DNA of 64,000 nucleotides, taken from an uncultured Alphaproteobacteria bacterium. GTDB taxonomy: Bacteria > Pseudomonadota > Alphaproteobacteria > UBA7879 > VGCX01. Below are positions 1-64,000 of this stretch, one piece after another. Location: positions 4-64,003 of the forward strand of contig CAJXSI010000004.1 in the NCBI GenBank assembly GCA_913061155.1. The letters run 5' to 3'. Every line of letters begins with the position of its first letter. Position 1 is the first letter of the stretch. The notes under the pieces were generated by a model. The model was not told the DNA's origin and did no database searches. It saw only the letters and a list, made by a program, of their open reading frames with translations. The position numbers were made by a program, and so were the translations under genes.

Positions 1-876
1 CAACGATTCAAAATAAGGGCAAATAGCTTGCTAGCTTCTCATTACCCTAGATACTATGGGTATTATGAAAAGGCGATTGGCCTTTATACACATGTATCCA
101 ATCAGCTTTCTGTCTTTAATACCAAAGCTATTTCTTGTGGGCCAAGGGAAGCTTTATATGTTCTTGATGGCTTGTTAGAAAATAATACGATTCTTAAAAT
201 TCAAGCCCATACAACGGATACCCATGGGTATACAGAAATCATATTTGCCTTGTGTTTTTTGCTGGGGTTTTACTTCATGCCTAGAATCCGTGATCTTAAA
301 GACCAACAGCTCTATCGAATTGAAAAAGGAGTTAGCTATGGCAACATAGATGATTTATTAACAAAAACAGTTGATCTGAACATTATTGCAGAACAATGGG
401 AATCCATGGTTCGAGTAGCCATTTCCTTAAAACAACACACAACTCCTGCTCATATTGTTGTTCAACGCCTCACAAGTAGTGGGCCTTCTGACAGGTTGAC
501 GAGAGCCTTTATTAATTTAGGCCGTATCATTAAAACAGAATATATTTTACGTTACATAACTGATTCTGAGTTAAGGCAAACCGTTCAAACTCAACTTAAT
601 AAAGGAGAATATCGTCATAAACTGCCTCGTTGGATATTTTTTGCTGAACAGGGAGAGTTTACAACGGGAAATTATGAAGAAATTATGAACAAGGCTAGTT
701 GCCTGAGTTTAGTCTCCAATGCCATACTGATGTGGAATACGATTAAAATAGATAAGATCATTAAAAACCTGGAATCCCAAGGGCAAGTCGTTTCTAAAGA
801 AACATTGTCCCATATATCTCTTCTTCCTTTTAAACACGTTTTACCCAATGGAACTTATTTTATTGATGAAGAATGA
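1..876 (+). CDS. tnpA: Tn3-family DDE transposase, C-terminal part (ORF is open from position 1 and runs off the left edge)
   Basis: Frame +1 is open from base 1 (QRFKIRANSLLASHYPRYYG...YTHVSNQ). It has the Tn3 DDE motifs HTTDTHGYT and LNKGExxHxLxRxIFF. Confidence 0.93.
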   Translation, partial: QRFKIRANSLLASHYPRYYGYYEKAIGLYTHVSNQLSVFNTKAISCGPREALYVLDGLLENNTILKIQAHTTDTHGYTEIIFALCFLLGFYFMPRIRDLKDQQLYRIEKGVSYGNIDDLLTKTVDLNIIAEQWESMVRVAISLKQHTTPAHIVVQRLTSSGPSDRLTRAFINLGRIIKTEYILRYITDSELRQTVQTQLNKGEYRHKLPRWIFFAEQGEFTTGNYEEIMNKASCLSLVSNAILMWNTIKIDKIIKNLESQGQVVSKETLSHISLLPFKHVLPNGTYFIDEE

Positions 877-941
877 TAGAGGAGTGGAATTTTTTACAGA
901 GAATTACGGTTTGAAACCCAATTTAATAAAAAATAACCCCT

Positions 942-979
942 GAAACCGTAACTTTCTGTCCATTCGCTCCCGCGGGTCC
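942..979 (-). mobile_element. Probable right terminal inverted repeat of the Tn3-family element (reads GGACCCGCGGGAGCGAATGGACAGAAAGTTACGGTTTC inward)
   Basis: It starts about 65 bp after the transposase stop, and a truncated host gene begins immediately after 979-980. The partner end is outside the window and the GGACCC start is not the canonical GGGG. Confidence 0.55.
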
Positions 980-980
980 T

Positions 981-1151
981 TGTTATACATTCAACACAAT
1001 GAAGGGAAACCATCACTTCTGCAAACATTGTGGTGTTTATATTTATGGACCAACCCCAACTTTAGAAAAACATACAGTAAACTTGCGTACACTTAAGGAT
1101 TGCGATTGGCAAAAATTGGATGTTTATAATTTCGATGGCAAAGCTTTATAA
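981..1151 (+). pseudogene. 3' half of a GFA/CENP-V-family (glutathione-dependent formaldehyde-activating-like) gene, cut by the Tn3 element
   Basis: Manual translation gives CYTFNTMKGNHHFCKHCGVYIYGPTPTLEKHTVNLRTLKDCDWQKLDVYNFDGKAL*. This has the GFA pattern YxFxT...HxFCxxCG...VN...FDG. There is no start codon and it is not in the ORF track (<60 aa). Confidence 0.8.
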
Positions 1152-4100
1152 TTACTGATGAACAGCCACACCTGGCATGGATTCCAGTGAATCAATTAAA
1201 GAATCATCTATTTTAAATTTGGCTGGCAAGGCAATATTAACAGACTTATTTTCCACGCCAGAAAGAATCAACGAAATACTGTTTCTGCCGCCTTTGTATG
1301 ATTCCAAGGTCCGAAGAATACCTTCAACAGGTGTTCCTTTGTTGACATTTAAAATCAGATCTTTTCTGTTCTTTTGACTTTCTTTTGAAAGGTCTTGAAA
1401 ACGATTGGCAGTTAACCTTGGGTTCCCTTCATCATCATAACGAATGGCCACATTAACAACCATTGGTTGGCTTGATTCCAGCATATCTTGGTATTCTCGT
1501 AATGTTTCTTCAAAAACCATAACTTCAAAATCTCCGGTTGCATCTGTCAGGGATATAAACGCAAAGCGCTTTCCTTTTTTGGAAACTTTCTTTTTAATAC
1601 TGGTGGCAATCCCCGCCATGCGGGCACCTGTATCCGTTGTATTTTGCAATGCAGCTGCGGATAATATTTTCATGTCACTTAATTGTTTTTGATAATCATC
1701 CAACGGGTGGGCCGATAAATAAAAGCCAACAGCAGAAAATTCATTGTAAAGACGATCCACGGACTTCCATTCAACCGTGCCAACCAGATTGGGTTTATTA
1801 ACACTGTCTTTGCCGGCCCCAAACAGGCTTGCTTGATTGCTTGCTTTGTCTGCGTGTACAGCTGACGCATACCCCAATATCATTTCCAGGGAGTCAAAAA
1901 TTTGTTTTCGACAATCGTGCATGGAATCAAAAGCCCCTGCCTTAATTAAATTTTCCATTTGGCGCTTGTTTAAAACTTTCGATCCATTTCTGGCAACAAA
2001 ATCAAAAATATCTTTATACGGACCATTTTCTTTGCGTTCCGTGACGACATCTTGCATGGCGGCTTCGCCCACATTTTTGATGGCACCCAAAGCATAACGA
2101 ACGACTTTCCTTTTATCTTGGGAGTCCACACTAAATATATCCATAGAGTGGTTAACATCAGGTGGCAAAAGATCAATTTCCATATTGACCAATTCTTGCT
2201 TATAAAAAGCCAATTTATCTGTATTGTGCAAATCATATGTCATGGTGGCGGCCATAAATTCATGCGGATAATTGGCTTTCATATAGGCCGTTTGATACGC
2301 AATCAACCCATAAGGTGCAGAGTGTGATTTGTTAAAACCATACCCAGCAAACTTGGCAATAGAATCAAATATTTTGTTTGATTCTTTTTCTGAAATATTG
2401 AAACATTTTTTTGCCCCTTCTGTGAATATATGACGCTGGGCATCCATTTCAGATTTTATTTTCTTCCCCATGGCACGACGTAATAAATCGGCACCTCCAA
2501 GCGTATACCCCCCAAGAACCTGGGCAATTTTCATAACCTGTTCTTGATAAACCATGACACCAAAAGTTTCTTTAAGGATGGGTTCAATTTCAGGATGCAT
2601 ATACGTAACTTTTTGATCCCCATGTTTACACGCAACATAAGTGGGAATATCATCCATTGGGCCAGGACGATATAAGGCAACCAAGGCAATGATTTCTTCG
2701 AATCGGTCTGGTTTTAGTCGGCGAATAACATCCCGCATTCCCTGGCTTTCCAACTGAAAGACGCCTGTTGTTTCAATACGGTTTAACAAGTCAAACGTCT
2801 TTTTATCATCCAAAGGGATTTTAGAAATATAAATGTCATTTCCCTGTAACCGGGCCATTTTAGCAGATTCTTCCAAAATTGTTAGCGTCTTCAGCCCCAA
2901 AAAGTCAAATTTGACCAACCCTGCCATTTCAACATATTTCATACTGAATTGGGTGACTGGCATATCTGAACGGGGGTCGCGATAAGTTGGAACCAATTCA
3001 TCCAAGGACCTGTCCCCAATAATGATGCCTGCCGCATGTGTTGATGCGTGACGGTAAAGCCCTTCAAGTTTCAGGCCAATATCCATCAACTTATCAACGG
3101 TCGGATCAGATCGCCGCATACGCATTAAATCAGGTTCTTGGTTCAGGGCCTCTTGTAAAGTAAGGGGGTTTGCTGGGTTGCTTGGGACCATCTTACTGAT
3201 TTTATCCACTTGCCCATAAGGCATTTGCAGAACCCGCCCTACATCACGCAGAACAGCCCGCGCTTGTAATTTTCCAAAAGTAATAATTTGGGCAACTTTG
3301 TCTTCGCCATAACGTTCTTTGACATAGCTAATGACTTCTTCACGGCGGTCCTGGCAAAAATCGATATCAAAGTCTGGCATGGATACACGTTCTGGGTTCA
3401 AAAAGCGTTCAAAAATCAGCCCAAATCGAATGGGATCAATATCGGTAATTAACAAAGACCAAGCAACCAAAGACCCTGCCCCAGATCCACGACCTGGCCC
3501 CACAGGTATTTCTTGCGATTTTGCATACTTGATAAAATCAGAAACGATTAAGAAATAGCCAGGAAAACCCATCTGGTTAATAATCCCAAGTTCATAAGAC
3601 AGGCGATCAAAGTAGTCTTTATGCGTTTTTTTGTCCTCTGGGGACATTTCGTTTGTGTAAACCTGGGTTTCCAGACGCTTTCGAAGGCCTTCTTCTGCCT
3701 GTGCTTTCAATTCGTCTTCTTCATTATTTCCATTATCTGATGGAAAAGGTGGCAACAAAGGTTTGTGTGGCGTTGGCATGAAATAACAACGCTGGGCAAT
3801 CGCAACTGTATTTTCCAGGGCTTCTGGCATATCTTGGAACAGTTCGTGCATTTCTTCCGGGCTTTTAAAATAATGGTGTTTGGTTGCTTTACGCCGATCT
3901 TGTTCCGTCACATAAGACCCTGCTGAAACACATAACAAGGCATCGTGGGCTTCGTGCATATCTGGTGATATAAAATAGGATTCGTTTGTCGCAACCAAAG
4001 GAATTGTATGGTCATAGGCAATTTTCAAAAAGGCATCTTCGGTTTCAAATTCTTCCGGCATACCATGCCGTTGAATTTCTATATAGAATCGACCCCCAAA

Positions 4101-4598
4101 AATATCTTTTAATTTTAGGGCAAACTTTTCAGCCTCTTTATCTTTTTTATCCAACAGCAACCATCCAAGGGGGCCATTAACACCCCCGGACAAACAAATA
4201 ACCCCTTCCCTATGTTTTTCTAATTCCGCCATAGAAATGTGGGGTTCTTGGTGTTCATTCGTTTCAAGATGGGATTTACTACTTAGTTTTAAAAGGTTCT
4301 TATAGCCAACTTCGTTTTGGGCAATTAAGACAATAGATGGGCGATGCGTCCATCGTTTAAGACCTACTGTAATGCCCATGTTTAATTTAATTTGGGTCCC
4401 AATAATTGGCTGAATACCTGCCTTAGAACAGGCAACAGAAAATTCCAACGCCCCAAACATATTATCTGTGTCTGTGATTGCCACTGCCGCCATTTTGTTT
4501 TTTTGACAACTGTTAATAATTTCAGGAAAACGCAGGGCCCCTTCGGATAAAGAATAAGGTGTATGATTTCGTAAATGGACAAAAGCCTTTGACGTCAT
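1152..4598 (-). CDS. dnaE: DNA polymerase III alpha subunit
   Basis: PHP domain (FVHLRNHT..SL), GRGSGAGSLVA, PDFDIDF, YGFNKSHSA and a C-terminal OB fold. Confidence 0.98.
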   Translation of the reverse strand: MTSKAFVHLRNHTPYSLSEGALRFPEIINSCQKNKMAAVAITDTDNMFGALEFSVACSKAGIQPIIGTQIKLNMGITVGLKRWTHRPSIVLIAQNEVGYKNLLKLSSKSHLETNEHQEPHISMAELEKHREGVICLSGGVNGPLGWLLLDKKDKEAEKFALKLKDIFGGRFYIEIQRHGMPEEFETEDAFLKIAYDHTIPLVATNESYFISPDMHEAHDALLCVSAGSYVTEQDRRKATKHHYFKSPEEMHELFQDMPEALENTVAIAQRCYFMPTPHKPLLPPFPSDNGNNEEDELKAQAEEGLRKRLETQVYTNEMSPEDKKTHKDYFDRLSYELGIINQMGFPGYFLIVSDFIKYAKSQEIPVGPGRGSGAGSLVAWSLLITDIDPIRFGLIFERFLNPERVSMPDFDIDFCQDRREEVISYVKERYGEDKVAQIITFGKLQARAVLRDVGRVLQMPYGQVDKISKMVPSNPANPLTLQEALNQEPDLMRMRRSDPTVDKLMDIGLKLEGLYRHASTHAAGIIIGDRSLDELVPTYRDPRSDMPVTQFSMKYVEMAGLVKFDFLGLKTLTILEESAKMARLQGNDIYISKIPLDDKKTFDLLNRIETTGVFQLESQGMRDVIRRLKPDRFEEIIALVALYRPGPMDDIPTYVACKHGDQKVTYMHPEIEPILKETFGVMVYQEQVMKIAQVLGGYTLGGADLLRRAMGKKIKSEMDAQRHIFTEGAKKCFNISEKESNKIFDSIAKFAGYGFNKSHSAPYGLIAYQTAYMKANYPHEFMAATMTYDLHNTDKLAFYKQELVNMEIDLLPPDVNHSMDIFSVDSQDKRKVVRYALGAIKNVGEAAMQDVVTERKENGPYKDIFDFVARNGSKVLNKRQMENLIKAGAFDSMHDCRKQIFDSLEMILGYASAVHADKASNQASLFGAGKDSVNKPNLVGTVEWKSVDRLYNEFSAVGFYLSAHPLDDYQKQLSDMKILSAAALQNTTDTGARMAGIATSIKKKVSKKGKRFAFISLTDATGDFEVMVFEETLREYQDMLESSQPMVVNVAIRYDDEGNPRLTANRFQDLSKESQKNRKDLILNVNKGTPVEGILRTLESYKGGRNSISLILSGVENKSVNIALPAKFKIDDSLIDSLESMPGVAVHQ

Positions 4599-5281
4599 TT
4601 AACCGTTACCTTTGATAACTTACCTTTTTCTAAGTTATAAACTACTGTCATTTTCTTAACAAGTTGCATATCATGCGTGGCAATTAAACAAGCTGTTTTC
4701 TTTAGCTTTGCTGTATTCAGTAGATAGGCAAAAACTTCATAAGCCAACGATTCATCAAGGTTACCTGTTGGTTCATCTGCAATAATAATGCTTGGGTCAT
4801 TCATAAACGCCCTGGCAATGGCCAAGCGTTGTTGTTCCCCACCCGACATTTGCGATGGATAATGATCTTTACGTTTATATATATCAAACTGCTTTAACAA
4901 AGGTTCTGCTTTTTCCAAGGCCTCTGTTCTTGATTTTCCGGCGATCATGGCGGGCATTGCCACATTTTCAATGGCTGTGAATTCCCCCAGCAAGTGATGA
5001 AATTGATAAATAAACCCAATATTTTGACCGCGCAGTTTGGTGACTTGGTCGTTTGATTTAAATTCAACTTTCTGACCGTTGATACAGACATTCCCGCTAT
5101 CTGCCATATCCAATAGGCCTGCAACATGTAATAACGTTGATTTTCCTGATCCCGAAGCACCAATAACCCCCACAACTTCGGATTGGTTAATGTCCAAATC
5201 AATCCCTTTTAGAACATTTAAAGTTTCTGCTTTTGTCTTGTAAGCTTTTTGAATATTTTGGAGTGATAAGATTTTAGTCAT
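4595..5281 (-). CDS. lolD: Lipoprotein-releasing ABC transporter ATPase
   Basis: [19 protein letters not shown] and ADEPTGNLD motifs; lies between lolC/E and dnaE. Confidence 0.95.
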
Positions 5282-6515
5282 ATCTTAATGCCTTTACAGG
5301 TTCAAGGTTCGCTGCCTTCCAGGCTGGATACAAAGTCGCCATAAAACTGACGATCAAAGCCATACTAACAATACCAATTATTTCCTGGGGATCAATAATA
5401 ACCGGCAATTGGGACAAATAATATATTTCTGCATCAAAAATGGTTTGCCCTGTTATTTTCTCTAGGAACAGCCGAATTGATTCAATGTTTTGACAAAAGA
5501 CAAGCCCCAGAATTGTTCCTAAAACACTGCCGATCACCCCAACTGATGACCCCACAATTAAGAATAATCCCAAGATTGATCGCCTTGATGCCCCCATTGT
5601 ACGCAGGATGGCAATGTCCTGGGTTTTATCTTTTACAATCATAATCAACCCTGAAATAACATTAAAGGCCGCAATAATAACAATCAAACTTAAAATTAAG
5701 AACATAACGTTGCGTTCAATTTTTACGGCCTGAAAAAAGGATGAATGCGCCCTATTCCATCCAATGAACCTTAACTGTGTTGGATTTTCCCTATGTATTT
5801 TATCCATAACATAGTCTGTCATGAAGGGATCTTTTAAATAGATTTCAATTTCATCAGCCCCCTTATTAACTTTGTAAAATTCAACAGCGGTATCATAAGG
5901 AAGGTAGACAACATTCAAATCATATTGAAACATGCCAACTTCAAACACACCGCCAACAACAAATGTTTTCATCCTGGGAATGACGCCGAAGGGACTGATG
6001 TTTCCCTCGGGTGAAATAAGGCTTAATTTATCCCCCACAGATAACCTGAATTTTTCTGCAAGACGTTGACCAATTAATATGGAATTTCCTGATTGAACAG
6101 AGGCCAAACTGCCATTGACTATATTTTTGGCAATGATTTCTTTTTCTTTCAAATCATTGTATTGAAGCGCCCTGGCAGAAACCCCGTGGGCATTTCCTTT
6201 AAAGGTTAACATTCCTTGACGGTTAATCAATTTATCAGCAGACGTAACTTCAGGAATATGGCGGGCTGAAGTCACCAGATCATCGTACGTTGTTTTTTGG
6301 TTTTCCGCGGGGATTGAAATTGTTATATGGCTGTTGAATTTTAAGGTTTTATCCAATAATTCATGGTGGAAACCATTCATAACTGACATCACGATAATTA
6401 ACGTCGCAACCCCAAGGCAAATACCTAAAAAAGAAAACCCTGTAATGACCTTAACGAAGGCTTCGCGGCGCCCGTTCCATAGGTACCTTAATGCGATTTG
6501 CCAAGTGAAATTCAT
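5274..6515 (-). CDS. lolC: Lipoprotein-releasing ABC transporter permease LolC/E
   Basis: GVATLIIVMSVMNGF, VKDKTQDIAILRTMGAS and C-terminal ATLYPAWKAA. Confidence 0.95.
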   Translation of the reverse strand: MNFTWQIALRYLWNGRREAFVKVITGFSFLGICLGVATLIIVMSVMNGFHHELLDKTLKFNSHITISIPAENQKTTYDDLVTSARHIPEVTSADKLINRQGMLTFKGNAHGVSARALQYNDLKEKEIIAKNIVNGSLASVQSGNSILIGQRLAEKFRLSVGDKLSLISPEGNISPFGVIPRMKTFVVGGVFEVGMFQYDLNVVYLPYDTAVEFYKVNKGADEIEIYLKDPFMTDYVMDKIHRENPTQLRFIGWNRAHSSFFQAVKIERNVMFLILSLIVIIAAFNVISGLIMIVKDKTQDIAILRTMGASRRSILGLFLIVGSSVGVIGSVLGTILGLVFCQNIESIRLFLEKITGQTIFDAEIYYLSQLPVIIDPQEIIGIVSMALIVSFMATLYPAWKAANLEPVKALRYD

Positions 6516-7804
6516 CCTTGCAAAAACCTCTCATATAAACCTTCGACAGAAATAACCGCCCGTTCACCGGTTTTTCTATTTTTTAATTCAACTTTGTTTT
6601 CTTCGGCATTCTTTGGCCCCACAATGATTTGCCAAGGTAATCCAATTAAATCCATGTCTGAAAATTTTGCCCCAGCCCCTTCTTTGCGGTCATCATACAA
6701 GATGGTTTTATTTTCCTTTTGGAAACAGGCATAAATGTCTTCGCACAACTTTGTTGTTTGTTCATGGGCGATTTTTAAATTTAACAAGCCAAATTGAAAA
6801 GGCGCAACAGATTCTGGCCAGACAATACCATGTTCATCATGGGATGCCTCAATAATGGCGGCCACCATCCTGGACACACCGATACCGTAAGACCCGCTGT
6901 AAACCGCAGATAGTTTTCCTGATTCATCCATGACTTTGGCATTCATAGTCTTTGAATATTTATCCCCAAAGTAGAATATATGTCCTATTTCTATTCCCTT
7001 TTTGTACCTTAATTGTTCTATTGGGATAGAACAAGATTCAGCATCATGCAATTCATCAGTTGCTGAATAAATTGCCATTAACTTATCCAAATCATCATCT
7101 GATCCATCCAATTTTAAATCATCAAAGGCTTTGTCATAATAAATTGTGCTTTCCCCTGTTTCTGCAACAATCAAAAATTCATGACTTAAATCACCCCCAA
7201 TTGGCCCCGTGTCCGCGCGTACCGGCATTGCTTGCAGACCAATTCTTTGGAAGATGGCAATATAGGTTTTCATAACTTTTCGGTAGGTTTCTCTGGCAGC
7301 TTCCTCGCTAATATCAAAGGAATAACCATCCTTCATCAAAAATTCACGCCCACGCATAACACCAAACCGCGGCCTTATTTCATCACGGAACTTCCATTGA
7401 ATTTGATAAAGAACCATTGGTAAATCTTTATAACTTTTGACGTATCTGCGAAAGATATCTGTCACGGCTTCTTCTGCCGTGGGTCCGTAAATAAGTTCCC
7501 GATCATGGCGGTCTTTAATACGAAGCATTTCTTTGCCGTATCCATCGTATCGGTTACTTTCTTGCCATAAATCAGTGGGCTGTAAAGTTGGAATTAATAT
7601 TTCATTAAAGCCAGCCTTATCCTGTTCTTCTTGGACAATTCGCATAATATTTCGCAAAACCTTTAACCCTTGCGGTAACCAGTAATATATCCCTGCACAT
7701 TCTTGTGCAATTAATCCGGCACGCAACATAAGTTGATGCGATGCAACTTGTGCATCAGCAGGAATTTCCTTAATTGTTGGGGAAAAATATTTTGACCATT
7801 TCAT
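6512..7804 (-). CDS. proS: Proline--tRNA ligase (short alphaproteobacterial type)
   Basis: SHQLMLRAG, LIYGPTAEE, FRDEIRPRFGVMRGREF and GSYGIGVSR. Confidence 0.98.
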   Translation of the reverse strand: MKWSKYFSPTIKEIPADAQVASHQLMLRAGLIAQECAGIYYWLPQGLKVLRNIMRIVQEEQDKAGFNEILIPTLQPTDLWQESNRYDGYGKEMLRIKDRHDRELIYGPTAEEAVTDIFRRYVKSYKDLPMVLYQIQWKFRDEIRPRFGVMRGREFLMKDGYSFDISEEAARETYRKVMKTYIAIFQRIGLQAMPVRADTGPIGGDLSHEFLIVAETGESTIYYDKAFDDLKLDGSDDDLDKLMAIYSATDELHDAESCSIPIEQLRYKKGIEIGHIFYFGDKYSKTMNAKVMDESGKLSAVYSGSYGIGVSRMVAAIIEASHDEHGIVWPESVAPFQFGLLNLKIAHEQTTKLCEDIYACFQKENKTILYDDRKEGAGAKFSDMDLIGLPWQIIVGPKNAEENKVELKNRKTGERAVISVEGLYERFLQG

Positions 7805-7824
7805 ATTTATATCTCACTTAAAAC

Positions 7825-10032
7825 TTAGTTATTTGATAAACCCGTGCTTGGTGAACCACTTAGACGCCCTGTGGAAAATTCACCTAAATTCTTGAAACCA
7901 AAAGTTAACATAATTGTTTTTTCAGGCTTAATATCGCGATCTTTATAATGTTTTTGGGCGCCTTCTAATGATAATTTAAAACATTCATCCGTATACACAA
8001 CACCAACTGATTCTTCAAGCCTTTGGGTCACAGGCTTTACTTGCCTTATGCCCTTCACATAACCTGACCACCTGTCTGTGAATTTTGAATTTGCCCTTGC
8101 GGAAACTTGTTCCCTGGCCCCAAATTGACCGGACAAGAAAGAATGATCCAAATAAAAATGGTCAATATCTATGTTAAATATGGCAGGGCCTGCATTTAAT
8201 TTGACGATACTTCTTTTGATAGATCCGGAATTACGGTCAAGTCGAACCGACCAATCTAAGTAAAAATACGATTCCGGAACGATTCTTATTTTACCAATAT
8301 AATCCGACCCTTTTTCTCTTATACCCGTATCCTCGGGGAAATCTGTTGTTTTACTGAAACTATAGCTCTGGCCAAAGAAAATGTGGGTATTCACACTATT
8401 AATCGTTGAAAATTTTAAGTTCAATCCATAGTTCACCCTTTGTCCTGAATCTAAAAGATCATATCCATTGAAACGATTTAACTTAAATAAGGACTGGGTA
8501 TCCAGTTCAAAGTCCTGACTGTCTTCATTTGGAATGTTGCTGGACCCACTTTTTGTTGGCTGCAAAATGCCACTTATAATAGGTTCAAGAATTACCTTTG
8601 ATGACGATAACATCGAATAAAAAGGCCACCGCCAAGTTAGCATTGTTCCTGGTATTACCCGCCCCCGGACTTGTTTGATTGGTTTGTTTTGCCCCGCAGG
8701 CGTATACTTATTTATATCATATAGGTCACTTCGAAGGTTGACCAATCCTTCAAAATTCATTCCTAAGTCATTTGTATAAGGGGTGATCGCGGAAAAGTCC
8801 CCTGTGACACGGTTTACTTGGGCGCCTTGATTTCTTTTGATACTCATCGTATTGGCATCTAATAAGAAATAGCTCCCGTAAAAATCTGTGTTTTTTTCAA
8901 AACTAAACTCTGTTACCGGCAAGACATCTGGAACTGTTCTGTTATCAATATCCGCCCTAAGGTTCTGAAAATGATACCCTTTGAACGCCATATAATTAGA
9001 TTTATTAAAATATTCTGTATTAACAGTACTGGTTAACACATTTTTATGAATATATTTATCCCCCCCAACATAGTTGTATCGCCTTAAATAAGTGGGGTTT
9101 GTTGCCCGAATATAAAACGTTTTCAAGCGCCAATTATCATTAATATTCCAGTTAAAATCACCATAATAATGTCCATGATACTGCCCTGGATGTAATTCTT
9201 CTTGACCCGGCGCCCCGGTAACAGGTTTTATCCTTGTAATACTTCCCCCCAAATCAAGGGAAGCTTTTCTAAATCTGTGGCGGTATTCCCCGGAAAGGAC
9301 TGGATTTTGCTTGCTAAAATAATAAGGTGTTAAAGTCATGTCGCTGTGATCATTTAAAGCAAGATACACGGGTAAACTTGCAAATGCCCCCAGTTTTGTA
9401 CTATTCCCAAAAGAAGGGGCCAATAGGCCACTTTGTCTTTTTATTGTTGGATCAGGATGCTTAAAATAAGGCGTATAAAAAACTGGGACCCCTTTTATTT
9501 CCATGCTGACATTTCGATAAACAATTTCTTGATTTTCTTGATCATGATGAATTCTTTCTGCTTTAAGCTGCCACAGGGGATCATAATTTTCACATTCTTG
9601 ACAGACCAAGCAAGGCGAATACACCCCGTTTGTATAGTAGACAGAATCTTTTTCACGTCGGGCTTTTGTTGCGGCAATAAATTCTTTGTCAGACGTTGTG
9701 ATTCTTCCGTTTTGAAGGAAACCAAATTCAAACTTGTCTGTTACTTCTGCATATTTTGCGAATATTTTATTCCCATCTATGTCAAAAACCCGCACATTTC
9801 CAGTGGCTTTGAATACTTTAAGGGTTTTATTGTAAATAACTTCGTCAGCTTCTAATATCTGCGTTCCATTAGAAACGGTCACATCCCCTTTGGCCAAAAT
9901 AATATTATTAATATCATCGTTCTGCATATCATCCGCATGCAGAACAACATTATCACCATTCCCTTTGTTGTCTTCGGCCACACAGGCAAAGGGGAAAAGG
10001 GCGATAAAAACGATACATAAAATAAATTTCAT
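7825..10032 (-). CDS. lptD: LPS-assembly outer-membrane protein LptD
   Basis: Signal peptide, OstA-like N-terminus, YSPC..C..PLWQLKA, RQSGLLAPS, NRFNGYDLLDSGQRVNYG; follows lptFG. Confidence 0.95.
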   Translation of the reverse strand: MKFILCIVFIALFPFACVAEDNKGNGDNVVLHADDMQNDDINNIILAKGDVTVSNGTQILEADEVIYNKTLKVFKATGNVRVFDIDGNKIFAKYAEVTDKFEFGFLQNGRITTSDKEFIAATKARREKDSVYYTNGVYSPCLVCQECENYDPLWQLKAERIHHDQENQEIVYRNVSMEIKGVPVFYTPYFKHPDPTIKRQSGLLAPSFGNSTKLGAFASLPVYLALNDHSDMTLTPYYFSKQNPVLSGEYRHRFRKASLDLGGSITRIKPVTGAPGQEELHPGQYHGHYYGDFNWNINDNWRLKTFYIRATNPTYLRRYNYVGGDKYIHKNVLTSTVNTEYFNKSNYMAFKGYHFQNLRADIDNRTVPDVLPVTEFSFEKNTDFYGSYFLLDANTMSIKRNQGAQVNRVTGDFSAITPYTNDLGMNFEGLVNLRSDLYDINKYTPAGQNKPIKQVRGRVIPGTMLTWRWPFYSMLSSSKVILEPIISGILQPTKSGSSNIPNEDSQDFELDTQSLFKLNRFNGYDLLDSGQRVNYGLNLKFSTINSVNTHIFFGQSYSFSKTTDFPEDTGIREKGSDYIGKIRIVPESYFYLDWSVRLDRNSGSIKRSIVKLNAGPAIFNIDIDHFYLDHSFLSGQFGAREQVSARANSKFTDRWSGYVKGIRQVKPVTQRLEESVGVVYTDECFKLSLEGAQKHYKDRDIKPEKTIMLTFGFKNLGEFSTGRLSGSPSTGLSNN

Positions 10033-10034
10033 AA

Positions 10035-11132
10035 TTAATGTTCTTCCAATTGAATTAACAAAGAAAGGCTTACAACAATCCCCAAAAACAGCGGGATTAA
10101 AATCCCAACAGAAATAGGAACTGTCCTAGACAAGCCTAACGCATGGGAAAAATTGGTCACCAAAAAATAACCATACCCTGCAAACAATCCTGTCATGACA
10201 AATTTTAATCCGCCTGACTTTTGTCTTGAAAAATTATAAGCACACATCCCAGCAAGAGCAATCATAATAATAAGTTTTAATGGAAGTGATAACAGATCAT
10301 AAAAATAAAGCAAGTGATCCAACCCTGACAGCCCCGTGCTTTCCAACATATCTATATAGGTCGGCAACTTCCAAATAGAAATTGTCAAAGGATTATCAAA
10401 ATTTTCCTGGATATTTGAAATGGTCAGATCTGTTTCCCAAAAAAGATCACCAACAGGTTGGGTAAGGATTGTTTGTTCCGACAACAGCGCGCTTTTTAGC
10501 TTCCACCCCCCTGGAACAATTGTCACAAAGTCTGAATCTAACCTATTAATAAATTCATTATCATCGTTGTAAGTATATATTGTTACTTTTTGCAGTTCAT
10601 TTGTTGACCGTCCAATTTTTTTAACATGCACAATGGAATAACTATCTTCTTTGGATTGTTTTAGCCACACCCCTGAACTGGACAAAGAAAACAGATTTCT
10701 TCCTTGGTTAAAAAGAACTGAATTTAACTTGTCATATTTGGCCGTCAGCTCGGCTGACACAGGATTTATCAAAGTAAAGAACAGAAAGGAATAAAGAATG
10801 GCGGCCCCAGATAAACTGATAAGGATATTCCATATGGAAAGCCCCATACTTCTTGCAATCACAAGTTCCGATCGTTTGTTCAGCTGCCACAAAACCAACA
10901 TCGCCGAAAAAAGAAAGATAAAAGGCATAAGCTTGTCTAAAATCTCGGGCAATTGATAAATGGATAAACTTATAATATGTTTAAACAAAATATGTGGCTT
11001 ATTCTGGGCGCGCCTTAAAAGTTCAATGATATTAAAAATGGTTGCTATTGTCCCAAGGGCAAGCGTCACAGCCCAAAACCATTTGAAAAATGTTTTAATT
11101 AGGTAAACTGAAAAGGTATATGAATTTTTCAT
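10035..11132 (-). CDS. lptG: LPS export ABC permease LptG
   Basis: YjgP/Q family: SELVIARSMGLSIW, GVWLKQ, ISIWKLPTYI. Confidence 0.9.
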   Translation of the reverse strand: MKNSYTFSVYLIKTFFKWFWAVTLALGTIATIFNIIELLRRAQNKPHILFKHIISLSIYQLPEILDKLMPFIFLFSAMLVLWQLNKRSELVIARSMGLSIWNILISLSGAAILYSFLFFTLINPVSAELTAKYDKLNSVLFNQGRNLFSLSSSGVWLKQSKEDSYSIVHVKKIGRSTNELQKVTIYTYNDDNEFINRLDSDFVTIVPGGWKLKSALLSEQTILTQPVGDLFWETDLTISNIQENFDNPLTISIWKLPTYIDMLESTGLSGLDHLLYFYDLLSLPLKLIIMIALAGMCAYNFSRQKSGGLKFVMTGLFAGYGYFLVTNFSHALGLSRTVPISVGILIPLFLGIVVSLSLLIQLEEH

Positions 11133-12223
11133 GATTTATACTTGCTTTTGTCTTTAAAATATAGATAAAGCATCCCTGCCAAAATCGTTGCAAACATAAT
11201 AAGGCCCGCGGCGTACAAGGCTTCTATTCTTTTTGTTCCAATATTAATCAGGCCCATACACAGGACCTGCAAGGTAATTGCGGATACTATTGTGTATATA
11301 ACTGTACTGATTTTTCCATTTCTTGAATAGGCACTGCCTAAAATAAAAATCAAGGCAAGCAAGGTATAAGCAATGGGGTATAAAGGGGAAATCAATCGTT
11401 GGCCTAACTCTACAAACATTCTTAGTTTCTGGCCTTTTTCTTGTGATTCTTGACCCCGGGTGGCCAGTTCCATTATTGAAAATTCATAGGGTTTTTTGGC
11501 CCGTTGAATAGTCGTTTTCTCTGGCCCCGTAATGGCAATAACCGTTTCATCAAAATAAACAATGGATAATTTCTTTGTGACGGGGTTAAAAATCTGACGA
11601 TTTCCATCCTTCATAAGGATATGGGGTACGTCATTTTTGGTAATCAACTTACCTTCTTTGGCGGTAATTGTATAAGGTGACCCATCTTTTTTATCCACAT
11701 AGGCCGTAATGCCTATTAAATTATTCCGCCCCAGCTTTTGGCGGACATAAATCATTGAATCCCCCATTGGGTTAAAAACCCCCGAGGTTACAATTAAGTT
11801 AGGAAAAGAATTTTTTAATTTGTGTTCAACATCCCGAACCTGGCGAAAACTTTCATGCAAAACAAATATATTAATAAAATAAATAAACCCTGTAACAAGA
11901 ATTGCAAAGAATATTGAAGGCTTTGCCAATGACCAATTACTGTACCCACACGCAGACATGACCACTAATTCCCTGTCATTTTGTAATCTGTTATAGACGA
12001 AAATTATTGAAATAAGGGTGGCAATGGGTAAAACGATCACTAATAAATCAGGAACGGTTAACAACATAAGCTTGAAAAAAGTAAAAAAGGATTCACTTGA
12101 TTTTAAAATAAGTTCCACTATCCGCATAGAGTGGACAAGCCACATGCAGCCCAGCAACACAAATGTCAGGGAAAGACATAAAGTTGTGACTTGTCTAAAA
12201 ATTAATTTACTTGCTATTAACAT
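11129..12223 (-). CDS. lptF: LPS export ABC permease LptF
   Basis: YjgP/Q family: YNRLQNDRELVVMSACG and GVFNP; precedes lptG. Confidence 0.9.
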   Translation of the reverse strand: MLIASKLIFRQVTTLCLSLTFVLLGCMWLVHSMRIVELILKSSESFFTFFKLMLLTVPDLLVIVLPIATLISIIFVYNRLQNDRELVVMSACGYSNWSLAKPSIFFAILVTGFIYFINIFVLHESFRQVRDVEHKLKNSFPNLIVTSGVFNPMGDSMIYVRQKLGRNNLIGITAYVDKKDGSPYTITAKEGKLITKNDVPHILMKDGNRQIFNPVTKKLSIVYFDETVIAITGPEKTTIQRAKKPYEFSIMELATRGQESQEKGQKLRMFVELGQRLISPLYPIAYTLLALIFILGSAYSRNGKISTVIYTIVSAITLQVLCMGLINIGTKRIEALYAAGLIMFATILAGMLYLYFKDKSKYKS

Positions 12224-12342
12224 TCTTCTTATCGTGCTTTAATATATGTTTACATATTCATATCATTATTACACGTGAATTCAAATTGTTTGACATAAAA
12301 AAATTTACAAGCTAATAAGTAGAGACAATTGGGATTTTTAAA

Positions 12343-13671
12343 ATGACTTATAAATATATATTTTTACTATCTTTTGTTTTGGCTGGTTTTACCAATGCGT
12401 CCAAGGCCAGCAATTATGTCGTCCCTACTTTTACAAAAGTATCTGACGTCGCCAAAAATAAAAAGAAATACACATACGACGAAAGTAAGATTTGTCAAAA
12501 TGTTACCATTGTCGCCGTTGTTAATGGGGAACCCATTACATCGACAGAACTGACCAATCGCCTGTTAATGATGACAAATGGGGATCTTTCAAAGATTCCG
12601 CAAGAACATATTTCCCAGGCAAAAAAGACGATTTTAAACCAACTGATCAATGAACGCATTCAATTGCAAACCATTAAGTTGGCTGGTCTTACGGTTGATG
12701 AAGCCGATGTTAACCGGGCCATGGAACATGCAGAACATCAAAATAATATGAAACCTGGTCAACTTATTAAAGAACTTAAATCAAAAGGGGTTCCTGAAAA
12801 AACAGTTCGTCAACACTTTGCGGCAAAAGTTGGATGGTATAAATTTATCAGTAATTATTATAGAAACCTTATTGAAGTCAGCAAATCGGACTTAGAAAAC
12901 AAAGAACTTCCCCAAAGCAAACGAAGCCCCAGATACCACTTGGCGGAAATTGTCATTAATTTCGAAAGCTTTGCAGACGAAGATCAAGCCCGCGAAATTG
13001 CCTATCAATTGAATCAGCAACTTAAAGAAGGCCGTCATTTCAGTGAAGCCGCCGTTGCCGTTTCAACCTCTCCTTCGGCTGCAAATGGGGGGGACATTGG
13101 ATGGATTATTGCAGAACAGCTTCAACCTGAAATCCAAGAAGCCTTAAAAGATATGAAACCAAACCAACTTAGTGAACCTATAAGAACGCCAAATTCTTAT
13201 AAAATCATCTTTTTTAGAAACATCAAAACACCGGATAATAAATCTGAAACAATTGATGCACGCCAGTTGGATATCAAGCTTTGCGATAGTTTGTCTGATG
13301 ATCAAAAGGAAGAAGAAATCACCCGGCTAAATGACATGTTTGAATTAATTAAAAGCTGTCGCGAATTTGAAAAAGTAGCCGAACAAATTGAACATTCACA
13401 ATTGCATGTATATAAGGATGTTAGCCTGCCAGAACTATCCACTGATCTACAGACGATTCTGGCTGATCTTCCACTGGGCAAGGTTTCTGACGGCATTAAA
13501 AATAATGACTCTGTGGTATATTTTATGGTTTGTGGCAAAGATGTAAAAGTCGCAGAAAAAATTGATGAAGAAGAAAAATACGATAAAATTGCAAGTTCTC
13601 GTTTGAATGCCGTTGCAGCGCAAAAAACTAATGGCTTAAGGCGCACAGCTTCCGTCGATGTCAGAATATAA
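12343..13671 (+). CDS. surA: SurA-family periplasmic chaperone/PPIase
   Basis: Signal peptide, IVAVVNGEPIT, a rotamase domain (SPSAANGGDIGW) and a position next to rsmA. Confidence 0.88.
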   Translation: MTYKYIFLLSFVLAGFTNASKASNYVVPTFTKVSDVAKNKKKYTYDESKICQNVTIVAVVNGEPITSTELTNRLLMMTNGDLSKIPQEHISQAKKTILNQLINERIQLQTIKLAGLTVDEADVNRAMEHAEHQNNMKPGQLIKELKSKGVPEKTVRQHFAAKVGWYKFISNYYRNLIEVSKSDLENKELPQSKRSPRYHLAEIVINFESFADEDQAREIAYQLNQQLKEGRHFSEAAVAVSTSPSAANGGDIGWIIAEQLQPEIQEALKDMKPNQLSEPIRTPNSYKIIFFRNIKTPDNKSETIDARQLDIKLCDSLSDDQKEEEITRLNDMFELIKSCREFEKVAEQIEHSQLHVYKDVSLPELSTDLQTILADLPLGKVSDGIKNNDSVVYFMVCGKDVKVAEKIDEEEKYDKIASSRLNAVAAQKTNGLRRTASVDVRI

Positions 13672-14446
13672 CCCCAACCTATTTTCAGCAAAGAAAAGTT
13701 TGGGCCAGAACTTTTTAATTGACCTAAATATTATTCAGAAAATAGTCAGGGCGGCAGATATATCCCCTAAAGACGTTATCATAGAGGTTGGCCCTGGTCC
13801 GGGCGCCCTAACCTATCCAATCATCACAAGCACACCAAGGCATCTTTATTTAATTGAAAAAGATACATCCATTGCTGAACACTGGCAAAAACATGAATCA
13901 AAGACAGTTACTGTCGTTAATCAAGATGCTTTAAAGCTGAACATAGGTGATCTAACTGACGGCAAGCCCTGTAAGATAATTTCAAATCTTCCTTATAATG
14001 TGGGGACAGAATTGCTGATTGGCTGGCTGGGGCATCCAAATATCCAATCAATGATTTTAATGTTTCAAAAGGAAGTTGTGGATCGTATTGTTGCAAACCC
14101 TGGTACCAAAGCTTATGGGCGTTTATCAATTCTAACCCAATGGCTTTGTGAAATTGAAAAGCTGTTTGATGTGCCCCCGAATGCCTTTAAGCCTGCGCCC
14201 AAAATCACATCTTCGGTTGTGCGTGTTATTCCACGTAGTAAACCATTGTTTGCTGTGGATCAAAATAAATTGGAACATCTTACCCAGGCCTGTTTTCACC
14301 AACGTCGTAAAATGCTTCGTAAGTCCTTAAAATCTTTGTTTGGAGATAACACTGAAAACATCTGTCAGCAAGCAGGTGTTAACCCCCTATCCCGTCCTGA
14401 AGAACTTTCAATTGAACAGTTCTGTGCACTGGCAAATAAAATTTAA
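13658..14446 (+). CDS. rsmA: 16S rRNA adenine dimethyltransferase
   Basis: KKSLGQNFL, EVGPGPGALT, ISNLPYNVG and HQRRKMLR. Confidence 0.97.
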   Translation: MSEYNPNLFSAKKSLGQNFLIDLNIIQKIVRAADISPKDVIIEVGPGPGALTYPIITSTPRHLYLIEKDTSIAEHWQKHESKTVTVVNQDALKLNIGDLTDGKPCKIISNLPYNVGTELLIGWLGHPNIQSMILMFQKEVVDRIVANPGTKAYGRLSILTQWLCEIEKLFDVPPNAFKPAPKITSSVVRVIPRSKPLFAVDQNKLEHLTQACFHQRRKMLRKSLKSLFGDNTENICQQAGVNPLSRPEELSIEQFCALANKI

Positions 14447-14484
14447 AAACGGCGGAAAAATATCCCCCATCCTACATTATCAAT

Positions 14485-15174
14485 TTAAGGGTTATAGCCA
14501 TCAAAGGCAGCTTGTTTTTCTATTGTTACGCAGCCTTTTCCCACAGCGCCTTTTAGGGTTAAGAACTTTGAAGCGTCGACTAAAGAGGATGGTGGTGGAA
14601 TCTTAGATATTAAATTAAAAAAAACAGGGGGGCCGTTAATTTCAGATTTAACATAGTTACCGTCTGGTACTTTGACCTTGATACAGCCGTTCCCCAAATT
14701 AACTGTCACTGTTTGTGGTAACAAATTTTTCCAAGAAAAGTCCAAGTTTCCTGATCCAATATCAAATAACATGTTCCCTATGATTTCTGAAACACTAATA
14801 TTCCCCATACCTATCTTAGTTACTATTTTAACCTCTTTTGGCATAGATAATTTAAAACTTGCTGATCTGGAGTCAGAAGATAATTCTGAAGTCTTTTTCC
14901 CTTTGATATTAATGATGCCTCCATCTCTAGATATATCAATATTATATTCTTCAGCAGCACAAGATCGACGATAACTAATGTTAGCAGCAGATCCTTCCGT
15001 CAACGCATTTATTTCCACATCCCCTTTATCATTTTCAATAAAAACCTGCCGAATTTTTCCAAGCGAAAGATTATAAGAAGTCCAATTATTTTTTCCTTGA
15101 CCAACTGCAGGGAATAAAATCATCCCATACAAGCCTGTCAAAATCACTGTATAATGTAATAATTTACTTTTCAT
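14485..15174 (-). CDS. Exported hypothetical protein with DUF4097/adhesin-like beta-strand repeats
   Basis: Signal-peptide-like N-terminus; repeated G.G.I.I motifs (GMGNISV, GSGNLDF, GNGCIKV). Confidence 0.55.
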   Translation of the reverse strand: MKSKLLHYTVILTGLYGMILFPAVGQGKNNWTSYNLSLGKIRQVFIENDKGDVEINALTEGSAANISYRRSCAAEEYNIDISRDGGIINIKGKKTSELSSDSRSASFKLSMPKEVKIVTKIGMGNISVSEIIGNMLFDIGSGNLDFSWKNLLPQTVTVNLGNGCIKVKVPDGNYVKSEINGPPVFFNLISKIPPPSSLVDASKFLTLKGAVGKGCVTIEKQAAFDGYNP

Positions 15175-15302
15175 AAAACAGCCCTCTTATATTTTGAACG
15201 GTGATCATTATATTTAATACGATTATTTGTTTTTTCTATAATATATAGAAAGTTTATATTGATGTATATTAAACATTATCAATTTAATAGAATGGTGAAG
15301 TA

Positions 15303-15884
15303 ATGATAAAAAAATGGACAAAGATTACTGAAAAACCCTTCTTTTTCATCCGCCATGGTCAGACTGATTGGAATGTAAAACATCATGCAATGGGCATAAC
15401 AGACATTCCGTTAAACCAAGTTGGAATGATGCAAGCCCAATCTGCCCATCAACAATTTAAAGGGATTAAGATTGAAAATATATGTTATTCCCCGCTAAAA
15501 CGTGCCTCTTGTACAGCGGAAATTCTTAATGACGTTTTGCAATGTAAAATGCACCCAATTGAAGAACTCAAAGAATTTAATATAGGTCACTTCGCAGGCA
15601 AAAAAATTGGGAGCTGGTTTGATGAATGGGTACAAGGCAAAGATATTCCGGGCGCCGAACATTTTCATGAGTTTGTAGAAAGATCTATTCTTGGGATAAA
15701 CAAAGCCTTAGAGCACAAAGGGCCCGTTCTTATTGTTGCACATGGTGGTGTTTATTGGGCTATAAAACGAGCCATTGCACAACCATATCTTGCAGATTTA
15801 CCCAACTGTATCCTTAGTTTTTTTGGCCCACAGCAGACAACTGGTATATGGAAATGCACCCAATTGAAGAACCAGAAAATTTAA
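15303..15884 (+). CDS. Histidine phosphatase (phosphoglycerate mutase-like) family protein
   Basis: RHGQT, SPLKRA and VAHGG motifs. The last ~10 codons are read from a duplicated segment. Confidence 0.9.
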   Translation: MIKKWTKITEKPFFFIRHGQTDWNVKHHAMGITDIPLNQVGMMQAQSAHQQFKGIKIENICYSPLKRASCTAEILNDVLQCKMHPIEELKEFNIGHFAGKKIGSWFDEWVQGKDIPGAEHFHEFVERSILGINKALEHKGPVLIVAHGGVYWAIKRAIAQPYLADLPNCILSFFGPQQTTGIWKCTQLKNQKI

Positions 15885-15900
15885 TGTAGGTCACTTCGCA

Positions 15901-16539
15901 AGATTATAACCATCGCCAACGCCAAATTAAAACCTTTAACAACATAGTTGATCCACAACACTATTCATCACAGACAATGAAGAGGGTCTGTCTTTGCATA
16001 GAATCGTCGCCCTGGTGCTTGACACCAGGATCCAGACCAGGGGTTGCCGGATACAAACCGCCTGCCTTTTAGCTTATGACTGGATTCCGGATCCAGAAGT
16101 CTATGGCAATCAATTTGTCTGTGATGAACAGTATTATGGATCCCACGGTCAAGCCGTGGGATGACGGCAAAAAAGAAGTGTTATTTACCCAATCCCTTGT
16201 TCCGTCATTGCAAGTATCAATAGGATACGCGGTGATCCATACTGCACCTCCAACCTCGTCGCTCCGCACTTGATCCGGGATCCAGTCATAAGCTTAATGA
16301 CAAACTAAAGTTGTGTCTAGTGAATCCCGCTCTGGGCCCCGCATCAAGTGCGGGGCGACGAAGTGAGATAGGGGCATCATAAACAAAAGGCAGACGCGTC
16401 GAACTCAGTAACCTATGGTCTGGACCCCGCATCAAGTGCAGTGCGACGAAGTTGAGGGGTGTCAAGTGGCACATGGATTCTGTTTGTCGCGCCAACGCCA
16501 ACGCCAAATTAAAACCTGCAACAACATAGTTGATGACAA
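15901..16539. repeat. Palindromic mosaic array A: REP copies at 16004-16034(+), 16137-16167(-), 16256-16284(+), 16333-16361(-) and 16421-16449(-), a collapsed copy at 16081-16094, and IS110 3'-end modules at both borders
   Basis: Read directly: YGTC-stem-CTTGA-stem-CCA units, with spacer modules shared with arrays B-D. Confidence 0.9.
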
Positions 16540-16578
16540 ACTAAAACTGAAATCAAAAATATTATTTAATAAAATGGC

Positions 16579-18798
16579 TTAAGAAAAACGATTGGATCTT
16601 GGAAATCCAGGAGGGGCAAAGCGACCCGTGCTGGCGCGTTTACCAACCCATTCTTGCACATTTTCCAATGTATATTGCTTTTTCCCGTTTTGCCATGACA
16701 GACCTTCTTGCAAGGTAAAGACTTTTAAATCAGACAAACCGCCACCACGATATTTCTGTAAAATAACCCCACGACCGCGGGTCATTAAAGGAATTTCTGA
16801 AATTGGCACAACCAATAAACGACGGTTTTCACCGATCATGGCAACATAGTCCCCATCGGCAGGCACAACCACCTGGGCTTTGGCGGGGGCCTTAACATTC
16901 AAAATTTGCTTTCCATTTTTGGTTTGCGCAAAGACATCTTTTTCATTAACCATAAATCCACGCCCGTCATCAGCCGCCACCAAAAGTTGGCGTTGGCTAT
17001 CCCCTTTGGCTGTAAGAACAGTCAGAATATTACTATCATTTTCAAGGTCAATCAATAAGCGCAATGGCTCTCCAAAGCCACGGCCACGGGGAATTTTGTC
17101 CCCAATAATGGTATAAAACCGCCCATTATCAACAAAGAATAAAATCTGGTCTGTTGTTTCGGCCTTGATTATTTGGAAGACTTTATCCCCCTCTTTAAAC
17201 TTGAAATCATGATCATCTTGATGGCCTTTTACCGCACGAATCCAACCTTTTTCAGACAGAATAATGGTAATTGGTTCTTTATCAATCATGGCTTCAAGCG
17301 GCATATCTTCAACTTCGTTCGCCGTTTCAAACTGGGTACGGCGTGCCCCAATCTGGGTTGACTTCCCAAATATTTTTTGGATTTGTTTTATTTCACCTTT
17401 GATCTTTTGCCAGCAAAGTTTTTCATCTTTCAACAAACCTTCCAGTTCTGATTTTTCCGCACTTAAGGCTGAATGTTCTTGCTTTATTTCAATTTCTTCA
17501 AGCTTGCGCAAAGACCGCAAACGCATATTTAAAATGGCATCCGCCTGAATTTCGGTCAGATGCCATTTGGCCATCATGATCTGTTTTGCATCGTCTTCTT
17601 CACGAATAATGCGAATTACCTCGTCCAAGTTTAAGTAGGCAATTAAATAGCCCTCTAGAATTTGCAGACGATGATTAATTTTATCCAAGCGGTGGATGCT
17701 GCGATTTTTTAAAACCACCAAACGGTGATCTAGAAAGGCTTGAAGAACCTCTTTCAAATTTAATACACGGGGCACATTATGCCCATCCACAACATTCATA
17801 TTTAATGAAGTACGTGTTTCCAAATCTGTTTGTTTAAACAAGGCCTGCATTAAAACTTCGGGTTTTACATTGCGACTTTTGGGGATTAACACGATACGCA
17901 CATCTTCCGTGGATTCATCTTGGATATCGGCTAAAATCGGTAATTTTTTGGACAACACCAAATCAGCCAAGCGTTCAACCAAACGACTTTTGGGAACTTG
18001 ATAGGGGATTTCAGTTATTATAATTTGATATTGGCCGCCTTTGACTTCTTCTACTTCATACTTTGCGCGAATACGAAAACTGCCGCGGCCTGTTTTGTAG
18101 GACTGAAGAATAGAGGCAGGTTCTTCAACCATGATGCCCCCTGTCGGAAAATCTGGGCCTTGAACATGCTCAACCAATTCTTCAATCGTTGAACTGGGCT
18201 TTCGAATAATTTGTAACAATGCTTCGCATAATTCATCTGCATTATGGGGGGGAATACTGGTGGCCATGCCCACTGCAATTCCCTCTGACCCATTGGCTAA
18301 CAAGTTTGGGAAGGCCGATGGCATAACAATCGGTTCTTGAAATTCCCCATCATAAGTGGATTTCATGGGAACAGATTCTTCTTCTAAGCCAATCATCATG
18401 GCTTCGGCAACGGCTGTTAATTTTGCCTCTGTATAACGCATCGCCGCCGCGTTATCCCCATCAATATTTCCAAAGTTCCCTTGCCCAAGGATCAAAGGAT
18501 ATCGAATGGTAAAATCTTGGGCAAGACGCACCAATGTATTATAGACGGCCAATTCCCCATGTGGGTGAAACTTACCAATGACGTCCCCAATAATACGGGC
18601 TGATTTTTTTGGGCTGCCTTTAGAATCCAATTTCAATTGACGCATCGCAAACAATATACGACGATGCACCGGTTTTAAACCATCCCGAACATCCGGTAAG
18701 GATCTGGACATAATTGTCGACAAAGCATAAGAAAGATACCGTTCACTTAACGCTTCTTTAAAAGAGACTGGTTTTATATTGGTTTTCTGGTCTGTCAT
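16579..18798 (-). CDS. parC: DNA topoisomerase IV subunit A
   Basis: YLSYALSTIMSRSLPDVRDGLKPVHRR, GDNAAAMRYTE, no GyrA box; downstream of recO. Confidence 0.96.
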   Translation of the reverse strand: MTDQKTNIKPVSFKEALSERYLSYALSTIMSRSLPDVRDGLKPVHRRILFAMRQLKLDSKGSPKKSARIIGDVIGKFHPHGELAVYNTLVRLAQDFTIRYPLILGQGNFGNIDGDNAAAMRYTEAKLTAVAEAMMIGLEEESVPMKSTYDGEFQEPIVMPSAFPNLLANGSEGIAVGMATSIPPHNADELCEALLQIIRKPSSTIEELVEHVQGPDFPTGGIMVEEPASILQSYKTGRGSFRIRAKYEVEEVKGGQYQIIITEIPYQVPKSRLVERLADLVLSKKLPILADIQDESTEDVRIVLIPKSRNVKPEVLMQALFKQTDLETRTSLNMNVVDGHNVPRVLNLKEVLQAFLDHRLVVLKNRSIHRLDKINHRLQILEGYLIAYLNLDEVIRIIREEDDAKQIMMAKWHLTEIQADAILNMRLRSLRKLEEIEIKQEHSALSAEKSELEGLLKDEKLCWQKIKGEIKQIQKIFGKSTQIGARRTQFETANEVEDMPLEAMIDKEPITIILSEKGWIRAVKGHQDDHDFKFKEGDKVFQIIKAETTDQILFFVDNGRFYTIIGDKIPRGRGFGEPLRLLIDLENDSNILTVLTAKGDSQRQLLVAADDGRGFMVNEKDVFAQTKNGKQILNVKAPAKAQVVVPADGDYVAMIGENRRLLVVPISEIPLMTRGRGVILQKYRGGGLSDLKVFTLQEGLSWQNGKKQYTLENVQEWVGKRASTGRFAPPGFPRSNRFS

Positions 18799-18882
18799 TT
18801 TTGTCTTAAATTATATTATTTACTTAGGTATCCAACCTGATGATGTCACTGATTATAAACGATGGCGCATGCAGTAACAGCA

Positions 18883-19608
18883 TTAAATTGGATAACTCTT
18901 TAACAGATTAACTAAGCGCTCTCGCATAGTAAAGAACTCTTTATACTTGGGTTCACAATAATGAATTTTCATAAAGTATTCTGTCAATTGAAACCCTTCT
19001 ATTATTTGATTTTTATCAGCTTTTACCCCTTGTGTCAAAAATCCAGGTAACGGCAATAATTTATCTTTGTAAGGCCCTGCGGCCCCCGATGCAACGGCCC
19101 GCCCTGTTTTTGGCGATACATATTTTAAATCGTCAAAGGAACCTGTAACACAGCATTGATCTAACTTTAAGGCAAATCCCAATTCCCCTATCATCGTTAA
19201 TTCAAACTTAATATAATATTGCAGCCAATCTTCAGTCGATAAGGATTCAATGAATTTTAATAATTCTTGATATAGATATTCATAAGGGTGCCGTTCTGGC
19301 AAGACTTTTATAATAAAGCCAGTTACGGCTGATAAGGCCAGCATTTTTTGTTGGGATTCAATAATGGCCCCCAAAGAACTTTTGATTAATTCTAAAGAGA
19401 AAGTACCAAGATGTTCGTCCAATCTTGCCCGCCATGTGGCCTGAACCAGGGATCCAGGTGAAACAGCCAACCGCATATTTTTTGATTTAAGGCTACGTGC
19501 CACCCCTGTACAATGGCCATTATTTTGGGTCAAAAGGTGAATAACACCTTTTCCTTCCCCAAACGGGCGGACACCTAAAACAATGCCATTATCTTGCCAT
19601 GTCGCCAT
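18883..19608 (-). CDS. recO: DNA repair protein RecO
   Basis: W.D.GIVLG.RPFGE, WRARLDEHLG, CCVTG...YVSPKTGRAV. Confidence 0.96.
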   Translation of the reverse strand: MATWQDNGIVLGVRPFGEGKGVIHLLTQNNGHCTGVARSLKSKNMRLAVSPGSLVQATWRARLDEHLGTFSLELIKSSLGAIIESQQKMLALSAVTGFIIKVLPERHPYEYLYQELLKFIESLSTEDWLQYYIKFELTMIGELGFALKLDQCCVTGSFDDLKYVSPKTGRAVASGAAGPYKDKLLPLPGFLTQGVKADKNQIIEGFQLTEYFMKIHYCEPKYKEFFTMRERLVNLLKSYPI

Positions 19609-19648
19609 TTATATTTCCTAAGCACGGATGATATTCTTATTAATTTGC

Positions 19649-19791
19649 GGGATTGTTACCCGCTGATATTTTTCTGGAGCGCGTTTTAGGAAAAGATAGA
19701 TTTGTAGGCGCAGCGTACCTGGCGTACGGGAGACATCAGAAATAATATTTTCAGCTAAAACCATTCCAAAAGTGTGTTTTGCAACGATCCC
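19649..19791 (-). repeat. About 143-bp RPE-1-like MITE, copy 1
   Basis: Imperfect TIRs GGGATTGTTAC...GCAACGATCCC and an internal GCAGCGTACCTGGCGTACG. It aligns end to end with 59000-59138. Confidence 0.75.
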
Positions 19792-19825
19792 TTAAAGACT
19801 TTATCACTATCGGGCCCCGTATGTC

Positions 19826-19880
19826 ATCAACTATGTTGTTGCTGGTTTTAATTTGGCGTTGGCGATGGTGATAATCTTAC
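19826..19880 (-). mobile_element. Isolated 3'-end fragment of the IS110 element (encodes ..[15 protein letters not shown] followed by TTGAT)
   Basis: Near-identical to 38030-38085 and 15901-15952. Confidence 0.85.
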
Positions 19881-19979
19881 TGAATTTAACGGACTGTTGC
19901 GTAGCCGTTCTTTTTGGCCGATTTTTGACGTGGGCAGGAATCAATTGAAACAGAACAAGATCTTAAACCAGTCTATGTT

Positions 19980-21203
19980 TTAGCTTTGCTTTTTGACATG
20001 GGAAGGAATCAATAGAAACAGGGCAAAACAGCTGAACAAGCTGATGGCGGCACTGGTTAAGAACAACGTAGAATGACCGTACATATCCCAAATTGTGCCG
20101 GCAAACCAACTGGATATAAAGATCGCGATTCCCATTGTAATATAGAAAATACCAAAGGCTGTCCCGCGGATATATTGCGGCGTTACATCTGAAATAAGCG
20201 AGACAAATATAGATTGCGTAATACCAAACTGCGCCCCCCACAAAAACACCCCGCACATTACCAGAAAAATACTATGCGTTATCGCCATCGTTACCCCGGC
20301 AAAAATCATCAAAAGAAACCCGCCTAACAAGACCTTACGACGTTCCATTGTATCGGAAAGACGGCCCAAAGGATACGCAACCAAAAATTGTCCTACGTTA
20401 AAAACCAACATAACTAAGGAAATATTTTCATTCAAAAGACCTGCGTCACGAACCCTGAAAACCAGATAGGATTCCCCAAAATGGGCCAGTTGAAAAATGG
20501 CTGTCAGAATAATAATTTTCCAATACGATCGGTTAAGTTCTTTAAAGGCACTCCACCGAAATTTCTTTTCATGTTTTTCTTCATCGCTGACAGTAAATTT
20601 ATTTTTGTGATTGGGTTCTTTAACGCAAAAAACAAATAGAATCAAGGCAAACCCTGCAGGGATTGTTGCATATAAAAACAAGGTGCGTAGGGAAATATCT
20701 GAATAAGTAAGAATAACGACAACTAAGGCAGAACCAATGAAAGAGCCCGCTGTTTTCAAAGACTTCGTCAACCCGTAAGATGCACCCCGAACACCCTTAG
20801 GGGCCAAATCACCAATCAATGCATCGCGCGGAGATGCCTGAATTCCGTTACTTATCCGATCCAAAGAACGAATCCAAAAGATCCAAACAACACTGCCCGC
20901 CATGGCGAACATAGGCTTTACAAGCATGGATAACGTATACCCCACCCCTAAGACAGCTTTGCGATTTTGAAAGATATCCCCGACAGCGCCGGAAAAGATA
21001 CGGATCAGATAAGCAACGAATTCAACGAATCCATCAATGCGTCCTACTTCTGTTCTAGAGGCCCCCAGTTCAGTTTCCATGAACAAAGGCATAACACTGA
21101 ACACCATAATTGTCGCAAGGTTGATCAAAAGGCCTACAAGACCTAATATCCATATACCTTTGGGAAGACCCAGAATTTTTTTCTCGTTTATATTTGGCAT
21201 CAA
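19980..21203 (-). CDS. MFS transporter
   Basis: About 12 hydrophobic segments; GAVGDIFQNRK, RDALIGD and GRLSDTMERRK motif-A-like loops. Confidence 0.92.
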   Translation of the reverse strand: MMPNINEKKILGLPKGIWILGLVGLLINLATIMVFSVMPLFMETELGASRTEVGRIDGFVEFVAYLIRIFSGAVGDIFQNRKAVLGVGYTLSMLVKPMFAMAGSVVWIFWIRSLDRISNGIQASPRDALIGDLAPKGVRGASYGLTKSLKTAGSFIGSALVVVILTYSDISLRTLFLYATIPAGFALILFVFCVKEPNHKNKFTVSDEEKHEKKFRWSAFKELNRSYWKIIILTAIFQLAHFGESYLVFRVRDAGLLNENISLVMLVFNVGQFLVAYPLGRLSDTMERRKVLLGGFLLMIFAGVTMAITHSIFLVMCGVFLWGAQFGITQSIFVSLISDVTPQYIRGTAFGIFYITMGIAIFISSWFAGTIWDMYGHSTLFLTSAAISLFSCFALFLLIPSHVKKQS

Positions 21204-21270
21204 TTTTTTCGATATTAAAAAAGAAAGGTACTCAACTTAAGGTTAAAAAACAACCCCTATAATAAAATAA

Positions 21271-22395
21271 TTATACTAAGCCAGGCGACCTTAAAAATAC
21301 TTTTGATTTTTTATCTATGTTTAAAGGCAATTTCTGTTGAACAATTGACCGTCGCATAATCGCTGTTAAGGGAACAAATTCAACCCCCTCTGTTTGTTTT
21401 TCCTTAATCCAAGCCAATGTTTCTTGCAAAGCCTTGGTTTCTGGGCTGACAAAAACAATCAGATATTTATTTTTTTCAAGAACACGATTTGCAACTTCTT
21501 TTATATCTGTTTTTTTATCCTTAAAAGTAAAACTTAAATGCCGCCTTAAGTAAGGGGATTTCAATTCCCGCGCCACATCCAACGCCTTGCTGTCCTTTGT
21601 TGTCATTGAATCAAGAAAGATGTATCCCTTTTTCTTTAAGATAGCCAACAGCTTTTTTATCGACCCTTGATTACTTGTAAACGCACTTCCCATTTGATTA
21701 CTGACCCCAATAACATAAGGAGTTTTTCGTAAAATATTTTGGACATAATCGTTTATTGTTTTTTCTGAATCATTTGCTTTCAGCCATTTTTTCCCCTTCA
21801 TAACCTTCGGAAGTTTTGATGGGTATAAAGGTTCCATAGGAATATGCGCCACAACTTCACGGCCTTTTTTATTGGCTAATTTCGCCAATTTTTGATAATT
21901 TTTATCATCCGTTGAAATTGTATAAGTCAAAGGAATATCATAATTTTTAAGGGCCTGCCATTCCCCCTGTTTTGCCTTGTTCACATCATTAATCACAATG
22001 GCCACCATCGGCTTATTAAGCCTATAAGGCCAGGAAACAGCATTCTTTAGCCACTTTGGTTGCTGTACTTGAACAAAAGGTTTTGACGTTGTTTCTTGTT
22101 GTTTGAAAACTTGCACCAATTCCGAATCGTCAAAGGCCTGGGCTGCAATCACATCTTCTTTAAGATCATCCATGTTTTCCAAATCATAAATGGTATCATC
22201 CCCATAGGCAGATCCATTTTCTTCTGTTAAAACCTCCGCATTAACAGAGGGGGGAATAACTTTTGGAGTATCTTTTAAAGAAGGCAACAGAAAAACGATT
22301 AAGGTGGAAACCAAGGCAATTAAAATAACCCACAAAACAAATTTGTTTTGTTTATTTTTTTCAGTTATTTTGGCTGGAAGACGACGGTCTGTCAT
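21271..22395 (-). CDS. Divergent polysaccharide deacetylase family protein (YibQ/DUF610-like) with an N-terminal membrane anchor
   Basis: PMVAIVIND, HIPMEP, GVSNQMGSAFT and FLDSMT motifs. Confidence 0.8.
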   Translation of the reverse strand: MTDRRLPAKITEKNKQNKFVLWVILIALVSTLIVFLLPSLKDTPKVIPPSVNAEVLTEENGSAYGDDTIYDLENMDDLKEDVIAAQAFDDSELVQVFKQQETTSKPFVQVQQPKWLKNAVSWPYRLNKPMVAIVINDVNKAKQGEWQALKNYDIPLTYTISTDDKNYQKLAKLANKKGREVVAHIPMEPLYPSKLPKVMKGKKWLKANDSEKTINDYVQNILRKTPYVIGVSNQMGSAFTSNQGSIKKLLAILKKKGYIFLDSMTTKDSKALDVARELKSPYLRRHLSFTFKDKKTDIKEVANRVLEKNKYLIVFVSPETKALQETLAWIKEKQTEGVEFVPLTAIMRRSIVQQKLPLNIDKKSKVFLRSPGLV

Positions 22396-23426
22396 GCCAT
22401 AGACTTTTTTAAATTCATAATGCGATCGTATGCTTCATCTATACGTGTCTCTGGAACAATCCCTTTTTTAACAGCCTTTACAAGAATATTTACTGATTTT
22501 TCACCAATATTTGGATCGGGTTCAAAACCGTCAACCCCCATAGCCGCCGCCTTATTATTTGAAACAATCACCATATCACACCCCGCCAAAACAGAATTAA
22601 TCAAGGCTTCATCATATTTGTAATGCTGTTGAATGGCCCCCATATGCAGATCATCTGTAATGATAACCCCATCAAAACCGGCATGACGTAACTTGTCTAA
22701 AGTTTTCTTGGATAGGGTTGCCGGATGTTCTGGGTCCAGATTTTTATTGTAAATATGGGCGGTCATAACGGAATCAATTTTGCCTTGTTTGGCCAATTCA
22801 TAAAAAGGGATTAATTCTTTTTCATCCCAATTTTCTGTAACGTCCACGTATCCTTCGTGTGAATCCCCTTGGGCACTGCCATGGCCTGGAAAGTGTTTGA
22901 TACAATTAACCACCTTATTGTTTTTCAAGGCATCAATCATCGTTCCGGCATATTTAACAACTTTGCCAGGGTCTGAAGAATAACTTCTTTGCAAATCCCC
23001 AATAACAGGACATTTATAACCAGGGGGGTTTACATCCACACAGGGGGCAAAGTCAAAGTTAATGTCATGGGTATGAAGTTCAGATGCCAATTTATGATAC
23101 CAATCTGCAGCGTCAGATTCCGTCATTCCAGCAATTGATTGCGCAGAGGGATAAGTCGTAAAGCCATTTCCAGCATTCAGACGTTGAACACGGCCGCCTT
23201 CTTGATCAATGGAAATAAAGAAAGGCAGTTTGGCAGATTTTTTAAAAAATTGGGCCAAGGCCTTTACTTGTTCAGGGCTTTCGACATTGTAATTAAATAA
23301 AATTGTTCCGCCGGCAAGTCCTTGTTCAACCTGTTTGGCAAAGTCTTTAACGCTTGCTTCCTTTGAAGATTTTCCTTGGAAGCCCACGATCAGCATTTGA
23401 CCAATTTTTTCAAATAATTCGGCCAT
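22392..23426 (-). CDS. nagZ: Glycoside hydrolase family 3, beta-N-acetylhexosaminidase
   Basis: SIDQEGGRVQR, KHFPGHG and ITDDLHMGAI. Confidence 0.88.
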   Translation of the reverse strand: MAELFEKIGQMLIVGFQGKSSKEASVKDFAKQVEQGLAGGTILFNYNVESPEQVKALAQFFKKSAKLPFFISIDQEGGRVQRLNAGNGFTTYPSAQSIAGMTESDAADWYHKLASELHTHDINFDFAPCVDVNPPGYKCPVIGDLQRSYSSDPGKVVKYAGTMIDALKNNKVVNCIKHFPGHGSAQGDSHEGYVDVTENWDEKELIPFYELAKQGKIDSVMTAHIYNKNLDPEHPATLSKKTLDKLRHAGFDGVIITDDLHMGAIQQHYKYDEALINSVLAGCDMVIVSNNKAAAMGVDGFEPDPNIGEKSVNILVKAVKKGIVPETRIDEAYDRIMNLKKSMA

Positions 23427-24322
23427 TACGCTTCCTCTTTATAGCCAATTTTCTTGGCTTGCTTGATCATGGCCATTTGTATTTTTGCAAAGGCTTTGTT
23501 TTCAATTTGCCTAACACGTTCTTTAGATATTCTAAATCTTTGGGCCAGTTCTTCCAAAGTCAAAGACGGTTCATTTAGGCGTCGATATTTGATGATTTCA
23601 TATTCCCGGGGGGATAAAACGCGCAAAGCATCTTCAAGCATTTTTCTTTCTTTATCACTTTTATCTTTATTTATAACGTGATCTTCCTGGCTTTCTGTCT
23701 CTGTTTCCAACCAGTCCTGCCATTCCAATGAATCTTCCCCTGCCTTAACCGTGGCATTCAAAGACCTATCCCCACCGGACATTCGCTGGTTCATCATCCA
23801 AACTTCTTCTTCCTTAACTCCTAATTCCTTTGCAATTTTCTTAACATCTTCTTCGCTCATTTCCTTTTCGCCGTTCATCAGCTTAAGATTATGTTTCATA
23901 CGTCGAAGGTTAAAAAATAACTTTTTTTGGGCAGCCGTGGTCCCAACTTTTACCATGGACCATGATTTCAGAATATATTCCTGCATCGCTGCTTTTATCC
24001 ACCACATGGCATAGGTTGAAAAACGATGACCAAGATCTGGATTATATCGTTTAATGGCTTGCATAATACCTATATTGCCTTCTGATATCAGCTCTCCCAT
24101 TGGTAATCCATAGCCGCGGTACCCTGCGGCGATTTTTGTAACTAAGCGCAAGTGACTGGTGATTAATCGACGGGCAGCCTCAGGGTCTTGGGTTTTTACC
24201 CATTGTTTGGCAAGGGTGAATTCTTCTTCATAATCTAATAAAGGATATTGTTGTATTTTCCTGATATAAGAACTAATGTCATTTTCATCAGGAACTATAT
24301 TTCCGGTTGGAAATGTACTCAT
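23426..24322 (-). CDS. rpoH: RNA polymerase heat-shock sigma factor sigma-32
   Basis: RpoH box QKKLFFNLRR, GYRGYGLP and ISKERVRQIE. Confidence 0.96.
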   Translation of the reverse strand: MSTFPTGNIVPDENDISSYIRKIQQYPLLDYEEEFTLAKQWVKTQDPEAARRLITSHLRLVTKIAAGYRGYGLPMGELISEGNIGIMQAIKRYNPDLGHRFSTYAMWWIKAAMQEYILKSWSMVKVGTTAAQKKLFFNLRRMKHNLKLMNGEKEMSEEDVKKIAKELGVKEEEVWMMNQRMSGGDRSLNATVKAGEDSLEWQDWLETETESQEDHVINKDKSDKERKMLEDALRVLSPREYEIIKYRRLNEPSLTLEELAQRFRISKERVRQIENKAFAKIQMAMIKQAKKIGYKEEA

Positions 24323-24351
24323 ATTGTCCCCTTATTATATTTTATGCGTCT

Positions 24352-24981
24352 TCATACTGTCATCTGTTCCAATTCCTTTTTTGCCATTTGATTAACGACA
24401 AAGGCTGGAATCGTAAGACCGGGAAGATATGTTTCAATATTCATCATAAACTGATCATCCAACGCATTCATAAAGTTTTGAACAAAGGCCCCCCAGATCT
24501 GTAATCTAAAAGACATTTTAACGTCGCTTTCTATGCTTACAATTCTGCTTAGGCTAACCTTTGCTTGTCCTTCTGAAAATTCAGGTAGGTCGCGAACGTC
24601 GATGACAACTTGGGCTTCAGCCCCAAACCTGTCAGGTCCACCCACCGTCAATGTTTCATGGGTATCTTTTACATCTTTCAAGCCATGTTCAACAACATTT
24701 GCATTTAAAATTTTGATAACCGCCGTGCCTTTTTTCCCGGCTGCGATGAAACGATTCCTTAACCAATGATCCAATTCAGAGATAATGGAAGCCGGCAGCA
24801 TATACTTATTGAAATCTTTTTCTTGGGGCTTATATTCATTAATAACTTGGATACTGGCAACGTTTAAAAAGATCTTTTTTTCCATATAATTAAACCCAGG
24901 CATATCAACTTTTGCTTCTTGGACACATCCGCTTACAAGCAAAACTGTCAGCAAAGAAAAGATTATGCGTTTTAATTTCAT
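24352..24981 (-). CDS. Hypothetical lipoprotein
   Basis: Lipobox LVSG-C; uninterrupted 209-aa ORF. Confidence 0.7.
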   Translation of the reverse strand: MKLKRIIFSLLTVLLVSGCVQEAKVDMPGFNYMEKKIFLNVASIQVINEYKPQEKDFNKYMLPASIISELDHWLRNRFIAAGKKGTAVIKILNANVVEHGLKDVKDTHETLTVGGPDRFGAEAQVVIDVRDLPEFSEGQAKVSLSRIVSIESDVKMSFRLQIWGAFVQNFMNALDDQFMMNIETYLPGLTIPAFVVNQMAKKELEQMTV

Positions 24982-25064
24982 GGTGTGAATCCCCCTGGTT
25001 TATTTATCACATGGTTAAATATGTCATGATAAAGGACGAAATGCAATACTTTCAAAGTATTAAC

Positions 25065-25592
25065 TTATTTTAATTTTTTAAGCACGTCAAACGGGTTTTT
25101 TTCAGAATTTTCTTCAAATTCTTTATGCGTAGATTCAACCCCTTCTTTACGTGGATAAGGGTTTATATCCAATGCCAAATACTGGGTGAACACTTCCCCC
25201 ATGTCAATTTTTCCGGTGGCAGGAATGTCAATTTCTTCTTCAAGTTCTGTGCTTAATACACTTAAGTCCAGATCATCTTCATTGACAGAGTTGGGGTTTT
25301 CAGGGCGCAAAAACAGGCCGAATTGGCTAATTACTTTTTCTTTCACAGGTTCCATTGTGCTGACACATGTCTGCGTTATTTTGGCTTTAATCTTTCCTTC
25401 AACTTTAAAAGATTTGTTGGGGATTTGCTTTACGGTATAAATAACTTCGAATAATTCTATTTCCAAAACATCCAAACGGCTTGCCAACGCTTTTCTTTCG
25501 TCAGGCTTTGCGGCCAATTTATGTTCTTTAATGGCATTTCCGACAGCATTAACGTCTAAGATCCTTGAAAATTCTGATGTATTTTTAGTCAT
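25065..25592 (-). CDS. yceD: YceD/DUF177 family protein
   Basis: ERKALASRL, QTCVSTMEPV, EVFTQYLALDINPYPRK and NPFDVLKKLK. Confidence 0.88.
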   Translation of the reverse strand: MTKNTSEFSRILDVNAVGNAIKEHKLAAKPDERKALASRLDVLEIELFEVIYTVKQIPNKSFKVEGKIKAKITQTCVSTMEPVKEKVISQFGLFLRPENPNSVNEDDLDLSVLSTELEEEIDIPATGKIDMGEVFTQYLALDINPYPRKEGVESTHKEFEENSEKNPFDVLKKLK

Positions 25593-25642
25593 TGTATTGC
25601 CCAGTATTTTAGAACTTTATCAAACGCTACCGCCCGCAGAAA

Positions 25643-25732
25643 TGGCAGATGGGGTGGGATTCGAACCCACGAAGAGCGTAAACCCTTGCCGGTTTTCAAG
25701 ACCGGTACCTTCAACCACTCGGCCACCCATCC
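25643..25732 (-). tRNA. tRNA-Ser(TGA)
   Basis: GGATGGGTGGCCGAGTGG...CCGGTCTTGAAAACCGG, long variable arm, GGTTCGAATCC, encoded CCA. Confidence 0.97.
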
Positions 25733-25822
25733 AATTAAAAAATCAGTGATATAAATCATTGAGTTATAAAAAGGAATATGCCATCATTGAATTAATTTTC
25801 AAGCAAAATTTATAAAAACATT

Positions 25823-26785
25823 ATGAAATTATTAAACAGCCTCTTATTTTTCTTATTTTTCACCCTTTTCCTAAGCCAATCTGCGCCCGCAGAAAACAAA
25901 CGATCTTTCAATAAATGGAAGGCAAATTTCAAAACCCGGGCCATGAAAGAAGGCATCACAGAAAAAACTTTTGATTCTGCTTTTAAGGGGATAAGACCCA
26001 ATAAAAAGATCATTAAACTTGATCATCATCAGCCTGAACTTAAGAAAACATTCCTTCAGTACTTTGAAAATCGTGTTCCGCCCCGTATTAAGGAAGGTCG
26101 AAAACTTTTAAGTATTCATAAAGATCTTTTAGAAAAAATTTCAAAAAAATATCATGTTCCCTATGAAGTTATTGTGGCGTTATGGGGCAGTGAATCAAAT
26201 TTTGGCAAACTCACAGGGGGGTTTTCAACCATCCAAGCTTTGGCAACCCTTTCTTATGACGGTCGTCGGGGTGAATTCTTTATGTCTGAACTGATCCATG
26301 CCTTAAAAATCATGCAAGACAATCACATTAAGGTGGCAAACATGAAAGGATCCTGGGCGGGGGCCATGGGTCAATGTCAATTTATGCCATCCAGTTTTAC
26401 ATCCTTTGCCGTGGATGAAAACGGCAATGGACATATTGATATATGGCATAATATTCATGATGTTTTTGGATCCATCGCTAATTATCTGCATAAATCTGGC
26501 TGGAACCCTGATCAACCTTGGGGATATCAAATAAAATACAACAAATCTTTGGAAAGACTTGCAAAACTGAAAACAAAAAAACCTTTGAATTACTGGAAAA
26601 AAGCAGGTATTACAATGATAGATGGCCGCGAACTTCCGAATACAAGCTGGGCAGGCTTAATTGTTGTTCCAGAAAACAGCAAAAGGGCTTTCTTGCTTTT
26701 GGACAATGCCAAAGTATTATTAAAATGGAACAGATCAACTTGGTTTGTCTTATCAATAGGGTTACTTTCTGATGGATTACAGTAA
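25823..26785 (+). CDS. mltB: Lytic murein transglycosylase (MltB/Slt35 type)
   Basis: ALWGSESNFG, ALATLSYDGRR, GSWAGAMGQCQFMPSSF and DENGNGHIDIW. Confidence 0.92.
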   Translation: MKLLNSLLFFLFFTLFLSQSAPAENKRSFNKWKANFKTRAMKEGITEKTFDSAFKGIRPNKKIIKLDHHQPELKKTFLQYFENRVPPRIKEGRKLLSIHKDLLEKISKKYHVPYEVIVALWGSESNFGKLTGGFSTIQALATLSYDGRRGEFFMSELIHALKIMQDNHIKVANMKGSWAGAMGQCQFMPSSFTSFAVDENGNGHIDIWHNIHDVFGSIANYLHKSGWNPDQPWGYQIKYNKSLERLAKLKTKKPLNYWKKAGITMIDGRELPNTSWAGLIVVPENSKRAFLLLDNAKVLLKWNRSTWFVLSIGLLSDGLQ

Positions 26786-27815
26786 AAAACTGAAGACACT
26801 TTTATCATTTACATTTGTTTTGGGATTGGCAAACTGTTCAAGATTCAGTGATGTATCAAGCCCTGCAACAAAAGATGTTACCCCTAATGATGCCCCCTAT
26901 GATCAACCAGACTGGATGGAATCAAAAGGCGATGGTATTTATAAAGTTGGAAAACCTTACAAAGTAAACGGTGTATGGTATTTCCCAAAGGCTGTTCATA
27001 ATTATGACGAGGTTGGATTTGCCTCGTGGTATGGCCCTGATTTCCATAATAAACGTACGGCAAATGGGGAAATATTTGATATGGATTCCCTTTCTGCTGC
27101 GCATAAAACGCTTCCCCTGCCCTCTATTATCAGGGTGACAAATATGCAAAATGGGCGTTCCTTAATTCTACGTGTTAATGACCGGGGACCTTTTGTTAAC
27201 AACAGACTTCTTGATGTATCGCGCAAGGCGGCACAACTTCTTGGTTTTGCCGAGCAAGGAACGACGAAAGTCCGGGTGGAATTGCTGCCCGAAGAAACAA
27301 TGACAGTTGCGGCCCTGGCCCAAGACAAAAACTTTAAAGGCGAAAATAATATCAAAGCCCATGAATCCGGCCAGGTTGAAGCTTATAAAAACCTAAAGGC
27401 TTCGGGTGTGTTAAATGAACACGATGAACAAAAGCCTATAGGTGGGAATTTGCCAGGGGCGGCTTATCAAGAACAAAGTAACGACACCCTGTTTGACAAC
27501 GAACCAACCGTCGAAGATTCTGTCTTTTCCCAGCCCTCTGTTTCTGATAAAAGCCCCTCTGCCCCAGCTTCTATCGCACCAACCCAAAAAGGGATATACA
27601 TCCAAGTTGGTGCCTTTGGAAACAAGGAAAATGCAGATAAATTAACAGGAAAATTATCTTCTATAGGAAAGGCCCACATTGTTAATACGGTATCGAATGG
27701 CAGAATACTTCATATCGTAAAGCTTGGCCCCTTTGAAACCAATGGGCATGCGCGCCATTCTTTGTCAGAAATCAAAAATACCGGATTAACAGACGCACGA
27801 ATAATTACAGAATAA
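26772..27815 (+). CDS. rlpA: Septal-ring lytic transglycosylase lipoprotein with SPOR domain
   Basis: YKVGKPY, ASWYG, TANGE, AAHKTLPLPS, NDRGPF; C-terminal IQVGAF SPOR domain. Confidence 0.94.
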   Translation: MDYSKKLKTLLSFTFVLGLANCSRFSDVSSPATKDVTPNDAPYDQPDWMESKGDGIYKVGKPYKVNGVWYFPKAVHNYDEVGFASWYGPDFHNKRTANGEIFDMDSLSAAHKTLPLPSIIRVTNMQNGRSLILRVNDRGPFVNNRLLDVSRKAAQLLGFAEQGTTKVRVELLPEETMTVAALAQDKNFKGENNIKAHESGQVEAYKNLKASGVLNEHDEQKPIGGNLPGAAYQEQSNDTLFDNEPTVEDSVFSQPSVSDKSPSAPASIAPTQKGIYIQVGAFGNKENADKLTGKLSSIGKAHIVNTVSNGRILHIVKLGPFETNGHARHSLSEIKNTGLTDARIITE

Positions 27816-27824
27816 AGGGATATC

Positions 27825-28970
27825 ATGAAAAAAGTATTTACATTATTTTTACTATTAATTTTTCAAACACCTTTAACACAGGCAAGTATTGGGGTCGCCA
27901 ATGCCTATGCAAAAAACGCAAAAGAAGCCATTCTTATGGACGCAGATACTGGAACTGTTTTATATGAAAAAAATCCAGATCAAATAACATATCCATCCTC
28001 CATGACAAAAATCATGACAACTTACCCTGCTTTGCAACGGATTAAAGATGGACGACTGTCCTTAGATGATAAGTTCAAAACCAGTGTAAAAGCCTGGAAA
28101 ACAGGGGGGACACGCACCTTTCTTGAACCCAATAAATATGTCAAAGTCGCAGATCTTTTAAGGGGCATTATTATCCAATCTGGAAATGATGCATCTGTTG
28201 TTTTGGCTGAAAATTTGGGGGGCACCGAAGAAGACTATGCCAAAGAAATGACAAAATTGGCTGAAAGTATTGGGGCTAAAAACTCCTCCTTTAAAAATGC
28301 GCATGGCTTGACAGAACCAGGGCACTATTCAACAGTCAGGGACCTTGCCATAATAACAGCCAGCATAATACATAATTTTCCAGATCTATATAAAATATTC
28401 AAAGAACAAGTTTTTACCTATAATGGGATTAAACAATACAACCGCAACCCTCTTTTAAAAATACCAGGCCTTGGGGCAACTGGGACAAAAACAGGCCATA
28501 CGGATGAAGGTGGTTATGGACTTGTGGGATCTGCCACAAAAGATGGGCGCACCCTTATTGTTGTCGTCAATGGCTTGCCAAGCGAGAAAAAACGGGCAGA
28601 GGCCGCTGAACGTCTTTTGAACTGGGGATTCAGAGAATTTGATAATTATAATTTAATAGATCCGTCAAAACCAATTATGGCCGCCAATGTTTGGCTTGGG
28701 AAGAAAGCATCTGTCCCCCTTATGGCAAGTGGCAGCATCAAAGTAACCTTACCCAAAGCATCCCGTCATGATATAAAAGTAGAAGCCATTTATTCAAGCC
28801 CCCTTCCAGCCCCCATTAAAGAAGGGCAATTGGTCGGCCGTCTTGAAATAACAGCCCCCCACACACCAACCATCACGCTGCCTTTACTTGCAGGCGCAGA
28901 TATAGAGGAAGTTGGCATTTTTGGACGTCTTTTGTCAGCCCTAAATTATATTATTTGGGGTCATGGCTGA
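27825..28970 (+). CDS. dacA: D-alanyl-D-alanine carboxypeptidase
   Basis: SSMTK (SxxK), SGN and KTG motifs. Confidence 0.94.
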   Translation: MKKVFTLFLLLIFQTPLTQASIGVANAYAKNAKEAILMDADTGTVLYEKNPDQITYPSSMTKIMTTYPALQRIKDGRLSLDDKFKTSVKAWKTGGTRTFLEPNKYVKVADLLRGIIIQSGNDASVVLAENLGGTEEDYAKEMTKLAESIGAKNSSFKNAHGLTEPGHYSTVRDLAIITASIIHNFPDLYKIFKEQVFTYNGIKQYNRNPLLKIPGLGATGTKTGHTDEGGYGLVGSATKDGRTLIVVVNGLPSEKKRAEAAERLLNWGFREFDNYNLIDPSKPIMAANVWLGKKASVPLMASGSIKVTLPKASRHDIKVEAIYSSPLPAPIKEGQLVGRLEITAPHTPTITLPLLAGADIEEVGIFGRLLSALNYIIWGHG

Positions 28971-29599
28971 TGACGGCACAAAAAGGGAAGTTTATTACCT
29001 TTGAAGGCGGTGAAGGAGCTGGAAAAACAACCCAAATCCAACTGTTAAAAGATCACCTGCAATCAAAGGGTATTGATGTCATAACAACCCGTGAGCCTGG
29101 GGGAACCCCTGGTGCAGAAGATGTGCGTGATCTTCTTAAAAACGGGGACTTGTCAAAATGGGATGGTACAGCCGAAGCCTTACTTCTTTATGCCGCCCGC
29201 CACGATCATGTTGAAAAAATTATAAAACCTGCCTTGCATAAAGGTACATGGGTTTTGTGTGACCGTTTTTCTGACTCCAGCCTTGTGTATCAAGGGGTTG
29301 CACGGGACTTAGGTGTTGAAAAAATAACCCAATTACATGAATGGGCTTTGGGAAATTTTTACCCTGACTTAACCTTTGTTTTTGATATCCCTCCGCAAAA
29401 AAGCAGAAGCCGTCAACAACAAAGAAATCAGCAAGCCGATATTCCGGATGATCGATTTGAACAACTGGCAATTGATTTTCATCAAAAAATCTATGAAGGA
29501 TATATATCCCTGACAAAACTTTTCCCCGACCGTTGCGTTTTGATCGATGCCACCAGAAATGTTCACGAAGTAAAAGAACAAATACACAGTAATATTTAA
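28970..29599 (+). CDS. tmk: Thymidylate kinase
   Basis: FITFEGGEGAGKTTQ, TREPGGT and DRF. The probable start is the ATG at 28970, overlapping the dacA stop. Confidence 0.96.
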   Translation: MTAQKGKFITFEGGEGAGKTTQIQLLKDHLQSKGIDVITTREPGGTPGAEDVRDLLKNGDLSKWDGTAEALLLYAARHDHVEKIIKPALHKGTWVLCDRFSDSSLVYQGVARDLGVEKITQLHEWALGNFYPDLTFVFDIPPQKSRSRQQQRNQQADIPDDRFEQLAIDFHQKIYEGYISLTKLFPDRCVLIDATRNVHEVKEQIHSNI

Positions 29600-29636
29600 A
29601 ATAATTCACAGTAATATTTAAAATAATTCACAGTAA
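29585..29636. repeat. 22-bp tandem repeat, about 2.4 copies (CACAGTAATATTTAAAATAATT), spanning the tmk stop
   Basis: Exact copies at 29585-29606 and 29607-29628, partial copy at 29629-29636. Confidence 0.9.
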
Positions 29637-29679
29637 ACCCCCTGATATGTTATATTAAAATATAAGAATAGAGAATGAG

Positions 29680-30537
29680 ATGAAAAAAATTATTGGGCTC
29701 CTGTTGATAACTATTGGCTTTACCGGTGGTAAAACTTACGCTGCAGCCGCAGCCGCTTCTGCTGTTGTTGCAGAAGATACCCACCCTGACAGTGTGTCAA
29801 AAAAAATAGTTGGATCTTTTACAACCCCCGATGGTCATTACACACGTTTTTTGGGCTTACCTGATGGCAGGTTAACGTCGCATCTTTACAGAGGTAAGGT
29901 TATATACCCAATTCCCGCCGTACCTATATTACATCCCTATACTGATTTCATTCACCCTTGGATTGGTTTGGCGGCAAGAGCTCTAACAGCCGGCGTTCCC
30001 TTACCCAAATTCATAACAGATTTACCCGGAACTTTGGCCGATCATTTCTATGTTGTTCTGCAAGATACCCCAAAACCAGAGGCCGTCGCCCCGCGTATCA
30101 TAAGATTAAATTATCTTTTACATACGCATGATGATGAAAAAACTGACGGCATCGACTTAGCCGTAGGAGAACCGACAGGAATTGATAAGATTGCCATAAC
30201 AGATGGCGCCCCAACAGAAGGCGTTTATAAAAGGGTCAGTTCCCATACGCACCCAGGGGATGGCGTTGTTATTGCCTCTCCAAATATTGGAAAATTGGAT
30301 TTTGGAAAACCAGCAAGTGACATAGGATCTGCGGCCTTCTGGATGGTGCATCGCATGAATGGTGTTAAAACCCCCACCTTATTTATTATCATAAATGATA
30401 ATAAAAAAAATAATCTTTACCAGGCCGCATTAGACGCCGCCCCTGACATGGAAACATTAATGACAGGTCTATCTGTTGAAGGATTAATTGATGACCCTGC
30501 CACGCTTGTTCTTAAAAAGACACTTGGCTACGCATAA
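29680..30537 (+). CDS. Secreted hypothetical protein
   Basis: Signal-peptide-like MKKIIGLLLITIG..TYAAAA; 285-aa ORF; no family recognised. Confidence 0.7.
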   Translation: MKKIIGLLLITIGFTGGKTYAAAAAASAVVAEDTHPDSVSKKIVGSFTTPDGHYTRFLGLPDGRLTSHLYRGKVIYPIPAVPILHPYTDFIHPWIGLAARALTAGVPLPKFITDLPGTLADHFYVVLQDTPKPEAVAPRIIRLNYLLHTHDDEKTDGIDLAVGEPTGIDKIAITDGAPTEGVYKRVSSHTHPGDGVVIASPNIGKLDFGKPASDIGSAAFWMVHRMNGVKTPTLFIIINDNKKNNLYQAALDAAPDMETLMTGLSVEGLIDDPATLVLKKTLGYA

Positions 30538-30579
30538 CTTTATACAGCGAGAATGAACTGGGTTTCATCTTCTTTTACT

Positions 30580-30957
30580 TCGTCGCCCTGAATTTAGCCT
30601 GTCCTGGACTCCGATTAAGAAGGTCTGTCTTTGCATAAAACAGTCGCCCCGAACTTGATGCGGAATCCAGTCATAATCTAAAAGGCAGGCGGGTTGTATC
30701 GGGTGAATACTTTTCTGGACCCCGCATCAAGTGCGGGGAGACGAGAGGTTGGAGTGTCAAGTGCGGGGAGACGATTTCTATGCAAAGAAAGACCCTCTTC
30801 ATTGTCATTCCGGACTTGATCCGGAATCCACAGCGGTGTTTACTCCAGATACCTTGATTGCTGTAGACCTCTAGGACCCTGGTGTCAAGCACGGGGCGAC
30901 GACTTCTATACAAAGACAGCCCCTCTTTTCGTCTTCCCGGATTTGATTCGGGATTGC
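30580..30957. repeat. Palindromic mosaic array B: REP copies at 30642-30669(+), 30716-30744(-), 30755-30774(- partial), 30802-30830(+), 30872-30902(-) and 30929-30957(+)
   Basis: Same REP units and spacers as arrays A, C and D. Confidence 0.9.
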
Positions 30958-30970
30958 AACAAAATGGGCG

Positions 30971-31002
30971 TGTCAAACACAGGCAGGTGCCTGTGTTTGA
31001 CA
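30971..31002. terminator. Perfect 15-bp-stem hairpin TGTCAAACACAGGCA-GG-TGCCTGTGTTTGACA downstream of gapR
   Basis: Exact inverted repeat 18 bp past the stop of the convergent gene; no strong U-tract. Confidence 0.5.
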
Positions 31003-31020
31003 AGGAAGTTTATCGAAATA

Positions 31021-31278
31021 TTATTCGCCTGAAGGGACCAATCCCAAGGCTTTTTTATAAAGATCCAGCATATATTCTTGTTCTTGACGGTCGTCATGAT
31101 CCATCTTGCGCAATTTTACAATCTCTCGCAAAGTTTTTGTGTCAAAGCCATTCCCTTTTGCTTCGCTGTACACTTCACGCACATCTTCTGAAACTTTGGC
31201 TTTTTCTTCTTCTAAATTTTCAATACGTTCCACATATGATTTTAATTGTTCTGCAGAAACGCCACCTATATTTGTCAT
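31021..31278 (-). CDS. gapR: DUF2312 / GapR nucleoid-associated protein
   Basis: AEQLKSYVERIENLEEEK...EAKGNGFDTKTLREIVKLRKMD. Confidence 0.9.
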   Translation of the reverse strand: MTNIGGVSAEQLKSYVERIENLEEEKAKVSEDVREVYSEAKGNGFDTKTLREIVKLRKMDHDDRQEQEYMLDLYKKALGLVPSGE

Positions 31279-32279
31279 TTATTTTCACCTTTTTCTTTTA
31301 ATACATATTTCAATAGTTCTTCCAAAACCACCCGAACACCGGTATTTGCCACAGCTGATATTGGATAAATCTTTTGCCCTGTTGCCTTTTCTAATAAAGA
31401 TGTTTTTTCAAGAATTTTATCTTCTGTCAAGGCATCAATTTTGTTTAAAGCAATTATTTCAGGACGATTACTAAGGTCATCACTATATTTTTTCAGTTCG
31501 CCACGAATGGTTTTATACCTTTCAACAACGTCTTCTTCTGTTGCATCAATGATATGTAACAGCACACTACAACGTTCCACATGTCCTAAGAACCGTGTTC
31601 CCAGACCTGTCCCCATGTGCGCCCCTTCGATCAAACCAGGGATATCGGCCACTACGTATTCATGCTCTGCCACATAAATAACCCCCAATTGCGGATGAAG
31701 AGTTGTAAAGGGATAATCCGCCACTTTTGGACGAGCCCTGGATACTGACCGTAGAAAGGTTGATTTCCCAGCATTCGGCATCCCAAGCAGACCAACATCA
31801 GCGATTAACTTCATCTGAAGCCAAATCCACATTTCTTCCCCTAATGTCCCAGAACCTGCAATTCTTGGCGCACGGTTAACAGAAGTTTTAAAATGGGTGT
31901 TCCCTTTTCCGCCACGGCCACCATGACACAGAATAATTTCGTCATCTTTTTTTGTTAAGTCAAACAGAACTGTCTTTTTGTCATCTGCCAATACCTGGGT
32001 ACCTGCGGGAACTTCAAGAATCAGATCTTCACCTTTTCGGCCTGACCGGTCCTTACCCATTCCGTGATGTCCACGTTCTGATTTAAAATGCTGTTGATAT
32101 CGATAATCAATTAAAGTATTCAGATTATCGATAGCCCTGATAATGATATGGCCCCCATTACCACCATCTCCACCATTTGGGCCGCCGCGCGCAATATACT
32201 TTTCACGCCGGAAACTAACACAGCCGTCACCGCCAGCGCCACTTTTTACAAATATTTTTGCTTGGTCTAAAAATTTCAT
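31275..32279 (-). CDS. obgE: GTPase ObgE/CgtA
   Basis: MKFLDQAKI, Gly-rich Obg fold, GMPNAGKST, YPFTT, DIPG and NKID. Confidence 0.98.
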   Translation of the reverse strand: MKFLDQAKIFVKSGAGGDGCVSFRREKYIARGGPNGGDGGNGGHIIIRAIDNLNTLIDYRYQQHFKSERGHHGMGKDRSGRKGEDLILEVPAGTQVLADDKKTVLFDLTKKDDEIILCHGGRGGKGNTHFKTSVNRAPRIAGSGTLGEEMWIWLQMKLIADVGLLGMPNAGKSTFLRSVSRARPKVADYPFTTLHPQLGVIYVAEHEYVVADIPGLIEGAHMGTGLGTRFLGHVERCSVLLHIIDATEEDVVERYKTIRGELKKYSDDLSNRPEIIALNKIDALTEDKILEKTSLLEKATGQKIYPISAVANTGVRVVLEELLKYVLKEKGENK

Positions 32280-32350
32280 TCAATAATTACTTTCAAAATT
32301 AAGGCCCCTTAAATTACAGAAGTGGCCCCAATATATTATTTGACAACCTT

Positions 32351-33037
32351 TTAATTTAAATAGGCTGGATATTCGCGCGGATACGGTGAACGACTTCGTT
32401 CATCATAATCACGGGCATAAGTATCTTTGCCCCGGCTATCGACTTGATTAAAGCGGTCTTTGTGGGCTTCTTGATTATGACTACTGCGATCATCTTTGTC
32501 ATAGTTTCCTTCAGAAATTTTACGACGGACCGCTGACACAGCCTTATTTGAATAACCAGCCGATTGGTCAGCCACAATTCTGGAACGGCCTTTACTTCCA
32601 ACCATGACCAAAACAGGTTGCCCTGGTTGTAGTTGTGGCGTCAATCCTTGAACAATTGTCATAACACGACCACTTGTTAATTCAACAACATACTCTATCC
32701 CCCCTTGTTTGGATAGCGCTTTTTGAGCCATCGCCCCCCCTAAGGCCCCCGCGCCGGCACCAGCGACCATACCAATGGTGGATCCATGCCCCTTACCGAT
32801 TGTGGACCCAAGCACACCCCCTGCAAGGCCACCACCAATTAAACCAAGACTGTTATCTTGTAATTTATCCGTTGACTGAATTTTCACCTTTCGGGCATTA
32901 ATAATTGTGCCTCTGTACGTTTGTTTCACAGCCCCAGCTTCGGCTTCTGAATATGTATCAGAACTTATTTCTTTTGCGCACCCCCCCATTAACAAGGCAA
33001 TGGCCATAAATCCAGCTGTGATATATTTATTTTTCAT
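32351..33037 (-). CDS. Glycine-zipper outer-membrane lipoprotein (SlyB/Pcp-like) with a charged C-terminal extension
   Basis: Lipobox LMGG-C, GGGLAGGVLGSTIGKG zipper and GIEYVVEL. Confidence 0.85.
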   Translation of the reverse strand: MKNKYITAGFMAIALLMGGCAKEISSDTYSEAEAGAVKQTYRGTIINARKVKIQSTDKLQDNSLGLIGGGLAGGVLGSTIGKGHGSTIGMVAGAGAGALGGAMAQKALSKQGGIEYVVELTSGRVMTIVQGLTPQLQPGQPVLVMVGSKGRSRIVADQSAGYSNKAVSAVRRKISEGNYDKDDRSSHNQEAHKDRFNQVDSRGKDTYARDYDERSRSPYPREYPAYLN

Positions 33038-33061
33038 CTTACATTTACTCCTGAAATAATT

Positions 33062-33538
33062 TTAATAAGTATTGGTTGGAACAACACGTGATCGGCCTTT
33101 GTTTCCAACCATAACGATAACACTTTGACCTGACTGTAATTGGGGTTTGATGCCTTGAACAATTGTCAACAACCGCCCGCTATTTAACTCAATGACGTAT
33201 TCCATTCCCTTTTGGGTTGATAACTTATCTTGGACTGCCGCCCCACTTAAAGCACCCGCAACGGCCCCCAGAACCAACCCAATAGTTGACCCTCTGCCTT
33301 TGCCGACTGTGGACCCTAATAAACCACCGGCAACACCCCCACCGATAGTCCCCAAATCATTTTCTGCCAATTTATCTGCTGCTTTGACAGTTACTTGGCG
33401 GGCATTAATAACAATCCCTTTATATGTTTGCTTGACAGATCCTGCCTCTGAATCTGAATAAACATCAGACCCAAGTTCTTTTGTACATTGTGTAAGAAAA
33501 AATGATAGCACTATAAATAAAAATTTTAATCTGCCCAT
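33062..33538 (-). CDS. Glycine-zipper outer-membrane lipoprotein (SlyB/Pcp-like), tandem paralog
   Basis: Lipobox FLTQ-C; co-linear with, and highly similar to, the 32351-33037 protein. Confidence 0.85.
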   Translation of the reverse strand: MGRLKFLFIVLSFFLTQCTKELGSDVYSDSEAGSVKQTYKGIVINARQVTVKAADKLAENDLGTIGGGVAGGLLGSTVGKGRGSTIGLVLGAVAGALSGAAVQDKLSTQKGMEYVIELNSGRLLTIVQGIKPQLQSGQSVIVMVGNKGRSRVVPTNTY

Positions 33539-33759
33539 AAAAAAACTCCATAAAGGCTAAAACAACCTAAAAACCTGGGGTTACACAGCATAGACCTTAG
33601 GGTTTTTAAGTATAAAAATAGTGCCACAATTGGCCCAAACAGTCAATTTCAAATACAAAAAACACAAAAAAGTAGATTATTTTCAAAGAAAGGGCTAGAT
33701 CTTCTTAAATTTAAGTGTCATAAATATATGTATTAAATAATAAGTAATAGGAGGATAAT

Positions 33760-34032
33760 ATGAATAAACAAGAATTAATCGATCACGTAGCAAAGCAAGC
33801 AAGCATGTCAAAAGCTGACAGTGAGAGAGCTGTTAACGCTGTTTTCCAAGGTATTTCAGATACTTTAGGTCGCGGACAAGATGCCCGTTTTGTTGGCTTT
33901 GGGACATTTAACGTTGCAGAACGTAATGCACGCAATGGGCGCAACCCACGCACTGGCGAAACTATTAGCATTCCTGCATCACGCGTTGCGCGTTTTCGTC
34001 CAGGAAAAGAACTAAAAGATTCCCTTAATTAA
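33760..34032 (+). CDS. hup: DNA-binding protein HU
   Basis: MNKQELI, VGFGTF and RNGRNPRTGETI. Confidence 0.96.
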   Translation: MNKQELIDHVAKQASMSKADSERAVNAVFQGISDTLGRGQDARFVGFGTFNVAERNARNGRNPRTGETISIPASRVARFRPGKELKDSLN

Positions 34033-34039
34033 AAACTGT

Positions 34040-34068
34040 GCGGGGGGAAATCCCTCGCTTTTATTTTT
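34040..34068 (+). terminator. Intrinsic terminator after hup
   Basis: GCGGGGGGAAATCCCTCGC hairpin followed by TTTTATTTTT. Confidence 0.6.
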
Positions 34069-34070
34069 GC

Positions 34071-34856
34071 ATGAAAACACTTGTAAAATTTCAAAAATAC
34101 ATTCCATTAATTTTTATCTTATCGGGATTAGGTTTAATCCTTTTTTTTGATCTTCATCGTTATTTAAATTTCGAAACCTTACAAAAACATCAATCTTTTT
34201 TAAAAGAATACATCCAAATATACCCCCTTTATTCGTTCTGTTTCTTTGTGCTTATTTATACCATTGCAACAGCCTTTTCGGTTCCTGGAGCAGCGATTTT
34301 AACAATTACTGGCGGGTTTTTATTTGGTACATTTATCGCATCCTTAGCCATCGTCATAGGGGCAACAACCGGGGCAACGTGTATATTTCTTGCGACGAAG
34401 TGGGCTTTTCTTGATTTTTTCAAGAAAAAAGCCGGCCGTTCCTTAAATAAGTTTTCCAAAGGTTTTTCTGAAGATGCATTTAATTACCTATTAACCTTAA
34501 GGTTAATTCCCATTTTCCCTTTCTGGTTGATAAATATTGCCCCTGCTTTTTTCAAAATTAAATTATCTACTTATATTACAGCAACGGCTTTGGGGATCAC
34601 CCCTGGTGTTATTGTCTATAGTTCTTTAGGAAATGGACTTGGGGCACTATTGGCAGCAGGGGAAACCCCAGATCTTGGCATTATTTTTCAACCAAAAATC
34701 TTTCTTCCTTTATTAGGGTTAACGATTTTATCCACCTTGCCAATTCTATGTGAACCACCACGGGGCAAGCCCCGTGGTATCCTGTCGAGCGTCACTCGAG
34801 TACAAGCTGCGCTTGCCCCCTATCTTCTTCCCCTTGCCTTTCAATATATTTTCTAA
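34071..34856 (+). CDS. TVP38/TMEM64 (YdjX-like) membrane protein whose C-terminus was replaced by an IS200 insertion
   Basis: VPGAAILTITGGFLFG and LRLIPIFPFWLINI. The native frame ends at 34749 and the tail after that is IS-derived. ATG at 34071. Confidence 0.88.
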   Translation: MKTLVKFQKYIPLIFILSGLGLILFFDLHRYLNFETLQKHQSFLKEYIQIYPLYSFCFFVLIYTIATAFSVPGAAILTITGGFLFGTFIASLAIVIGATTGATCIFLATKWAFLDFFKKKAGRSLNKFSKGFSEDAFNYLLTLRLIPIFPFWLINIAPAFFKIKLSTYITATALGITPGVIVYSSLGNGLGALLAAGETPDLGIIFQPKIFLPLLGLTILSTLPILCEPPRGKPRGILSSVTRVQAALAPYLLPLAFQYIF

Positions 34857-35301
34857 TAACTTCTTCATTTAACCCAACCGTTGAAACAAAATACCCATCT
34901 GACCATATCCCATCAATACCCCAATACGCTTTTCGCATATATTCATATTTCTTCTTTAATAATCTGCCCGTTGTTGATTTGATCCGCCGAACGACATCGC
35001 TTATTCTTATCTTTGGCGGTATCGATAATAATATATGGATATGATCCTCATCATGATTTACTTCCAACATCTTTACTTCGGGCATCCCATCATAGATGAC
35101 TCCCTTCATCACTTCACAAAAATACCTAAAGGTTCCCTCGTTGAATATCTTTCGACGATATTTTGTCACTATTACCAAATGATATTCACATTTATAGACG
35201 CAGTGTCCCTGCTTTCTTAATTTCATGCATCCTATTATACAAAGAAGATAGGGGCTTGACTACATCCACGGGGCAAGCCCCGTGGTTTTACGCCGGCTTT
35301 A
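34750..35301 (-). mobile_element. IS200/IS605-family element, tnpA only
   Basis: Identical subterminal hairpins CCACGGGGCAAGCCCCGTGG at 34758-34777 and 35266-35285. The right end is TTCAC, the left end follows TTTAT, there is no target duplication, and removing it restores the host frame. Confidence 0.9.
34792..35226 (-). CDS. tnpA: IS200-type Y1 (HUH) transposase
   Basis: YHLVIVTKYRRKI, HIHILL (HUH), WSDGYFVSTVG and catalytic YIERQ. Confidence 0.96.
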   Translation of the reverse strand: MKLRKQGHCVYKCEYHLVIVTKYRRKIFNEGTFRYFCEVMKGVIYDGMPEVKMLEVNHDEDHIHILLSIPPKIRISDVVRRIKSTTGRLLKKKYEYMRKAYWGIDGIWSDGYFVSTVGLNEEVIRKYIERQGEEDRGQAQLVLE

Positions 35302-35322
35302 ATAAAAAAATGAAAAAGAAAC

Positions 35323-36756
35323 ATGTCAAAAAATAAAACGATCCATACGGATATTTGTATTATCGGTGGCGGATCCGCCGGTTTAAGCGCAGCGGCAGGG
35401 GCCATTCAAATGGGCGCAAAAGTCGTTTTAATTGAACATCACAAGATGGGGGGTGACTGCCTTAATTATGGATGTATTCCCTCTAAATCCCTTATAACTG
35501 TTGCCCAAAAAGCAAACACTGTTAAGAATCTGGAAAAATATGGGTTAAAGGCTGATTTGGCAGCTGTCGATTATAAAAAAGTTCGTGCCTATATACATCG
35601 TGTCATTAAGAAAATTGAACCTCATGATTCCGTGGAACGCTTTGAAAAACTTGGCGTAAAGGTAATTAAATCCCCTGCCCATTTTATTGGACCACGGGAA
35701 ATTAAAGCAGGGGATACAAAAATAAAAGCCAAATTTATTGCCATTGCAACAGGATCCCATCCTGTTACGCCCCCTATTCCAGGCATTGATAAAGTTCCCT
35801 ATTTAACCAATGAAACCATCTTTAATCTTGATGCGCAACCGACACGTCTGATTGTTATTGGCGGGGGGCCGATTGGCTGTGAAATGGCCCAAGCCCATGC
35901 TATGTTAGGGACGCCAGTCACATTGATTTCACACAGCCCTATTTTGTCAAAAGATGATCCTGACTTAACGACCATCGTTCGAAAAAGCCTTAAAAATACC
36001 GAGATAGACTTGGTTGAAAAAGCTGAAATCGAAAAAATAGACAATCATAAAGGGGACATCAAAGTAACCTATAAAATTAAGGGTAAAATCCATGAATTTA
36101 CAGGATCCCATTTATTAATCGCCGCGGGGCGGCAAGCCAATGTCCAGAGCCTGGAATTGGATAAGGCTGGCATAGAATATACAGACCGGGGTATTAAGGT
36201 AAACGATCGGCTTCAAACATCAAATAAACGTGTTTATGCCTTGGGTGATGTTACGGGTGGGTATCAATTTACCCATGTTGCTGGGTATCATGCTGGTATA
36301 TTTATTCGAAATACGCTTTTCCGGCTGCCCGCCAAAGCAGATCACCATGCTGTGCCTTGGTGTACTTATACTTATCCTGAATTGGCCCATGTTGGATTAA
36401 ACGAACATCAAGCCCGTGATAAATATGGCAACAGTGTCAAAGCCTTAAGCTGGCCCTTTACAGAAAATGACCGCGCCCAAGCCATGGGCGATACAACGGG
36501 CCTTATGAAAGTTATCACAAAAAAGAATGGGACTATCTTAGGCTGTTCCATTGCCGCCCCCCACGCAGGGGAAATTCTGCACCCCTGGATTATTGCCATT
36601 CAAAACAAACAAAGACTAGGGCCAATTTTAAAGGCTATTGCCCCCTATCCCACCTTAAGTGAAGCCAGCAAACGTATTGCAGGCAGTTTTTATACGGACA
36701 CACTTTTCTCTGGTCGCACCAAAAAAATTGTGCGTTTTCTTTTGAAATTTGCGTAG
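35323..36756 (+). CDS. FAD-dependent pyridine nucleotide-disulfide oxidoreductase (mercuric reductase/lipoamide dehydrogenase-like)
   Basis: IIGGGSAG, GGDCLNYGCIPSK and IGGGPIGCE. It lacks a C-terminal CC pair, so it is not a true MerA. Confidence 0.9.
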   Translation: MSKNKTIHTDICIIGGGSAGLSAAAGAIQMGAKVVLIEHHKMGGDCLNYGCIPSKSLITVAQKANTVKNLEKYGLKADLAAVDYKKVRAYIHRVIKKIEPHDSVERFEKLGVKVIKSPAHFIGPREIKAGDTKIKAKFIAIATGSHPVTPPIPGIDKVPYLTNETIFNLDAQPTRLIVIGGGPIGCEMAQAHAMLGTPVTLISHSPILSKDDPDLTTIVRKSLKNTEIDLVEKAEIEKIDNHKGDIKVTYKIKGKIHEFTGSHLLIAAGRQANVQSLELDKAGIEYTDRGIKVNDRLQTSNKRVYALGDVTGGYQFTHVAGYHAGIFIRNTLFRLPAKADHHAVPWCTYTYPELAHVGLNEHQARDKYGNSVKALSWPFTENDRAQAMGDTTGLMKVITKKNGTILGCSIAAPHAGEILHPWIIAIQNKQRLGPILKAIAPYPTLSEASKRIAGSFYTDTLFSGRTKKIVRFLLKFA

Positions 36757-36866
36757 GTCTTGAACGTCTTGGAAAGACTGTTCCCCAGTATTCATGGGGG
36801 TCTTGAAAATTTATAAACCATTCCCATATATATAGTAAGAACTTTAAAAACAATATATAGGGATAA

Positions 36867-37493
36867 ATGATTAAAATGATTAAGATTTTATTTAACAGAT
36901 ACACCAATTTTATTATGTTTGGCCTGGTATCAGGTGCCATCCTTGCATCCAGTATGCTTTCTGCGACAACGGCAGATCATAATGTACCTGTTTGCCCCCA
37001 AATAAATAATTCAGAGGATAAAGAACAAAAATTAAGTGATGTTTCTGCAGATGACTTACAAAAAGAAATTGCCAAGTTATCTGCAAAACAGCAGAAAGAG
37101 GTGGATGTTATAGCAAGAACCGTTTATGGCGAAGCCCGCGGGGAAAAAACGGATGATGCCTTAAAAGCCATTGCCCACGTTATTTTAAATCGAACGACTG
37201 ACAAGGAAAAGAAATGGGCCAGCTGTCCGATTAAAGTATCACAACAAAAATATCAGTTTTCTTGTTGGAACAAGAATGATCCGAACTATAAGTTAATTAC
37301 AAAGATCACACTGAAAAACAAAAATTTCAGACGGTCTTGTCGGGCTGCCCTGCAGGCTATAAAAAGTAAAGATATCACAAATGGCGCCAACCATTACCAC
37401 AGTGTCTTTATGAAACGTAAGCCACGATGGGCAAAAAATAAAAAGATGATTGCCTTGGCCCGCATCGGAAACCACAAGTTTTACAGAGCCTAA
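36867..37493 (+). CDS. Cell-wall hydrolase, SleB/CwlJ (Hydrolase_2) family
   Basis: ARTVYGEARGE, VILNR, YQFSCWN, GANHYH and IGNHKFY. Confidence 0.9.
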   Translation: MIKMIKILFNRYTNFIMFGLVSGAILASSMLSATTADHNVPVCPQINNSEDKEQKLSDVSADDLQKEIAKLSAKQQKEVDVIARTVYGEARGEKTDDALKAIAHVILNRTTDKEKKWASCPIKVSQQKYQFSCWNKNDPNYKLITKITLKNKNFRRSCRAALQAIKSKDITNGANHYHSVFMKRKPRWAKNKKMIALARIGNHKFYRA

Positions 37494-37496
37494 ATC

Positions 37497-37522
37497 AAAA
37501 GCCCCAGAAATGGGGCTTTTTT
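37497..37522. terminator. Bidirectional-type intrinsic terminator
   Basis: AAAAGCCCCA-GAAA-TGGGGCTTTTTT. Confidence 0.8.
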
Positions 37523-37666
37523 GTTCAACAATAATCAATATTTTTTAGAGAAAATCTAAGGAGATGACCTATATACGTAAGTTACGTATGCTTTAAAAGA
37601 CCTAATTTTAAAAAAAATAAAAAAGGGGTTGGCGAAAGCCCCTAAAAATAGTATATAAAAGTGTGT

Positions 37667-37742
37667 GCCGGCTTAGCTCAGTTGGTAGAGCAACTGATTT
37701 GTAATCAGTGGGTCGGGAGTTCGAGTCTTCTAGCCGGCACCA
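37667..37742 (+). tRNA. tRNA-Thr(TGT)
   Basis: GCCGGCTTAGCTCAGTTGGTAGAGC-ACTGA-TTTGTAA-TCAGT...GTTCGAGTC...CCGGCACCA. Confidence 0.97.
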
Positions 37743-37925
37743 TACTTTTTCAACGGCCTTAGGCCACCCCCCATCCTGTTTCAAAAAATAATGAAGTTAC
37801 AAAATCTTATGATTTTCTGTTACTAGACGTGTAACCATTACAAACTTGTTGCATGTGTAGATGTCTCCTGAAAGTATTTTATGTGTTGTATCAAAATCGA
37901 TTCTGAATAGCCAATCGAATTTGAT

Positions 37926-38034
37926 TCTTCGCCTCGTGTATAAGTTCACAAATTCACTGGCTGTTTTGATTCGTCGCCCCGCACTTGATGCGGGGCCCAG
38001 GGCGGTAGTCATCGGACACAATTTTCGTCATCAA
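37926..38034. repeat. Left part of mosaic array C: REP at 37971-37999(+) plus spacer modules, inverted relative to 38640-38738
   Basis: The reverse complement matches the modules at 38665-38738 and 43064-43139. Confidence 0.85.
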
Positions 38035-38835
<801 letters not shown>

Positions 38836-38910
38836 GAATAAGGAGTCTATCAAATTTATATATATACAAAGATGGATTGCTTATAGGTACGCATTAAAGC
38901 AGATACGCGT

Positions 38911-38935
38911 AAAAAAAAGAGGGGCAAAGCCCCCC
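38911..38935 (-). terminator. recA intrinsic terminator
   Basis: On the minus strand, GGGGGGCTTTGCCCCTC followed by 8 T. Confidence 0.75.
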
Positions 38936-38963
38936 AGTTTGGTAGTAAATAATAAGGTCTAAA

Positions 38964-39995
38964 TTACGCGTCAGCTTTGGCAACTTCGGCGTCTGCCAAG
39001 TTGTCGATAATACCACTTTGTTCCCGCAATTTACTTTCAATTTCATCGGCAACGTTGGGGTTTGCCTTTAAGAAACGGCGGGCAGATTCTTTCCCTTGGC
39101 CAATTTGATTGCCATTATAGGAATACCAAGATCCGGCCTTTTCAATTAAGTCAGCCTTCACGCCCAAGTCAATTAATTCACCAGTTTTGGAAATTCCTTG
39201 GCCGTACATAATATCAAATTCAACCACTTTGAACGGGGGCGCCACTTTGTTTTTTACAACTTTCACACGGGTTAGGTTTCCGACAACCTCGTCCTTATCT
39301 TTGATTGCGCCAATCCGACGAATATCAATACGAACAGAGGCATAGAATTTTAATGCATTCCCACCTGTTGTTGTTTCAGGGTTTCCAAACATAATCCCAA
39401 TTTTTTGACGAATTTGGTTAATAAAGATGACCATGGTACGGGATTTTGAAATGGATGCTGTTAATTTACGTAAGGCTTGACTCATCAACCTTGCTTGCAG
39501 ACCCATGTGGGAATCGCCCATTTCGCCTTCAATTTCGGCTTTTGGAACTAAGGCGGCGACACTGTCAACAACCAACACATCAAGGGCACCAGAACGTACC
39601 AAAGTATCGGCAATTTCCAAAGCTTGTTCCCCTGTATCTGGCTGGGAAATGATTAAGTCATTTGTGTTAACGCCAAGTTTACGTGCATAAACGGGATCCA
39701 AAGCATGTTCAGCGTCAACAAACCCACAAACACCCCCTTTTTTCTGGGCTTCGGCAATGACATGTAAGGTCAATGTTGTTTTCCCAGAACTTTCCGGTCC
39801 ATAAATTTCGATGATACGCCCGCGCGGTAATCCGCCAATACCAAGGGCCATATCTAACCCAATGGATCCTGTTGATACGGCATCAACTTGAACAGGGTTT
39901 TCATTTTGACCCAATGTCATAATGGCGCCTTTTCCAAAAGATCTTTCGATCTGTTTAAGGGCGGCGTCTAAGGCTTTGTTTTTTTCTGAACTCAT
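38964..39995 (-). CDS. recA: Recombinase RecA
   Basis: [24 protein letters not shown] and [10 protein letters not shown]. Confidence 0.99.
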
Positions 39996-40015
39996 GTCTG
40001 GACCTTTTTATCTTC

Positions 40016-40040
40016 TGGATCCCACATCAATTGCGGGACA
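40016..40040 (-). repeat. Degenerate solitary REP 20 bp upstream of recA
   Basis: TGGATCCCACATCAATTGCGGGACA resembles the reverse-strand REP consensus. Confidence 0.55.
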
Positions 40041-40287
40041 GTATTTAATGTCATTTGATAGCCATAACTTACCATGTTTTTTTGGGAAATCAAACCTATA
40101 CAATTATAATTTCCTTTAATATTTTATAGGACTGTTGCGTAGCCGTGCTTTATATAAAAACCTGACATCCCATCAAGAGTGAATTGATTTACTTATTTTC
40201 TTGTCACTCGGCGGGTTTTTGGATTTAATTGATGATCTCCATATTCTGTGATAGCCTTAGTTCATAAATAAAAATTAAGGGGTTGGG

Positions 40288-40620
40288 ATGAGGCACTTTC
40301 ACACAAAATTTTTGTATCTTTTGTTGTTTACATTTTCGGTATCAGATTCGTATGCTGCAGCTGAAGAAGGTGTCTTTCCTGTAACAAAAGTACCCATTGC
40401 CAAATTACCCTCCATTGCAAGAACAGCAATTGAAACAAGTTTTTCAAAAACTGTAAAAATACTTCCCCAAATGGCCGTAGTTTTTGGCCTTTATTCGTAT
40501 CCTTATCCACATAAAGAAAGTGCCCCTGTGTTAAGAAGACGCGCCGCCTCAAAACCCCAAATTTCTGTTAGCCCTGAAACTATGTATGGTTGGTTGGTAA
40601 GACAATTTGGGGTATTTTAA
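40288..40620 (+). CDS. Small exported hypothetical protein
   Basis: Signal-like N-terminus ending SYAAAEE; GGGG RBS-like sequence upstream; no family recognised. Confidence 0.5.
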   Translation: MRHFHTKFLYLLLFTFSVSDSYAAAEEGVFPVTKVPIAKLPSIARTAIETSFSKTVKILPQMAVVFGLYSYPYPHKESAPVLRRRAASKPQISVSPETMYGWLVRQFGVF

Positions 40621-40725
40621 TGCCAAATTTATCGCAATCTTACAGTTTTCATCATAATTCTTTCAATAAATCCTTGTCCTAAAGTGGGATCATGCATTAT
40701 ATAGAATATGTATATTTAATTATAT

Positions 40726-40752
40726 TGTCATCCCACGGCTTGACCGGGGGAT
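40726..40752 (+). repeat. Solitary REP upstream of aspS
   Basis: TGTCATCCCACGGCTTGACCGGGGGAT matches the 16137-16167 stem variant. Confidence 0.75.
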
Positions 40753-40785
40753 ATATTTTTATTTGAAACACAAAAAAGGATTATT

Positions 40786-42573
40786 ATGCATCCCTACAGA
40801 ACACATACATGTGGCCAAATACGCAAAAGTGATACCGGAACCATTGTCCGCCTATCGGGGTGGATTCATCGCAAACGTGATCATGGAAATTTACTTTTCA
40901 TCGATCTGCGGGATCATTACGGGATGAGTCAATGTGTGATCGATTCTGATAATCCGTTGTTTAAATTCGCTGAAGAAGCCCGTGTTGAAAGTGTTATTAC
41001 CGTCACGGGGCAGGTTATTGACCGCGAGTCATCAACCATTAATCAGACGCTGCCAACCGGTGAAGTCGAAGTACAAATTACAGGTATTCATGTGGAATCA
41101 CCTGCAGATGTTTTGCCTTTGCAAGTTAACGTTGACCGGGAATTCCCTGAAGAAACACGTTTAAAATACCGCTTTTTGGACTTACGCCGGGAAAAAATTC
41201 ACAGCAATATCGTTTTGCGTAATAATGTGATTTCCAGTATCCGTCGTCGCATGACCGACGCTGGGTTTATGGAATTCCAAACGCCTATTTTAACGGCCAG
41301 TTCCCCCGAAGGGGCACGTGACTTTTTGGTTCCCAGCCGTTTGCACCCGGGTCAGTTTTATGCTTTGCCGCAAGCACCCCAACAGTTCAAACAACTATTG
41401 ATGATGTCTGGTTTTGACAAATATTTCCAAATTGCCCCCTGTTTTCGGGATGAAGATGCCCGCGCAGACCGTTCCCCAGGGGAATTTTATCAGCTTGATA
41501 TGGAAATGTCTTTCGTAACCCAAGAAGATGTCTTTAATGCCATTGAACCTGTTTTACATGGTGTGTTCGAAGAATTCAGTGCGGGACGTACAGTCACACC
41601 AGCCCCGTTTCCACGCATTCCATATGCAGACGCCATGTTAAAATATGGATCTGACAAGCCAGATTTGCGTAACCCCATTTTAATCAGTGATGTGACAGAT
41701 GTTTTCCGGGGATCTGATTTTTCAATTTTTGCGAAAAACATTAATAACGGGTCTGTGGTTCGGGCCATTCCGGCCCCAGGATCGGCTGACCGTCCCCGCA
41801 GTTTCTTTGACAAAATGAATGACTGGGCACGCGGAGAAGGGGCCCCAGGCCTTGGCTATATCATTTTTGCAAATGGCGAAGCCAAAGGGCCGATTGCCAA
41901 ATTTTTGAACGCTGACCGTCTTGATATGTTGAAATCATTAACAGGTGTTCAGGATGGGGATGCTGTTTTCTTTGCTTGTGATAAAGTAAAGGGGGCGGAA
42001 CATTTGGCTGGCAAAGCCCGGACAAAGGTTGGCGAAGATCTGGATCTGATTGAAAAAAATGCGTTCCGTTTTTGTTGGGTGGTTGATTATCCGATGTATG
42101 AAATGGATGAAAAAACAGGCAAAATTCAGTTCAGTCATAATCCATTTTCCATGCCACAAGGCGGGATGGGTGTTCTTGAAACCCATGATCCCTTATCCAT
42201 TTTGGCGTATCAATATGATATTGTCTGTAATGGAATTGAACTGTGCAGTGGGGCGATTCGTAACCACTTGCCGGAAATTATGTACAAAGCTTTTGGTATT
42301 GCAGGATTTTCCAAAAAAGATTTAGAAGCCGAATTCGGCGGTATGCTACGGGCCTTGAAATTTGGCGCACCGCCACATGGAGGGTGTGCACCAGGTGTCG
42401 ACCGTATGGTGATGTTGTTAGCGGATGAGCCCAATATTCGCGAAGTTGTGGCGTTTCCAATGAACCAACAAGCCCAAGATTTGTTGATGGGGGCTCCGGG
42501 GTATGTTGATAAAGCCCACTTGCAAGAGGTCCACATTCGTGTGGTTGAGCCCCCAAAAACGGATAAGGGGTAA
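40786..42573 (+). CDS. aspS: Aspartate--tRNA ligase
   Basis: [37 protein letters not shown] and GAPPHGG. Confidence 0.98.
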
Positions 42574-42628
42574 GGTTTGGACCAGAGTTTTTTTGGTTTC
42601 ATCAGTGTTGCTTATTTATGGGTGCGCC

Positions 42629-43290
42629 GACACCAGGATCCGGTCATAAACTAAAACGGCAGGCGGGTTGTGTCTGGTGAGTGCCGCCCTGGACTCTGGT
42701 GTCAAGAACGGGGTGACGATTTCTATGCAAAGACAGGCCCTCTTCATTTGTCATTCCGGACTTGACCCGGAATCCAGAACACTGTTCATCACAGACAATT
42801 TGATTACCCTTAACAACATAGTTGATGACGAATGATTATACCCCGGTGATTCTATACGTATCGTCGCCCCGGACTTGATCCGGAATCCACAGCGGTGCTT
42901 ATCCCAGATACCTTGTCTGTCAGAGATACATGGATTCTGAACTAAATTCAGAATGACGAATTATTATACCCCGGTGATCTTATACGTATCGTCGTCCCGG
43001 ACTTGATCCGGGATCCAGTCATAATCTAAAAGGCAGGTGGGTTGTATACGGTGAATACCGCCCTGGACCCCGCATCAAGTGCGGGGCGACGAATCAAAAT
43101 AGTCAACGAATTTATGAACCCCTATATACGGGGAGACGACTTCTATGCAAAGACAACCCCTCTCAATTGTCATTCCGGACTTGATCCGGAATCCAGTCCA
43201 CCTTGGACATCTTTCTTCATTGTCATTCCGGACTTGATCCGGAATCCACAGCGGTGTTTACCGGATACAACCCGCCTGCCGTTTTGTTAC
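42629..43290. repeat. Mosaic array D (largest): REPs at 42690-42719(-), 42748-42776(+), 42861-42889(+), 42931-42959(-), 42989-43017(+), 43064-43092(-), a variant ending at 43139(-), 43167-43195(+) and 43220-43248(+); IS110 end at 42808-42826
   Basis: Read directly. Confidence 0.92.
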
Positions 43291-43620
43291 CCCCTGAAAA
43301 AACCTAGTCTGGATAAAATTAACGGGAAATGGTATGCGTTTTACGCATGAGTAAATAAGTCAGTTATTTCAGCTAGTTATATTTATTATGGGCCTGTAAC
43401 CTGCATTAATTGGTTGGGCCTGTTTTGCCTGAGCCATGCGCGCGTAGGCACTTTTTTAATAAAAAAATTAATTTTCGCAGTTTTGCGTGCCTATTTTTTA
43501 GGCACTTTAACGCAATTATGAAGCAAAGCGAAAAAACCCATTGGCTGAGGTTAACCATACTTGTGTCAATATGTCCAGATTTTGGGCGACTTTAACGGGA
43601 AACCTGGTGAAAAATGGGGC

Positions 43621-43650
43621 TGGATCCTGGTGTCAAGCACCAGGATGACC
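43621..43650 (-). repeat. Solitary REP upstream of the hydrolase gene
   Basis: TGGATCCTGGTGTCAAGCACCAGGATGACC. Confidence 0.85.
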
Positions 43651-43751
43651 ATAAATGGACCCAAGCCTTGGCATCGTTAAAGATAAATAAAACCGTTCAC
43701 AGCCACCAAGTTGGCTTGGCTTAATATCTGTTATTGTATACAATAGATACA

Positions 43752-44741
43752 ATGAAAAATAATAAGTTTTTAAACCACTCCACGCCTGAACCAACTGGAA
43801 AGTATAAAGTTGGATATAATTCTATTGATCTTTATGATCAAACTAGACCTTATGATAAACCCGATAAAGGCTGGCTTATACCAATTCGAATTTACTTTCC
43901 CATTAATTTATCACCTGCTGATTTTAGCCCACATGAACTTGAACCTGAGAATAGAGCAATAAAAGTTTGGGAACAAATTAGATACAATACGTACAGCAAG
44001 CGTACCAGCATAAATAATATGCAGAAAGGAAAATGGCCACTTGTCTTTATGAACCATGGATTAGATGCGTCATCTACCGATTATTCTTGGATATGTGAAG
44101 AACTTGCTTCCCATGGTTATATAGTAATATCTATACTTCATCAGCTTGATAGTAATGTTAAAAATACTAATTCATATCACAAGGATTACAGCATACTTCT
44201 TCATGCCCGATTTGTGGAAAACATATTATTTGTCCATAAATGGCTTCAAGACAAATCAAAATTAGAATTAAAAAATAATATAGATTTTTCCCGGGTTTGT
44301 TTAATGGGACATTCTTTTGGAGCAAATTCAATCTTATTACTTCTTAACCGAACAATTGGTACAGATCAGGTGCATAAAACAATCTTACCTGTGTATGAAA
44401 ATATTTCAAATAAGCATAAAGAATGTGTTGTTCTGATGGACCCCAACCATATTTTTTCTTTTCCTGATCATGTAAATATTCCTATTCATTTTCAGATATC
44501 AGAAGAAAGAAGTAATCGTTTTAAAAAAGCTGGTGTGATAGATAAAATTAAAAGTATAGGACATCAAGTTAATGTATATGATAAATCAAAACATATAAGC
44601 TTTTTAGATCATGGGTACTTAGAACCTGACTATTTAGCAAACCCCCAGGGTTATTTTTCTGGAACAACTGAGCAAAGAGAGTTATTTTTTAATAAAATTA
44701 GAAAAAACATACGAAAATTCATAGCCAGCTCGCTTAATTAA
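43752..44741 (+). CDS. Alpha/beta hydrolase, PAF-acetylhydrolase-like
   Basis: PTGKYKVG, PLVFMNHG, ELASHGYIVISI, GHSFG nucleophile elbow and H..F.D. ATG at 43752. Confidence 0.8.
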   Translation: MKNNKFLNHSTPEPTGKYKVGYNSIDLYDQTRPYDKPDKGWLIPIRIYFPINLSPADFSPHELEPENRAIKVWEQIRYNTYSKRTSINNMQKGKWPLVFMNHGLDASSTDYSWICEELASHGYIVISILHQLDSNVKNTNSYHKDYSILLHARFVENILFVHKWLQDKSKLELKNNIDFSRVCLMGHSFGANSILLLLNRTIGTDQVHKTILPVYENISNKHKECVVLMDPNHIFSFPDHVNIPIHFQISEERSNRFKKAGVIDKIKSIGHQVNVYDKSKHISFLDHGYLEPDYLANPQGYFSGTTEQRELFFNKIRKNIRKFIASSLN

Positions 44742-44742
44742 A

Positions 44743-46326
44743 TCATCCATAAAAAGCAGCGGATAAAAGGTCTTTAGTATAGGTGTTTTGGGGGTTGTCA
44801 AAAATGGTTTCTGCCGGCCCCTGTTCAACAATTTCCCCATCCTTCATCACCATAACGCGGTGACTGATTGTTCGGATCACCCGCAGATCATGACTAATGA
44901 AAATGAACGATGTACGGTAATGGTTTTGCAGTTTTTTCAAAATTCCTAAGATATGGGATTGCACTGTCAGATCCAAGGCTGATGTAGGCTCATCCAAAAT
45001 AATAAGACGGGGTTTTAAGATTAAGGCCCGGGCAATCGCGATACGCTGACGTTCGCCGCCTGATAACATATCTGGGTAACGATCCAAATAATCTTCGGAT
45101 AAATGCACATCTTTCAAGGCCCGCTTTATACGGCGCAATTGGTCTTCTTTCGTTGGGGAAAGATTGTGAACACACAGCCCCTCGCCCACAATTTCTTTAA
45201 CAGTTAAACGGGGATTCAAAGACCCATACGGATCTTGAAAGACAATCTGAATATCTTTGCGGTAACGAATTAAATCTTTTTGCCTTAAGGTATTTAAATC
45301 AATGCCTTGATACATAATCGTTCCAGAACAATCCAACAGGCGCATAATCGAAAAGGCCAATGTTGATTTACCAGACCCACTTTCGCCAACAATACCCAAA
45401 GTTTCCCCTTGCTTGATGGATAAATTCGCATTTTTTACCGCTGTATACAAATAAGGCGCCTGCCAGAAACCTTTGCGTTTTTTCTTATAATCAACCGAAA
45501 TACCTTGCGCCTGAATAACTTCAAGATCATTCATGATGCTTTTGGGGTTTGCCCGGCCTTCTGGAATGGAATTAATAAGTTTTTTTGTATAATCATCTTG
45601 GGGGGATTCAAATATTTCTTTAACACTTCCTTGTTCGATAACTTTTCCGTGGCGCATAACAACCACATCTTTGGAAATGGATCGCACCAAATGCAAGTCA
45701 TGACTGATAAGAATTAAGGTCATGCCAAACTTTTCTTGCAAAGATTTAAGCAAGTCAAAAATTTGGGATTGAATCGTGACATCCAAAGCAGTTGTGGGTT
45801 CATCCGCAATTAATAAATCTGGTTTATTGGCAATTGCCATGGCAATCATAACCCGTTGGCGTTCACCCCCTGATAATTCATGTGGGTAAGATTTCTTTTT
45901 TTCTTTTGGATTTTTTAATTTTACCAATTCCAAAAGTTCAGTAATTTCCCCAGGTTTTCTATCTCTGTGAATATCGATGATTTCTTTTATATGACTTTCA
46001 ACTGTCTTTGTTGGATTCAAAGACGTCATGGGTTCTTGGAAAATCATACTGATCCGATTGCCACGTAGTTTACGCAAGTCATCGCCGGGGATTCTTAAAA
46101 TATCTTGCCCGTCATATATAATTTCCCCATTTGGGTGATAGGCTTCGGGATACTGTAGCAATCTTAAGATAGACAAAGCCGTTAAAGATTTTCCTGCCCC
46201 ACTTTCCCCCACGATAGCAAGGTTTTGGCCTTTTTTGACATTAAAACTAACTTTATCAACCACAATTTCTGGGGCCTGCGGATTAAATCCAATACTTAGA
46301 TTCTTAATTGAAAGAATATTTGTCAT
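44743..46326 (-). CDS. yejF: Peptide ABC transporter, double ATPase
   Basis: Two Walker A motifs ([16 protein letters not shown]) and two LSGGERQR signatures. Confidence 0.9.
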
Positions 46327-47354
46327 AGTAAATCAAGCCCCCCCTTCTTTGGGTTCAGGGCATCCCGCACCCCTTCGCCAATAAAAACAAGAATACTTAA
46401 TACAATGGAAATACTTAGAAAGCCTGATATCCCAATCCATGGAGCATAAAGATTGCTTTTCCCCTGGTTCAATATTTCCCCCAAAGAGGGGGACCCAGGG
46501 GGCAAACCAAACCCCAAAAAATCCAACGTTGCCAACAACGAAATGGACGTTGTTAAAACAAAAGGAATCACTGTTAAAGGCATGGAAAGAACGTTTGGTA
46601 ATATATGTCGCCACATAATGGCAAAATTACTGACCCCCATTGCCTTGGCGGCGCGAACATAATCATAATTCTTTGCCCGCAAAAATTCCGCCCGTACAAC
46701 AGGAACAATCATCATCCATTTAAAAAAGGAAAACATCAACAATAACCACCAAAAATTGGGGGTAACAAAACTACTAAGAATAATCATTAAAAAGATAATG
46801 GGTAACCCCGACCATATTTCCATAAATCGTTGGAATAATAAATCAACCTTTCCGCCAAAATAACCCTGGATTGCCCCGGCCGTCACCCCCAGAACCAAAC
46901 TTATTCCTGTTAACAGCAACCCAAAAACCAAAGAAAATCGAATACTGTAAAGCAGCCGGGCCAACAGATCCCGCCCTTGATCGTCTGTCCCCAACCAATT
47001 TTCTGATGAAGGAGGGGCTGGAGCTGGACGGTCTAGTTTAAAATTAATAGTGTCATAACTATAAGGAATAAGGGGCCATAACATCCAACCATCTTTGTTT
47101 ATAATGTCTGAAATATACTGGTCTTTGTAACTTGTTTCCGTTTCAAAATCCCCATCAAAGGTTGTTTCAGCGTAATTTTTAAAGACAGGAAAATAATAAG
47201 ATCCTTTATATTGCACTATTAAGGGCTTGTCATTTGCAATAAATTCACTGAACATTGTGACGGTCAAAAGCACCATAAATATCCATAAAGAATACCAACT
47301 GCGGCGATTCTTTTTGAATTTTTCAAAACGCTGACGGGCAATAGGACTTAACAT
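46323..47354 (-). CDS. yejE: Peptide ABC permease
   Basis: FIANDKPL, NWLGTDDQGRD and VRAEFLRAKN. Confidence 0.92.
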   Translation of the reverse strand: MLSPIARQRFEKFKKNRRSWYSLWIFMVLLTVTMFSEFIANDKPLIVQYKGSYYFPVFKNYAETTFDGDFETETSYKDQYISDIINKDGWMLWPLIPYSYDTINFKLDRPAPAPPSSENWLGTDDQGRDLLARLLYSIRFSLVFGLLLTGISLVLGVTAGAIQGYFGGKVDLLFQRFMEIWSGLPIIFLMIILSSFVTPNFWWLLLMFSFFKWMMIVPVVRAEFLRAKNYDYVRAAKAMGVSNFAIMWRHILPNVLSMPLTVIPFVLTTSISLLATLDFLGFGLPPGSPSLGEILNQGKSNLYAPWIGISGFLSISIVLSILVFIGEGVRDALNPKKGGLDLL

Positions 47355-48433
47355 TAACCTTGCCCTTTATTTAAATTAATTCGGGGGTCAATAACCATGT
47401 ACAAAAGATCCCCGATTAAATGCATGACCAAAGAAATCAATGTATAAACAAACAATACCCCAAACATCACAGGATAGTCACGACTTAAGGAAGCTTCGAA
47501 TCCCAAAAGGCCCAACCCGTCCAAAGAAAAGATGACTTCTATTAACAAGTTACTGGAAAAGAAAATGGTACAAAACGCACCGGGCAGTTTGGCAATCAAA
47601 GGTAAAACAGCATTTCGAAAAACATGTTTTCTTAAAACTTGTTGGCGCCCCAAACCAATGGAGCGTGCTGTAATAACATACTGTTTATGAATTTCTTCAA
47701 CAAATGAATTCTTGCACAACATCGTCAAAGTGGCAAATCCACCAAGAATAATTGCGGCTAAAGGCAATATAAGGTGGTGAAAATAATCCAGAACTTTCTG
47801 CCCCAAACTTAGGCAGTCCCATTCGTCAGATGTCAGCCCCCGCAAAGGAAAAATGTGAAAGAAAGACCCCCCTGCGAATAAAATTATCAACATTAATCCA
47901 ATTAAAAAACTGGGAATGGCGTACAAAAAAACCATAAATAAACTGGTACCAACATCAAATCGGCTACCGTCCCTGACGGCCTTGCGCATCCCCAAGGGAA
48001 TGGCAATAAGATAGATCAATATAATTGACCAGAACCCTAAAGATATAGAGACAGGTAGCTTTTCAATAATTAAAGAACTGACTTTTTTATCGCGGAAATA
48101 ACTTTTCCCCAAATCAAATGTTGCATAATTTTTAATTAATAAAAGGAAACGTTTCCAGGCAGGTTGATCAAACCCATACTGTTTTTCCAATTGTTTTATA
48201 AATTCAGGGGGTAATCCGCGCCCCCCTTCATAACTTAATTCTCCAGAAGTTATGTCTATATCACTTTGGCCATCGGCTGCATCTGAAACAGTATCAAAGG
48301 CACCCCGGGCTTTGGCAACCATGAATTCCACCGGTCCGCCAGGCGAAATTTGTATGATTAAAAAGTTAATCAAGATAACGCCCAATAGGGTGGGTATAAT
48401 TAACCCAAGTCTTTTTAAAATATACTGTAGCAT
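47354..48433 (-). CDS. yejB: Peptide ABC permease
   Basis: PGGPVE, YGFDQP, FDLGKSYFR and SLDGLGLLGFEA. Confidence 0.92.
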   Translation of the reverse strand: MLQYILKRLGLIIPTLLGVILINFLIIQISPGGPVEFMVAKARGAFDTVSDAADGQSDIDITSGELSYEGGRGLPPEFIKQLEKQYGFDQPAWKRFLLLIKNYATFDLGKSYFRDKKVSSLIIEKLPVSISLGFWSIILIYLIAIPLGMRKAVRDGSRFDVGTSLFMVFLYAIPSFLIGLMLIILFAGGSFFHIFPLRGLTSDEWDCLSLGQKVLDYFHHLILPLAAIILGGFATLTMLCKNSFVEEIHKQYVITARSIGLGRQQVLRKHVFRNAVLPLIAKLPGAFCTIFFSSNLLIEVIFSLDGLGLLGFEASLSRDYPVMFGVLFVYTLISLVMHLIGDLLYMVIDPRINLNKGQG

Positions 48434-48436
48434 GTT

Positions 48437-50209
48437 TTATTCTTTTAACCACCACGCATTAATGCTATAGCCATTTTCGTCTCTGTCAATATACCTAAAT
48501 TTATCCCTGTAGGCTACATAGATTTCATCCCTGTACCAAGCTGGAATATAATAATACTTTTGGCGGATGATACGATCCAATATTGACGCATACAACTTTA
48601 CATTTTTAAGGTTTTTTGCCGTTATAATTTTATTGATAACTTGATCAACTTTCGAATCCTTAACACCAGCTAAATTATAACTTCCTTTAATATCTGCGGC
48701 CTTACTTCCCCATATATTTTTCAGTGATTTTCCAGGAACATACGTTACCGGCATATAAAATAATACTAAATCATAATCAAAATTACAGAGACGGTTTTCA
48801 AATTGTACAAGATCAACCGCTTTTATAGATGCCTTAATACCAACTTTATTAAGGGTATTTATATAGTTTTCCAGGAATCGTATCATACTTGTCGATGGCA
48901 ATAAGATTTCAAATGAAAATTTCCCATAAGTTTTATGGGTTAAAACACCGCCCTTTAAAGACCACCCTGCCTCGGCCAGCAACCTTATGGCGTGATCCAT
49001 ATTTTCTCGGCTAACGCCGTCTGAATTATTTTTATTTAAGGAATCAAGTGTTTCATATAAATGAATATTTTTCAGGCCCATTTTTTGCATAATTCTTTTT
49101 TCTTGATCAGAAAGATTGCCTTGGGCGTTATAATCTTTTGAATTAAATATCCCTTCACTTCGTTTATATCGATTATTAAAAAGCGTCTTATTTATCCAGT
49201 TAAAATTAAACAAAAGATTTAAGGCCTTGCGAACACGCGGGTCACAAAGATGTGGGCGTCGCGCGTTGAAAAAGAACGCATTCAAACCATGGGGAACGGG
49301 CTTGGCAAATTCCCGTTTTGTAATTCTTTCTTTTTCACAGGTGTTTGAATCATATTTATTTTCCCACCTTGAAACTTTTAATTCAATATTATGATCGACT
49401 TCACCCCGCTTTAGTCCATCAACAATGGTATCGTAATTATAATAATGCACAAATTTTATTGTATCAAAATTATACAACCCTTTTACGATGGGAAGGTCGC
49501 TTGCCCACCAATCTTTAATGCGTTCATATATTATGTACTTTCCATTTTCAAAATTCTTAATTTTGTAAGGGCCCGACCCAACTGGTGGTATTAAGTTTGT
49601 TTTATCAAACGCTGTATTTGTGTAGAATTTTTTTGAAAGAACCCGCATTTTTGCCAACAGAAAAGGTAAAGTTAAATCTGTTTTTTTGAAATTAAATCGG
49701 ATCGTATCAGGCGACAAGCAATCAACTGAGGTAATATTATCATACCAAATTCTGTAATTCGGCCGTCCCTTTTCCTTTAGCGTTTTATATGAAAATTCAA
49801 CATCTTTTGCTGTGATGACAGATCCATCGCTGAACCGTGCCTTGTCTTGCAAGATAAATGTGACAGATTTATAGTCAGGGGCGATAATAATTTCCTTGGC
49901 AACATAGGGATAAGCAACCATCTGGTCGTCAAGTGGTACCTTCATTAGGCTGGCATGTAAATAACCCAATCCACTGGCTTCGATTCCTTGGACGATAAAA
50001 GGATTAAAGGAATTAAATGTACTTTTTTTCACGGGAAGGTTTAAGGTCCCTTTTTTAGGTGCCTTAGGATTGACATAGCCAATATGTTGAAAGTTTTTAG
50101 GGTGCTTTGCTGTGATTCCCTTTCGCATGACCACATGGTAATCAGCTTTAGAGATAACAGAAACTGTGAAAAGAAACAGAGGGATAATATAATATTTAAT
50201 GAATGGCAT
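48437..50209 (-). CDS. yejA: Peptide ABC substrate-binding protein
   Basis: YVNPKAPKKG, FNSFNPFI, PPVGSGPY and GLYNFD. Confidence 0.9.
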   Translation of the reverse strand: MPFIKYYIIPLFLFTVSVISKADYHVVMRKGITAKHPKNFQHIGYVNPKAPKKGTLNLPVKKSTFNSFNPFIVQGIEASGLGYLHASLMKVPLDDQMVAYPYVAKEIIIAPDYKSVTFILQDKARFSDGSVITAKDVEFSYKTLKEKGRPNYRIWYDNITSVDCLSPDTIRFNFKKTDLTLPFLLAKMRVLSKKFYTNTAFDKTNLIPPVGSGPYKIKNFENGKYIIYERIKDWWASDLPIVKGLYNFDTIKFVHYYNYDTIVDGLKRGEVDHNIELKVSRWENKYDSNTCEKERITKREFAKPVPHGLNAFFFNARRPHLCDPRVRKALNLLFNFNWINKTLFNNRYKRSEGIFNSKDYNAQGNLSDQEKRIMQKMGLKNIHLYETLDSLNKNNSDGVSRENMDHAIRLLAEAGWSLKGGVLTHKTYGKFSFEILLPSTSMIRFLENYINTLNKVGIKASIKAVDLVQFENRLCNFDYDLVLFYMPVTYVPGKSLKNIWGSKAADIKGSYNLAGVKDSKVDQVINKIITAKNLKNVKLYASILDRIIRQKYYYIPAWYRDEIYVAYRDKFRYIDRDENGYSINAWWLKE

Positions 50210-50215
50210 TCTCCT

Positions 50216-50752
50216 TTATTTTAGGGGTATAGGATTATCGCTTAACGTTCTTAAGTAGGCAATCAAATTGGCCCGATCTTTTGGTTTTTTCAAACCAATA
50301 AATGACATTTTGGTTCCCGGCATAAACTTTCTTGGGTTTTCTAAATAGTCATATAAATGTTTAAAACTCCAAACCTCTTCCATCTTTTCAGCTGCTTTTG
50401 AAAAGTTAAACCCAGGGTGTTCCCCGCCTGTTCTACCAACCACACCCCATAGGTTTGGTCCAATACGATTCGGACCTCCCTTTTCAAGACTATGACACTG
50501 AACACATTTTTTAACAATAGCTTTCCCTTTTTCAGGATCTGCCGTGTCAAGTAAGGTCATAATATCTTGCTTAACTTCCGGTTCCGATGGGACATCCTTT
50601 GAAGGTGTTTCGGCAATATTCACAACATACACATTTTTTTTCAGGTACTTTGGTTGAATCATATGACCTGCAATTAAGCTAGAGATAAGCCCCAACAACA
50701 AAGCAATTAAAATGGCTGCAAAAATTTTATTCTTATTTAAGTCGTTATTCAT
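50216..50752 (-). CDS. cycM: Membrane-anchored cytochrome c2/CycM
   Basis: N-terminal TM segment, CVQCH haem motif, [10 protein letters not shown] and PGTKMSF. Confidence 0.9.
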
Positions 50753-50840
50753 TTATGTTTAAGTTGCTATAGATGATATTAAAACTATTTGATATAAGTA
50801 TACACATTACATAAAAAATAACCAGTCCAGGATTAAAAAA

Positions 50841-51563
50841 ATGAAACCAGTTATCGTAATTCCGGCCCGCATGGCCGCCACAAGATTTCCAGGAAAACCT
50901 TTGGCTGATATTCACGGAAAACCCATGATTCAACATGTTATTGAGCGTGCTTTGGCATCCGGTCTTGGTGATGTGGTTGTCGCCGCTGGCGACCAAGTTA
51001 TTATTGAGGCCATTCAAGGCTTGGATTGCAAAGCGGTTTTAACCGACCCTAACCTGCCATCAGGCAGTGATCGTATTCATGCCGCCTTGGAAAAGATTGA
51101 CCCTGGGCATATATATACCCATGTATTAAACCTTCAAGGGGATTTGCCCCATCTTGACCCTGGTTTATTGACAATCTTATTAAATCTTTTAAATACATCA
51201 GATTTTGATATTTCAACTTTGTGTTATCAAATCACGGATGACACGGAATTAAAAGATCCCGGCTGCGTCAAAATTGCCATGACAGAGCTTGATAAGAATA
51301 TATTTAAGGCCCTTTATTTCAGTCGATCTGTCCTTCCTTACGGCGATGGCCCCCATTATCACCACATTGGACTTTATGGGTATTTAAGGAATTCTTTGGA
51401 TAAATTTGTTAACCTACCCCCTTCTCCCTTGGAAAAGAGAGAGAAATTAGAGCAACTGCGTGCCTTAGAAAATAATATGAAAATTGGGGTACAATGCGTT
51501 AATAGCAATCCATTTGGCATTGATACAAAGCAAGATCTGGAAAAATTAAAAGCGACTTTATAA
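50841..51563 (+). CDS. kdsB: 3-deoxy-manno-octulosonate cytidylyltransferase
   Basis: IPARMAATRFPGKPL, SGSDR, NLQGD, YFSR and LEQLRALE. Confidence 0.96.
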   Translation: MKPVIVIPARMAATRFPGKPLADIHGKPMIQHVIERALASGLGDVVVAAGDQVIIEAIQGLDCKAVLTDPNLPSGSDRIHAALEKIDPGHIYTHVLNLQGDLPHLDPGLLTILLNLLNTSDFDISTLCYQITDDTELKDPGCVKIAMTELDKNIFKALYFSRSVLPYGDGPHYHHIGLYGYLRNSLDKFVNLPPSPLEKREKLEQLRALENNMKIGVQCVNSNPFGIDTKQDLEKLKATL

Positions 51564-51575
51564 ATTTTTTTAGGC

Positions 51576-52937
51576 CTAAGCTGAAAGAATGCGTTCAAGA
51601 ATATGGATGTCTTCATTAAGGTCTGGATCGGTTCCTTTAAGTTCTGTCACCTTTTTGCAGGCGTGCATCACAGTCGAATGATCCCGTCCACCAAATTCTT
51701 CGCCAATGGCGGCCCAAGATTTACTTGTAAAGTTTTTACACATATACATAGCCACCTGACGGGGGCGCGCAACAGCACGCAACCGCTTTGATGATTTCAT
51801 ATCACTGATCCGGATATTAAAATGTTCTGCCACTTGGCGTTGGATTTCATCAACGGTTAATAAACGTTCATTTGCCCTTAAAAGATCTTTTAAGGCCTCG
51901 CGCGTTCCCTCCAAAGTGATCGGCCCACCAATCAACATGGATCTGGCCCGAATTTTGTTCAAAGCCCCTTCAAGTTCACGAACGTTTGATGTAATTTTAT
52001 GAGCCAAGAATTCTATGACATCTTGGGGGATTTTAACATCAAGGTTTTCGGCCTTTGCCTGTAAAATTCCCAAACGCAATTCATACGTTGTTGGATGTAT
52101 ATCAACCACAAGGCCCCACCCAAAACGGGAACGCATCCGTTCTTCGATACCGGTTAAGTCAGACGGGGATTGATCGGCGGAAAGAATAATCTGTTTCTTT
52201 TGATCAATCAGGGCGTTAAAGGTATGGAAAAATTCTTCTTGGGTAGAGTTCTTTCCACTCATAAACTGGATATCGTCCACCATTAAAACATCTACATTGC
52301 GGAACATATCCCTGAAATCAATCATTGTTTTGTGACGAAGGGATCGAATGTAATAATCCATAAATTGTTCGGCAGAAAGATAGATAACTTTTCTTTTGGG
52401 GTGCATATTATGCAAATGCCACGCAATTGAATGCATTAAGTGCGTTTTACCAAGCCCCACGCCTCCATATAAAAACAAAGGATTAAAGTTAACTGTATCC
52501 GATTCAGCCACGCGCAAGGCGGCGGCATAAGCAAGTTCATTAGGCTTTCCAACCACAAAATTATCAAAATTAAAGCGGGGATCAAGGCCATCCGTATTGC
52601 CAGATAAGGTATCTAAAGATAATTTAGATGATGCCTTTGGGGCATTTTCAAAGTTGTCTTGTCTTGCTTCTTCATTTTTTTCCACGACAATAATATCAAC
52701 GACTTTGACTTCTTCGTTGGCTTGGCCCCATAAATCGGTGATTCCTTCTAAGTATTTTGATTTGATCAAATCACGGATAAAGGCTGTGGGAACAGATAAA
52801 ATAACCTTTGCACCAGCATCTTCTTCGAATTTTAAAAAGCGTAACCAGCCTCTGTAAGCATGGTCCCCAAACACATCTTGAAGTTGTGCGGATATATGCG
52901 TCCAAAGCTGTTCTTTATTTTCTATTTCTATTTTCAT
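51576..52937 (-). CDS. dnaA: Chromosomal replication initiator
   Basis: FDNFVVGKPN, NPLFLYGGVGLGKTHL, RPRQVAMY and GGRDHSTV. Confidence 0.98.
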   Translation of the reverse strand: MKIEIENKEQLWTHISAQLQDVFGDHAYRGWLRFLKFEEDAGAKVILSVPTAFIRDLIKSKYLEGITDLWGQANEEVKVVDIIVVEKNEEARQDNFENAPKASSKLSLDTLSGNTDGLDPRFNFDNFVVGKPNELAYAAALRVAESDTVNFNPLFLYGGVGLGKTHLMHSIAWHLHNMHPKRKVIYLSAEQFMDYYIRSLRHKTMIDFRDMFRNVDVLMVDDIQFMSGKNSTQEEFFHTFNALIDQKKQIILSADQSPSDLTGIEERMRSRFGWGLVVDIHPTTYELRLGILQAKAENLDVKIPQDVIEFLAHKITSNVRELEGALNKIRARSMLIGGPITLEGTREALKDLLRANERLLTVDEIQRQVAEHFNIRISDMKSSKRLRAVARPRQVAMYMCKNFTSKSWAAIGEEFGGRDHSTVMHACKKVTELKGTDPDLNEDIHILERILSA

Positions 52938-53051
52938 ATCATGGGTTTTTTGAAGATTTAACTATGACAATCTAACCTATTTCTCTGGGGCACTCAACAC
53001 ATCTTATGATAAAAAAAATTGTATTCCGACAATAGATTGAAATCTATGGAT

Positions 53052-53927
53052 TTATTTTTTTCTTTTTCTGGTTTTATCAAACGCAACCAGATAGGCCGAG
53101 GCCGAAATAATCATCACACCGCCCAAGACTGTTGAAAATCCAGGAACTTCAGAGAAAAATAAGAGTCCGGCCAAAATATTCATGGGAAACCGGATGTATT
53201 TAAAAGAGGAAATAAAGGATGCCTCTGCATACGTATACGCCTGAATAAGACATAATTGGGATAGGGCAAAAAACACCCCTATTATACAAAGCGTCAGTAT
53301 TTCCGCATAATTTAGGGTTACCCAGTTAATAACCGTTGCAGGGATACTAAAAAGACTCATAAACAATAAAAGGTAAAACAAAGTTGTTCTGGATGAATCA
53401 TTTTTGGCCAGCCGTTTAATTGTCAGGGATGATGCTGAAAAAGCAAAAGCTGAGGCAAGCGGGAACAGTGTGTAAATGGTAAACAAATTACCATTCAAGT
53501 TTATAATAATTAATGCCCCAATAAAACCTGTAAACAAACACCATAAAACTGTTTTCTTAAAAGGTTCTTTGAAAATAAGCCATCCCCCCAATGCGGTGAA
53601 CAAAGCACTGGTCATGGAAAGCCCTGACGCTGTGGCGATCGGAATATGTCTTAAAGCAATCACCCACGTGATATTACCCAGCATTCCCATCAACCCCTTA
53701 AAGGCATGCCATTGAATAATGTTTGTCTTGTAAAGCTTGTTCAAGGTTCGAATATTCAAAAACACCAAGATAAACAAACCCACAATGCTTTTGAAAAAAA
53801 CAACCTGCATAGTGTTTATATCTTTAGGCAACCCATGTGTTATTGAATTATTCAAAGCTGTTAAGGCTGAGACCAAAACAATCATCAGCGCGCCATATAT
53901 ATTTGGCTTAGACTGTGGGTGTTTCAT
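53052..53927 (-). CDS. DMT/EamA-family transporter
   Basis: Ten hydrophobic segments in two EamA repeats. The ATG at 53927 is preferred because it gives a 20-bp overlap with potI. Confidence 0.85.
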   Translation of the reverse strand: MKHPQSKPNIYGALMIVLVSALTALNNSITHGLPKDINTMQVVFFKSIVGLFILVFLNIRTLNKLYKTNIIQWHAFKGLMGMLGNITWVIALRHIPIATASGLSMTSALFTALGGWLIFKEPFKKTVLWCLFTGFIGALIIINLNGNLFTIYTLFPLASAFAFSASSLTIKRLAKNDSSRTTLFYLLLFMSLFSIPATVINWVTLNYAEILTLCIIGVFFALSQLCLIQAYTYAEASFISSFKYIRFPMNILAGLLFFSEVPGFSTVLGGVMIISASAYLVAFDKTRKRKK

Positions 53928-54741
53928 CTGGATCTTCGGGATTAATAAGGATTTTACGTTGCCGGTCATTTAAAATGGAAACCCCAACGATAATAATGGC
54001 CACAAAAGAAATCATCAAAGTTGCCAACGCATTCACCTGTGGTGTTAATCCAAATCGAATGCTGGAAAAAATAACCATGGGCAGGGTTGACGAATCAGGA
54101 CCTGAAACAAAACTGGCCACAACAACATCATCAAAAGAAAGAATAAAAGATAACAACCAACCCGACAGCAAGGACGGATAAATCAACGGCAATGTAATCA
54201 CGAAAAAGGCCTTGGCTGGATGCGCGCCTAAATCTTGGGCGGCCTCAAGCAGCATAGGATCCACATTGGAAAGCCTTGTTGTTACAACAGCCGTCACATA
54301 GGCAATTGAAATGGTTGCATGGGCAATTGTAATGGTATCAACCCCCCCTTTTGGCCAGCCGATTAATTTTTCCAAATTTACAAATACCAATAACAAAGCC
54401 AGTCCAATAATAACTTCGGGGATTAACATGGGCGCTGCCACAAGAGTTTTAAAGAAAGTCATGGATTTGAAACGGTTAAATTTAACAATGACAACAGATG
54501 CCAATGTGCCAATAATAATTGCAATAGAGGCAGAGAAAGTGGCGACTTTTAAACTAACCCAGGCCGCTGATAGCAAGGCTTCGTTTTCAAACAAGGCCAC
54601 ATACCATTTTGTTGAAAATCCCCCCCACAAAGTAACTTGCTTTGATGCATTAAAAGAATACACAACAAGGGTTACTAAAGGAATATACAAAAAGGCATAC
54701 CCAAAAATCAAAACTGAATAAGTAAATTTATGCTTTTGCAT
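53908..54741 (-). CDS. potI: Polyamine ABC permease PotI/PotC
   Basis: FLYIPL...YSFN, PEVIIG, EAAQDLGA and SFDDVVV. Confidence 0.92.
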   Translation of the reverse strand: MQKHKFTYSVLIFGYAFLYIPLVTLVVYSFNASKQVTLWGGFSTKWYVALFENEALLSAAWVSLKVATFSASIAIIIGTLASVVIVKFNRFKSMTFFKTLVAAPMLIPEVIIGLALLLVFVNLEKLIGWPKGGVDTITIAHATISIAYVTAVVTTRLSNVDPMLLEAAQDLGAHPAKAFFVITLPLIYPSLLSGWLLSFILSFDDVVVASFVSGPDSSTLPMVIFSSIRFGLTPQVNALATLMISFVAIIIVGVSILNDRQRKILINPEDPDETPTV

Positions 54742-55634
54742 TATTTTAACGCCCTTTTTTGCAAAGCCACCACTGGCACAATAAACGCCAACAACATGAT
54801 AACCGCAATTGATGAAGCAACTGGCCAGTCACGGTTTGAAAAGAATTCAATCCAAATTAACTTTCCAAGCATCATGGTTTTATTGCCCCCTAAAAGTTCT
54901 GGAATAACAAATTCCCCCATGGCCGGAACAAAGACCAAAACACACCCAGATATAATACCCGTTTTTGTCAAAGGAAGGGTAACCCGTAAAAAGCTTTTAA
55001 TGGGACGCGCCCCTAAATCAGCAGCAGCTTCAAGTAATTGCGTGTCGAATTTTGCCAAAGCGGAAAATAAAGGTAAAATCATAAAGGGAAGATAGCAATA
55101 AACCATCCCCACCAATACACCAAAGTTGTTGTACAACATTGGTAATGGATCTGATATCAATCCAATCTTAATTAAGAAATTATTGATAAATCCTTTGGGA
55201 CTAAGGATCCCTATCCAGGCATAAACGCGTAATAAAAAAGACGTCCAAAAAGGTAAAATAACCAACATTAAAAAGTGGGTCTGACGACGTTCTTCCTGTT
55301 GGGCAATATAATAAGCCATGGGATACCCAAGGAACAAGCATATCAATGTTGCCCCGCCAGCTATGAAAATTGAATTAATCAGGCTGTATCTGTATATCGC
55401 ATCAGAAAAAAGCAAGGCATAATTTTCCAAGGATAAACGTAGTTGAATAACATGATCTTCAAGAACATCCAATATTGGGGCATAAGGCGGCATCCCCGCA
55501 TAAGGTTCAGAAAAACTGATTTTAAAGATATTCAAAAATGGCAGAAATATAAAAGAAAGCAGCCATAGCATGGGAATGGCAATAATCAGTCGTTGCCCCC
55601 ATTGCATCCAATCTATTTTGGTTTTTGAAAACAT
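54741..55634 (-). CDS. potH: Polyamine ABC permease PotH/PotB
   Basis: LPFWTSFLLRVYAW, YLPFMILP and NRDWPVAS. Confidence 0.92.
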   Translation of the reverse strand: MFSKTKIDWMQWGQRLIIAIPMLWLLSFIFLPFLNIFKISFSEPYAGMPPYAPILDVLEDHVIQLRLSLENYALLFSDAIYRYSLINSIFIAGGATLICLFLGYPMAYYIAQQEERRQTHFLMLVILPFWTSFLLRVYAWIGILSPKGFINNFLIKIGLISDPLPMLYNNFGVLVGMVYCYLPFMILPLFSALAKFDTQLLEAAADLGARPIKSFLRVTLPLTKTGIISGCVLVFVPAMGEFVIPELLGGNKTMMLGKLIWIEFFSNRDWPVASSIAVIMLLAFIVPVVALQKRALK

Positions 55635-55637
55635 TAC

Positions 55638-56786
55638 CTACCCAATTAAAGTCACAATATTATCAGGATCCCAAGAAATATATACTTCGTCTTCCCATGT
55701 GATTTCAGGGGACGACAGGCGCATCAAATTTGGTAACATTGCTTCCACAGTAATTTCGGTTTCATCAAGTTCAATTATATAAATGGAAACGTCCCCTAAA
55801 TATGCAATATCTTCAACAATGCCTTTTGCATAATTATACTGGCCAGAGGGTTTTTTCTTACTGATATGTATTTTTTCTGGACGAATCGCAATTGATACAT
55901 TGGCGCCGCAAGCAACACTGGCGGAATGGCTTATATAAATATCTGTTTTTATCTCATCAGGGCGAATAATTGTATGATTGGGGGCCTCTTCTAAAACAAC
56001 CCCTGTAAATATATTCATCGTTCCAATAAAATCAGCCACATAAACACTGTTGGGAAATTCATATATTTCATTTGGGGTGCCGACTTGGCGTATTTTACCC
56101 TCTTCCATAATGCCCATACGGGATGACATTGTCATGGCTTCTTCTTGGTCATGCGTTACCATGATAAAGGTTAAGCCCAGTTCTTCTTGAATATTTACAA
56201 GTTCAAACTGTGTATGTTCACGCAACTTACGATCCAATGCCGCCAAGGGTTCATCCAACAAAACAATCTTTGGCTTTTTAATCAAGCACCTGGCCAAAGC
56301 ACAGCGTTGGCGTTGCCCCCCAGAAAGTTGTTGGGGTTTCCGCTTGGCATATTTTTCCATTTGCACAAGGCTTAAAGATTTATGAACGCGGTCTTTTATT
56401 TCAGTTTTTGATACCCCTTCTTGGATCAAACCAAAGGCAACGTTTTGCTCTACTGTCATGTGGGGAAACAAGGCATAAGACTGAAACATCATATTAACCG
56501 GGCGTTCATGGGCCGGGACATGGGTCATATCAACCCCATCAATCAAAAGCTTTCCTTCATCCGGTGTCTCTAGCCCCGCCAAGATTCGAAGCAATGTTGT
56601 CTTACCGCACCCTGACGGACCCAACAATGAAAAGAATTCACCTTTATATATGTCCAAGGATATTTGATTAACGACAGCTGCCCCATCAAAATTTTTTGAA
56701 ATATTTTGAATTTCAACATATGGCTTAGCATCCGGTTTTTGCCAAGCTTCCAATTTCTTTAGATTTAACTTAGGGCGTTTTGCCAT
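55638..56786 (-). CDS. potG: Polyamine ABC ATPase PotG/PotA
   Basis: LLGPSGCGKTT, RPVNMMFQSYALFPH and LSGGQRQR. Confidence 0.92.
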   Translation of the reverse strand: MAKRPKLNLKKLEAWQKPDAKPYVEIQNISKNFDGAAVVNQISLDIYKGEFFSLLGPSGCGKTTLLRILAGLETPDEGKLLIDGVDMTHVPAHERPVNMMFQSYALFPHMTVEQNVAFGLIQEGVSKTEIKDRVHKSLSLVQMEKYAKRKPQQLSGGQRQRCALARCLIKKPKIVLLDEPLAALDRKLREHTQFELVNIQEELGLTFIMVTHDQEEAMTMSSRMGIMEEGKIRQVGTPNEIYEFPNSVYVADFIGTMNIFTGVVLEEAPNHTIIRPDEIKTDIYISHSASVACGANVSIAIRPEKIHISKKKPSGQYNYAKGIVEDIAYLGDVSIYIIELDETEITVEAMLPNLMRLSSPEITWEDEVYISWDPDNIVTLIG

Positions 56787-56828
56787 TTTTATCCTCTATA
56801 AGTTCTGCGCAATCAAATAGGTAATACG

Positions 56829-58148
56829 CTATTTAAGCGTTAATGGCAATGGCGGAGACCACGCCGGGTCCGAAGCCTCTTTCGGCGTCTTTAGAACCCT
56901 TTCATTTCGGCCAGTAATATCAATTACAACCAATTCTGCCTTTTCTTGCCTTCCATCATCAAAGGATTTTCCCTGACGCCAAAACATTATTGTGCGACCA
57001 TTCGGCGCCCATGTGGGACCTTCGACCATATACCCCGATGAAATAAGACGTTCATCTGACCCATCTGCTTTCATCACCCCGATATAAAACTTGCCCCCCT
57101 CCATCTTATTAAAGGCAATCAAATCCCCCCGTGGCGACCAAACTGGTGTCGCATAAATCCCACTTCCAAAGCTGATACGCTTAATTCTTTGACCATCTGC
57201 ATCCATTATATAAAGCTGTTTACGCCCACTGCGGTCAGAGTTAAAAGTAATTTTTGAACCATCCGGAGAATAACAGGGGGATGTATCAATAAAACGTCCC
57301 TTTGTTAAACGCCTAACGCGTTTGGTTTCCAGATTCATAAGATAAAGGGATGAACTGCCTTCAAATGCCTGACTTAGAATAACGCTTTTACCATCCGGAG
57401 AAAACCGCGGCGCATAAGTCAACCCAGGGAACTGACCAACCAATTTCTGTATACCTGTTTCTAAATCCAGTGTGAAGACTTTGGGAATCTTATTTTCATA
57501 AGTCATATATGTAATGGTTTGCATCGTAGGTGAAAATCTTGGTGTAATAACTGTATTTTCGCCATTTGTTAAAAATTTATGATTTGCACTGTCTTGGTCC
57601 ATAATGGCCAATCGGCGTTTCCGTTTCAGCTGACTGCCTGTTTCAGATACATAAACAATACGCGTATCAAAATATCCTTGTTCCCCCGTGATTCTTTTAT
57701 AAATGGCATCTGCCACCAAGTGGGCTGTCCGGCGCCAATATTTTTTATCTGTCTTAAAGGCAGAATGCGTCATGGCCTGCGATGAATAAACATCCCATAA
57801 ACGGAAACCCGTTGAAATTTTATTATCCTCCATCATTTTAATACGACCATTCACCAAGGCATTTGCCTTTATTAAGCGCCAGTCTGAAAAGCGCGGTGTC
57901 ATGTCGAAATCAACCGATTGCTGCACAAAACTGGATTTTGAAATAATGTCGAATAACCCCGTACTTTTTAAATCATTTTTAATGATCTGGGTCATTTGGC
58001 GCGCAATCTTTTTTTCTTCAGCTGTTTTGCCTTCAAATTCAATAATGGCAATGGGCAAAGGTTTTGCATGTCCTTGGTTAACCTTAAGGTTTAAGTCAGC
58101 TTTTCCGTCAAAGCAAATCAGGCATAACAAGATAAGTAACTGTTTCAC
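56829..58148 (-). CDS. tolB: Tol-Pal beta-propeller protein
   Basis: [25 protein letters not shown] and PD40 repeats (PRFSPDG, PVWSPRG). Confidence 0.96.
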
Positions 58149-58978
58149 TATAGAATCTCCTTTGGATTAAACGTGATGGTAAAATTCTTCCATTCTTCGT
58201 ATTTGCCTGTTGGTAATTTTAAGGGCGTACAGTCTGGGGCATACATCGCCCGCCTTGCACTTTCAGCCACTGTTCTAAAGAAACTATCACTCAGCATCAA
58301 GGCTTTGTTTTTTATACGCGCCTCCTCTACTGTTGAATCTTCGTTCATAATAACATCAATTTCCACGATCATATCTTCAAGGTTACGCGCCCCGGCTGGT
58401 ATATTCCAACACTTTTGAATTTGTTGTCTTAATGCATCCAGCTCTGAAATCGTTAATTTGTCAGAAATATGATCTGATTTAAAGGCTTTTTCCTGACCTT
58501 CATCCGGTTGTTCTTTCCTTAATTCTTGGACAGCCCGTAAGACAGAAGTAAAATCATCATTCTTTTCTTTTTTATTTTTTTCTTCGTTAATTTCTTGGTT
58601 GTTTTCCTTTGGCTTTAAATCCGATTCTTGTTTTTGTTCTGTCTTTACTGGTTTCTTTTTTGCTTTAATTGGCTTTAACGCCACTTTTTCAATAACGTTT
58701 TTTGTAACATTTTTAACCTCTTGCTTAAGGGCCGGGGTTGGTATTTGTTCTTTCCGGGTTCTGGTATGAACAATTTTCTTTGTGCGGGCCGCCTTTGGCA
58801 GCTGTCGCTGCTTTTTCAAGGGCGACTGCGTTAACTGATCAATTGTTACAATTTCTATGGGGACTATGGGCGGCGGTGTTAAGGACATCGATCGCATAAA
58901 AGGTAGGTTCACGAAAAATAACACAACCACTAATAAATGAAGCACTGCAGAGAATATATAGGCCCGTGAATCCTTCAT
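58148..58978 (-). CDS. tolA: TolA/TonB-like cell-envelope integrity protein
   Basis: N-terminal SAVLH anchor, K/E/Q-rich linker, and [11 protein letters not shown]...ESARRA C-terminal domain. Confidence 0.88.
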
Positions 58979-58999
58979 CTGAAATGATTACCTTTTGTC

Positions 59000-59138
59000 G
59001 GACTGTTGTAAGATACGCTTTTTGAACGACTTTTGCAGAAAAGATTATTTCTGATGCGCACGCACGCCAGGCACGCTGCGTTTCTTAATTTCACTTTTCC
59101 TAAAGCACTCCTTAAAAACATCATCGTGCATCAAGTCC
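59000..59138 (+). repeat. About 139-bp RPE-1-like MITE, copy 2, between tolR and tolA, overlapping the tolR stop
   Basis: It starts GGACTGTTG and ends CAAGTCC, and aligns with the reverse complement of 19649-19791 (GAAAA.ATTATTTCTGATG, ACGCCAGG.ACGCTGCG, CTTTTCCTAAA). Confidence 0.75.
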
Positions 59139-59571
59139 TTTTATTGTGTCCTGGCATATTGGCCACCAAAGCAACCTTGGAATAACCTGCCTGGTTAATG
59201 CGTCCCATAATCTTCATAATATCGCCATAGTTTAATTTATGGTCACCCCGAATATAAATACGTGCTTGCTTGTTGCGTTTTGTGACCGCGATCAGTCTTG
59301 GGATAAAAGTTTTATCACTGACTTTTGTTTCTTGAACATAAACATCCCCATTGGCCTTAATCGTAATGATCATTGGTTCCAATTTATCGTCCAAGGCGGC
59401 GGCCTTTGTTTCTGGTAAATCAACTGGCACCCCAACATTTAATAAAGGGGCCGTTACCATAAAAACAATCAGCAATACCAACATCACGTCCACAAAGGGA
59501 GTAACGTTGATTTCACTTATGGGTTCATAACTCCGTTTAAACTTTTTGCGCGGTCGAAGACTTGCCCCCAT
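59131..59571 (-). CDS. tolR: TolR
   Basis: SEINVTPFVDVMLVLLIVFMVTAP and IRGD..LNYG. Confidence 0.96.
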   Translation of the reverse strand: MGASLRPRKKFKRSYEPISEINVTPFVDVMLVLLIVFMVTAPLLNVGVPVDLPETKAAALDDKLEPMIITIKANGDVYVQETKVSDKTFIPRLIAVTKRNKQARIYIRGDHKLNYGDIMKIMGRINQAGYSKVALVANMPGHNKRT

Positions 59572-60296
59572 TATTTACCTCCGTGTAATTTTCTGGACAT
59601 AATGGTGCTGATATCCCCCGCCAAATTTTCCAAACGCATGGCGTAACGGGTAATTCGTGCTGAAATTTTGTTATAGGCAATGACTGCCGGAATGGCGGCA
59701 ACCAATCCCAGGGCGGTGGCAAATAAAGCTTCGGCAATGCCTGGTGCCACAACGGCTAAGCTTGTGTTATTTGACGCTGCAATAGACTGGAAACTGTGCA
59801 TAATCCCCCAAACTGTCCCCAGCAAACCAACGAAGGGCGCAGACGACCCAACTGTTGCCAAAAATCCTGTGTGACGTTCAATGTCTGCCAATTCTTGGCG
59901 CAACGAAGAATCCATCACCTGTTCCACGCGTTGCAGTAAGCCAGCCTTCATCCCCTCTGCAATAGAAGATTTTGAAGCAACTTCCCCCCACTCGTGCATG
60001 GCACCCAAAAATAATCGAGACATAGGATCCGCAGGACTGGTTCCCTTTGCGATTTCATCCAATGGCTGGCCCGACCAAAAGCTTTTTTCAAAAGAATCGG
60101 CCAATTTATTTAAGGTATTTAATTCACGGTACTTGCCAAAAATAACTGTCCAGCACCAAAAAGAGGCCGCCAACAATAACAACATAATCAACTGAACAAA
60201 AATATCAGCATGAATAAACAAGCCCCACAATGAAATATCACGGGATGCGATATCTACGGTGTTTGCTACGACTTGACCTGAACTTGTGTCTACCAT
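59571..60296 (-). CDS. tolQ: TolQ
   Basis: LATVGSSAPFVGLLGTVWGIM and GIAEALFATALGLVAAIPA. Confidence 0.96.
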   Translation of the reverse strand: MVDTSSGQVVANTVDIASRDISLWGLFIHADIFVQLIMLLLLAASFWCWTVIFGKYRELNTLNKLADSFEKSFWSGQPLDEIAKGTSPADPMSRLFLGAMHEWGEVASKSSIAEGMKAGLLQRVEQVMDSSLRQELADIERHTGFLATVGSSAPFVGLLGTVWGIMHSFQSIAASNNTSLAVVAPGIAEALFATALGLVAAIPAVIAYNKISARITRYAMRLENLAGDISTIMSRKLHGGK

Positions 60297-60481
60297 CTAA
60301 ATGCCTCTTAATTAATTATTAAAATTAATAAGATCGTAGCATATTAACAAATATGATTCATTTACTTTTTCAGTTTCTTCACGAGTTATTTTTAAGACAA
60401 GAACAAGGGGCCCGAACTTCCCAGAATCAAAAGGGACTGGGAAAACTAGGCTAATAAAATAGGAAAATTTCTAGAGGCCAG

Positions 60482-60970
60482 TTAATTGTCGTAAACACCC
60501 CAAATATGGGCCTTTTCAATCCATCCCTTAACGGAAGGGGCTGATTTAATATGAATATGACACCAGGAATTTTTGCATTTCAAAAGCTCTGCCACCGTAC
60601 CATTTTGAAGGGTTGCTATTGTCCTGGCATTTTTATTCCCTTCTTTTTTCAAAGGAAGTTTATTTTTCAAAGTAATAATATACCGACGTCCACTAAGTAA
60701 AGATCGATGGAACCATCCCTGCGTTCCTTCGGAATCGCGGATCTTACGCCAATCTCCAAATTCTGCGATAATTTCAACTGGCAATCGGGCGCGTTGATAT
60801 GTCCACTCTGCGGGAAAGTGGTGACCAGGTCCCACGCGTAAATTCGATTCTGCAGATCTTAAGGATACAAATCTGGGGATGGGAAGCCCTGCCGCGTTTG
60901 ACGTTGCGTATGTTTCGATCGCCCCTGAAAAGATTAGCAAGGTGATGAAATATATGAATTTTTTTACCAT
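60482..60970 (-). CDS. SH3-domain (SH3_4) exported protein
   Basis: GLPIPRFVSL, NLRVGPG, WRKIRDSEGTQGW and a second SH3 domain ending GWI...IWG. Confidence 0.88.
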   Translation of the reverse strand: MVKKFIYFITLLIFSGAIETYATSNAAGLPIPRFVSLRSAESNLRVGPGHHFPAEWTYQRARLPVEIIAEFGDWRKIRDSEGTQGWFHRSLLSGRRYIITLKNKLPLKKEGNKNARTIATLQNGTVAELLKCKNSWCHIHIKSAPSVKGWIEKAHIWGVYDN

Positions 60971-61175
60971 GATTCTATTCTAATGATTTCTTTGAAATTG
61001 TCACGCGAAAGATCTTAGAGCCTAAATAATTCCTGTCCTAAACCAACAGAAAACAGTGACACGAAAGATTTAAAATCCAGACCAAAACCCACCAATTCAA
61101 CGCACCTAATTCAGGTTATGATTGCCCCCCGTATTATACACGGGGTGAAAAAGGAAGGGCCTGCGTGATTTAGTG

Positions 61176-62279
61176 TTACACATTAAAACGGAAGTGGAAA
61201 ATATCGCCGTCTTTTGTAATATATTCCTTACCTTCCAGGCGTAATTTTCCAGTTTCTTTTGCCCCAGATTCACCATGACACGCAATGTAATCATCATACG
61301 CAATGGTTTCCGCCACGATAAATCCCCGTTCGAAATCAGTATGAATTTTACCGGCGGCTTGCGGTGCCGTAGAGGCAACCTCGGTTGTCCAGGCGCGGGC
61401 CTCTTTTGGGCCAACGGTAAAGAATGTCAAAAGATCCAACATATTATACCCAGCTGAAATAATTTGGGCCAGACCCGTTTGCTTTAAACCAATGTCGGAT
61501 AAAAATTCTGATTTTTCTTCTTCGGATTCAAGTGTGGAAATTTCAGCCTCAATCGCTGCAGAGATAACAACATGACCTGCATTTTCAGCCAAGGCCATAG
61601 TTTTTACTTTTTCTGTGTATTGATTGCCTGTTGCGGCATCGTCTTCGCCAACATTGCATACATACAAAAGCGGTTTGGATGTTAAAAGTTGAAGTTGGGC
61701 ATAAGCTTTTGTTTCTTCTTCATTCGCCGGGACATAGGCACGTGCGGGTTTTCCATCTTGCAAAAGGGGTAAAATTTTATTGACAAGGTTTAATAAAATC
61801 GTGGCATCGGCCTCTTTCCCTTTTGCACGTTTTTGAAGGTTATGCACGCGCTTTTCAAGACTTTCTAAGTCCGCCAACAAAAGCTCTGTATCAATAATCT
61901 CCTTGTCACGAATGGGATCAACAGTGCCTTCAACGTGGGTAATATCTGAACTATCAAAACAACGCAAGACATGGACAATCGCATCAACGCTGCGAATATG
62001 GCCCAAGAACTGGTTTCCAAGACCTTCGCCTTTGCTGGCGCCTTTAACAAGGCCGGCGATGTCAACAAATTCAAGAAAGGTTGGAATGATTTTTTGGGAA
62101 TTGGCAATGGCGGCAATTTTATTCAAACGTTCGTCAGGAACAGAAACGCGCCCAACATTGGGTTCAATGGTACAAAAGGGATAGTTCGCAGATTCAGCCG
62201 CCGCCGTTGACGTCAGTGCATTAAACAAGGTTGATTTACCAACGTTTGGTAATCCGACAATACCGCAATTAAAACCCAT
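61176..62279 (-). CDS. ychF: Ribosome-binding ATPase YchF
   Basis: GIVGLPNVGKST, NYPFCTIEPN, DIAGLV and DGDIFHFRFNV. Confidence 0.98.
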   Translation of the reverse strand: MGFNCGIVGLPNVGKSTLFNALTSTAAAESANYPFCTIEPNVGRVSVPDERLNKIAAIANSQKIIPTFLEFVDIAGLVKGASKGEGLGNQFLGHIRSVDAIVHVLRCFDSSDITHVEGTVDPIRDKEIIDTELLLADLESLEKRVHNLQKRAKGKEADATILLNLVNKILPLLQDGKPARAYVPANEEETKAYAQLQLLTSKPLLYVCNVGEDDAATGNQYTEKVKTMALAENAGHVVISAAIEAEISTLESEEEKSEFLSDIGLKQTGLAQIISAGYNMLDLLTFFTVGPKEARAWTTEVASTAPQAAGKIHTDFERGFIVAETIAYDDYIACHGESGAKETGKLRLEGKEYITKDGDIFHFRFNV

Positions 62280-62283
62280 GATG

Positions 62284-62865
62284 TTATCCTTTAATTTTTA
62301 CTGTTTTTAAATCTTCTGCGACCCGTGTATTGAATTCTTCCGGCTTACCTTTTATAAATAAAGGAAAGAAATGGGATATGGAATCAATCACGGCGCCGAC
62401 CCAATCAATATCACTGGGTGAAAAGTTACTTAAGACGTAACTTGAAACATTTGGATGGTTGGGGCGACCAATACCAATACGAATTCGCCAAAATTCTTTA
62501 CCTAAGTGTTTTTCTGTGTCTTTAATGCCGTTATGCCCCCCGTGACCACCCCCAATTTTTGTTTTAATACGTGGGGGTTCGATGTCAAGTTCATCATGAA
62601 TAACAACAATATTTTCAGGAAGGATCTTATAAAACGAAGCCGCCGCCTGAATGGATTGTCCGGAAAGATTCATAAAAGTCTGTGGTTTCAAAGCAATAAC
62701 CTTGGTACCATTTATTTCACCTTCGGCCGCAAATCCCTGGAATTTCGATTTAAAGTCAGAAAAATTATAATCATCGGCAATGGCATCAATACACATGAAG
62801 CCAACATTATGACGGTTTACAGCGTATTGTGGCCCTGGATTCCCAAGGCCGACCAATAAAATCAT
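62284..62865 (-). CDS. pth: Peptidyl-tRNA hydrolase
   Basis: VGLGNPG, RHNVGF, PQTFMNLSG, HDELD and GGHNG. Confidence 0.98.
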   Translation of the reverse strand: MILLVGLGNPGPQYAVNRHNVGFMCIDAIADDYNFSDFKSKFQGFAAEGEINGTKVIALKPQTFMNLSGQSIQAAASFYKILPENIVVIHDELDIEPPRIKTKIGGGHGGHNGIKDTEKHLGKEFWRIRIGIGRPNHPNVSSYVLSNFSPSDIDWVGAVIDSISHFFPLFIKGKPEEFNTRVAEDLKTVKIKG

Positions 62866-62912
62866 AAAAACTACTCTGTCTTAAAATTAAGAAAAAGACT
62901 TAAGTTATAAAC

Positions 62913-63548
62913 CTATTCTGCTTTTTTATCAGTTGCGTCTTCTGCCACTTCAGCGTCTTCTTCGTCATCTTTCGCACTTGCCACTTTTGGTGGAACGATA
63001 GAAGCAACAGAATCAGACTTTTCTAAGTGAGAAATTTTGACGTTTGCAGGAAGTTTAAGTTCGCTTGTATGGAACGTTGTTCCAACAGTTAACCCCTCTA
63101 AATCAATTTCAATTGATTCAGGAATGGATGACGCCGGACAGACAACGTGTAATGCATGGCGAAGAATATTTAAAACACCACCTTGCTTGATGCCTGGGCA
63201 GTTGTCTTCATTCAAGAATTTAACAGGAACATCAACATGAATTTCACTTTTTTCACTGACGCGCAAGAAATCAATATGAACAGGTCTGTCTGTAACAGGG
63301 TGTAATTGAATATCCCGAACCAAAGCTTTTTGCTTTTTCCCATCAATATTCAAGTCATAAATATGGCTAAGGATTCCTGGTTCACTTAATTCTTTCAAAA
63401 AGGCGCGTGTGTCAATAGAAATGCTTACGGGATCTTTTTTATTTCCGTACAATACAGCAGGAATCATTTCTTCACGTCTTGTTGCCCTAGCAGCCCCAGT
63501 ACCAACGTTTTCTCTGGACTTCGCATCAAAACTTCTAGCGGTTGTCAT
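62913..63548 (-). CDS. rplY: 50S ribosomal protein L25/Ctc
   Basis: IPAVLYG, VRDIQLHPV, HIDFLR and GIKQGGVL. Confidence 0.97.
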   Translation of the reverse strand: MTTARSFDAKSRENVGTGAARATRREEMIPAVLYGNKKDPVSISIDTRAFLKELSEPGILSHIYDLNIDGKKQKALVRDIQLHPVTDRPVHIDFLRVSEKSEIHVDVPVKFLNEDNCPGIKQGGVLNILRHALHVVCPASSIPESIEIDLEGLTVGTTFHTSELKLPANVKISHLEKSDSVASIVPPKVASAKDDEEDAEVAEDATDKKAE

Positions 63549-63762
63549 TTTATTCTCCTAAATTCAAAATAAGCCACATGCAAAAATTTGCAAAAATTCT
63601 TTATCTACAAGACTATTACTCATAAAACCCACGATAATCAAGTATTGATTTAAGTTTTTTTTATTTTTTTTCAATACCTTTGGTGTTTAATTTTACATTT
63701 TCGCGGCGTTATAATGCAGCTTGCTTATCAGATTTTAACCTTTGTTGTTGTGCATGGAAAAA

Positions 63763-63999
63763 TTATTTAGGCATATTACTGATTTGCGCCCGCTTAAAAC
63801 CTGCCGTCCAATTGTTAAAAGCTTCCAATGCCAACTGTTGTCGTTTCTGTGTTTCTTTTATTTGGGATAAAACGCGGATATCCCCAATGGCACGTGTTAA
63901 GGCCATTTCAAATCTTTCTTGCGCCATAAACCCGGCTTCTTTCTTATTAAGATAATATGTTGATAGGTGTTTGTGATAATCCGATCGTAAAAGATCATT
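63763..63999 (-). CDS. 3' end of a hypothetical protein entering from the right edge
   Basis: The minus frame is open from 63999 to the TAA at 63763 (NDLLRSDYHKH...RAQISNMPK*); no family recognised. Confidence 0.5.
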   Translation of the reverse strand, partial: NDLLRSDYHKHLSTYYLNKKEAGFMAQERFEMALTRAIGDIRVLSQIKETQKRQQLALEAFNNWTAGFKRAQISNMPK

Positions 64000-64000
64000 T

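What the first reader, a model, noticed from the sequence alone, without database searches (positions are those of the whole stretch)
15901..42832. IS110 3' end joined five times at the REP stem-end position, in either orientation: candidate REP-targeting bridge recombinase
Seen: the IS110 transposase tail (AAGATT...AACAACATAG-TTGAT) occurs at 15901-15952(+), ~16494-16534(+), 19826-19880(-), 38030-38427(-) and 42808-42826(+). After TTGAT comes what normally follows a REP stem. Three copies have GACRA (reverse-strand REP end) and 19826 has the degenerate GACAT. At 15953 it is CCA plus the spacer that follows forward REPs (compare 42774 CCAGAACACTGTTCATCACAGAC). At 42827 the IS end sits before GACGAA plus a spacer, exactly where an intact reverse REP sits at 42931-42960. 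Known: IS110 elements use a non-coding bridge RNA and a short core to recombine into specific targets; IS621 targets E. coli REPs. Inference: this IS110 targets the palindrome with a (G)AT core at the base of the stem, which works on both strands because the stem is symmetric. Its ~54-bp right end has become a re-used module of the arrays, so it may drive their assembly and shuffling.
Basis: partly seen in the sequence, partly recalled or inferred. Interest (0 to 1): 0.82.

Follow-up and report, generated by a model that had tools for sequence, protein, structure and literature searches.

The report
Dead bridge-RNA insertion-sequence ends at REP hairpins
Five leftover right ends of an RNA-guided (IS110-type) jumping gene sit exactly at the foot of repeated DNA hairpins in an uncultured alphaproteobacterium; this shows nicely how the element picks its target, but that kind of targeting is already known.

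Summary
The 15-mer AACAACATAGTTGAT occurs five times exactly, against 0.24 expected by chance. One copy is the last 130 codons of an IS110-family recombinase gene. The other four are right-end stubs of 15-56 bp.

A metagenome contig (L095) carries an intact copy that is 90% identical in protein. Its left end folds into a canonical bridge RNA. The target loop reads TTCAGAAT and TTGTCATC, so the programmed site is TTCAGA-AT-GACAA. That is the 3' arm of one REP hairpin subtype, an AT core, and the GAC flank.

The window holds one unoccupied site of this type, at 42934-42959. A relative with 96% nucleotide identity has the intact empty hairpin where the window has the stub at 16490-16534. Eleven more distant relatives show guides that covary with REP-stem targets.

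REP targeting and the AT core at the stem base are therefore supported. Three claims are not:
- The element is not alive here. The window has no left end, no bridge RNA and no N-terminal domain.
- The tail is not a fixed 54-bp module.
- Nothing shows that it builds the arrays.

The stubs are decay products of left-side deletions, joined through 3-7-nt microhomologies. This is a new member of a known kind. The only oddity is that all five remnants in the window keep the right end.

The parts
15897..15952 (+). Relic W1: last ~56 bp of the IS (end of the recombinase gene plus right end ...CATAGTTGAT). It starts 13 bp after the stop codon of the His_Phos gene.
   Evidence: blastn against the intact IS L095, positions 1092-1147, 93% identity; exact 15-mer
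15953..15975 (+). Right target flank of W1: CCACAACACTATTCATCACAGAC. This is the spacer module that normally follows the 3' arm of forward REPs, and it is the non-cognate CCA type.
   Evidence: Same module follows the REPs at 42763(+) and 16151(-)
16472..16489 (+). Left flank of W2: CATGG+ATTCTG, which is the 5' arm of the target hairpin (loop and 3' arm lost), followed by the filler TTTGTCG.
   Evidence: The orthologous empty site in L089 reads TATGG-ATTCTGAA-CTAAA-TTCAGAAT|GACAAACTAAAACTGG
16490..16534 (+). Relic W2: last ~43 bp of the IS, with three CGCCAA units instead of two.
   Evidence: filled versus empty site comparison with L089
16535..16549 (+). Right target flank of W2: GACAAACTAAAACTG. 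It matches the RTG of the L095 bridge RNA exactly (GACAA).
19826..19880 (-). Relic W3: last 55 bp of the IS, with right flank GACATAC. Its left flank TTAAATTCAG looks like the loop and 3' arm of the target hairpin. The relic is also present at the orthologous site of the 96%-identical strain L089, so the insertion is older than their split.
38030..38427 (-). Relic W4: 3' 394-398 bp of the IS. ORF 38035-38427 encodes the C-terminal 130 aa of the recombinase (Tnp domain), 90% identical to L095. The stop codon lies 5 bp before the IS end.
   Evidence: PF02371 E=2.5e-17; 116/129 identical to L095; blastn 87% over 394 bp
38424..38465 (-). Left junction of W4. The REP-array spacer module GACGGCAGAATAAGAAGTATCCTTACACAACCCC (a paralogue of 16163-16200) is joined to the recombinase gene through the microhomology CCTTGTT/TGTT. 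This is an illegitimate deletion junction.
   Evidence: three-way comparison
37972..38029 (-). Right target flank of W4: GACGAAAATTGTGTCCGATGACTACCGCCCTGG followed by a REP. The same flank module follows the IS in L076, L086, L092 and L094/L095 at other loci.
42809..42826 (+). Relic W5: last 15-18 bp of the IS. It is joined on the left to the spacer module ...CACAGACAATTTGATTACC through the microhomology TTAACAA.
42827..42865 (+). Right target flank of W5: GACGAATGATTATACCCCGG...ATCGTC. It is a paralogue of 42955-42993, which follows an intact hairpin.
42929..42961 (+). Unoccupied cognate target: CATGG-ATTCTGAA-CTAAA-TTCAGAAT|GACGAAT (hairpin 42934-42954). The predicted insertion point lies between 42954 and 42955.
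   Evidence: The only site in the window within 1 mismatch of TTCAGAATGACAA and next to a hairpin. It matches the LTG and RTG of L095.

Best explanation
The five sequences are dead remnants of separate copies of one insertion sequence. All are truncated from the 5' side. The element belongs to the IS110 group of the IS110 family, whose recombinase is guided by a bridge RNA.

How the live element works. It is seen intact only outside the window (L095, about 1.2 kb). It has a left end of ~200-260 nt that encodes the bridge RNA, a 312-aa DEDD/Tnp recombinase, and a right end of only 5 nt after the stop codon. The donor loop of the RNA pairs with the element's own joined ends (...CATAGTTG-AT-TGTAA...). 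The target loop pairs with TTCAGA-AT-GACAA. That site is the 3' arm of one REP hairpin subtype (ATTCTGAA-CTAAA-TTCAGAAT), the AT that closes the stem, and the GAC(A/G)A that flanks reversed REPs. Insertion therefore places the left end against the hairpin and the right end (...TTGAT) against GACRA.

What happened afterwards (inferred). Deletions removed the left end, the 5' part of the gene and often part of the hairpin or neighbouring array. The breaks were joined at 3-7-nt microhomologies, leaving stubs of 15-394 bp. Several left breakpoints lie within 3 nt of the hairpin foot. I take this to mean that the hairpin, or recombinase cutting at the left junction, makes that side fragile.

The two CCA-flanked junctions (15953 and L087) most likely come from a variant with a reprogrammed right target guide, or from half-matched off-target insertion.

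The REP arrays themselves are not made by this element.
For: Shown:
- Five exact tails. A PF02371 fragment that is 90% identical to the intact L095 recombinase.
- The L095 protein has PF01548 plus PF02371 and passes the NCBIfam equivalog 'IS110 family RNA-guided transposase' at 199 bits against a cut-off of 140.
- The L095 left end folds into a 5' hairpin plus two stem-loops with ~10-nt internal loops (MFE -63.1 kcal/mol, z = -4.5). The consensus fold of 11 elements has 25 pairs, 16 with compensatory changes.
- Guides match targets. In the 10 relatives whose left junction is known, the 8 nt after CCGT match the left target flank plus AT at 7-8 of 8 positions in nine, and at 6 of 7 in L006 with a G where the core A is expected. 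The 3' side of the loop is the reverse complement of AT plus 4-5 nt of right flank (GACGG, CCAGA or TACC). The donor loop likewise tracks CATAGTTG/TGTAAG versus GAGTTG/TGTCTC.
- For L095 the guides predict TTCAGAAT|GACAA. Observed right flanks in the close family are GACRA in 9 of 11 distinct junctions.
- Empty site in the 95.9%-identical strain: TTCAGAAT|GACAAACTAAAACTGG. The window has ...TTGAT|GACAAACTAAAACTGA at the same place.
- L086 keeps the whole hairpin directly left of an 85-bp stub.
- One naive site in the window at 42934-42959. Five TCCGGAAT|GACAA REPs with 2 mismatches are unoccupied.
- No left end, bridge RNA or N-terminal piece in the window, by tblastn, motif scans, blastn or covariance model; the best model hit is 6 bits.
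- Microhomology at left junctions: CCTTGTT (W4), TTAACAA (W5), AGAA (L086), GGG (L087).

From the literature: IS110-group architecture and REP targets (PMC11208160); REP-specific IS110-family elements (PMC1525189); a target stem-loop 5' of the insertion point acts as a specificity determinant in ISPpu10 (bioRxiv 10.64898/2026.03.19.712850).
Against: - The left junction of the intact copy L095 is not seen. The contig starts with a sequencing adaptor inside the left end, so the left target flank of this exact element is inferred from its guide, from L086 and from the empty site.
- The bridge RNA comes from a 90%-identical copy in another sample, not from the window's own genome.
- The left-side deletion mechanism is inferred from about eight junctions. 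W1, W3 and a fragment just outside the window start within 2 nt of the same IS position (GCGT|AAGATTAT) with different partners. Random deletion does not predict that.
- That outside fragment (X) lacks the right end and shares its left flank with W2, which hints at duplication of a relic-bearing segment.
- Why no left-end-only remnant exists is unexplained. In the extra contigs the sample is biased, because they were found by searching with the tail.
Confidence: 0.8

Rival explanations
1. One reading: the ~54-bp right end has become a re-used building block of the REP arrays. The element, or its surviving half-sites acting in trans with an active copy, assembles and shuffles the arrays.
For: - Each stub keeps the donor half-site, the AT core and a target flank. 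Published work reports RNA-guided transfer of the right-end junction (LD-RT) to a new target (bioRxiv 10.1101/2025.10.25.684509).
- Two structural variants have a breakpoint at a tail. L084, plus one similar contig, joins the W1 tail to the right flank of W4. L081 and L091, which are independent assemblies, join the W2 tail plus GACAAACT to other DNA.
- Locus X shares its left flank with W2.
- Three relics start at the same IS position.
Against: - Tail lengths are 15, 43, 55, 56 and 394 bp.
- Four of five left junctions in the window differ and show microhomology to array modules or unique DNA.
- Arrays with the same modules occur without any tail (38430-38830, 43000-43260, 30640-30960).
- Strains also lose synteny inside a tail-free REP array, so arrays rearrange on their own.
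- The variants can be homologous recombination across 24-50 identical bases, or assembly chimeras.
Confidence: 0.12
2. The stubs were truncated on arrival. In this reading the right end is joined first, as a single strand, to the target flank. Copying then aborts, and the 5' side is sealed to the hairpin foot by microhomology, as happens with 5'-truncated LINE insertions.
For: - All five remnants in the window keep a base-perfect right junction.
- In L086, L087 and W3 the truncated copy is joined within 0-3 nt of the hairpin's 3' end through short microhomology.
- Single-strand (top-strand) insertion has been proposed for an IS110 element.
Against: - In W2 the target hairpin that is intact at the empty site has lost its loop and 3' arm.
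- W4, W5 and W1 have lost the hairpin altogether, so host sequence was deleted too.
- The published direct-transfer pathway joins the left-end junction first and about 10-fold more efficiently. That would predict left-end relics instead.
Confidence: 0.1
3. TTGATGAC(R)A is the element's own fixed right terminus, and its position next to REP-like sequence is incidental.
For: Four of five tails, and most tails from the metagenome contigs, continue with GACRA. Many distant relatives also read TTGAT-GACG.
Against: - GACAAACTAAAA is present directly after the hairpin at the empty site with no IS.
- GACGAAT... follows an intact hairpin at 42955.
- Relatives with other guides have CCAG or TACC after TTGAT.
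- The flank matches the reverse complement of the right target guide in each element, which is what a programmed target looks like.
Confidence: 0.03
4. One bridge RNA serves both sides of the palindrome. The stem arm is the same in both orientations, so the left guide suffices and both GAC and CCA junctions are on-target.
For: - Both flank types occur (W1, L087 versus the rest).
- The abstract of bioRxiv 10.64898/2026.08.31.748434, whose opening lines appeared, reports that half-matched sites can recombine. I could not open the paper itself.
Against: - L087's left flank is TCCGGG(AT), which matches only 5 of 8 positions of TTCAGAAT.
- Its right flank CCAGA matches 1 of 5 positions of GACAA.
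- Relatives that use the CCAG side carry a matching guide, TCTGGAT.
- Nine of eleven junctions are on the GAC side.
Confidence: 0.15

Closest known systems
IS621 (Escherichia coli; IS110 group; bridge RNA system of Durrant et al. 2024, PMC11208160)
   Same: - DEDD plus Tnp recombinase.
- Long left end encoding an RNA with a 5' hairpin and two stem-loops. The internal loops pair with the target and with the element's own joined ends.
- A two-base core.
- A very short right end.
- Natural targets are REP elements.
   Different: - The core is AT here (CT in IS621, from my own knowledge).
- The protein is distant: no E. coli or plasmid relative exceeds 40% identity.
- The insertion point is exactly at the 3' foot of the hairpin.
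- No activity data exist for this element.
ISPpu10 / ISPpu9 (Pseudomonas putida; REP-specific IS110-family elements)
   Same: - Insertion into one REP-type intergenic repeat.
- ISPpu10's target carries a stem-loop 5' of the insertion point that adds specificity. This is the same geometry as the hairpin lying against the left end here.
- ISPpu9 shows that parts of such elements can occur separately in a genome.
   Different: ISPpu9's separate modules are bounded by repeated boxes and move as circles. The stubs here have irregular left ends and no sign of a left recombination site.
ISRm19 (Sinorhizobium meliloti; IS110 family; 4 of 4 copies in REPs; Tobes & Pareja 2006, PMC1525189)
   Same: It is a REP-specific alphaproteobacterial IS110-family element. 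The rhizobial relatives found here (L013, L031-34, L049) show the same layout: hairpin, AAT, then the IS, then GACGG.
   Different: I did not compare against the ISRm19 sequence itself, so identity with any of these loci is untested. The rhizobial copies are only 45-55% identical to the window's fragment.
IS1111 group (IS1111, IS4321/IS5075, ISPa11)
   Same: Same recombinase family and the same site-specific, RNA-guided targeting of repeated palindromic sites.
   Different: IS1111-group elements carry the guide RNA in a long right end and have 7-17-bp subterminal inverted repeats. Here the gene stops 5 bp from the right end and the RNA lies in the left end.

Membership tests
IS110 family, IS110 group (bridge-RNA-guided recombinase IS) | C-terminal Tnp domain (PF02371) with a helix-hairpin-helix region | tested here: met
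   Window ORF 38035-38427: PF02371 E=2.5e-17, 63.5 bits. L095 protein: PF02371 E=6.7e-17.
IS110 family, IS110 group (bridge-RNA-guided recombinase IS) | N-terminal DEDD RuvC-like domain (PF01548), present in the window's copies | tested here: not met
   No N-terminal fragment anywhere in the window, by tblastn with three relatives or blastn with the L095 IS. The window's copies are therefore non-functional remnants. The intact relative L095 does have PF01548 (E=1.2e-20) and passes NCBIfam NF033542 at 199 bits against a cut-off of 140.
IS110 family, IS110 group (bridge-RNA-guided recombinase IS) | Long left end encoding an RNA with a 5' stem-loop and two stem-loops that have internal loops | tested here: met
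   Met in L095 (MFE -63.1 kcal/mol, z=-4.5) and in the 11-element consensus (25 pairs, 16 with compensatory changes). It is absent from the window: the covariance model's best hit is 6 bits, E=2.7, and motif scans are negative. Rfam has no family that matches it.
IS110 family, IS110 group (bridge-RNA-guided recombinase IS) | Loop sequences complementary to the target flanks and to the element's own ends, covarying across relatives | tested here: met
   The left target guide matches the left flank plus AT at 7-8 of 8 positions in nine of ten relatives (6 of 7 in L006). The right target guide is the reverse complement of AT plus 4-5 nt of right flank. The donor guides track CATAGTTG/TGTAAG versus GAGTTG/TGTCTC.
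IS110 family, IS110 group (bridge-RNA-guided recombinase IS) | Short core present at both junctions | tested here: met
   AT is present at ...GCAAT|TGTCTC and at ...GTTGAT|GACGG in three multi-copy sets. AT also lies at the end of the hairpin at the empty site.
IS110 family, IS110 group (bridge-RNA-guided recombinase IS) | Excision as a circle and RNA-dependent insertion | not testable with these tools
   Needs an experiment or read-level circle junctions.
REP-specific insertion sequences (type 1 association of Tobes & Pareja) | Insertion at one fixed position of a REP, shown by an occupied and an empty site | tested here: met
   L089 (95.9% identity over 3,335 bp) has the intact hairpin plus GACAAACTAAAA. 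The window has the IS tail before the same flank. L006 and L031-34 show the hairpin directly against the left end.
IS1111 group | Guide RNA in a long right end, with 7-17-bp subterminal inverted repeats | tested here: not met
   The stop codon lies 5 bp from the right end, and the RNA is in the left end.
RAYT/REPIN system (considered as the maker of the REP arrays) | A REP-associated tyrosine transposase flanked by REPs | tested here: not met
   The Y1 transposase at 34792-35226 scores as IS200/IS605 (NF033573, 121.9 bits, cut-off 55). It falls below threshold for RAYT (NF047646, 27.4 bits, cut-off 80). It is nonetheless flanked by two identical palindromes.

The most novel reading that the evidence does not exclude
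Only right ends survive: five of five in the window, at least eight counting related contigs. Left breakpoints cluster at the hairpin foot and at one internal position. This asymmetry may be a footprint of the bridge-recombination mechanism in nature rather than of ordinary decay. It could reflect preferential cutting or failed strand exchange at the left junction, or insertions that are joined right-end-first and arrive truncated. The surviving right-end half-sites might also still recombine in trans with REP targets and so cause the strain-level rearrangements seen at two tails.
Probability: 0.15. Interest if true: 0.6.

Novelty: new member of a known kind. Interest (0 to 1): 0.3.

Why it matters
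This is a clean natural example of a bridge-RNA element whose programmed target can be read off and checked. The evidence includes the guide sequence, an unoccupied site in the same array, and an empty orthologous site in a sister strain.

It extends REP targeting by IS110 elements to an uncultured, probably Holosporales-like alphaproteobacterium, and to a clade with an AT core that also occurs in Legionella, Rickettsiales-type MAGs and Rhizobiales. Within that clade, elements differ in which side of the palindrome they use (GAC or CCAG). The switch seems to need only a change in the 4-5-nt right guide.

Practical value is modest. It offers another recombinase/RNA pair with a defined 13-nt site, and a caution that short IS tails in REP arrays are decay products. 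If the right-end-only decay pattern holds genome-wide, it would be a cheap natural read-out of which junction of these elements is fragile.

Tried and rejected
1. Looking for an intact copy through protein searches. The window fragment and an N-terminal query rebuilt from L076 gave only fragments or relatives at 57% identity or less. The DNA-pattern scan of metagenomes is what finally found L095.

2. I first read the 34 nt left of W4 as degenerate recombinase sequence. It is a REP-array spacer module, paralogous to 16163-16200.

3. I tested whether the truncations were made by the recombinase at an internal pseudo-site. That model predicts junctions of the form hairpin-AT-internal sequence. 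L086 (TTCAGAA|GATGG), L087 (TCCGGG|GGC) and W3 (TTCAG|TAAG) do not fit.

4. Possible extension of W3 beyond 55 bp. Identity drops to chance level, so it was not accepted.

5. Selection on the tail. The W3 tail compared with its orthologue in L089 differs about as much as the 4% genome divergence predicts in the 3' 41 nt, so there is no case for constraint.

6. Rfam (no bridge-RNA family hit) and the plasmid collection (no relative above 40% identity and no named IS).

7. Organism name from cluster members: none given. The nearest named RecA relatives, at 79-84% identity, are Alphaproteobacteria, Holosporales/Holosporaceae and Rickettsiales MAGs.

8. The preprint on half-match recombination could not be opened. 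Only the opening lines of its abstract are used.

Full report
**Observation.**
The 15-mer AACAACATAGTTGAT occurs five times without mismatch, at 15938+, 16520+, 19826-, 38030- and 42812+. Dinucleotide-preserving shuffles give 0.24 hits even when two mismatches are allowed. The copy at 38030 continues into an ORF (38035-38427, minus strand). Its 130 residues match Pfam PF02371, the C-terminal domain of IS110-family transposases, at E=2.5e-17. The stop codon lies 5 bp before ...TTGAT.

tblastn with full-length relatives and blastn with an intact close relative find only these five pieces. All five are anchored at the right end. Their lengths are 56, 43, 55, 394 and 15-18 bp.

**The repeats around them.**
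The window holds at least 22 REP-like units of the form GTC-[8-bp stem]-CTTGA-[8-bp stem]-CCAG. The loop and flanks are conserved, and the stems covary: ATTCCGGA, GCCCCGCA, TCCTGGTG, TCCCACGG. They lie in arrays built from a small set of recurring spacer modules.

The sequence after each tail is one of those modules, starting at the base where a REP stem would end:
- 42827-42865 is a paralogue of 42955-42993, which follows the hairpin ATTCTGAA-CTAAA-TTCAGAAT (42934-42954).
- 15953-15975 is the spacer that follows forward REPs.

**Relatives define the ends, the core and the target.**
A scan of representative genomes found 75 loci encoding relatives at 38-75% identity. They come from Legionella, Rickettsiales-type and other alphaproteobacterial MAGs, Rhizobiales and Sphingomonadales. 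Their right ends all finish ...(T/G)AGTTGAT, followed by GACG, CCAG or, once, TACC.

Three genomes with 3-4 identical copies give exact boundaries. On the left, a REP-like hairpin ending ...GCAAT or ...CACAGGAAT is followed directly by TGTCTC.... On the right...GAGTTGAT is followed by GACGG and then unrelated DNA. In the closer subclade (left end TGTAAGTT..., right end CATAGTTGAT), L006 sits between GTC-CCGCGA-CTTGA-TCGCGGGAT and CCAGG. That is the same REP type as in the window. The core is therefore AT, and the insertion point is the 3' foot of the hairpin.

**The bridge RNA.**
The left ends of 11 elements align and fold into two stem-loops with large internal loops. Of 25 predicted pairs, 16 show compensatory changes. 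In the first loop:
- The 8 nt after CCGT match the left target flank plus AT at 7-8 of 8 positions in nine of the ten relatives with a known left junction. In L006 the match is 6 of 7, with a G where the core A is expected.
- The 3' side is the reverse complement of AT plus 4-5 nt of the right flank. Examples are CCGTCATC for GACGG, TCTGGATC for CCAGA and GGTAAT for TACC.

The second loop tracks the element's own ends: ATAGTTG/TTACAAT in one subclade and TGAGTTG/AGACAAT in the other. This is the architecture described for IS621 and the IS110 group, with a long left end, a short right end and two programmable loops (PMC11208160). Rfam has no model for it.

**An intact close copy and its programmed site.**
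Protein searches found no intact close relative. A DNA-pattern scan of metagenome contigs with the tail did. L095 carries a 312-aa open reading frame that is 90% identical to the window's fragment. It has PF01548 plus PF02371 and scores above threshold for the NCBIfam 'IS110 family RNA-guided transposase'. The contig also holds most of the left end, although it begins with a sequencing adaptor.

That left end folds into a 5' hairpin plus two internal-loop stem-loops (-63.1 kcal/mol, z=-4.5). Its target loop reads TTCAGAAT ... TTGTCATC, which predicts the site TTCAGA-AT-GACAA. Three independent checks agree:
- Right flanks in the close family are GACRA in 9 of 11 distinct junctions.
- The only site in the window within one mismatch of the prediction and next to a hairpin is 42947-42959. 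Five TCCGGAAT|GACAA REPs with two mismatches are unoccupied.
- L089, a contig 95.9% identical to the window over 3.3 kb, has the intact hairpin and flank ...TATGG-ATTCTGAA-CTAAA-TTCAGAAT|GACAAACTAAAACTGG... at the position where the window has CATGG-ATTCTG-TTTGTCG-[43-bp tail]|GACAAACTAAAACTGA....

It also shows that GAC belongs to the target and not to the element.

**What the window does not contain.**
There is no left end, no bridge RNA and no N-terminal domain. Motif scans, blastn and a covariance model built from the 11 left ends all fail; the best model hit is 6 bits with filters off. The 'candidate recombinase' is therefore not present in working form in these 64 kb. An intact copy exists in metagenomes that also contain this organism's loci: L088 is identical to the window and L091 nearly so. 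Whether that intact copy lies in the same genome is not shown.

**How the stubs arose (inferred).**
- W4's gene fragment is joined to an array spacer module (a paralogue of 16163-16200) across CCTTGTT/TGTT.
- W5 is joined to another spacer module across TTAACAA.
- In L086 the complete target hairpin is joined to an 85-bp stub across AGAA.
- In L087 a REP 3' arm is joined to a 125-bp stub across GGG.
- In W2 half of the hairpin is gone.
- W1 starts 13 bp after a gene's stop codon.

These are illegitimate deletions that removed the left part of the element, often with host sequence. They do not fit recombinase action at an internal pseudo-core, because the predicted hairpin-AT-X junctions are not seen.

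Three of about eight left breakpoints lie within 3 nt of the hairpin foot. My explanation for why the right end is what survives is that the left junction is fragile. The cause could be the hairpin itself, through replication slippage at a stem base, which is established for palindromes generally. It could also be more frequent recombinase cutting at the left junction, as reported for another IS110 element. This step is inference.

W3 is older than the split from L089, which carries it too. W2 is younger.

**Points that do not fit neatly.**
- W1, W3 and a 12-13-nt fragment just outside the window (locus X in L096/L097) begin within 2 nt of the same IS position, with different left partners. 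X lacks the right end and shares the left flank CACATGGATT(C)TGTTTG with W2.
- Two structural variants have a breakpoint at a tail. L084 joins the W1 tail to W4's right flank, which would be a 22-kb inversion. L081 and L091 join the W2 tail to other DNA.
However, strains also lose synteny inside a REP array with no tail. The variants could also be homologous exchange or chimeric assembly.
- The CCA-flanked junctions (W1, L087) do not match the L095 guides: 5 of 8 positions on the left and 1 of 5 on the right for L087. A variant with a TCTGGAT-type guide, as in L003, L006 and L001, is the simplest explanation. Half-matched insertion is the alternative.

**Comparison with known systems and verdict.**
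REP-specific IS110-family elements are well documented: IS621, ISPpu9, ISPpu10, ISPa11 and ISRm19 (PMC1525189). So is RNA guidance (PMC11208160). A target stem-loop on the left side of the insertion point has been shown to matter for ISPpu10. The element here is an IS110-group member by every sequence-level test. It is not an IS1111-group member. No plasmid-borne relative exceeds 40% identity.

The host is an uncultured alphaproteobacterium. Its nearest named RecA relatives, at 79-84% identity, are Alphaproteobacteria, Holosporales and Rickettsiales MAGs.

The finding is real and its core interpretation is right, but it is a new member of a known kind, seen here only as wreckage. The array-assembly claim is not supported. 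The right-end-only decay pattern is the one feature that might repay a genome-wide look.

Noticed in passing
window 34757-35285: An IS200/IS605-type Y1 transposase gene (34792-35226, minus strand; NF033573 121.9 bits; below threshold for RAYT). It is flanked on both sides by the same perfect palindrome CCACGGGGCAAGCCCCGTGG (34757-34778 and 35266-35285). This is a RAYT-like arrangement in a genome full of REPs.
   Followed up: partly
window 15953-16470, 30640-30960, 37960-38000, 38430-38830, 42620-43260, 43620-43650: At least 22 REPs of the form GTC-stem-CTTGA-stem-CCAG. The loop and flanks are conserved and the stems covary. They are arranged in arrays made from a handful of recurring spacer modules. 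No enzyme that makes them was identified.
   Followed up: partly
L096/L097 8088-8117 (same genome, about 1.4 kb beyond the right edge of the window): CACATGGATT-TGTTTG-GGG-TAAGATTATAAC-TTTT. This is 12-13 nt of the IS (the start of the '54-bp tail', with W1's A variant) without the right end. It is preceded by the same left flank as relic W2. It may be a duplicated and differently eroded relic.
   Followed up: partly
L084 (ENA ERZ1743974 NODE_10587), corresponding to window 15952 and 38029: This contig, and one similar contig not shown, continues from the W1 tail into the right flank of the W4 copy. That is what an inversion of the 22 kb between the two oppositely oriented relics would produce. 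It could also be an assembly chimera across 24 identical bases.
   Followed up: partly
L081 3700-3806 and L091 272-360, corresponding to window 16535-16545: Two independent assemblies agree with the window through the W2 tail plus GACAAACT, then continue with unrelated DNA (GGGGGAAGATAGC...). L079 ends at this point. This looks like a strain-level rearrangement with its breakpoint at the relic's right flank.
   Followed up: partly
L096 versus L097, locus positions ~7300-7640: Two strains share everything to the right of a REP array and have entirely different genes to its left (MutS/SecB/RND versus enolase/CTP synthase/SecG). REP arrays without IS tails are therefore also synteny breakpoints.
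   Followed up: partly
L053 3380-3400: One of three otherwise identical IS copies in an alphaproteobacterial MAG has ...CATCTGAGT-CGCAAT-GACGG at its right junction instead of ...CATCTGAGTTGAT-GACGG. Target-type bases replace the last donor bases to the left of the core.
   Followed up: no
L086 10783-10826: The target hairpin ATTCTGAA...TTCAGAA carries a second hairpin (TCCTGGATCGGAGTCCAGGA) nested in its loop, which suggests REPs inserting into REPs.
   Followed up: no
window 16294-16310: TTAATGACAAACTAAAG, inside a REP-doublet spacer, resembles the relic junction TTGATGACAAACTAAAA at 16530-16546 (15 of 17) but has no IS sequence to its left. It could be a paralogous flank module or a 5-nt vestige.
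   Followed up: no
window 16490-16507: Relic W2 has three tandem CGCCAA units where the intact IS has two, which points to slippage after inactivation.
   Followed up: no
L095 ends (1926-1976 and 1-15) and L083 ~2870-2914: These public metagenome contigs end in Nextera adaptor sequence (CTGTCTCTTATACACATCT...). In L095 the adaptor replaces the first ~50-60 nt of the IS left end.
   Followed up: no

What the first reader, a model, noticed from the sequence alone, without database searches (positions are those of the whole stretch)
15960..43290. Four BIME-like mosaic arrays built from a small kit of re-used modules with a fixed grammar
Seen: REPs alternate in orientation. Tail-to-tail pairs (CCA...TGG) are usually 46 bp apart (30670-30715, 38488-38533, 38619-38664, 43018-43063; inverted at 16035-16080) or 41 bp (30831-30871, 42890-42930). 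Head-to-head pairs (GACGA...TYGTC) are 26-29 bp apart. The same spacers recur in different orders and strands: GTCATAATCTAAAAGGCAG...ACCGCCC; CTTCTATGCAAAGACA..CTCTTCA; CAGCGGTG.TTA..CCAGATACC; ACT.TTCATCACAGACAATTTGATT; ATC/TAAAA.AGTCA.CGAATTT.TGAAC; TTATACCCCGGTGAT..TATACGTA; GGCA.AA.AAGAAGT...CCCTTGTT. The block 38590-38793 is nearly co-linear with 42989-43195. The 46-bp spacer at 38488 differs in sequence but keeps the length. Known: enterobacterial BIMEs have this alternating architecture and bind gyrase, IHF and Pol I. Inference: this is an independently evolved, actively rearranging modular repeat system with length constraints, which I do not recognise as described for this lineage.
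Basis: partly seen in the sequence, partly recalled or inferred. Interest (0 to 1): 0.75.

Follow-up and report, generated by a model that had tools for sequence, protein, structure and literature searches.

The report
REP hairpin arrays targeted by IS110
The four arrays are clusters of a widespread bacterial hairpin repeat (a CGTC-type REP) joined by linkers specific to this lineage, like the mosaic repeat arrays of Neisseria and E. coli, and they are landing sites for an RNA-guided IS110 insertion sequence, so this is a new example of a known kind.

Summary
The window has 22 clear REP hairpins plus about 8 degenerate or truncated ones. The unit is GTC, an 8- or 9-bp stem, the loop CTTGA, the stem, then CCA. 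All lie between genes, in four arrays and a few single sites. Coordinates, spacings, recurring linkers and the 204/207-bp co-linear block (89% identity) all check out.

- **Not independently evolved.** The hairpin fits the published CGTC-tagged REP superfamily. An exact 27-mer pattern of it occurs in more than 118 genome stretches from many phyla.
- **Linkers are lineage-specific.** The architecture matches Neisseria NIMEs and E. coli BIMEs.
- **The 46-bp spacing is mostly homology.** A separate length constraint is only weakly supported.
- **One module is IS debris.** Five fragments are the right end of a 1,181-bp IS110-family element. Intact copies in related metagenomes sit between the stem and the GAC head of one REP variant. 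The IS left end is predicted to encode a bridge RNA whose guides match that site.
- **Arrays differ between close relatives**, with one breakpoint exactly at a REP tail.

Verdict: a new member of a known kind, of modest interest. How the arrays are built, and by which enzyme, remains inferred.

The parts
15897..16540 (.). Array 1, between a histidine-phosphatase gene (15303-15884, +) and parC (16579-18798, -). Five REPs, a truncated REP, linkers, and IS right-end remnants at both edges.
   Evidence: same module order in independent assembly L001
30560..30960 (.). Array 2, between an ORF with no Pfam match (29680-30537, +) and obg (31275-32279, -). Three clear REPs, two degenerate ones (30872-30900 -, 30931-30957 +) and one loop-truncated REP (30755-30775).
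37915..38840 (.). Array 3, between tRNA-Thr (37667-37742) and recA (38964-39995, -). Six REPs, linkers and a 394-nt IS110 transposase fragment. recA has its own terminator at 38935-38917, between its stop codon and the array.
42620..43650 (.). Array 4, downstream of aspS (40786-42573, +). It starts with a half REP (42625-42641), holds 7 clear REPs, one degenerate REP (42690-42717) and one REP variant, and ends with a 305-bp repeated element plus REP 43621-43649.
16006..16034 (+). REP, 9-bp stem class
16137..16165 (-). REP, 9-bp stem class, perfect
16258..16284 (+). REP, 8-bp class, arms mismatched (CCGCA against TCCGG)
16333..16359 (-). REP, 8-bp class, perfect
16421..16447 (-). REP, 8-bp class, one mismatch
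30643..30669 (+). REP, 8-bp class, imperfect
30716..30742 (-). REP, 8-bp class
30804..30830 (+). REP, 8-bp class, perfect
37973..37999 (+). REP, 8-bp class, perfect. Its tail-side half-linker is followed by the IS right end.
38459..38487 (+). REP, 9-bp class, perfect
38534..38560 (-). REP, 8-bp class, loop CTTGG
38592..38618 (+). REP, 8-bp class
38665..38691 (-). REP, 8-bp class
38767..38793 (+). REP, 8-bp class, tail TCA
40016..40041 (-). Degenerate single REP upstream of recA. Conserved in L140 and L142; L144 has a different hairpin there.
40727..40755 (+). Single REP upstream of aspS. Present in the window and L140, absent (empty site) in L142 and L144.
42750..42776 (+). REP, 8-bp class
42863..42889 (+). 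REP, 8-bp class, outer stem mismatched
42931..42957 (-). REP variant TGG-ATTCTGAA-CTAAA-TTCAGAAT-GAC. This is the intact, unoccupied form of the site where the IS is inserted in L149-L153.
42991..43017 (+). REP, 8-bp class
43064..43090 (-). REP, 8-bp class
43169..43195 (+). REP, 8-bp class
43222..43248 (+). REP, 8-bp class
43621..43649 (-). REP, 9-bp class, perfect
38592..38691 (+). Tail-to-tail doublet, REP(+) - 46-nt linker - REP(-). This is the conserved core shared by 7 aligned copies. Other window copies are 30643-30742 and 42991-43090.
38561..38591 (+). Head-to-head linker (CTTCTATGCAAAGACA..CTCTTCATT family). Other copies: 15976-16005 (-), 30776-30803, 30901-30930, 38739-38766, 42718-42749, 43140-43168.
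38488..38533 (+). Second 46-nt tail-to-tail linker type, also present in L133
15897..15952 (+). IS110-family right-end remnant (last 56 nt of the IS, 96% identity)
16492..16534 (+). IS right-end remnant (last 43 nt), followed by GAC
19826..19880 (-). Solitary IS right-end remnant (55 nt) between recO and an MFS transporter gene. It is fused to a decayed copy of the REP variant loop and arm (TAAATTCAG).
38030..38423 (-). IS remnant of 394 nt (94% identity to IS positions 788-1181). It encodes the C-terminal 130 aa of the transposase (PF02371).
42810..42829 (+). Last 17-20 nt of the IS plus GAC, with the same right flank as the intact copy L153. The rest of the IS and the REP variant were apparently lost by a deletion at a TTAACA microhomology.
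43310..43620 (.). Conserved repeated element of about 305 bp, always next to a REP. Also found in L122 (96.5%) and L145 (87%) in other genomic contexts. Nature unknown.

Best explanation
The arrays are intergenic clusters of a CGTC-type repetitive extragenic palindrome (REP). The REP is a 27- or 29-nt DNA hairpin with an unpaired head (C/T)GTC and an unpaired tail CCA.

The REPs are joined by linkers specific to this lineage. Each half-linker travels with the REP end it touches. The apparent 'grammar' (tail-side linkers only between tails, head-side linkers only between heads) therefore follows automatically once REP-bounded pieces are duplicated, inserted or recombined. The most conserved unit is a tail-to-tail doublet, REP - 46 nt - REP.

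The host is an uncultured alphaproteobacterium whose closest named relatives are Paracaedibacter-like.

The arrays are also the natural insertion sites of a 1,181-bp IS110-family insertion sequence. The IS inserts between the 3' end of the stem and the GAC head of a REP, with core dinucleotide AT. Its left end is predicted to encode a bridge RNA whose loops carry guides for that junction and for the IS ends. Decayed right ends of this IS are one of the recurring 'modules'.

Shown: the hairpin and its covariation, the linker families, the IS and its insertion site, the guide matches, and the differences between relatives.

Inferred: REPs and doublets spread as non-autonomous selfish DNA by an unidentified enzyme; recombination at REPs, together with IS insertion and decay, reshuffles the arrays.
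For: - Hairpin. 22 copies, all between genes. Covariation is seen in copies selected without regard to pairing.
- Family. Head is CGTC in 13 and TGTC in 7 of 22; stems are 8 or 9 bp; the loop is 5 nt; the tail is CCA. These are the features of CGTC REPs in PMC3733652. The 27-mer pattern has more than 118 exact-match stretches in other genomes, including isolates of Sphingopyxis, Agrobacterium, Kaistia and Flagellimonas.
- Mosaic structure. In seven aligned copies the tail-to-tail doublet is conserved while both flanks switch among alternative modules at the REPs. Half-linkers recombine with other partners.
- IS. ORF 38035-38427 matches PF02371. An intact 312-aa transposase (P0241, PF01548 + PF02371) is 97% identical to the window fragment. 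Five intact IS copies are 99.7-99.9% identical, and all sit at TGGATTCTGAACTAAATTCAGAAT^IS^GAC.
- Bridge RNA. The left end folds with z = -3.8 into stem-loops with internal loops. These carry TTTCAGAAT (the left target flank), TTGTCAT (complement of ATGACAA, core plus right flank), ATAGTTG (the IS right end) and TTTACAAT (complement, allowing one G-U, of ATTGTAAG, core plus left-end start). This is the layout described for IS621 (PMC11208160).
- Remnants. There are five right-end remnants in the window.
- Dynamics. A REP is present or absent at an orthologous site. The window and L145 (aspS 97.6% nucleotide identity) are identical up to a REP tail and then diverge, with about 1 kb of array only in the window. 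Conserved synteny with relatives stops at the arrays.
Against: - No enzyme that moves the REPs themselves was found. There is no RAYT-like gene or other intact transposase in the parts of the window that were annotated, and no gene family is enriched near REPs in 118 other loci.
- The IS explains insertion into arrays. It does not explain REP multiplication.
- All comparison sequences are short-read metagenome assemblies, in which repeats can be collapsed or joined wrongly. The re-assorted left and right flanks of IS copies L150-L153 may be such artefacts.
- The bridge-RNA structure is a single-sequence prediction, and no Rfam family matches it.
- A host function for the arrays is not excluded.
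Confidence: 0.8

Rival explanations
1. One reading: a lineage-specific, independently evolved modular repeat system whose spacings (46/41 bp and 26-29 bp) are kept by selection, for example as a scaffold for DNA-binding proteins.
For: - The linkers are confined to this lineage.
- Two dissimilar tail-to-tail linkers are both 46 nt.
- Diverged homologues in L142 are 46-47 nt long, and the 3' half of the linker is conserved there.
Against: - The REP core is a member of a pan-bacterial family.
- Most equal spacings come from homologous copies that simply lack indels.
- Variants of 41, 44, 45 and 48 nt exist.
- No protein-binding evidence can be obtained here.
Confidence: 0.1
2. The modules are decay products of one larger MITE that was once inserted at each site.
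For: Composite blocks of 204-250 bp recur: 38590-38793 against 42989-43195 at 89%, and 38598-38837 against L124 at 89%.
Against: - Flanks of the conserved doublet switch among several alternative modules rather than decaying from a single order.
- There are no terminal inverted repeats or target-site duplications with consistent boundaries.
- Single REPs insert on their own.
Confidence: 0.05
3. The arrays are kept because they serve the host, as transcript-end hairpins that stabilise mRNA or terminate transcription, or as BIME-like sites for gyrase, IHF or nucleoid proteins. This is not exclusive of the selfish-DNA view.
For: - Three of the four arrays lie after the 3' ends of genes, two of them between convergent genes.
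- REPs in other bacteria are reported mostly downstream of coding regions (PMC3733652).
Against: - recA has its own canonical terminator between its stop codon and array 3, and REPs lack T-runs.
- G-T and A-C mismatches in the sense strand do not differ significantly (17 against 10 distinct types), so there is no sign of RNA-level selection.
- Arrays are gained and lost between close relatives.
Confidence: 0.15
4. The IS110 recombinase itself drives the shuffling. The IS inserts at REP heads, IS copies exchange or take part in half-site recombination, and scarless excision then joins flanks from different arrays.
For: - The IS cuts at the stem/head junction, and array copies lose homology at REPs.
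- L151 shows two inverted IS copies flanking one doublet.
- IS copies show re-assorted left and right flanks.
- Arrays hold many IS remnants.
Against: - Homology also switches at REP tails, where this IS does not insert.
- The re-assorted flanks may be assembly chimeras.
- Ordinary homologous recombination between REPs explains the same pattern.
- Related arrays exist in genomes sampled without an IS110 nearby.
Confidence: 0.15

Closest known systems
CGTC-tagged REP superfamily (Di Nocera, De Gregorio and Rocco 2013, PMC3733652)
   Same: - Unpaired head CGTC or TGTC, 8- or 9-bp stem, 5-nt loop, tail CCA.
- Intergenic location.
- Adjacent units have different stems (heterodimers).
- Commonest in Alphaproteobacteria.
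- No flanking dedicated transposase.
   Different: - Only 8 of 22 window copies start the stem with AT, which the paper describes as 'almost invariably' the case; 10 start with GC.
- Clusters and tail-to-tail dimers, described there as rare for CGTC repeats, dominate here.
- The host lineage was not in that survey.
- I could not see the paper's figure, so assignment to sub-family CGTC-2 or CGTC-3/4 rests on stem and loop lengths only.
Neisserial intergenic mosaic elements (NIMEs: dRS3 repeats flanking RS elements; PMC1797815)
   Same: - Arrays of a short CGTC-type inverted repeat separated by many families of reusable spacer sequences.
- Arrays vary between strains.
- Arrays contain insertion sequences.
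- The repeat is the integration site of a recombinase-carrying element. From my own knowledge, the Nf prophage enzyme is of the Piv/IS110 type.
   Different: - dRS3 is ATTCCC-N8-GGGAAT (CGTC-1, 4-nt loop), whereas here the loop is the 5-nt CTTGA.
- Spacer sequences are unrelated.
- The host is an alphaproteobacterium, not a betaproteobacterium.
- No link to antigen genes is visible.
E. coli BIMEs (own knowledge of the Gilson/Bachellier descriptions)
   Same: REPs of two or more stem types alternate in orientation, with distinct head-side and tail-side linker motifs.
   Different: - BIME REPs are GTAG-tagged, and the linker set is unrelated.
- Binding of gyrase, IHF or Pol I is untested here.
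IS110-family elements that target REPs: IS621 (PMC11208160), ISPpu10 (bioRxiv 10.64898/2026.03.19.712850), IS1111 in Coxiella QMITE2 (PMC5896051)
   Same: - DEDD plus PF02371 recombinase.
- A non-coding left end of about 240 nt with two guide-bearing loops.
- A 2-nt core.
- Insertion at a fixed position beside a REP stem-loop.
   Different: - The target is a CGTC-type REP (stem/GAC junction) rather than a GTAG-type REP.
- Activity is inferred from five near-identical copies, not assayed.
REPIN/RAYT systems (own knowledge; Bertels and Rainey, Nunvar et al.)
   Same: The best-conserved unit is an inverted REP doublet with a conserved spacer, and it occurs in many places.
   Different: - There is no GTAG head and no RAYT gene in the window or near REPs in sampled loci.
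- The doublet arms have different stems and cannot pair with each other.

Membership tests
CGTC-tagged REP superfamily | Unpaired 5' tetranucleotide CGTC (variants TGTC, CCTC) | tested here: met
   CGTC in 13, TGTC in 7, AGTC in 1 and GGTC in 1 of 22
CGTC-tagged REP superfamily | Stem of 8 or 9 bp, loop of 4-5 nt | tested here: met
   17 copies with 8-bp stems and 5 with 9-bp stems; loop CTTGA
CGTC-tagged REP superfamily | Stem begins with complementary A and T ('almost invariably') | tested here: inconclusive
   AT in 8, GC in 10, GT in 3, TC in 1 of 22
CGTC-tagged REP superfamily | Short unpaired 3' tail fitting CCA | tested here: met
   Required by the scan with up to 1-2 defects; 20 of 22 are exact
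CGTC-tagged REP superfamily | High copy number genome-wide | not testable with these tools
   Only 64 kb plus scattered contigs are available. Density is about 0.4 per kb in the window.
NIME (Neisseria) | dRS3 repeat ATTCCC-N8-GGGAAT flanking RS elements | tested here: not met
   The repeat here is GTC-stem-CTTGA-stem-CCA. Only a subset has ATTCC..GGAAT arms, and the inter-arm distance differs. The architecture is analogous.
BIME (E. coli) | GTAG-tagged Y/Z REPs with the S, L, l, r, s linker motifs | tested here: not met
   The head is CGTC, not GTAG. The linkers are specific to this lineage.
BIME (E. coli) | Binding of gyrase, IHF or Pol I | not testable with these tools
   Needs biochemistry
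IS110 family with bridge RNA | Recombinase with a DEDD domain (PF01548) and a PF02371 domain | tested here: met
   P0241 carries both (precomputed). The window fragment has PF02371 only.
IS110 family with bridge RNA | Site-specific insertion around a 2-nt core | tested here: met
   Five copies at ..TTCAGAAT^..IS..GTTGAT^GAC, with AT on both sides
IS110 family with bridge RNA | Non-coding end encoding an RNA with target- and donor-binding loops | tested here: met
   Guide-like strings are at left-end positions 94, 120, 161 and 193, in predicted internal loops. This is a prediction only, with no Rfam match.
IS110 family with bridge RNA | Circular intermediate and RNA-dependent recombination | not testable with these tools
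   Needs an assay
REPIN/RAYT | GTAG head and a RAYT gene flanked by REPs | tested here: not met
   The head is CGTC. No Y1 transposase appears among the annotated genes of the window or among enriched ORFs near REPs. Absence from the whole genome is not testable.
MITE | Terminal inverted repeats, target-site duplication and fixed boundaries | tested here: not met
   Flanks switch at REPs and no common ends are seen

The most novel reading that the evidence does not exclude
REP heads in these arrays are more than passive landing sites. They would be substrates on which the bridge-RNA-guided IS110 recombinase repeatedly exchanges DNA. The arrays would then be natural RNA-guided recombination cassettes whose module order is rewritten by the IS. 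The same class of enzyme might also account for the long-missing mobilising activity of CGTC REPs, which occur with a near-identical 27-mer in very many phyla.
Probability: 0.08. Interest if true: 0.7.

Novelty: new member of a known kind. Interest (0 to 1): 0.33.

Why it matters
- It extends mosaic REP arrays (the BIME/NIME type) to an uncultured, probably amoeba-associated alphaproteobacterial lineage.
- It gives a clean, sequence-level example of a bridge-RNA IS110 element whose guides can be read against a CGTC-type REP. Di Nocera et al. reported no associated transposase for that repeat class.
- The wide spread of an almost invariant 27-mer, including genome bins labelled Patescibacteria and archaea, sharpens an open question: what moves and conserves CGTC REPs?
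- On the practical side, the arrays mark synteny breakpoints and assembly breaks in these genomes.

Tried and rejected
- **Coxiella QMITE1/2.** I first suspected a gammaproteobacterium. QMITE2 carries a GTAG REP, and the organism is an alphaproteobacterium.
- **Sequence strings in the literature.** No hits.
- **Rfam.** Only two tRNAs in the window, and nothing for the 305-bp element or the IS left end.
- **Strand-specific selection.** G-T against A-C mismatches were 17 against 10 distinct types, which is not significant, and the reverse trend appears in other genomes.
- **Chimeric REP arms as proof of crossovers in the loop.** Most imperfect REPs differ by single changes that look the same as point mutations.
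- **A gene family enriched near REPs in 118 other loci.** None found; the largest cluster covers 9 loci and is not a transposase. There are no IS110 homologues there either.
- **The TCATCACAGACAATTTGATT module as the IS left end.** Rejected once the intact IS was found. It is a tail-side linker that happens to adjoin the target REP variant.
- **The 305-bp element as the IS left end or a structured RNA.** It has no similarity to the IS, and folding z-scores are -0.96 and -0.88.
- **REPs as terminators.** There are no T-runs, and recA has its own terminator.
- **Mapping homology breakpoints to heads rather than tails.** Not resolvable, because REP homology itself extends every alignment across the REP.
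- **A covariance model for REPs.** Abandoned because MAFFT misplaced the gaps between the 8- and 9-bp classes.

Full report
**What is in the sequence**

The window has about 40% G+C and comes from a metagenome-assembled genome. The same parC locus is on ENA contig ERZ23500601 scaffold_37. AspS is 100% identical to that of GCA_034669985.1. The best named relatives, at about 74% identity, are 'Candidatus Paracaedibacter sp.' and unnamed Alphaproteobacteria. The host is therefore an uncultured alphaproteobacterium.

The repeated unit is a hairpin: GTC, an 8- or 9-bp stem, the invariant loop CTTGA, the complementary stem, then CCA.
- A scan allowing up to three defects finds 22 copies. None lies in the long ORFs that cover about 87% of the window.
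- About eight more are degenerate, truncated at the loop, or carry another loop. The variant at 42931-42957 has loop CTAAA.
- Copies chosen by head, loop and tail only (78 in the window plus related contigs) nearly all have paired arms of many different sequences.
- In the 9-bp class all nine pairs show compensatory changes. 84% of cells pair, against 61% in shuffles and 44% or less with slid partners.

- The 46-nt and 41-nt tail-to-tail gaps and the head-to-head gaps are at the stated coordinates.
- The listed linkers recur on both strands.
- 38590-38793 and 42989-43195 are co-linear at 89% identity.
- Orientation alternates in most but not all neighbouring pairs.
- Array 1 is identical in an independent assembly (L001). 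Part of array 4 is reproduced in L121.

**What family the hairpin belongs to**

Di Nocera et al. (PMC3733652) define CGTC-tagged REPs by four features: a CGTC or TGTC head, an 8-9-bp stem, a 4-5-nt loop and a CCA tail. They are commonest in Alphaproteobacteria and have no associated transposase. The window's copies fit: CGTC in 13 and TGTC in 7 of 22. The one departure is that the stem starts with AT in only 8 of 22.

The hits include isolates (Sphingopyxis, Agrobacterium rosae, Kaistia, Stakelama, Flagellimonas). They also include bins labelled Patescibacteria, Chloroflexi, Nitrospirota, Bacteroidota, Omnitrophota and a Methanosarcinales archaeon. By my own estimate, about 47 bits of pattern against about 1.2e12 searched positions gives roughly 0.01 chance matches. 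So the hairpin did not evolve independently in this lineage.

**The linkers and the 'grammar'**

- The linker sequences were found only in 19 metagenome contigs retrieved with the 46-nt linker and in L145. They are absent from the 118 other REP loci. At BLAST level they are also absent from relatives with 88-95% AspS identity.
- By eye, L142 has a diverged homologue of the 46-nt linker, 46-47 nt long with a conserved 3' half.
- Aligning seven copies shows the conserved core to be the doublet REP(+) - 46 nt - REP(-). Both flanks switch among alternative modules at the REPs.
- The 46-nt linker is two halves, each tied to the REP tail it touches. The half next to the CCGCA-type REP also pairs with other partners, in the 41-nt linker and in a head-to-tail linker.
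- The head-side linker likewise shares its head-proximal half with a 24-26-nt head-to-tail linker.

The grammar therefore follows from REP-plus-flank units being joined at REPs. Equal spacing mostly reflects homology. The second 46-nt linker type (38488; also in L133) is the only hint of a length constraint.

**An insertion sequence inside the arrays**

- ORF 38035-38427 (-) is the C-terminal part of an IS110-family transposase (PF02371).
- Its last 20-58 nt recur at 15897-15952, 16492-16534, 19826-19880 and 42810-42829.
- Extending the query with contig L148 led to an intact 312-aa protein (P0241, with PF01548 and PF02371), 97% identical to the window fragment.
- Five contigs carry a 1,181-bp IS that is 99.7-99.9% identical between copies. 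The left end is 237 nt, the gene 939 nt, and the element ends ..CATAGTTGAT.
- In all five, the left flank is TGGATTCTGAACTAAATTCAGAAT and the right flank starts GAC. The IS therefore sits between the stem and the head of the CTAAA-loop REP variant, with AT as the shared core.
- The unoccupied site is present in the window at 42931-42957.
- In L151 a second, inverted IS copy abuts ATTCCGGACTTGATCCGGAATCCA. This is the same junction in an ordinary REP.

The left end folds better than shuffles (z = -3.8) into stem-loops whose internal loops hold four strings:

| String in the left end | What it matches |
|---|---|
| TTTCAGAAT | left target flank |
| TTGTCAT | complement of ATGACAA (core plus right flank) |
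| ATAGTTG | right end of the IS |
| TTTACAAT | complement of ATTGTAAG (core plus left-end start), allowing one G-U |

That is the arrangement of target- and donor-binding loops described for IS621, which also targets REPs (PMC11208160). A preprint reports that ISPpu10 needs a stem-loop beside its target. IS1111 targets the REP in Coxiella QMITE2 (PMC5896051).

The window holds only decayed right-end pieces at 93-96% identity. At 42777-42829 the spacer is joined to the last 20 nt of the IS across a TTAACA microhomology. The right flank there is the same as in intact copy L153.

**Dynamics**

- A single REP upstream of aspS is present in the window and L140 but absent in L142 and L144.
- Nucleotide similarity to L140, L142, L144 and L145 runs from the recA stop codon to just past the aspS stop codon and ends at the arrays.
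- Downstream of aspS, the window and L145 are identical through a half REP (..CACCAGGATCC) and diverge exactly at its tail. About 1 kb of array is present only in the window.
- L145 has its own array elsewhere, built from the same modules.

The arrays are therefore turned over between close relatives. Ongoing rearrangement within a population is not shown.

**Function**

I found no evidence for a host function. REPs lack T-runs, and recA has its own terminator before array 3. There is no strand bias in wobble mismatches. No gene family is enriched near REPs elsewhere, and no IS110 lies near them in the sampled genomes. What multiplies the REPs remains unknown, as Di Nocera et al. stated.

**Comparison and verdict**

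The closest system by architecture is the Neisseria NIME. There, CGTC-1 repeats flank more than 100 spacer families, the arrays vary between strains and contain IS elements, and the repeat is an integration site (PMC1797815). E. coli BIMEs are similar in layout but use GTAG REPs.

This is a new member of a known kind. The most useful new detail is the readable match between an IS110 bridge RNA and a CGTC REP.

Noticed in passing
window 43310-43620; L122 3950-4293; L145 4671-5055: A conserved element of about 305 bp (87-96% identity) occurs in three different genomic contexts, always beside a REP(-). It is bounded by TTAACGGGAAA direct repeats and by similar A-rich..GGGG CTGGAT sequences at both ends. 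It has no Rfam hit, no similarity to the IS, no conserved ORF that I could see, and folding z-scores of only about -0.9.
   Followed up: partly
L003-L120 (genome-contig scan): The exact 27-mer REP pattern occurs in more than 118 stretches from very many phyla, including bins labelled Patescibacteria, Omnitrophota, Dehalococcoidia and a Methanosarcinales archaeon. It is often paired tail-to-tail with the GTCATTCCCGC..GCGGGAATCCA type. This spread is far wider than the five phyla reported in 2013. Bin contamination is not excluded for single contigs.
   Followed up: partly
L151 1-420: Two copies of the IS in inverted orientation flank one tail-to-tail REP doublet, each inserted at a REP head junction. 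IS copies L150-L153 also show re-assorted left and right flanks, which may be real recombinants or assembly chimeras.
   Followed up: no
window 15569-15596 and 15873-15900: A 28-nt direct repeat (89%) has one copy inside the histidine-phosphatase ORF and the other at its 3' end, directly abutting an IS right-end remnant. It may record a rearrangement of the gene end.
   Followed up: no
window 15897, 19880 (and IS positions 1126-1127): Two IS remnants start within 1-2 nt of each other at GTAAGATTAT. This resembles the true left-end start TGTAAGTT, and the 19880 copy is fused to ..TAAATTCAG of the target REP. This suggests deletion between the left junction and an internal look-alike site.
   Followed up: partly
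L145 8414-9241 and L140 7130-9781, against window 40196-40700: Close relatives carry extra genes between recA and aspS that the window lacks: a 275-aa ORF in L145, and three ORFs in L140. L142 has an ankyrin-repeat gene there.
   Followed up: no
L129 1183-1260; L145 about 5190-5250: The CTAAA-loop REP variant itself carries an insertion of about 24 nt (TCCTGGATCGGGGTCCAGGACAGG) in some copies. In L129 it is followed by a left-end-only remnant of the IS.
   Followed up: no
one search hit list: The nearest named relatives of the transposase fragment are in Legionella, Rickettsia bellii, Odyssella, Caedimonadaceae and Wolbachia, all intracellular or amoeba-associated bacteria. Many of these are truncated genes.
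   Followed up: no
window 40016-40041 against L144 about 3010-3040: Upstream of recA, the window, L140 and L142 have a degenerate REP. L144 has an unrelated hairpin (GGCTAAG..CTTAGCC) at the same position.
   Followed up: no

Follow-up and report, generated by a model that had tools for sequence, protein, structure and literature searches.

Hairpin repeats in five intergenic regions

The window, the whole 64,000-nt stretch of DNA analysed here, contains recA, aspS, an IS200 element and five intergenic regions that bear REPs (15885-16578, 30538-31274, 37743-38963, 39996-40785, and 42574-43733). Using a relaxed scan and a covariance model, we found 26 copies of a unit composed of YGTC, an 8-9 bp stem, the loop CTTGA, the matching stem and CCA. 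Fifteen copies lie on the + strand and 11 on the - strand, the first starting at 16005 and the last ending at 43650. This agrees with the initial annotation, which had placed about 25 copies between 16004 and 43650, and every stem pair that it listed is present in the window. One degenerate copy and about seven half or collapsed copies were found besides these. The strict pattern GTC-N8-CTTGA-N8-CCA matched 15 times against 0.00 expected from shuffles, and its N9 version four times against 0.02. Every REP copy is intergenic, and the covariance model detected none inside the genes of the window at E<0.002.

Tags are CGTC in 17 REPs, TGTC in seven and other sequences in two. Of the 26, 23 have the loop CTTGA (CTTGG, TTTGA, and TTTAG occur once each), and 22 end in CCA. 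The stems fall into about seven discrete types, with positions 4-6 (CCG/CGG) nearly invariant; in 12 of the 26 REPs they begin with GC or GT and not with AT, the start typical of the CGTC class (PMC3733652). The repeats belong to an already described class, the CGTC-tagged REPs of Di Nocera et al. 2013 (PMC3733652), as had been proposed earlier: the tag, the stem of 8-9 bp and the unpaired CCA all match, and so does the 5-nt loop, the class having loops of 4-5 nt.

In the first region, a REP with the 9-bp stem GCCCTGGTG/CACCAGGAT and loop CTTGA (16005-16035, +, E 4e-06) is followed by a collapsed copy, CTGGATTCCGGATCCAG (16080-16096, no strand assigned), and by a second 9-bp stem, ATCCCACGG/CCGTGGGAT (16136-16166, -), whose DNA fold reaches -10.4 kcal/mol (z -4.8). 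The mismatched arms GCTCCGCA/TCCGGGAT (16257-16285, +) give no fold (z +1.1). Pattern and covariance model recovered GCCCCGCA/TGCGGGGC (16332-16360, -) and GCACTGCA/TGCGGGGT (16420-16448, -).

Two REPs of the second region have mismatched arms: GCCCCGAA/TGCGGAAT, with the tag AGTC (30642-30670, +, z +0.5), and GCCCCGTG/CACCAGGG (30873-30901, -, z 0.0). Between them lie TCCCCGCA/TGCGGGGT (30715-30743, -) and ATTCCGGA/TCCGGAAT (30803-30831, +), both found by pattern and covariance model, and a half copy reduced to tag, 5' arm and loop (30755-30774, -). A degenerate REP, TTCCCGGA-TTTGA-TTCGGGAT with the tail TGC (30930-30958, +), was recognized by the covariance model.

Pattern and covariance model identified three REPs of the third region, GCCCCGCA/TGCGGGGC (37972-38000, +), ATTCCGGA/TCCGGGAT (38591-38619, +), and GCCCCGCA/TGCGGGGT (38664-38692, -), and were joined by the fold for the 9-bp stem GTCCTGGTA/TACCAGGAC (38458-38488, +). 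Relaxed scan and covariance model added GCCCCGTG-CTTGG-CACGGGGC (38533-38561, -) and GTTCCGGA/TCCGGAAT, with the tail TCA (38766-38794, +). A half copy of tag and 5' arm, CACGGGGCGACGA (38726-38738, -), has a second such at 43127-43139. The fourth region holds a degenerate lone copy directly upstream of recA (40015-40039, -, E 0.005), retained in the relatives L123 and L125, and a lone REP upstream of aspS, ATCCCACGG/CCGGGGGAT (40726-40756, +), which is degenerate in L123 and L124 and absent from L125.

The last region opens with a half copy consisting of 3' arm and tail (42629-42643, +), where similarity to L123 stops. Mismatched arms are seen in ACCCCGT./CACCAGAGT (42689-42718, -, E 0.0014) and GCCCCGGA/TCCGGAAT (42862-42890, +, z -1.4). 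Found by pattern and covariance model were ATTCCGGA/CCCGGAAT (42749-42777, +), GTCCCGGA/TCCGGGAT (42990-43018, +), a copy of ATTCCGGA/TCCGGAAT (43221-43249, +), and the 9-bp stem ATCCTGGTG/CACCAGGAT (43620-43650, -); the fold was a third line of evidence for GCCCCGCA/TGCGGGGT (43063-43091, -) and another ATTCCGGA/TCCGGAAT (43168-43196, +). In ATTCTGAA-TTTAG-TTCAGAAT (42930-42958, -), the 3' arm has the same sequence as the IS110 guide 8-mer in L127, a full IS110 copy from another metagenome.

The folded hairpin is the conserved entity

Across the window alignment, 89.7% of stem cells are paired, compared with 78.5% in shuffles. Both sides have changed in five of eight stem pairs, and none of 500 shuffles attains the observed covariation score. 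When the comparison took in more than 100 other genomes, 97.8% were paired and all eight pairs had changed on both sides, in an alignment fitted to the model. An unbiased selection, by tag, loop and tail alone, gave 31 matches outside the seed pattern in other genomes, and 27 of these are paired at every stem position or at every one but one. Canonical REPs fold as DNA at -5.5 to -10.4 kcal/mol (z -3.7 to -5.1). Since the arms covary, the hairpin itself is under conservation: the folded hairpin is the conserved entity, its arms change pairwise, and tag, loop and tail are fixed.

The compensatory stems described in the initial annotation are thus borne out. Its statement that the stem varies freely holds for the paired changes and not for the freedom, given the fixed CCG/CGG core, the roughly seven types and the five copies in which arms of unlike types are joined (16257, 30642, 30873, 42689, and 42862). 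All of these five except 42689 were folded, and their folds were no more stable than those of shuffles (z +1.1 to -1.4). The discreteness of the stem types, which form no continuum, would suit repeat families of separate origin whose common loop is coincidental and whose structure is not under selection, the alternative named in the initial annotation. We give that reading practically no probability: tag, loop, tail and linkers are common to all types, which are found side by side, the strict patterns have zero expected chance matches, and pairing is kept despite two-sided changes. On these grounds it was rejected.

Array architecture

The arrays are BIME/NIME-like intergenic mosaics of CGTC-tagged REPs with conserved linkers and up to 12 units per array. 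Linker L1 (about 45 nt; 38620-38663, +) separates REPs with facing CCA ends. It recurs at 30671-30714, 42644-42688, and 43019-43062, as a variant at 16286-16331, and in reverse near 16036-16079 and 43250-43290; relative L125 has an L1-homologous linker. L2 (about 28 nt, CTTCTATGCAAAGACAG.CCCTCTTCAT; 38562-38590, +) joins REPs with facing tag ends, with further copies at 30775-30802, 38739-38765, 42720-42748, and 43140-43167 and reverse copies at 15978-16004 and 30615-30641. L3 (about 32 nt, ending in AGTCAGCGAATTTGTGAACCTATA; 38693-38725, +) is followed by a half REP; it recurs at 43092-43126 and, reversed, at 37939-37970. The initial annotation had overlooked both these linker mosaics and the relics of an IS110-family element that targets the hairpin foot.

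IS110-family relics at the hairpin foot

A transposase relic of the IS110 family (38030-38427, -) has kept 130 C-terminal codons together with the right end ...CATAGTTGAT; it matches Pfam Transposase_20 (E 2.5e-17) and is 94% identical to L127. Right-end relics were also found at 15897-15952 (+, 56 nt, then CCA), 16492-16534 (+, then GACA), 19826-19880 (-, outside the REP arrays, then GACA), and 42806-42826 (+, about 21 nt, then GACGAATGATTATACC). The flank GACGAATGATTATACC is also that of the intact REP at 42930-42958. In all, five right-end relics lie in or beside arrays, each followed by GAC(G/A) or CCA. The window holding only truncated relics, the left end and guide were read from L127, whose left junction is TTCAGAAT|TGTAAGTT and whose 5' non-coding region carries an 8-mer identical to a REP arm. 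Guide and left flank are identical at 30 of 55 related IS loci. The left end (TGTAAGT...) occurs nowhere in the window's arrays. The REP arrays are landing sites of an IS110-family element, which inserts between the stem foot (core AT) and the CGTC tag. Precedents for REP targeting are IS621, ISPpu9, and ISPpu10 (PMC11187229, PMC11208160, PMC12288879).

Might this element also spread the repeats? REPs would then be passengers of its recombinase, with REP-linker modules and the short right-end relics excised as small circles and re-inserted at other REP feet, on the model of the ssr9 module of ISPpu9, a reading that we regard as unlikely. Equally doubtful is its corollary that arrays grow by IS machinery and not by an HUH enzyme. 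The relics fit the passenger reading, two of them having a common 5' border at about 57 nt from the end, as do a REP-containing flank of about 125 nt common to two IS copies at different loci and the relatives with the TGTAAGT left end that sit at CGTC-like hairpin feet in many metagenome loci (flanks such as GAAGCAAT). ISPpu9 forms circles of separate modules (PMC11187229, PMC11208160, PMC12288879), and CGTC repeats have no known transposase (PMC3733652). However, the REP is an insertion target for IS110 and is not duplicated by insertion, and the TGTAAGT left end is absent from the arrays. Moreover, REPs of the class abound in genomes and loci without such an IS nearby, high-score REPs occur in only one of 80 related IS loci, and across 118 loci no one transposase is repeatedly found near REPs.

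Host, relatives and copy number

Our analysis supports the host as an uncultured alphaproteobacterium related to Holosporales, in keeping with the alphaproteobacterial origin suggested before. More than 118 genome loci contain the 27-mer class of these REPs, and many of the loci belong to Sphingopyxis, a genus named as REP-rich (PMC3733652). The units are present in tens of copies per genome; assembler depth reaches 1000-3400 over REP modules, compared with 69 for single-copy DNA. Their number differs strongly between close relatives, with three copies in 21.8 kb of L123 and about 19 in 15 kb of L125. L123 is without arrays at the genes that bear them in the window, and the arrays start where gene order departs from two relatives (94-95% AspS identity), downstream of aspS and of recA. 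Clean-border REP insertion polymorphism was not seen in the relatives, because their short-read contigs break at arrays, and we therefore infer REP mobility from copy number and lineage differences only.

Placement and possible roles in RNA

Convergent genes flank three of the five REP-bearing regions, and one region is located downstream of aspS, so many REPs could sit in 3' UTRs. It is nevertheless quite improbable that the hairpins function chiefly as RNA, be it as 3'-UTR stabilisers, terminators or tRNA-acceptor-like CCA ends. RNA functions were also considered in the 2013 paper (PMC3733652), and low-depth contigs from the RNA library extend from aspS and recA into array edges, possibly through DNA carry-over. 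Against such a role, orientation is mixed within transcription units (5 + and 4 - downstream of aspS, 15 and 11 overall), so that about half would be transcribed as UGG...GAC, without a 3' CCA. A canonical recA terminator (38919-38935) precedes the array, no REP in the window is followed by a T run, and the arrays are missing at the same genes in L123. The CCA sits directly on the stem without a discriminator base, the stem has 8-9 bp compared with 12 bp in a tRNA minihelix, and Rfam and ARAGORN gave no match at REPs. With REPs in both orientations, a terminator of recA's own and these null searches, neither the terminator idea nor the tRNA acceptor mimicry raised speculatively in the initial annotation finds support.

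A proposed trans-acting enzyme

The initial annotation had suggested searching for a RAYT, GIY-YIG or other nuclease gene flanked by the repeats. None is present in the window, which has no RAYT gene; its sole HUH/Y1 gene (34792-35226; intact and full-length, Pfam Y1_Tnp E 6.5e-35) is of IS200 type, scoring 121.9 bits as IS200 and 27.4 as RAYT, for which the cut-off is 80. The element is mobile, since a related strain cleanly lacks 34750-35301 at this site and carries it on a different contig. Its intact protein and mobility, the single-stranded hairpins that are substrates of Y1 transposases, and palindrome arms CACGGGGC/GCCCCGTG that are 8-mers of one REP type would all suit an enzyme that cuts and copies CGTC repeats in trans. 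We nonetheless hold this very unlikely. The gene scores below the RAYT cut-off and lacks flanking CGTC repeats, and its own end palindromes (10-bp stem, 2-nt loop) have neither CGTC tag nor CCA tail and occur only twice in the window. In the 2013 survey, IS200-type genes were present in many CGTC-positive species and were never CGTC-flanked (PMC3733652).

The best explanation, which we consider somewhat probable, is that these are CGTC-tagged REPs in BIME/NIME-like mosaics, copied as non-autonomous DNA by a trans-acting protein that reads the hairpin. The units would act as selfish DNA, and the protein would copy them by reading the single-stranded hairpin and its unpaired tag. By analogy with the proposal for Neisseria CGTC-1, it may be a RAYT-like HUH enzyme encoded outside the window; mismatched-arm and half copies would be by-products of recombination, IS insertion and decay within arrays. 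It counts against this explanation that the mobilising enzyme was found neither in the window nor near REPs in the 118 REP-bearing genome loci, where we saw no Y1 gene near the repeats; the 2013 survey likewise linked no transposase to CGTC repeats (PMC3733652). So do the GC/GT stem starts in 12 of 26 REPs, the lack of clean-border insertion polymorphism among relatives, the IS left end and guide being seen in L127 and not in the window, and the density of the clusters, called rare in that class (PMC3733652).

Comparison with known systems

Families CGTC-2 and CGTC-3/4 (PMC3733652) share with our repeats the unpaired CGTC/TGTC head and CCA tail, a stem that is 8 bp long in family 2 and 9 bp long in families 3 and 4, and a 5-nt loop, compared by length. 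Further points in common are the division of one family into sub-types by stem, loop and tail, inverted pairs of unlike units, mostly alphaproteobacterial hosts, and the lack of an adjacent transposase gene. In contrast, nearly half of the window copies start the stem with GC/GT, not AT, and the arrays are dense, with up to 12 units and conserved linkers, where such clusters were called rare (PMC3733652). The 2013 paper places Rickettsia RPE-4 and RPE-6, from an intracellular alphaproteobacterium, in CGTC-1 and CGTC-4 (PMC3733652); RPE copies are often inside genes, unlike those described here.

The Neisseria dRS3/NIME units (CGTC-1) have a similar skeleton, GTC-ATTCC...GGAAT-CCAG, and likewise alternate with other short repeats to form intergenic mosaics, but their loop is 4 nt long and they have a single master sequence. 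The dRS3 repeats serve IS110/Piv-type recombinases as integration sites. Bertels and Rainey assigned the Neisseria ATTCCCGCGCAGGCGGGAATC REPIN to a Group 2 RAYT (10.1101/2021.07.10.451892); the RAYT gene assigned there is NMAA_0235, whereas none was found here. REP, BIME, and REPIN sequences of E. coli and Pseudomonas are also short intergenic hairpins with an unpaired tag, alternating orientation and specific linkers, and are IS110-family targets; they differ in the tag GTAG, the lack of a CCA tail and a RAYT gene that is itself REP-flanked.

The IS110-family element resembles the bridge RNA/seekRNA elements IS621, ISPpu9, and ISPpu10 in its DEDD transposase with a Transposase_20 C-terminal domain and in a long non-coding region upstream of the gene, where a short variable segment equals the target flank. 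Common to both are a fixed insertion point in the REP and modules and relics scattered in the genome. Here, unlike in those elements, the window holds truncated relics, the guide RNA is putative and known from sequence, and the target is the junction of stem foot and CGTC tag in a CGTC-class REP.

The repeats are numerous, intergenic and modular

The pattern GTC-N8-CTTGA-N8-CCA matched the window 15 times and GTC-N9-CTTGA-N9-CCA four times, counting both strands, against an expectation of 0.00 and 0.02, respectively, from shuffled versions of the window. A second scan with tag, loop, and tail all relaxed, combined with R1, a covariance model of the hairpin seeded with 20 copies and run unfiltered over the whole window, brought the total to 26 REP copies, 15 on the plus and 11 on the minus strand. 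The repeat family of about 25 copies proposed in the initial annotation is therefore real, given a shuffled expectation near zero, and its range was right, since the copies extend from 16005 to 43650. The tag reads CGTC in 17 of the 26 copies and TGTC in seven, the stem is 8 bp long in 21 and 9 bp in five, the loop is 5 nt in every copy, and 22 copies end in a CCA tail. Scan and R1 also picked up one degenerate copy at 40015-40039, and about seven half or collapsed copies could be read directly from the sequence.

On the ORF map, all 26 copies are intergenic and confined to five regions. These lie between a histidine phosphatase gene and parC, which converge (15885-16578); before obg, between convergent genes (30538-31274); between tRNA-Thr and recA, also convergent (37743-38963); between the divergent recA and aspS, with two single decayed copies (39996-40785); and downstream of aspS (42574-43733). 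Three copies (30803-30838, 42862-42897, and 43221-43256) carry the tail ...GGAATCCACAGCGGTG, in which ATCCACA bears a resemblance, and only that, to the 3' part of a DnaA box.

The units are joined by three conserved linkers, each found 3-7 times in the window. Linker L1 (~45 nt) separates two units with facing CCA ends, linker L2 (~28 nt) separates two units with facing tags, and linker L3 (~32 nt) leads into a half unit. Unit, L1, unit, and L3 together form a 133-nt composite that occurs three times. The partners of an inverted pair carry different stems, as when ATTCCGGA is combined with GCCCCGCA; a REPIN consists of two like REPs in inverted orientation that can form one long hairpin. Arrays of like build, with a homologous linker L1, are present in L125, a relative with 94% identical AspS. 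At 451-519 of that locus, one REP (ATTACCCGAC...GTCGGGTAAT) carries a 31-nt insert that splits it where stem and loop meet.

The hairpin is conserved across stem types

In the 8-bp-stem copies of the window (n = 20), 89.7% of stem cells were paired, compared with 78.5% after shuffling. Both sides had changed in five of the eight stem pairs, the observed covariation score was reached by none of 500 shuffles, and sliding the partner arm by 1-3 columns brought pairing down to 14-49%. Folded as single-stranded DNA, canonical copies gave -5.5 to -10.4 kcal/mol (z -3.7 to -5.1). The hairpin itself is thus well supported as what is conserved.

The initial annotation had described a structure that is kept while the stem sequence varies freely. 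Covariation and folding bear out the first half of this description; the second half overstates the case. The stem centre, CCG/CGG, is near-invariant, variation is limited to three outer and two inner pairs, and roughly seven separate stem types can be told apart. The copies at 16257, 30642, 30873, 42689, and 42862, five in all, are arm-swapped, joining the left arm of one type to the right arm of another, and the four of them that were folded did no better than shuffled sequence. The first two stem positions are A-T in the ATTCCGGA, ATCC..., ATTCTGAA, and ACCCCGT types; in 12 of the 26 copies the stem opens with GC or GT. A is near-universal at the stem start in other genomes.

We searched one-genome-per-species bacterial and archaeal assemblies with the degenerate 27-mer GTCRYYCCGSACTTGAYSCGGRRYCCA, which was present in at least 118 stretches. 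The matches listed include many from Sphingopyxis, Sphingomonas, and other alphaproteobacteria, as well as isolates of Agrobacterium, Kaistia, and Flagellimonas. Also among the matches listed are metagenome-assembled genomes (MAGs) labelled Patescibacteria, Chloroflexi, Nitrospirota, Omnitrophota, Campylobacterota, and, in one case, a Methanosarcinales archaeon, all open to misbinning. MAG loci with the 27-mer class in distant phyla are L006, L023, L039, L050, L076, and others, with labels subject to the same caution. CGTC repeats were recorded in five phyla in a 2013 survey (PMC3733652).

When the at least 118 loci were searched with tag, loop, and tail only, 31 further matches appeared whose stems fall outside the seed pattern, such as ATGCCGGA, ATTGCGGG, and ATCCTTGGA; in this unbiased check, 27 of the 31 pair at all or all but one of the stem positions. 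An R1-based alignment of 150 matches (62 distinct) was 97.8% paired, with both sides changed in all eight pairs, figures that are fitted to the model and biased towards it. The covariation that a covariance model had been proposed to test is thus supported in the window (0 of 500 shuffles) and in other genomes. Unrelated repeat families sharing a loop by chance, the case that would have undone the proposed family, are ruled out by the covariation and because tag, tail, and linkers are shared by all types.

Proposed roles of the hairpin in RNA

It had been speculated that a hairpin ending in unpaired CCA could mimic a tRNA acceptor end. ARAGORN and Rfam recognized only two true tRNAs and nothing at the REPs. 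Downstream of aspS, five units lie on the plus and four on the minus strand, so that about half of the units would be transcribed as the complement. These negative searches, the mixed orientation within one transcription unit, and the attachment of CCA to a stem that lacks a discriminator base speak against tRNA-like ends. Intrinsic terminators fare no better, since the REPs carry no T run and were not called as terminators; recA is served by a separate canonical terminator at 38919-38935, ahead of the array. RNA depth, at about 3 in one poly(A) metatranscriptome, is too thin to judge transcription.

The Y1 transposase of the window belongs to an IS200 element

A Pfam scan of 63 window ORFs, each of at least 120 residues, revealed a single HUH/Y1 protein, encoded at 34792-35226 on the minus strand (Y1_Tnp, E 6.5e-35) and inside the range of the repeats. 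Against the NCBIfam models, the protein reached 121.9 bits for IS200 (cut-off 55) and 27.4 for REP-associated transposases (cut-off 80), and its nearest solved relatives are transposases of the IS200/IS608/ISDra2 type. The gene is flanked by two identical 21-nt palindromes, ACCACGGGGC-AA-GCCCCGTGGT, at 34757-34778 and 35266-35286, which have neither CGTC tag nor CCA tail and are restricted to those two sites in the window. The IS200 score, the RAYT score below cut-off, and the unrelated flanking palindromes rule out that this gene is a RAYT. With the palindromes near both of its ends, the IS200-type element is complete at 552 bp (34750-35301, minus strand). It is cleanly absent from this site in a related strain (run X11), where it is found at the start of another contig, and is therefore an active IS200. 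Its insertion alters the 3' end of a DedA/VTT-domain ORF (34038-34856).

The initial annotation had also suggested a search for a RAYT or other nuclease gene flanked by these REPs. The window holds none, its only Y1 gene being that of the IS200 element: R1 placed no CGTC unit beside this element, and Pfam showed no repeat-flanked transposase gene among the window ORFs. Among the at least 118 REP-bearing loci listed, no Y1 gene lies near the REPs, and clustering of all their ORFs gave no shared neighbour gene, with only common housekeeping domains recurring. A tblastn search of all loci with the window Y1 protein had one unrelated metagenome locus as its sole match. The 2013 survey likewise found no repeat-associated transposase (PMC3733652). 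The C-terminal part of a Tn3-family transposase (28-876; DDE_Tnp_Tn3, E 1e-100) enters at the left edge of the window.

An IS110-family element is aimed at the tag/stem junction

An IS110-family transposase (Transposase_20) is represented by its C-terminal 130 residues, encoded by an ORF at 38035-38427 on the minus strand. Four further relics preserve its last 20-58 nt and lie at 15897-15952, 16492-16534, 19826-19880, and 42806-42826, the last being followed by GACGAATGATTATACC. All five IS110 relics terminate in CATAGTTGAT, stop codon included; the next bases are GACG or GACA (the REP tag in reverse) in four cases and CCA, the REP tail, in one. The relics at 15897-15952 and 19826-19880 share a near-identical internal starting point (..TAAGATTAT..) some 57 nt short of the end; this point resembles the true left end TGTAAGTT and could mark a tiny two-ended derivative or a recurrent deletion. 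Just ahead of the first relic, 28 nt of the interior of the histidine phosphatase gene (15569-15596) recur at 15873-15900 with 89% identity, spanning its stop codon.

The window contains relics only, with no IS110 left end. L127, a locus from another metagenome, carries a copy that is 94% identical where the two overlap and that still has the 5' part; the coding sequence opens at position 401 with the N-terminus MTLYQNFIGIDIGK, downstream of a 236-nt non-coding region. The left end of this copy, TGTAAGTTG, abuts a complete tagless hairpin, TGG-ATTCTGAA-CTAAA-TTCAGAAT, which is intact in the window at 42930-42958 and is followed there by GACGAATTATTATACC. The L127 junction, the intact hairpin, and the relic at 42806-42826 together place the insertion point at the stem foot/CGTC tag junction, with the AT that ends the 3' arm and is found at both junctions on one side and the tag on the other. 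The REP flank downstream of the element is common to copies. We dropped an IS1111-type reading, in which the 3' non-coding region would contain a REP and a half REP would lie at the right end, in view of the 236-nt upstream non-coding region of L127 and the five relics ending in CATAGTTGAT.

The non-coding region of L127 holds the REP arm TTCAGAAT in a conserved scaffold consisting of GCGACCG, one base, an 8-mer, and GGT. In L122, a 67% identical metagenome relative, GCGGCAAT stands both at the scaffold position and left of the insertion. Scaffold and left end were both found in 55 related metagenome loci. In 30 of these, the variable 8-mer following GCGACCG-N is identical to the 8 nt that adjoin the element on its left, and in several more it is one base off; in a cross-locus control, 117 of 2970 pairs matched, all from the shared target GAAGCAAT. 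In this IS110 subgroup with left end TGTAAGT (L127, L122, and 53 other loci, L128-L206), GAAGCAAT is the target in eleven and appears to be the foot of a further hairpin of CGTC type, as with CGTCATTGCGAGCGCAGCGAAGCAATCCAG in L201. When R1 was run on 80 related IS loci, CTTGA-type REPs scored high only in the closest relative, because the other IS loci target other hairpins.

Targeting by a bridge RNA or seekRNA is described in the literature for IS110 and IS1111 elements, among them several aimed at REPs (PMC11187229, PMC11208160, PMC12288879). The putative guide 8-mer follows this published logic and is a new example of a known principle. Since it equals a REP arm, the stem types may serve as address labels for an RNA-guided recombinase. 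That an IS110-family element is aimed at the tag/stem junction is a clear but unsurprising layer of these arrays.

Repeat load and gene order differ between close relatives

One public assembly matches the window at full identity; its assembler depth, about 69 over genes, rises to 1000-3400 over REP modules, or 15-50x single-copy, so the modules are present at tens of copies per genome. In public assemblies of related strains, short-read contigs end at every array, leaving only depth and two replaced segments visible; no gain or loss of a single unit with clean borders was seen. In four related assemblies, 40197-40209 and 40703-40772 are replaced by 957 and 186 letters, respectively.

L123, a 180-kb contig with 95% identical AspS, has three REP units in 21.8 kb, versus about 19 in 15 kb of L125. 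Downstream of aspS, the window and L123 cease to be similar at 42624-42629, where a half unit opens the window array. In L123 and L125, rplM-rpsI comes next after aspS, either immediately or with two or three small ORFs in between, whereas in the window aspS is followed by the REP array and a hydrolase gene, and rplM-rpsI is not next. Gene order beyond recA also differs between the window and these relatives. This comparison indicates that arrays (42574-43733 and 37743-38963) sit at gene-order breaks and that repeat load differs greatly between close lineages. The copy at 40015-40039 is kept in both relatives and that at 40726-40756 is present but decayed in L123; these two single copies are older. 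L125 has an ankyrin-repeat ORF between recA and aspS.

Our leading guess is that a RAYT-like HUH enzyme encoded elsewhere in the genome copies the units, because a Neisseria repeat of CGTC-1 type, ATTCCCGCGCAGGCGGGAATC, was assigned to a Group 2 RAYT by Bertels and Rainey (10.1101/2021.07.10.451892). A minority reading, more interesting than that of a RAYT, is spread driven by IS110. An RNA-guided IS110-type recombinase would then be the missing mobiliser of CGTC repeats: REP-plus-linker modules and right-end relics would move or duplicate as small circles and re-insert at the tag/stem junction of other REPs, leaving arm-swapped and half REPs, and gene-order breaks too, as footprints. We regard this as improbable, and a RAYT-like enzyme remains our first candidate.

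Comparison with known repeat systems

By itself, one more uncultured marine alphaproteobacterium in a repeat class of 2013 carries little weight, and the IS110-family element is another case of such an element aimed at a REP. The value lies in close relatives with 3 versus about 19 copies in comparable stretches, which offer material for catching unit gain; in an IS110 insertion point that could be pinned to the stem foot/CGTC tag junction; and in a 27-mer class that reaches very distant phyla, misbinning permitting, and more than the five of 2013 (PMC3733652).

The initial annotation had placed the repeats in a CGTC-tagged class of alphaproteobacteria, and their features match the superfamily of Di Nocera, De Gregorio, and Rocco (PMC3733652). 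In that superfamily, the tail is short, unpaired, and mostly CCA; single families hold sub-sets that differ in stem, loop, or tail; inverted pairs are built from unlike units; no transposase gene is associated with the repeats; and the hosts are chiefly Alphaproteobacteria (PMC3733652). The window AspS agrees with such a host, its nearest named relatives (72-74% identical) being Candidatus Paracaedibacter, of the Holosporales, and Alphaproteobacteria MAGs; the window itself matches metagenome contigs and marine runs. A Coxiella-like gammaproteobacterial host, suggested by G+C content and two Coxiellaceae hits, was rejected on the strength of these AspS relatives. The window repeats are thus confirmed as CGTC-tagged REPs, a known class in a new host.

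Like that class, they have a YGTC tag, an 8-9 bp stem, a 5-nt loop (4-5 nt in the class), and a CCA tail, and they occur as many intergenic copies and as inverted pairs with 45-nt and 28-nt linkers. A dedicated repeat-flanked transposase gene is likewise absent from the window and the at least 118 loci. The 8-bp copies fit CGTC family 2, and the 9-bp copies fit families 3 and 4. There are two differences: 12 of the 26 copies begin the stem with GC or GT, whereas A-T stands 'almost invariably' at the first and second stem positions of the superfamily (PMC3733652), and the arrays are dense, whereas dense clusters of CGTC repeats are rare (PMC3733652). In their alternating hairpin units and small set of conserved linkers, the arrays resemble the mosaic BIMEs of E. 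coli and NIMEs of Neisseria.
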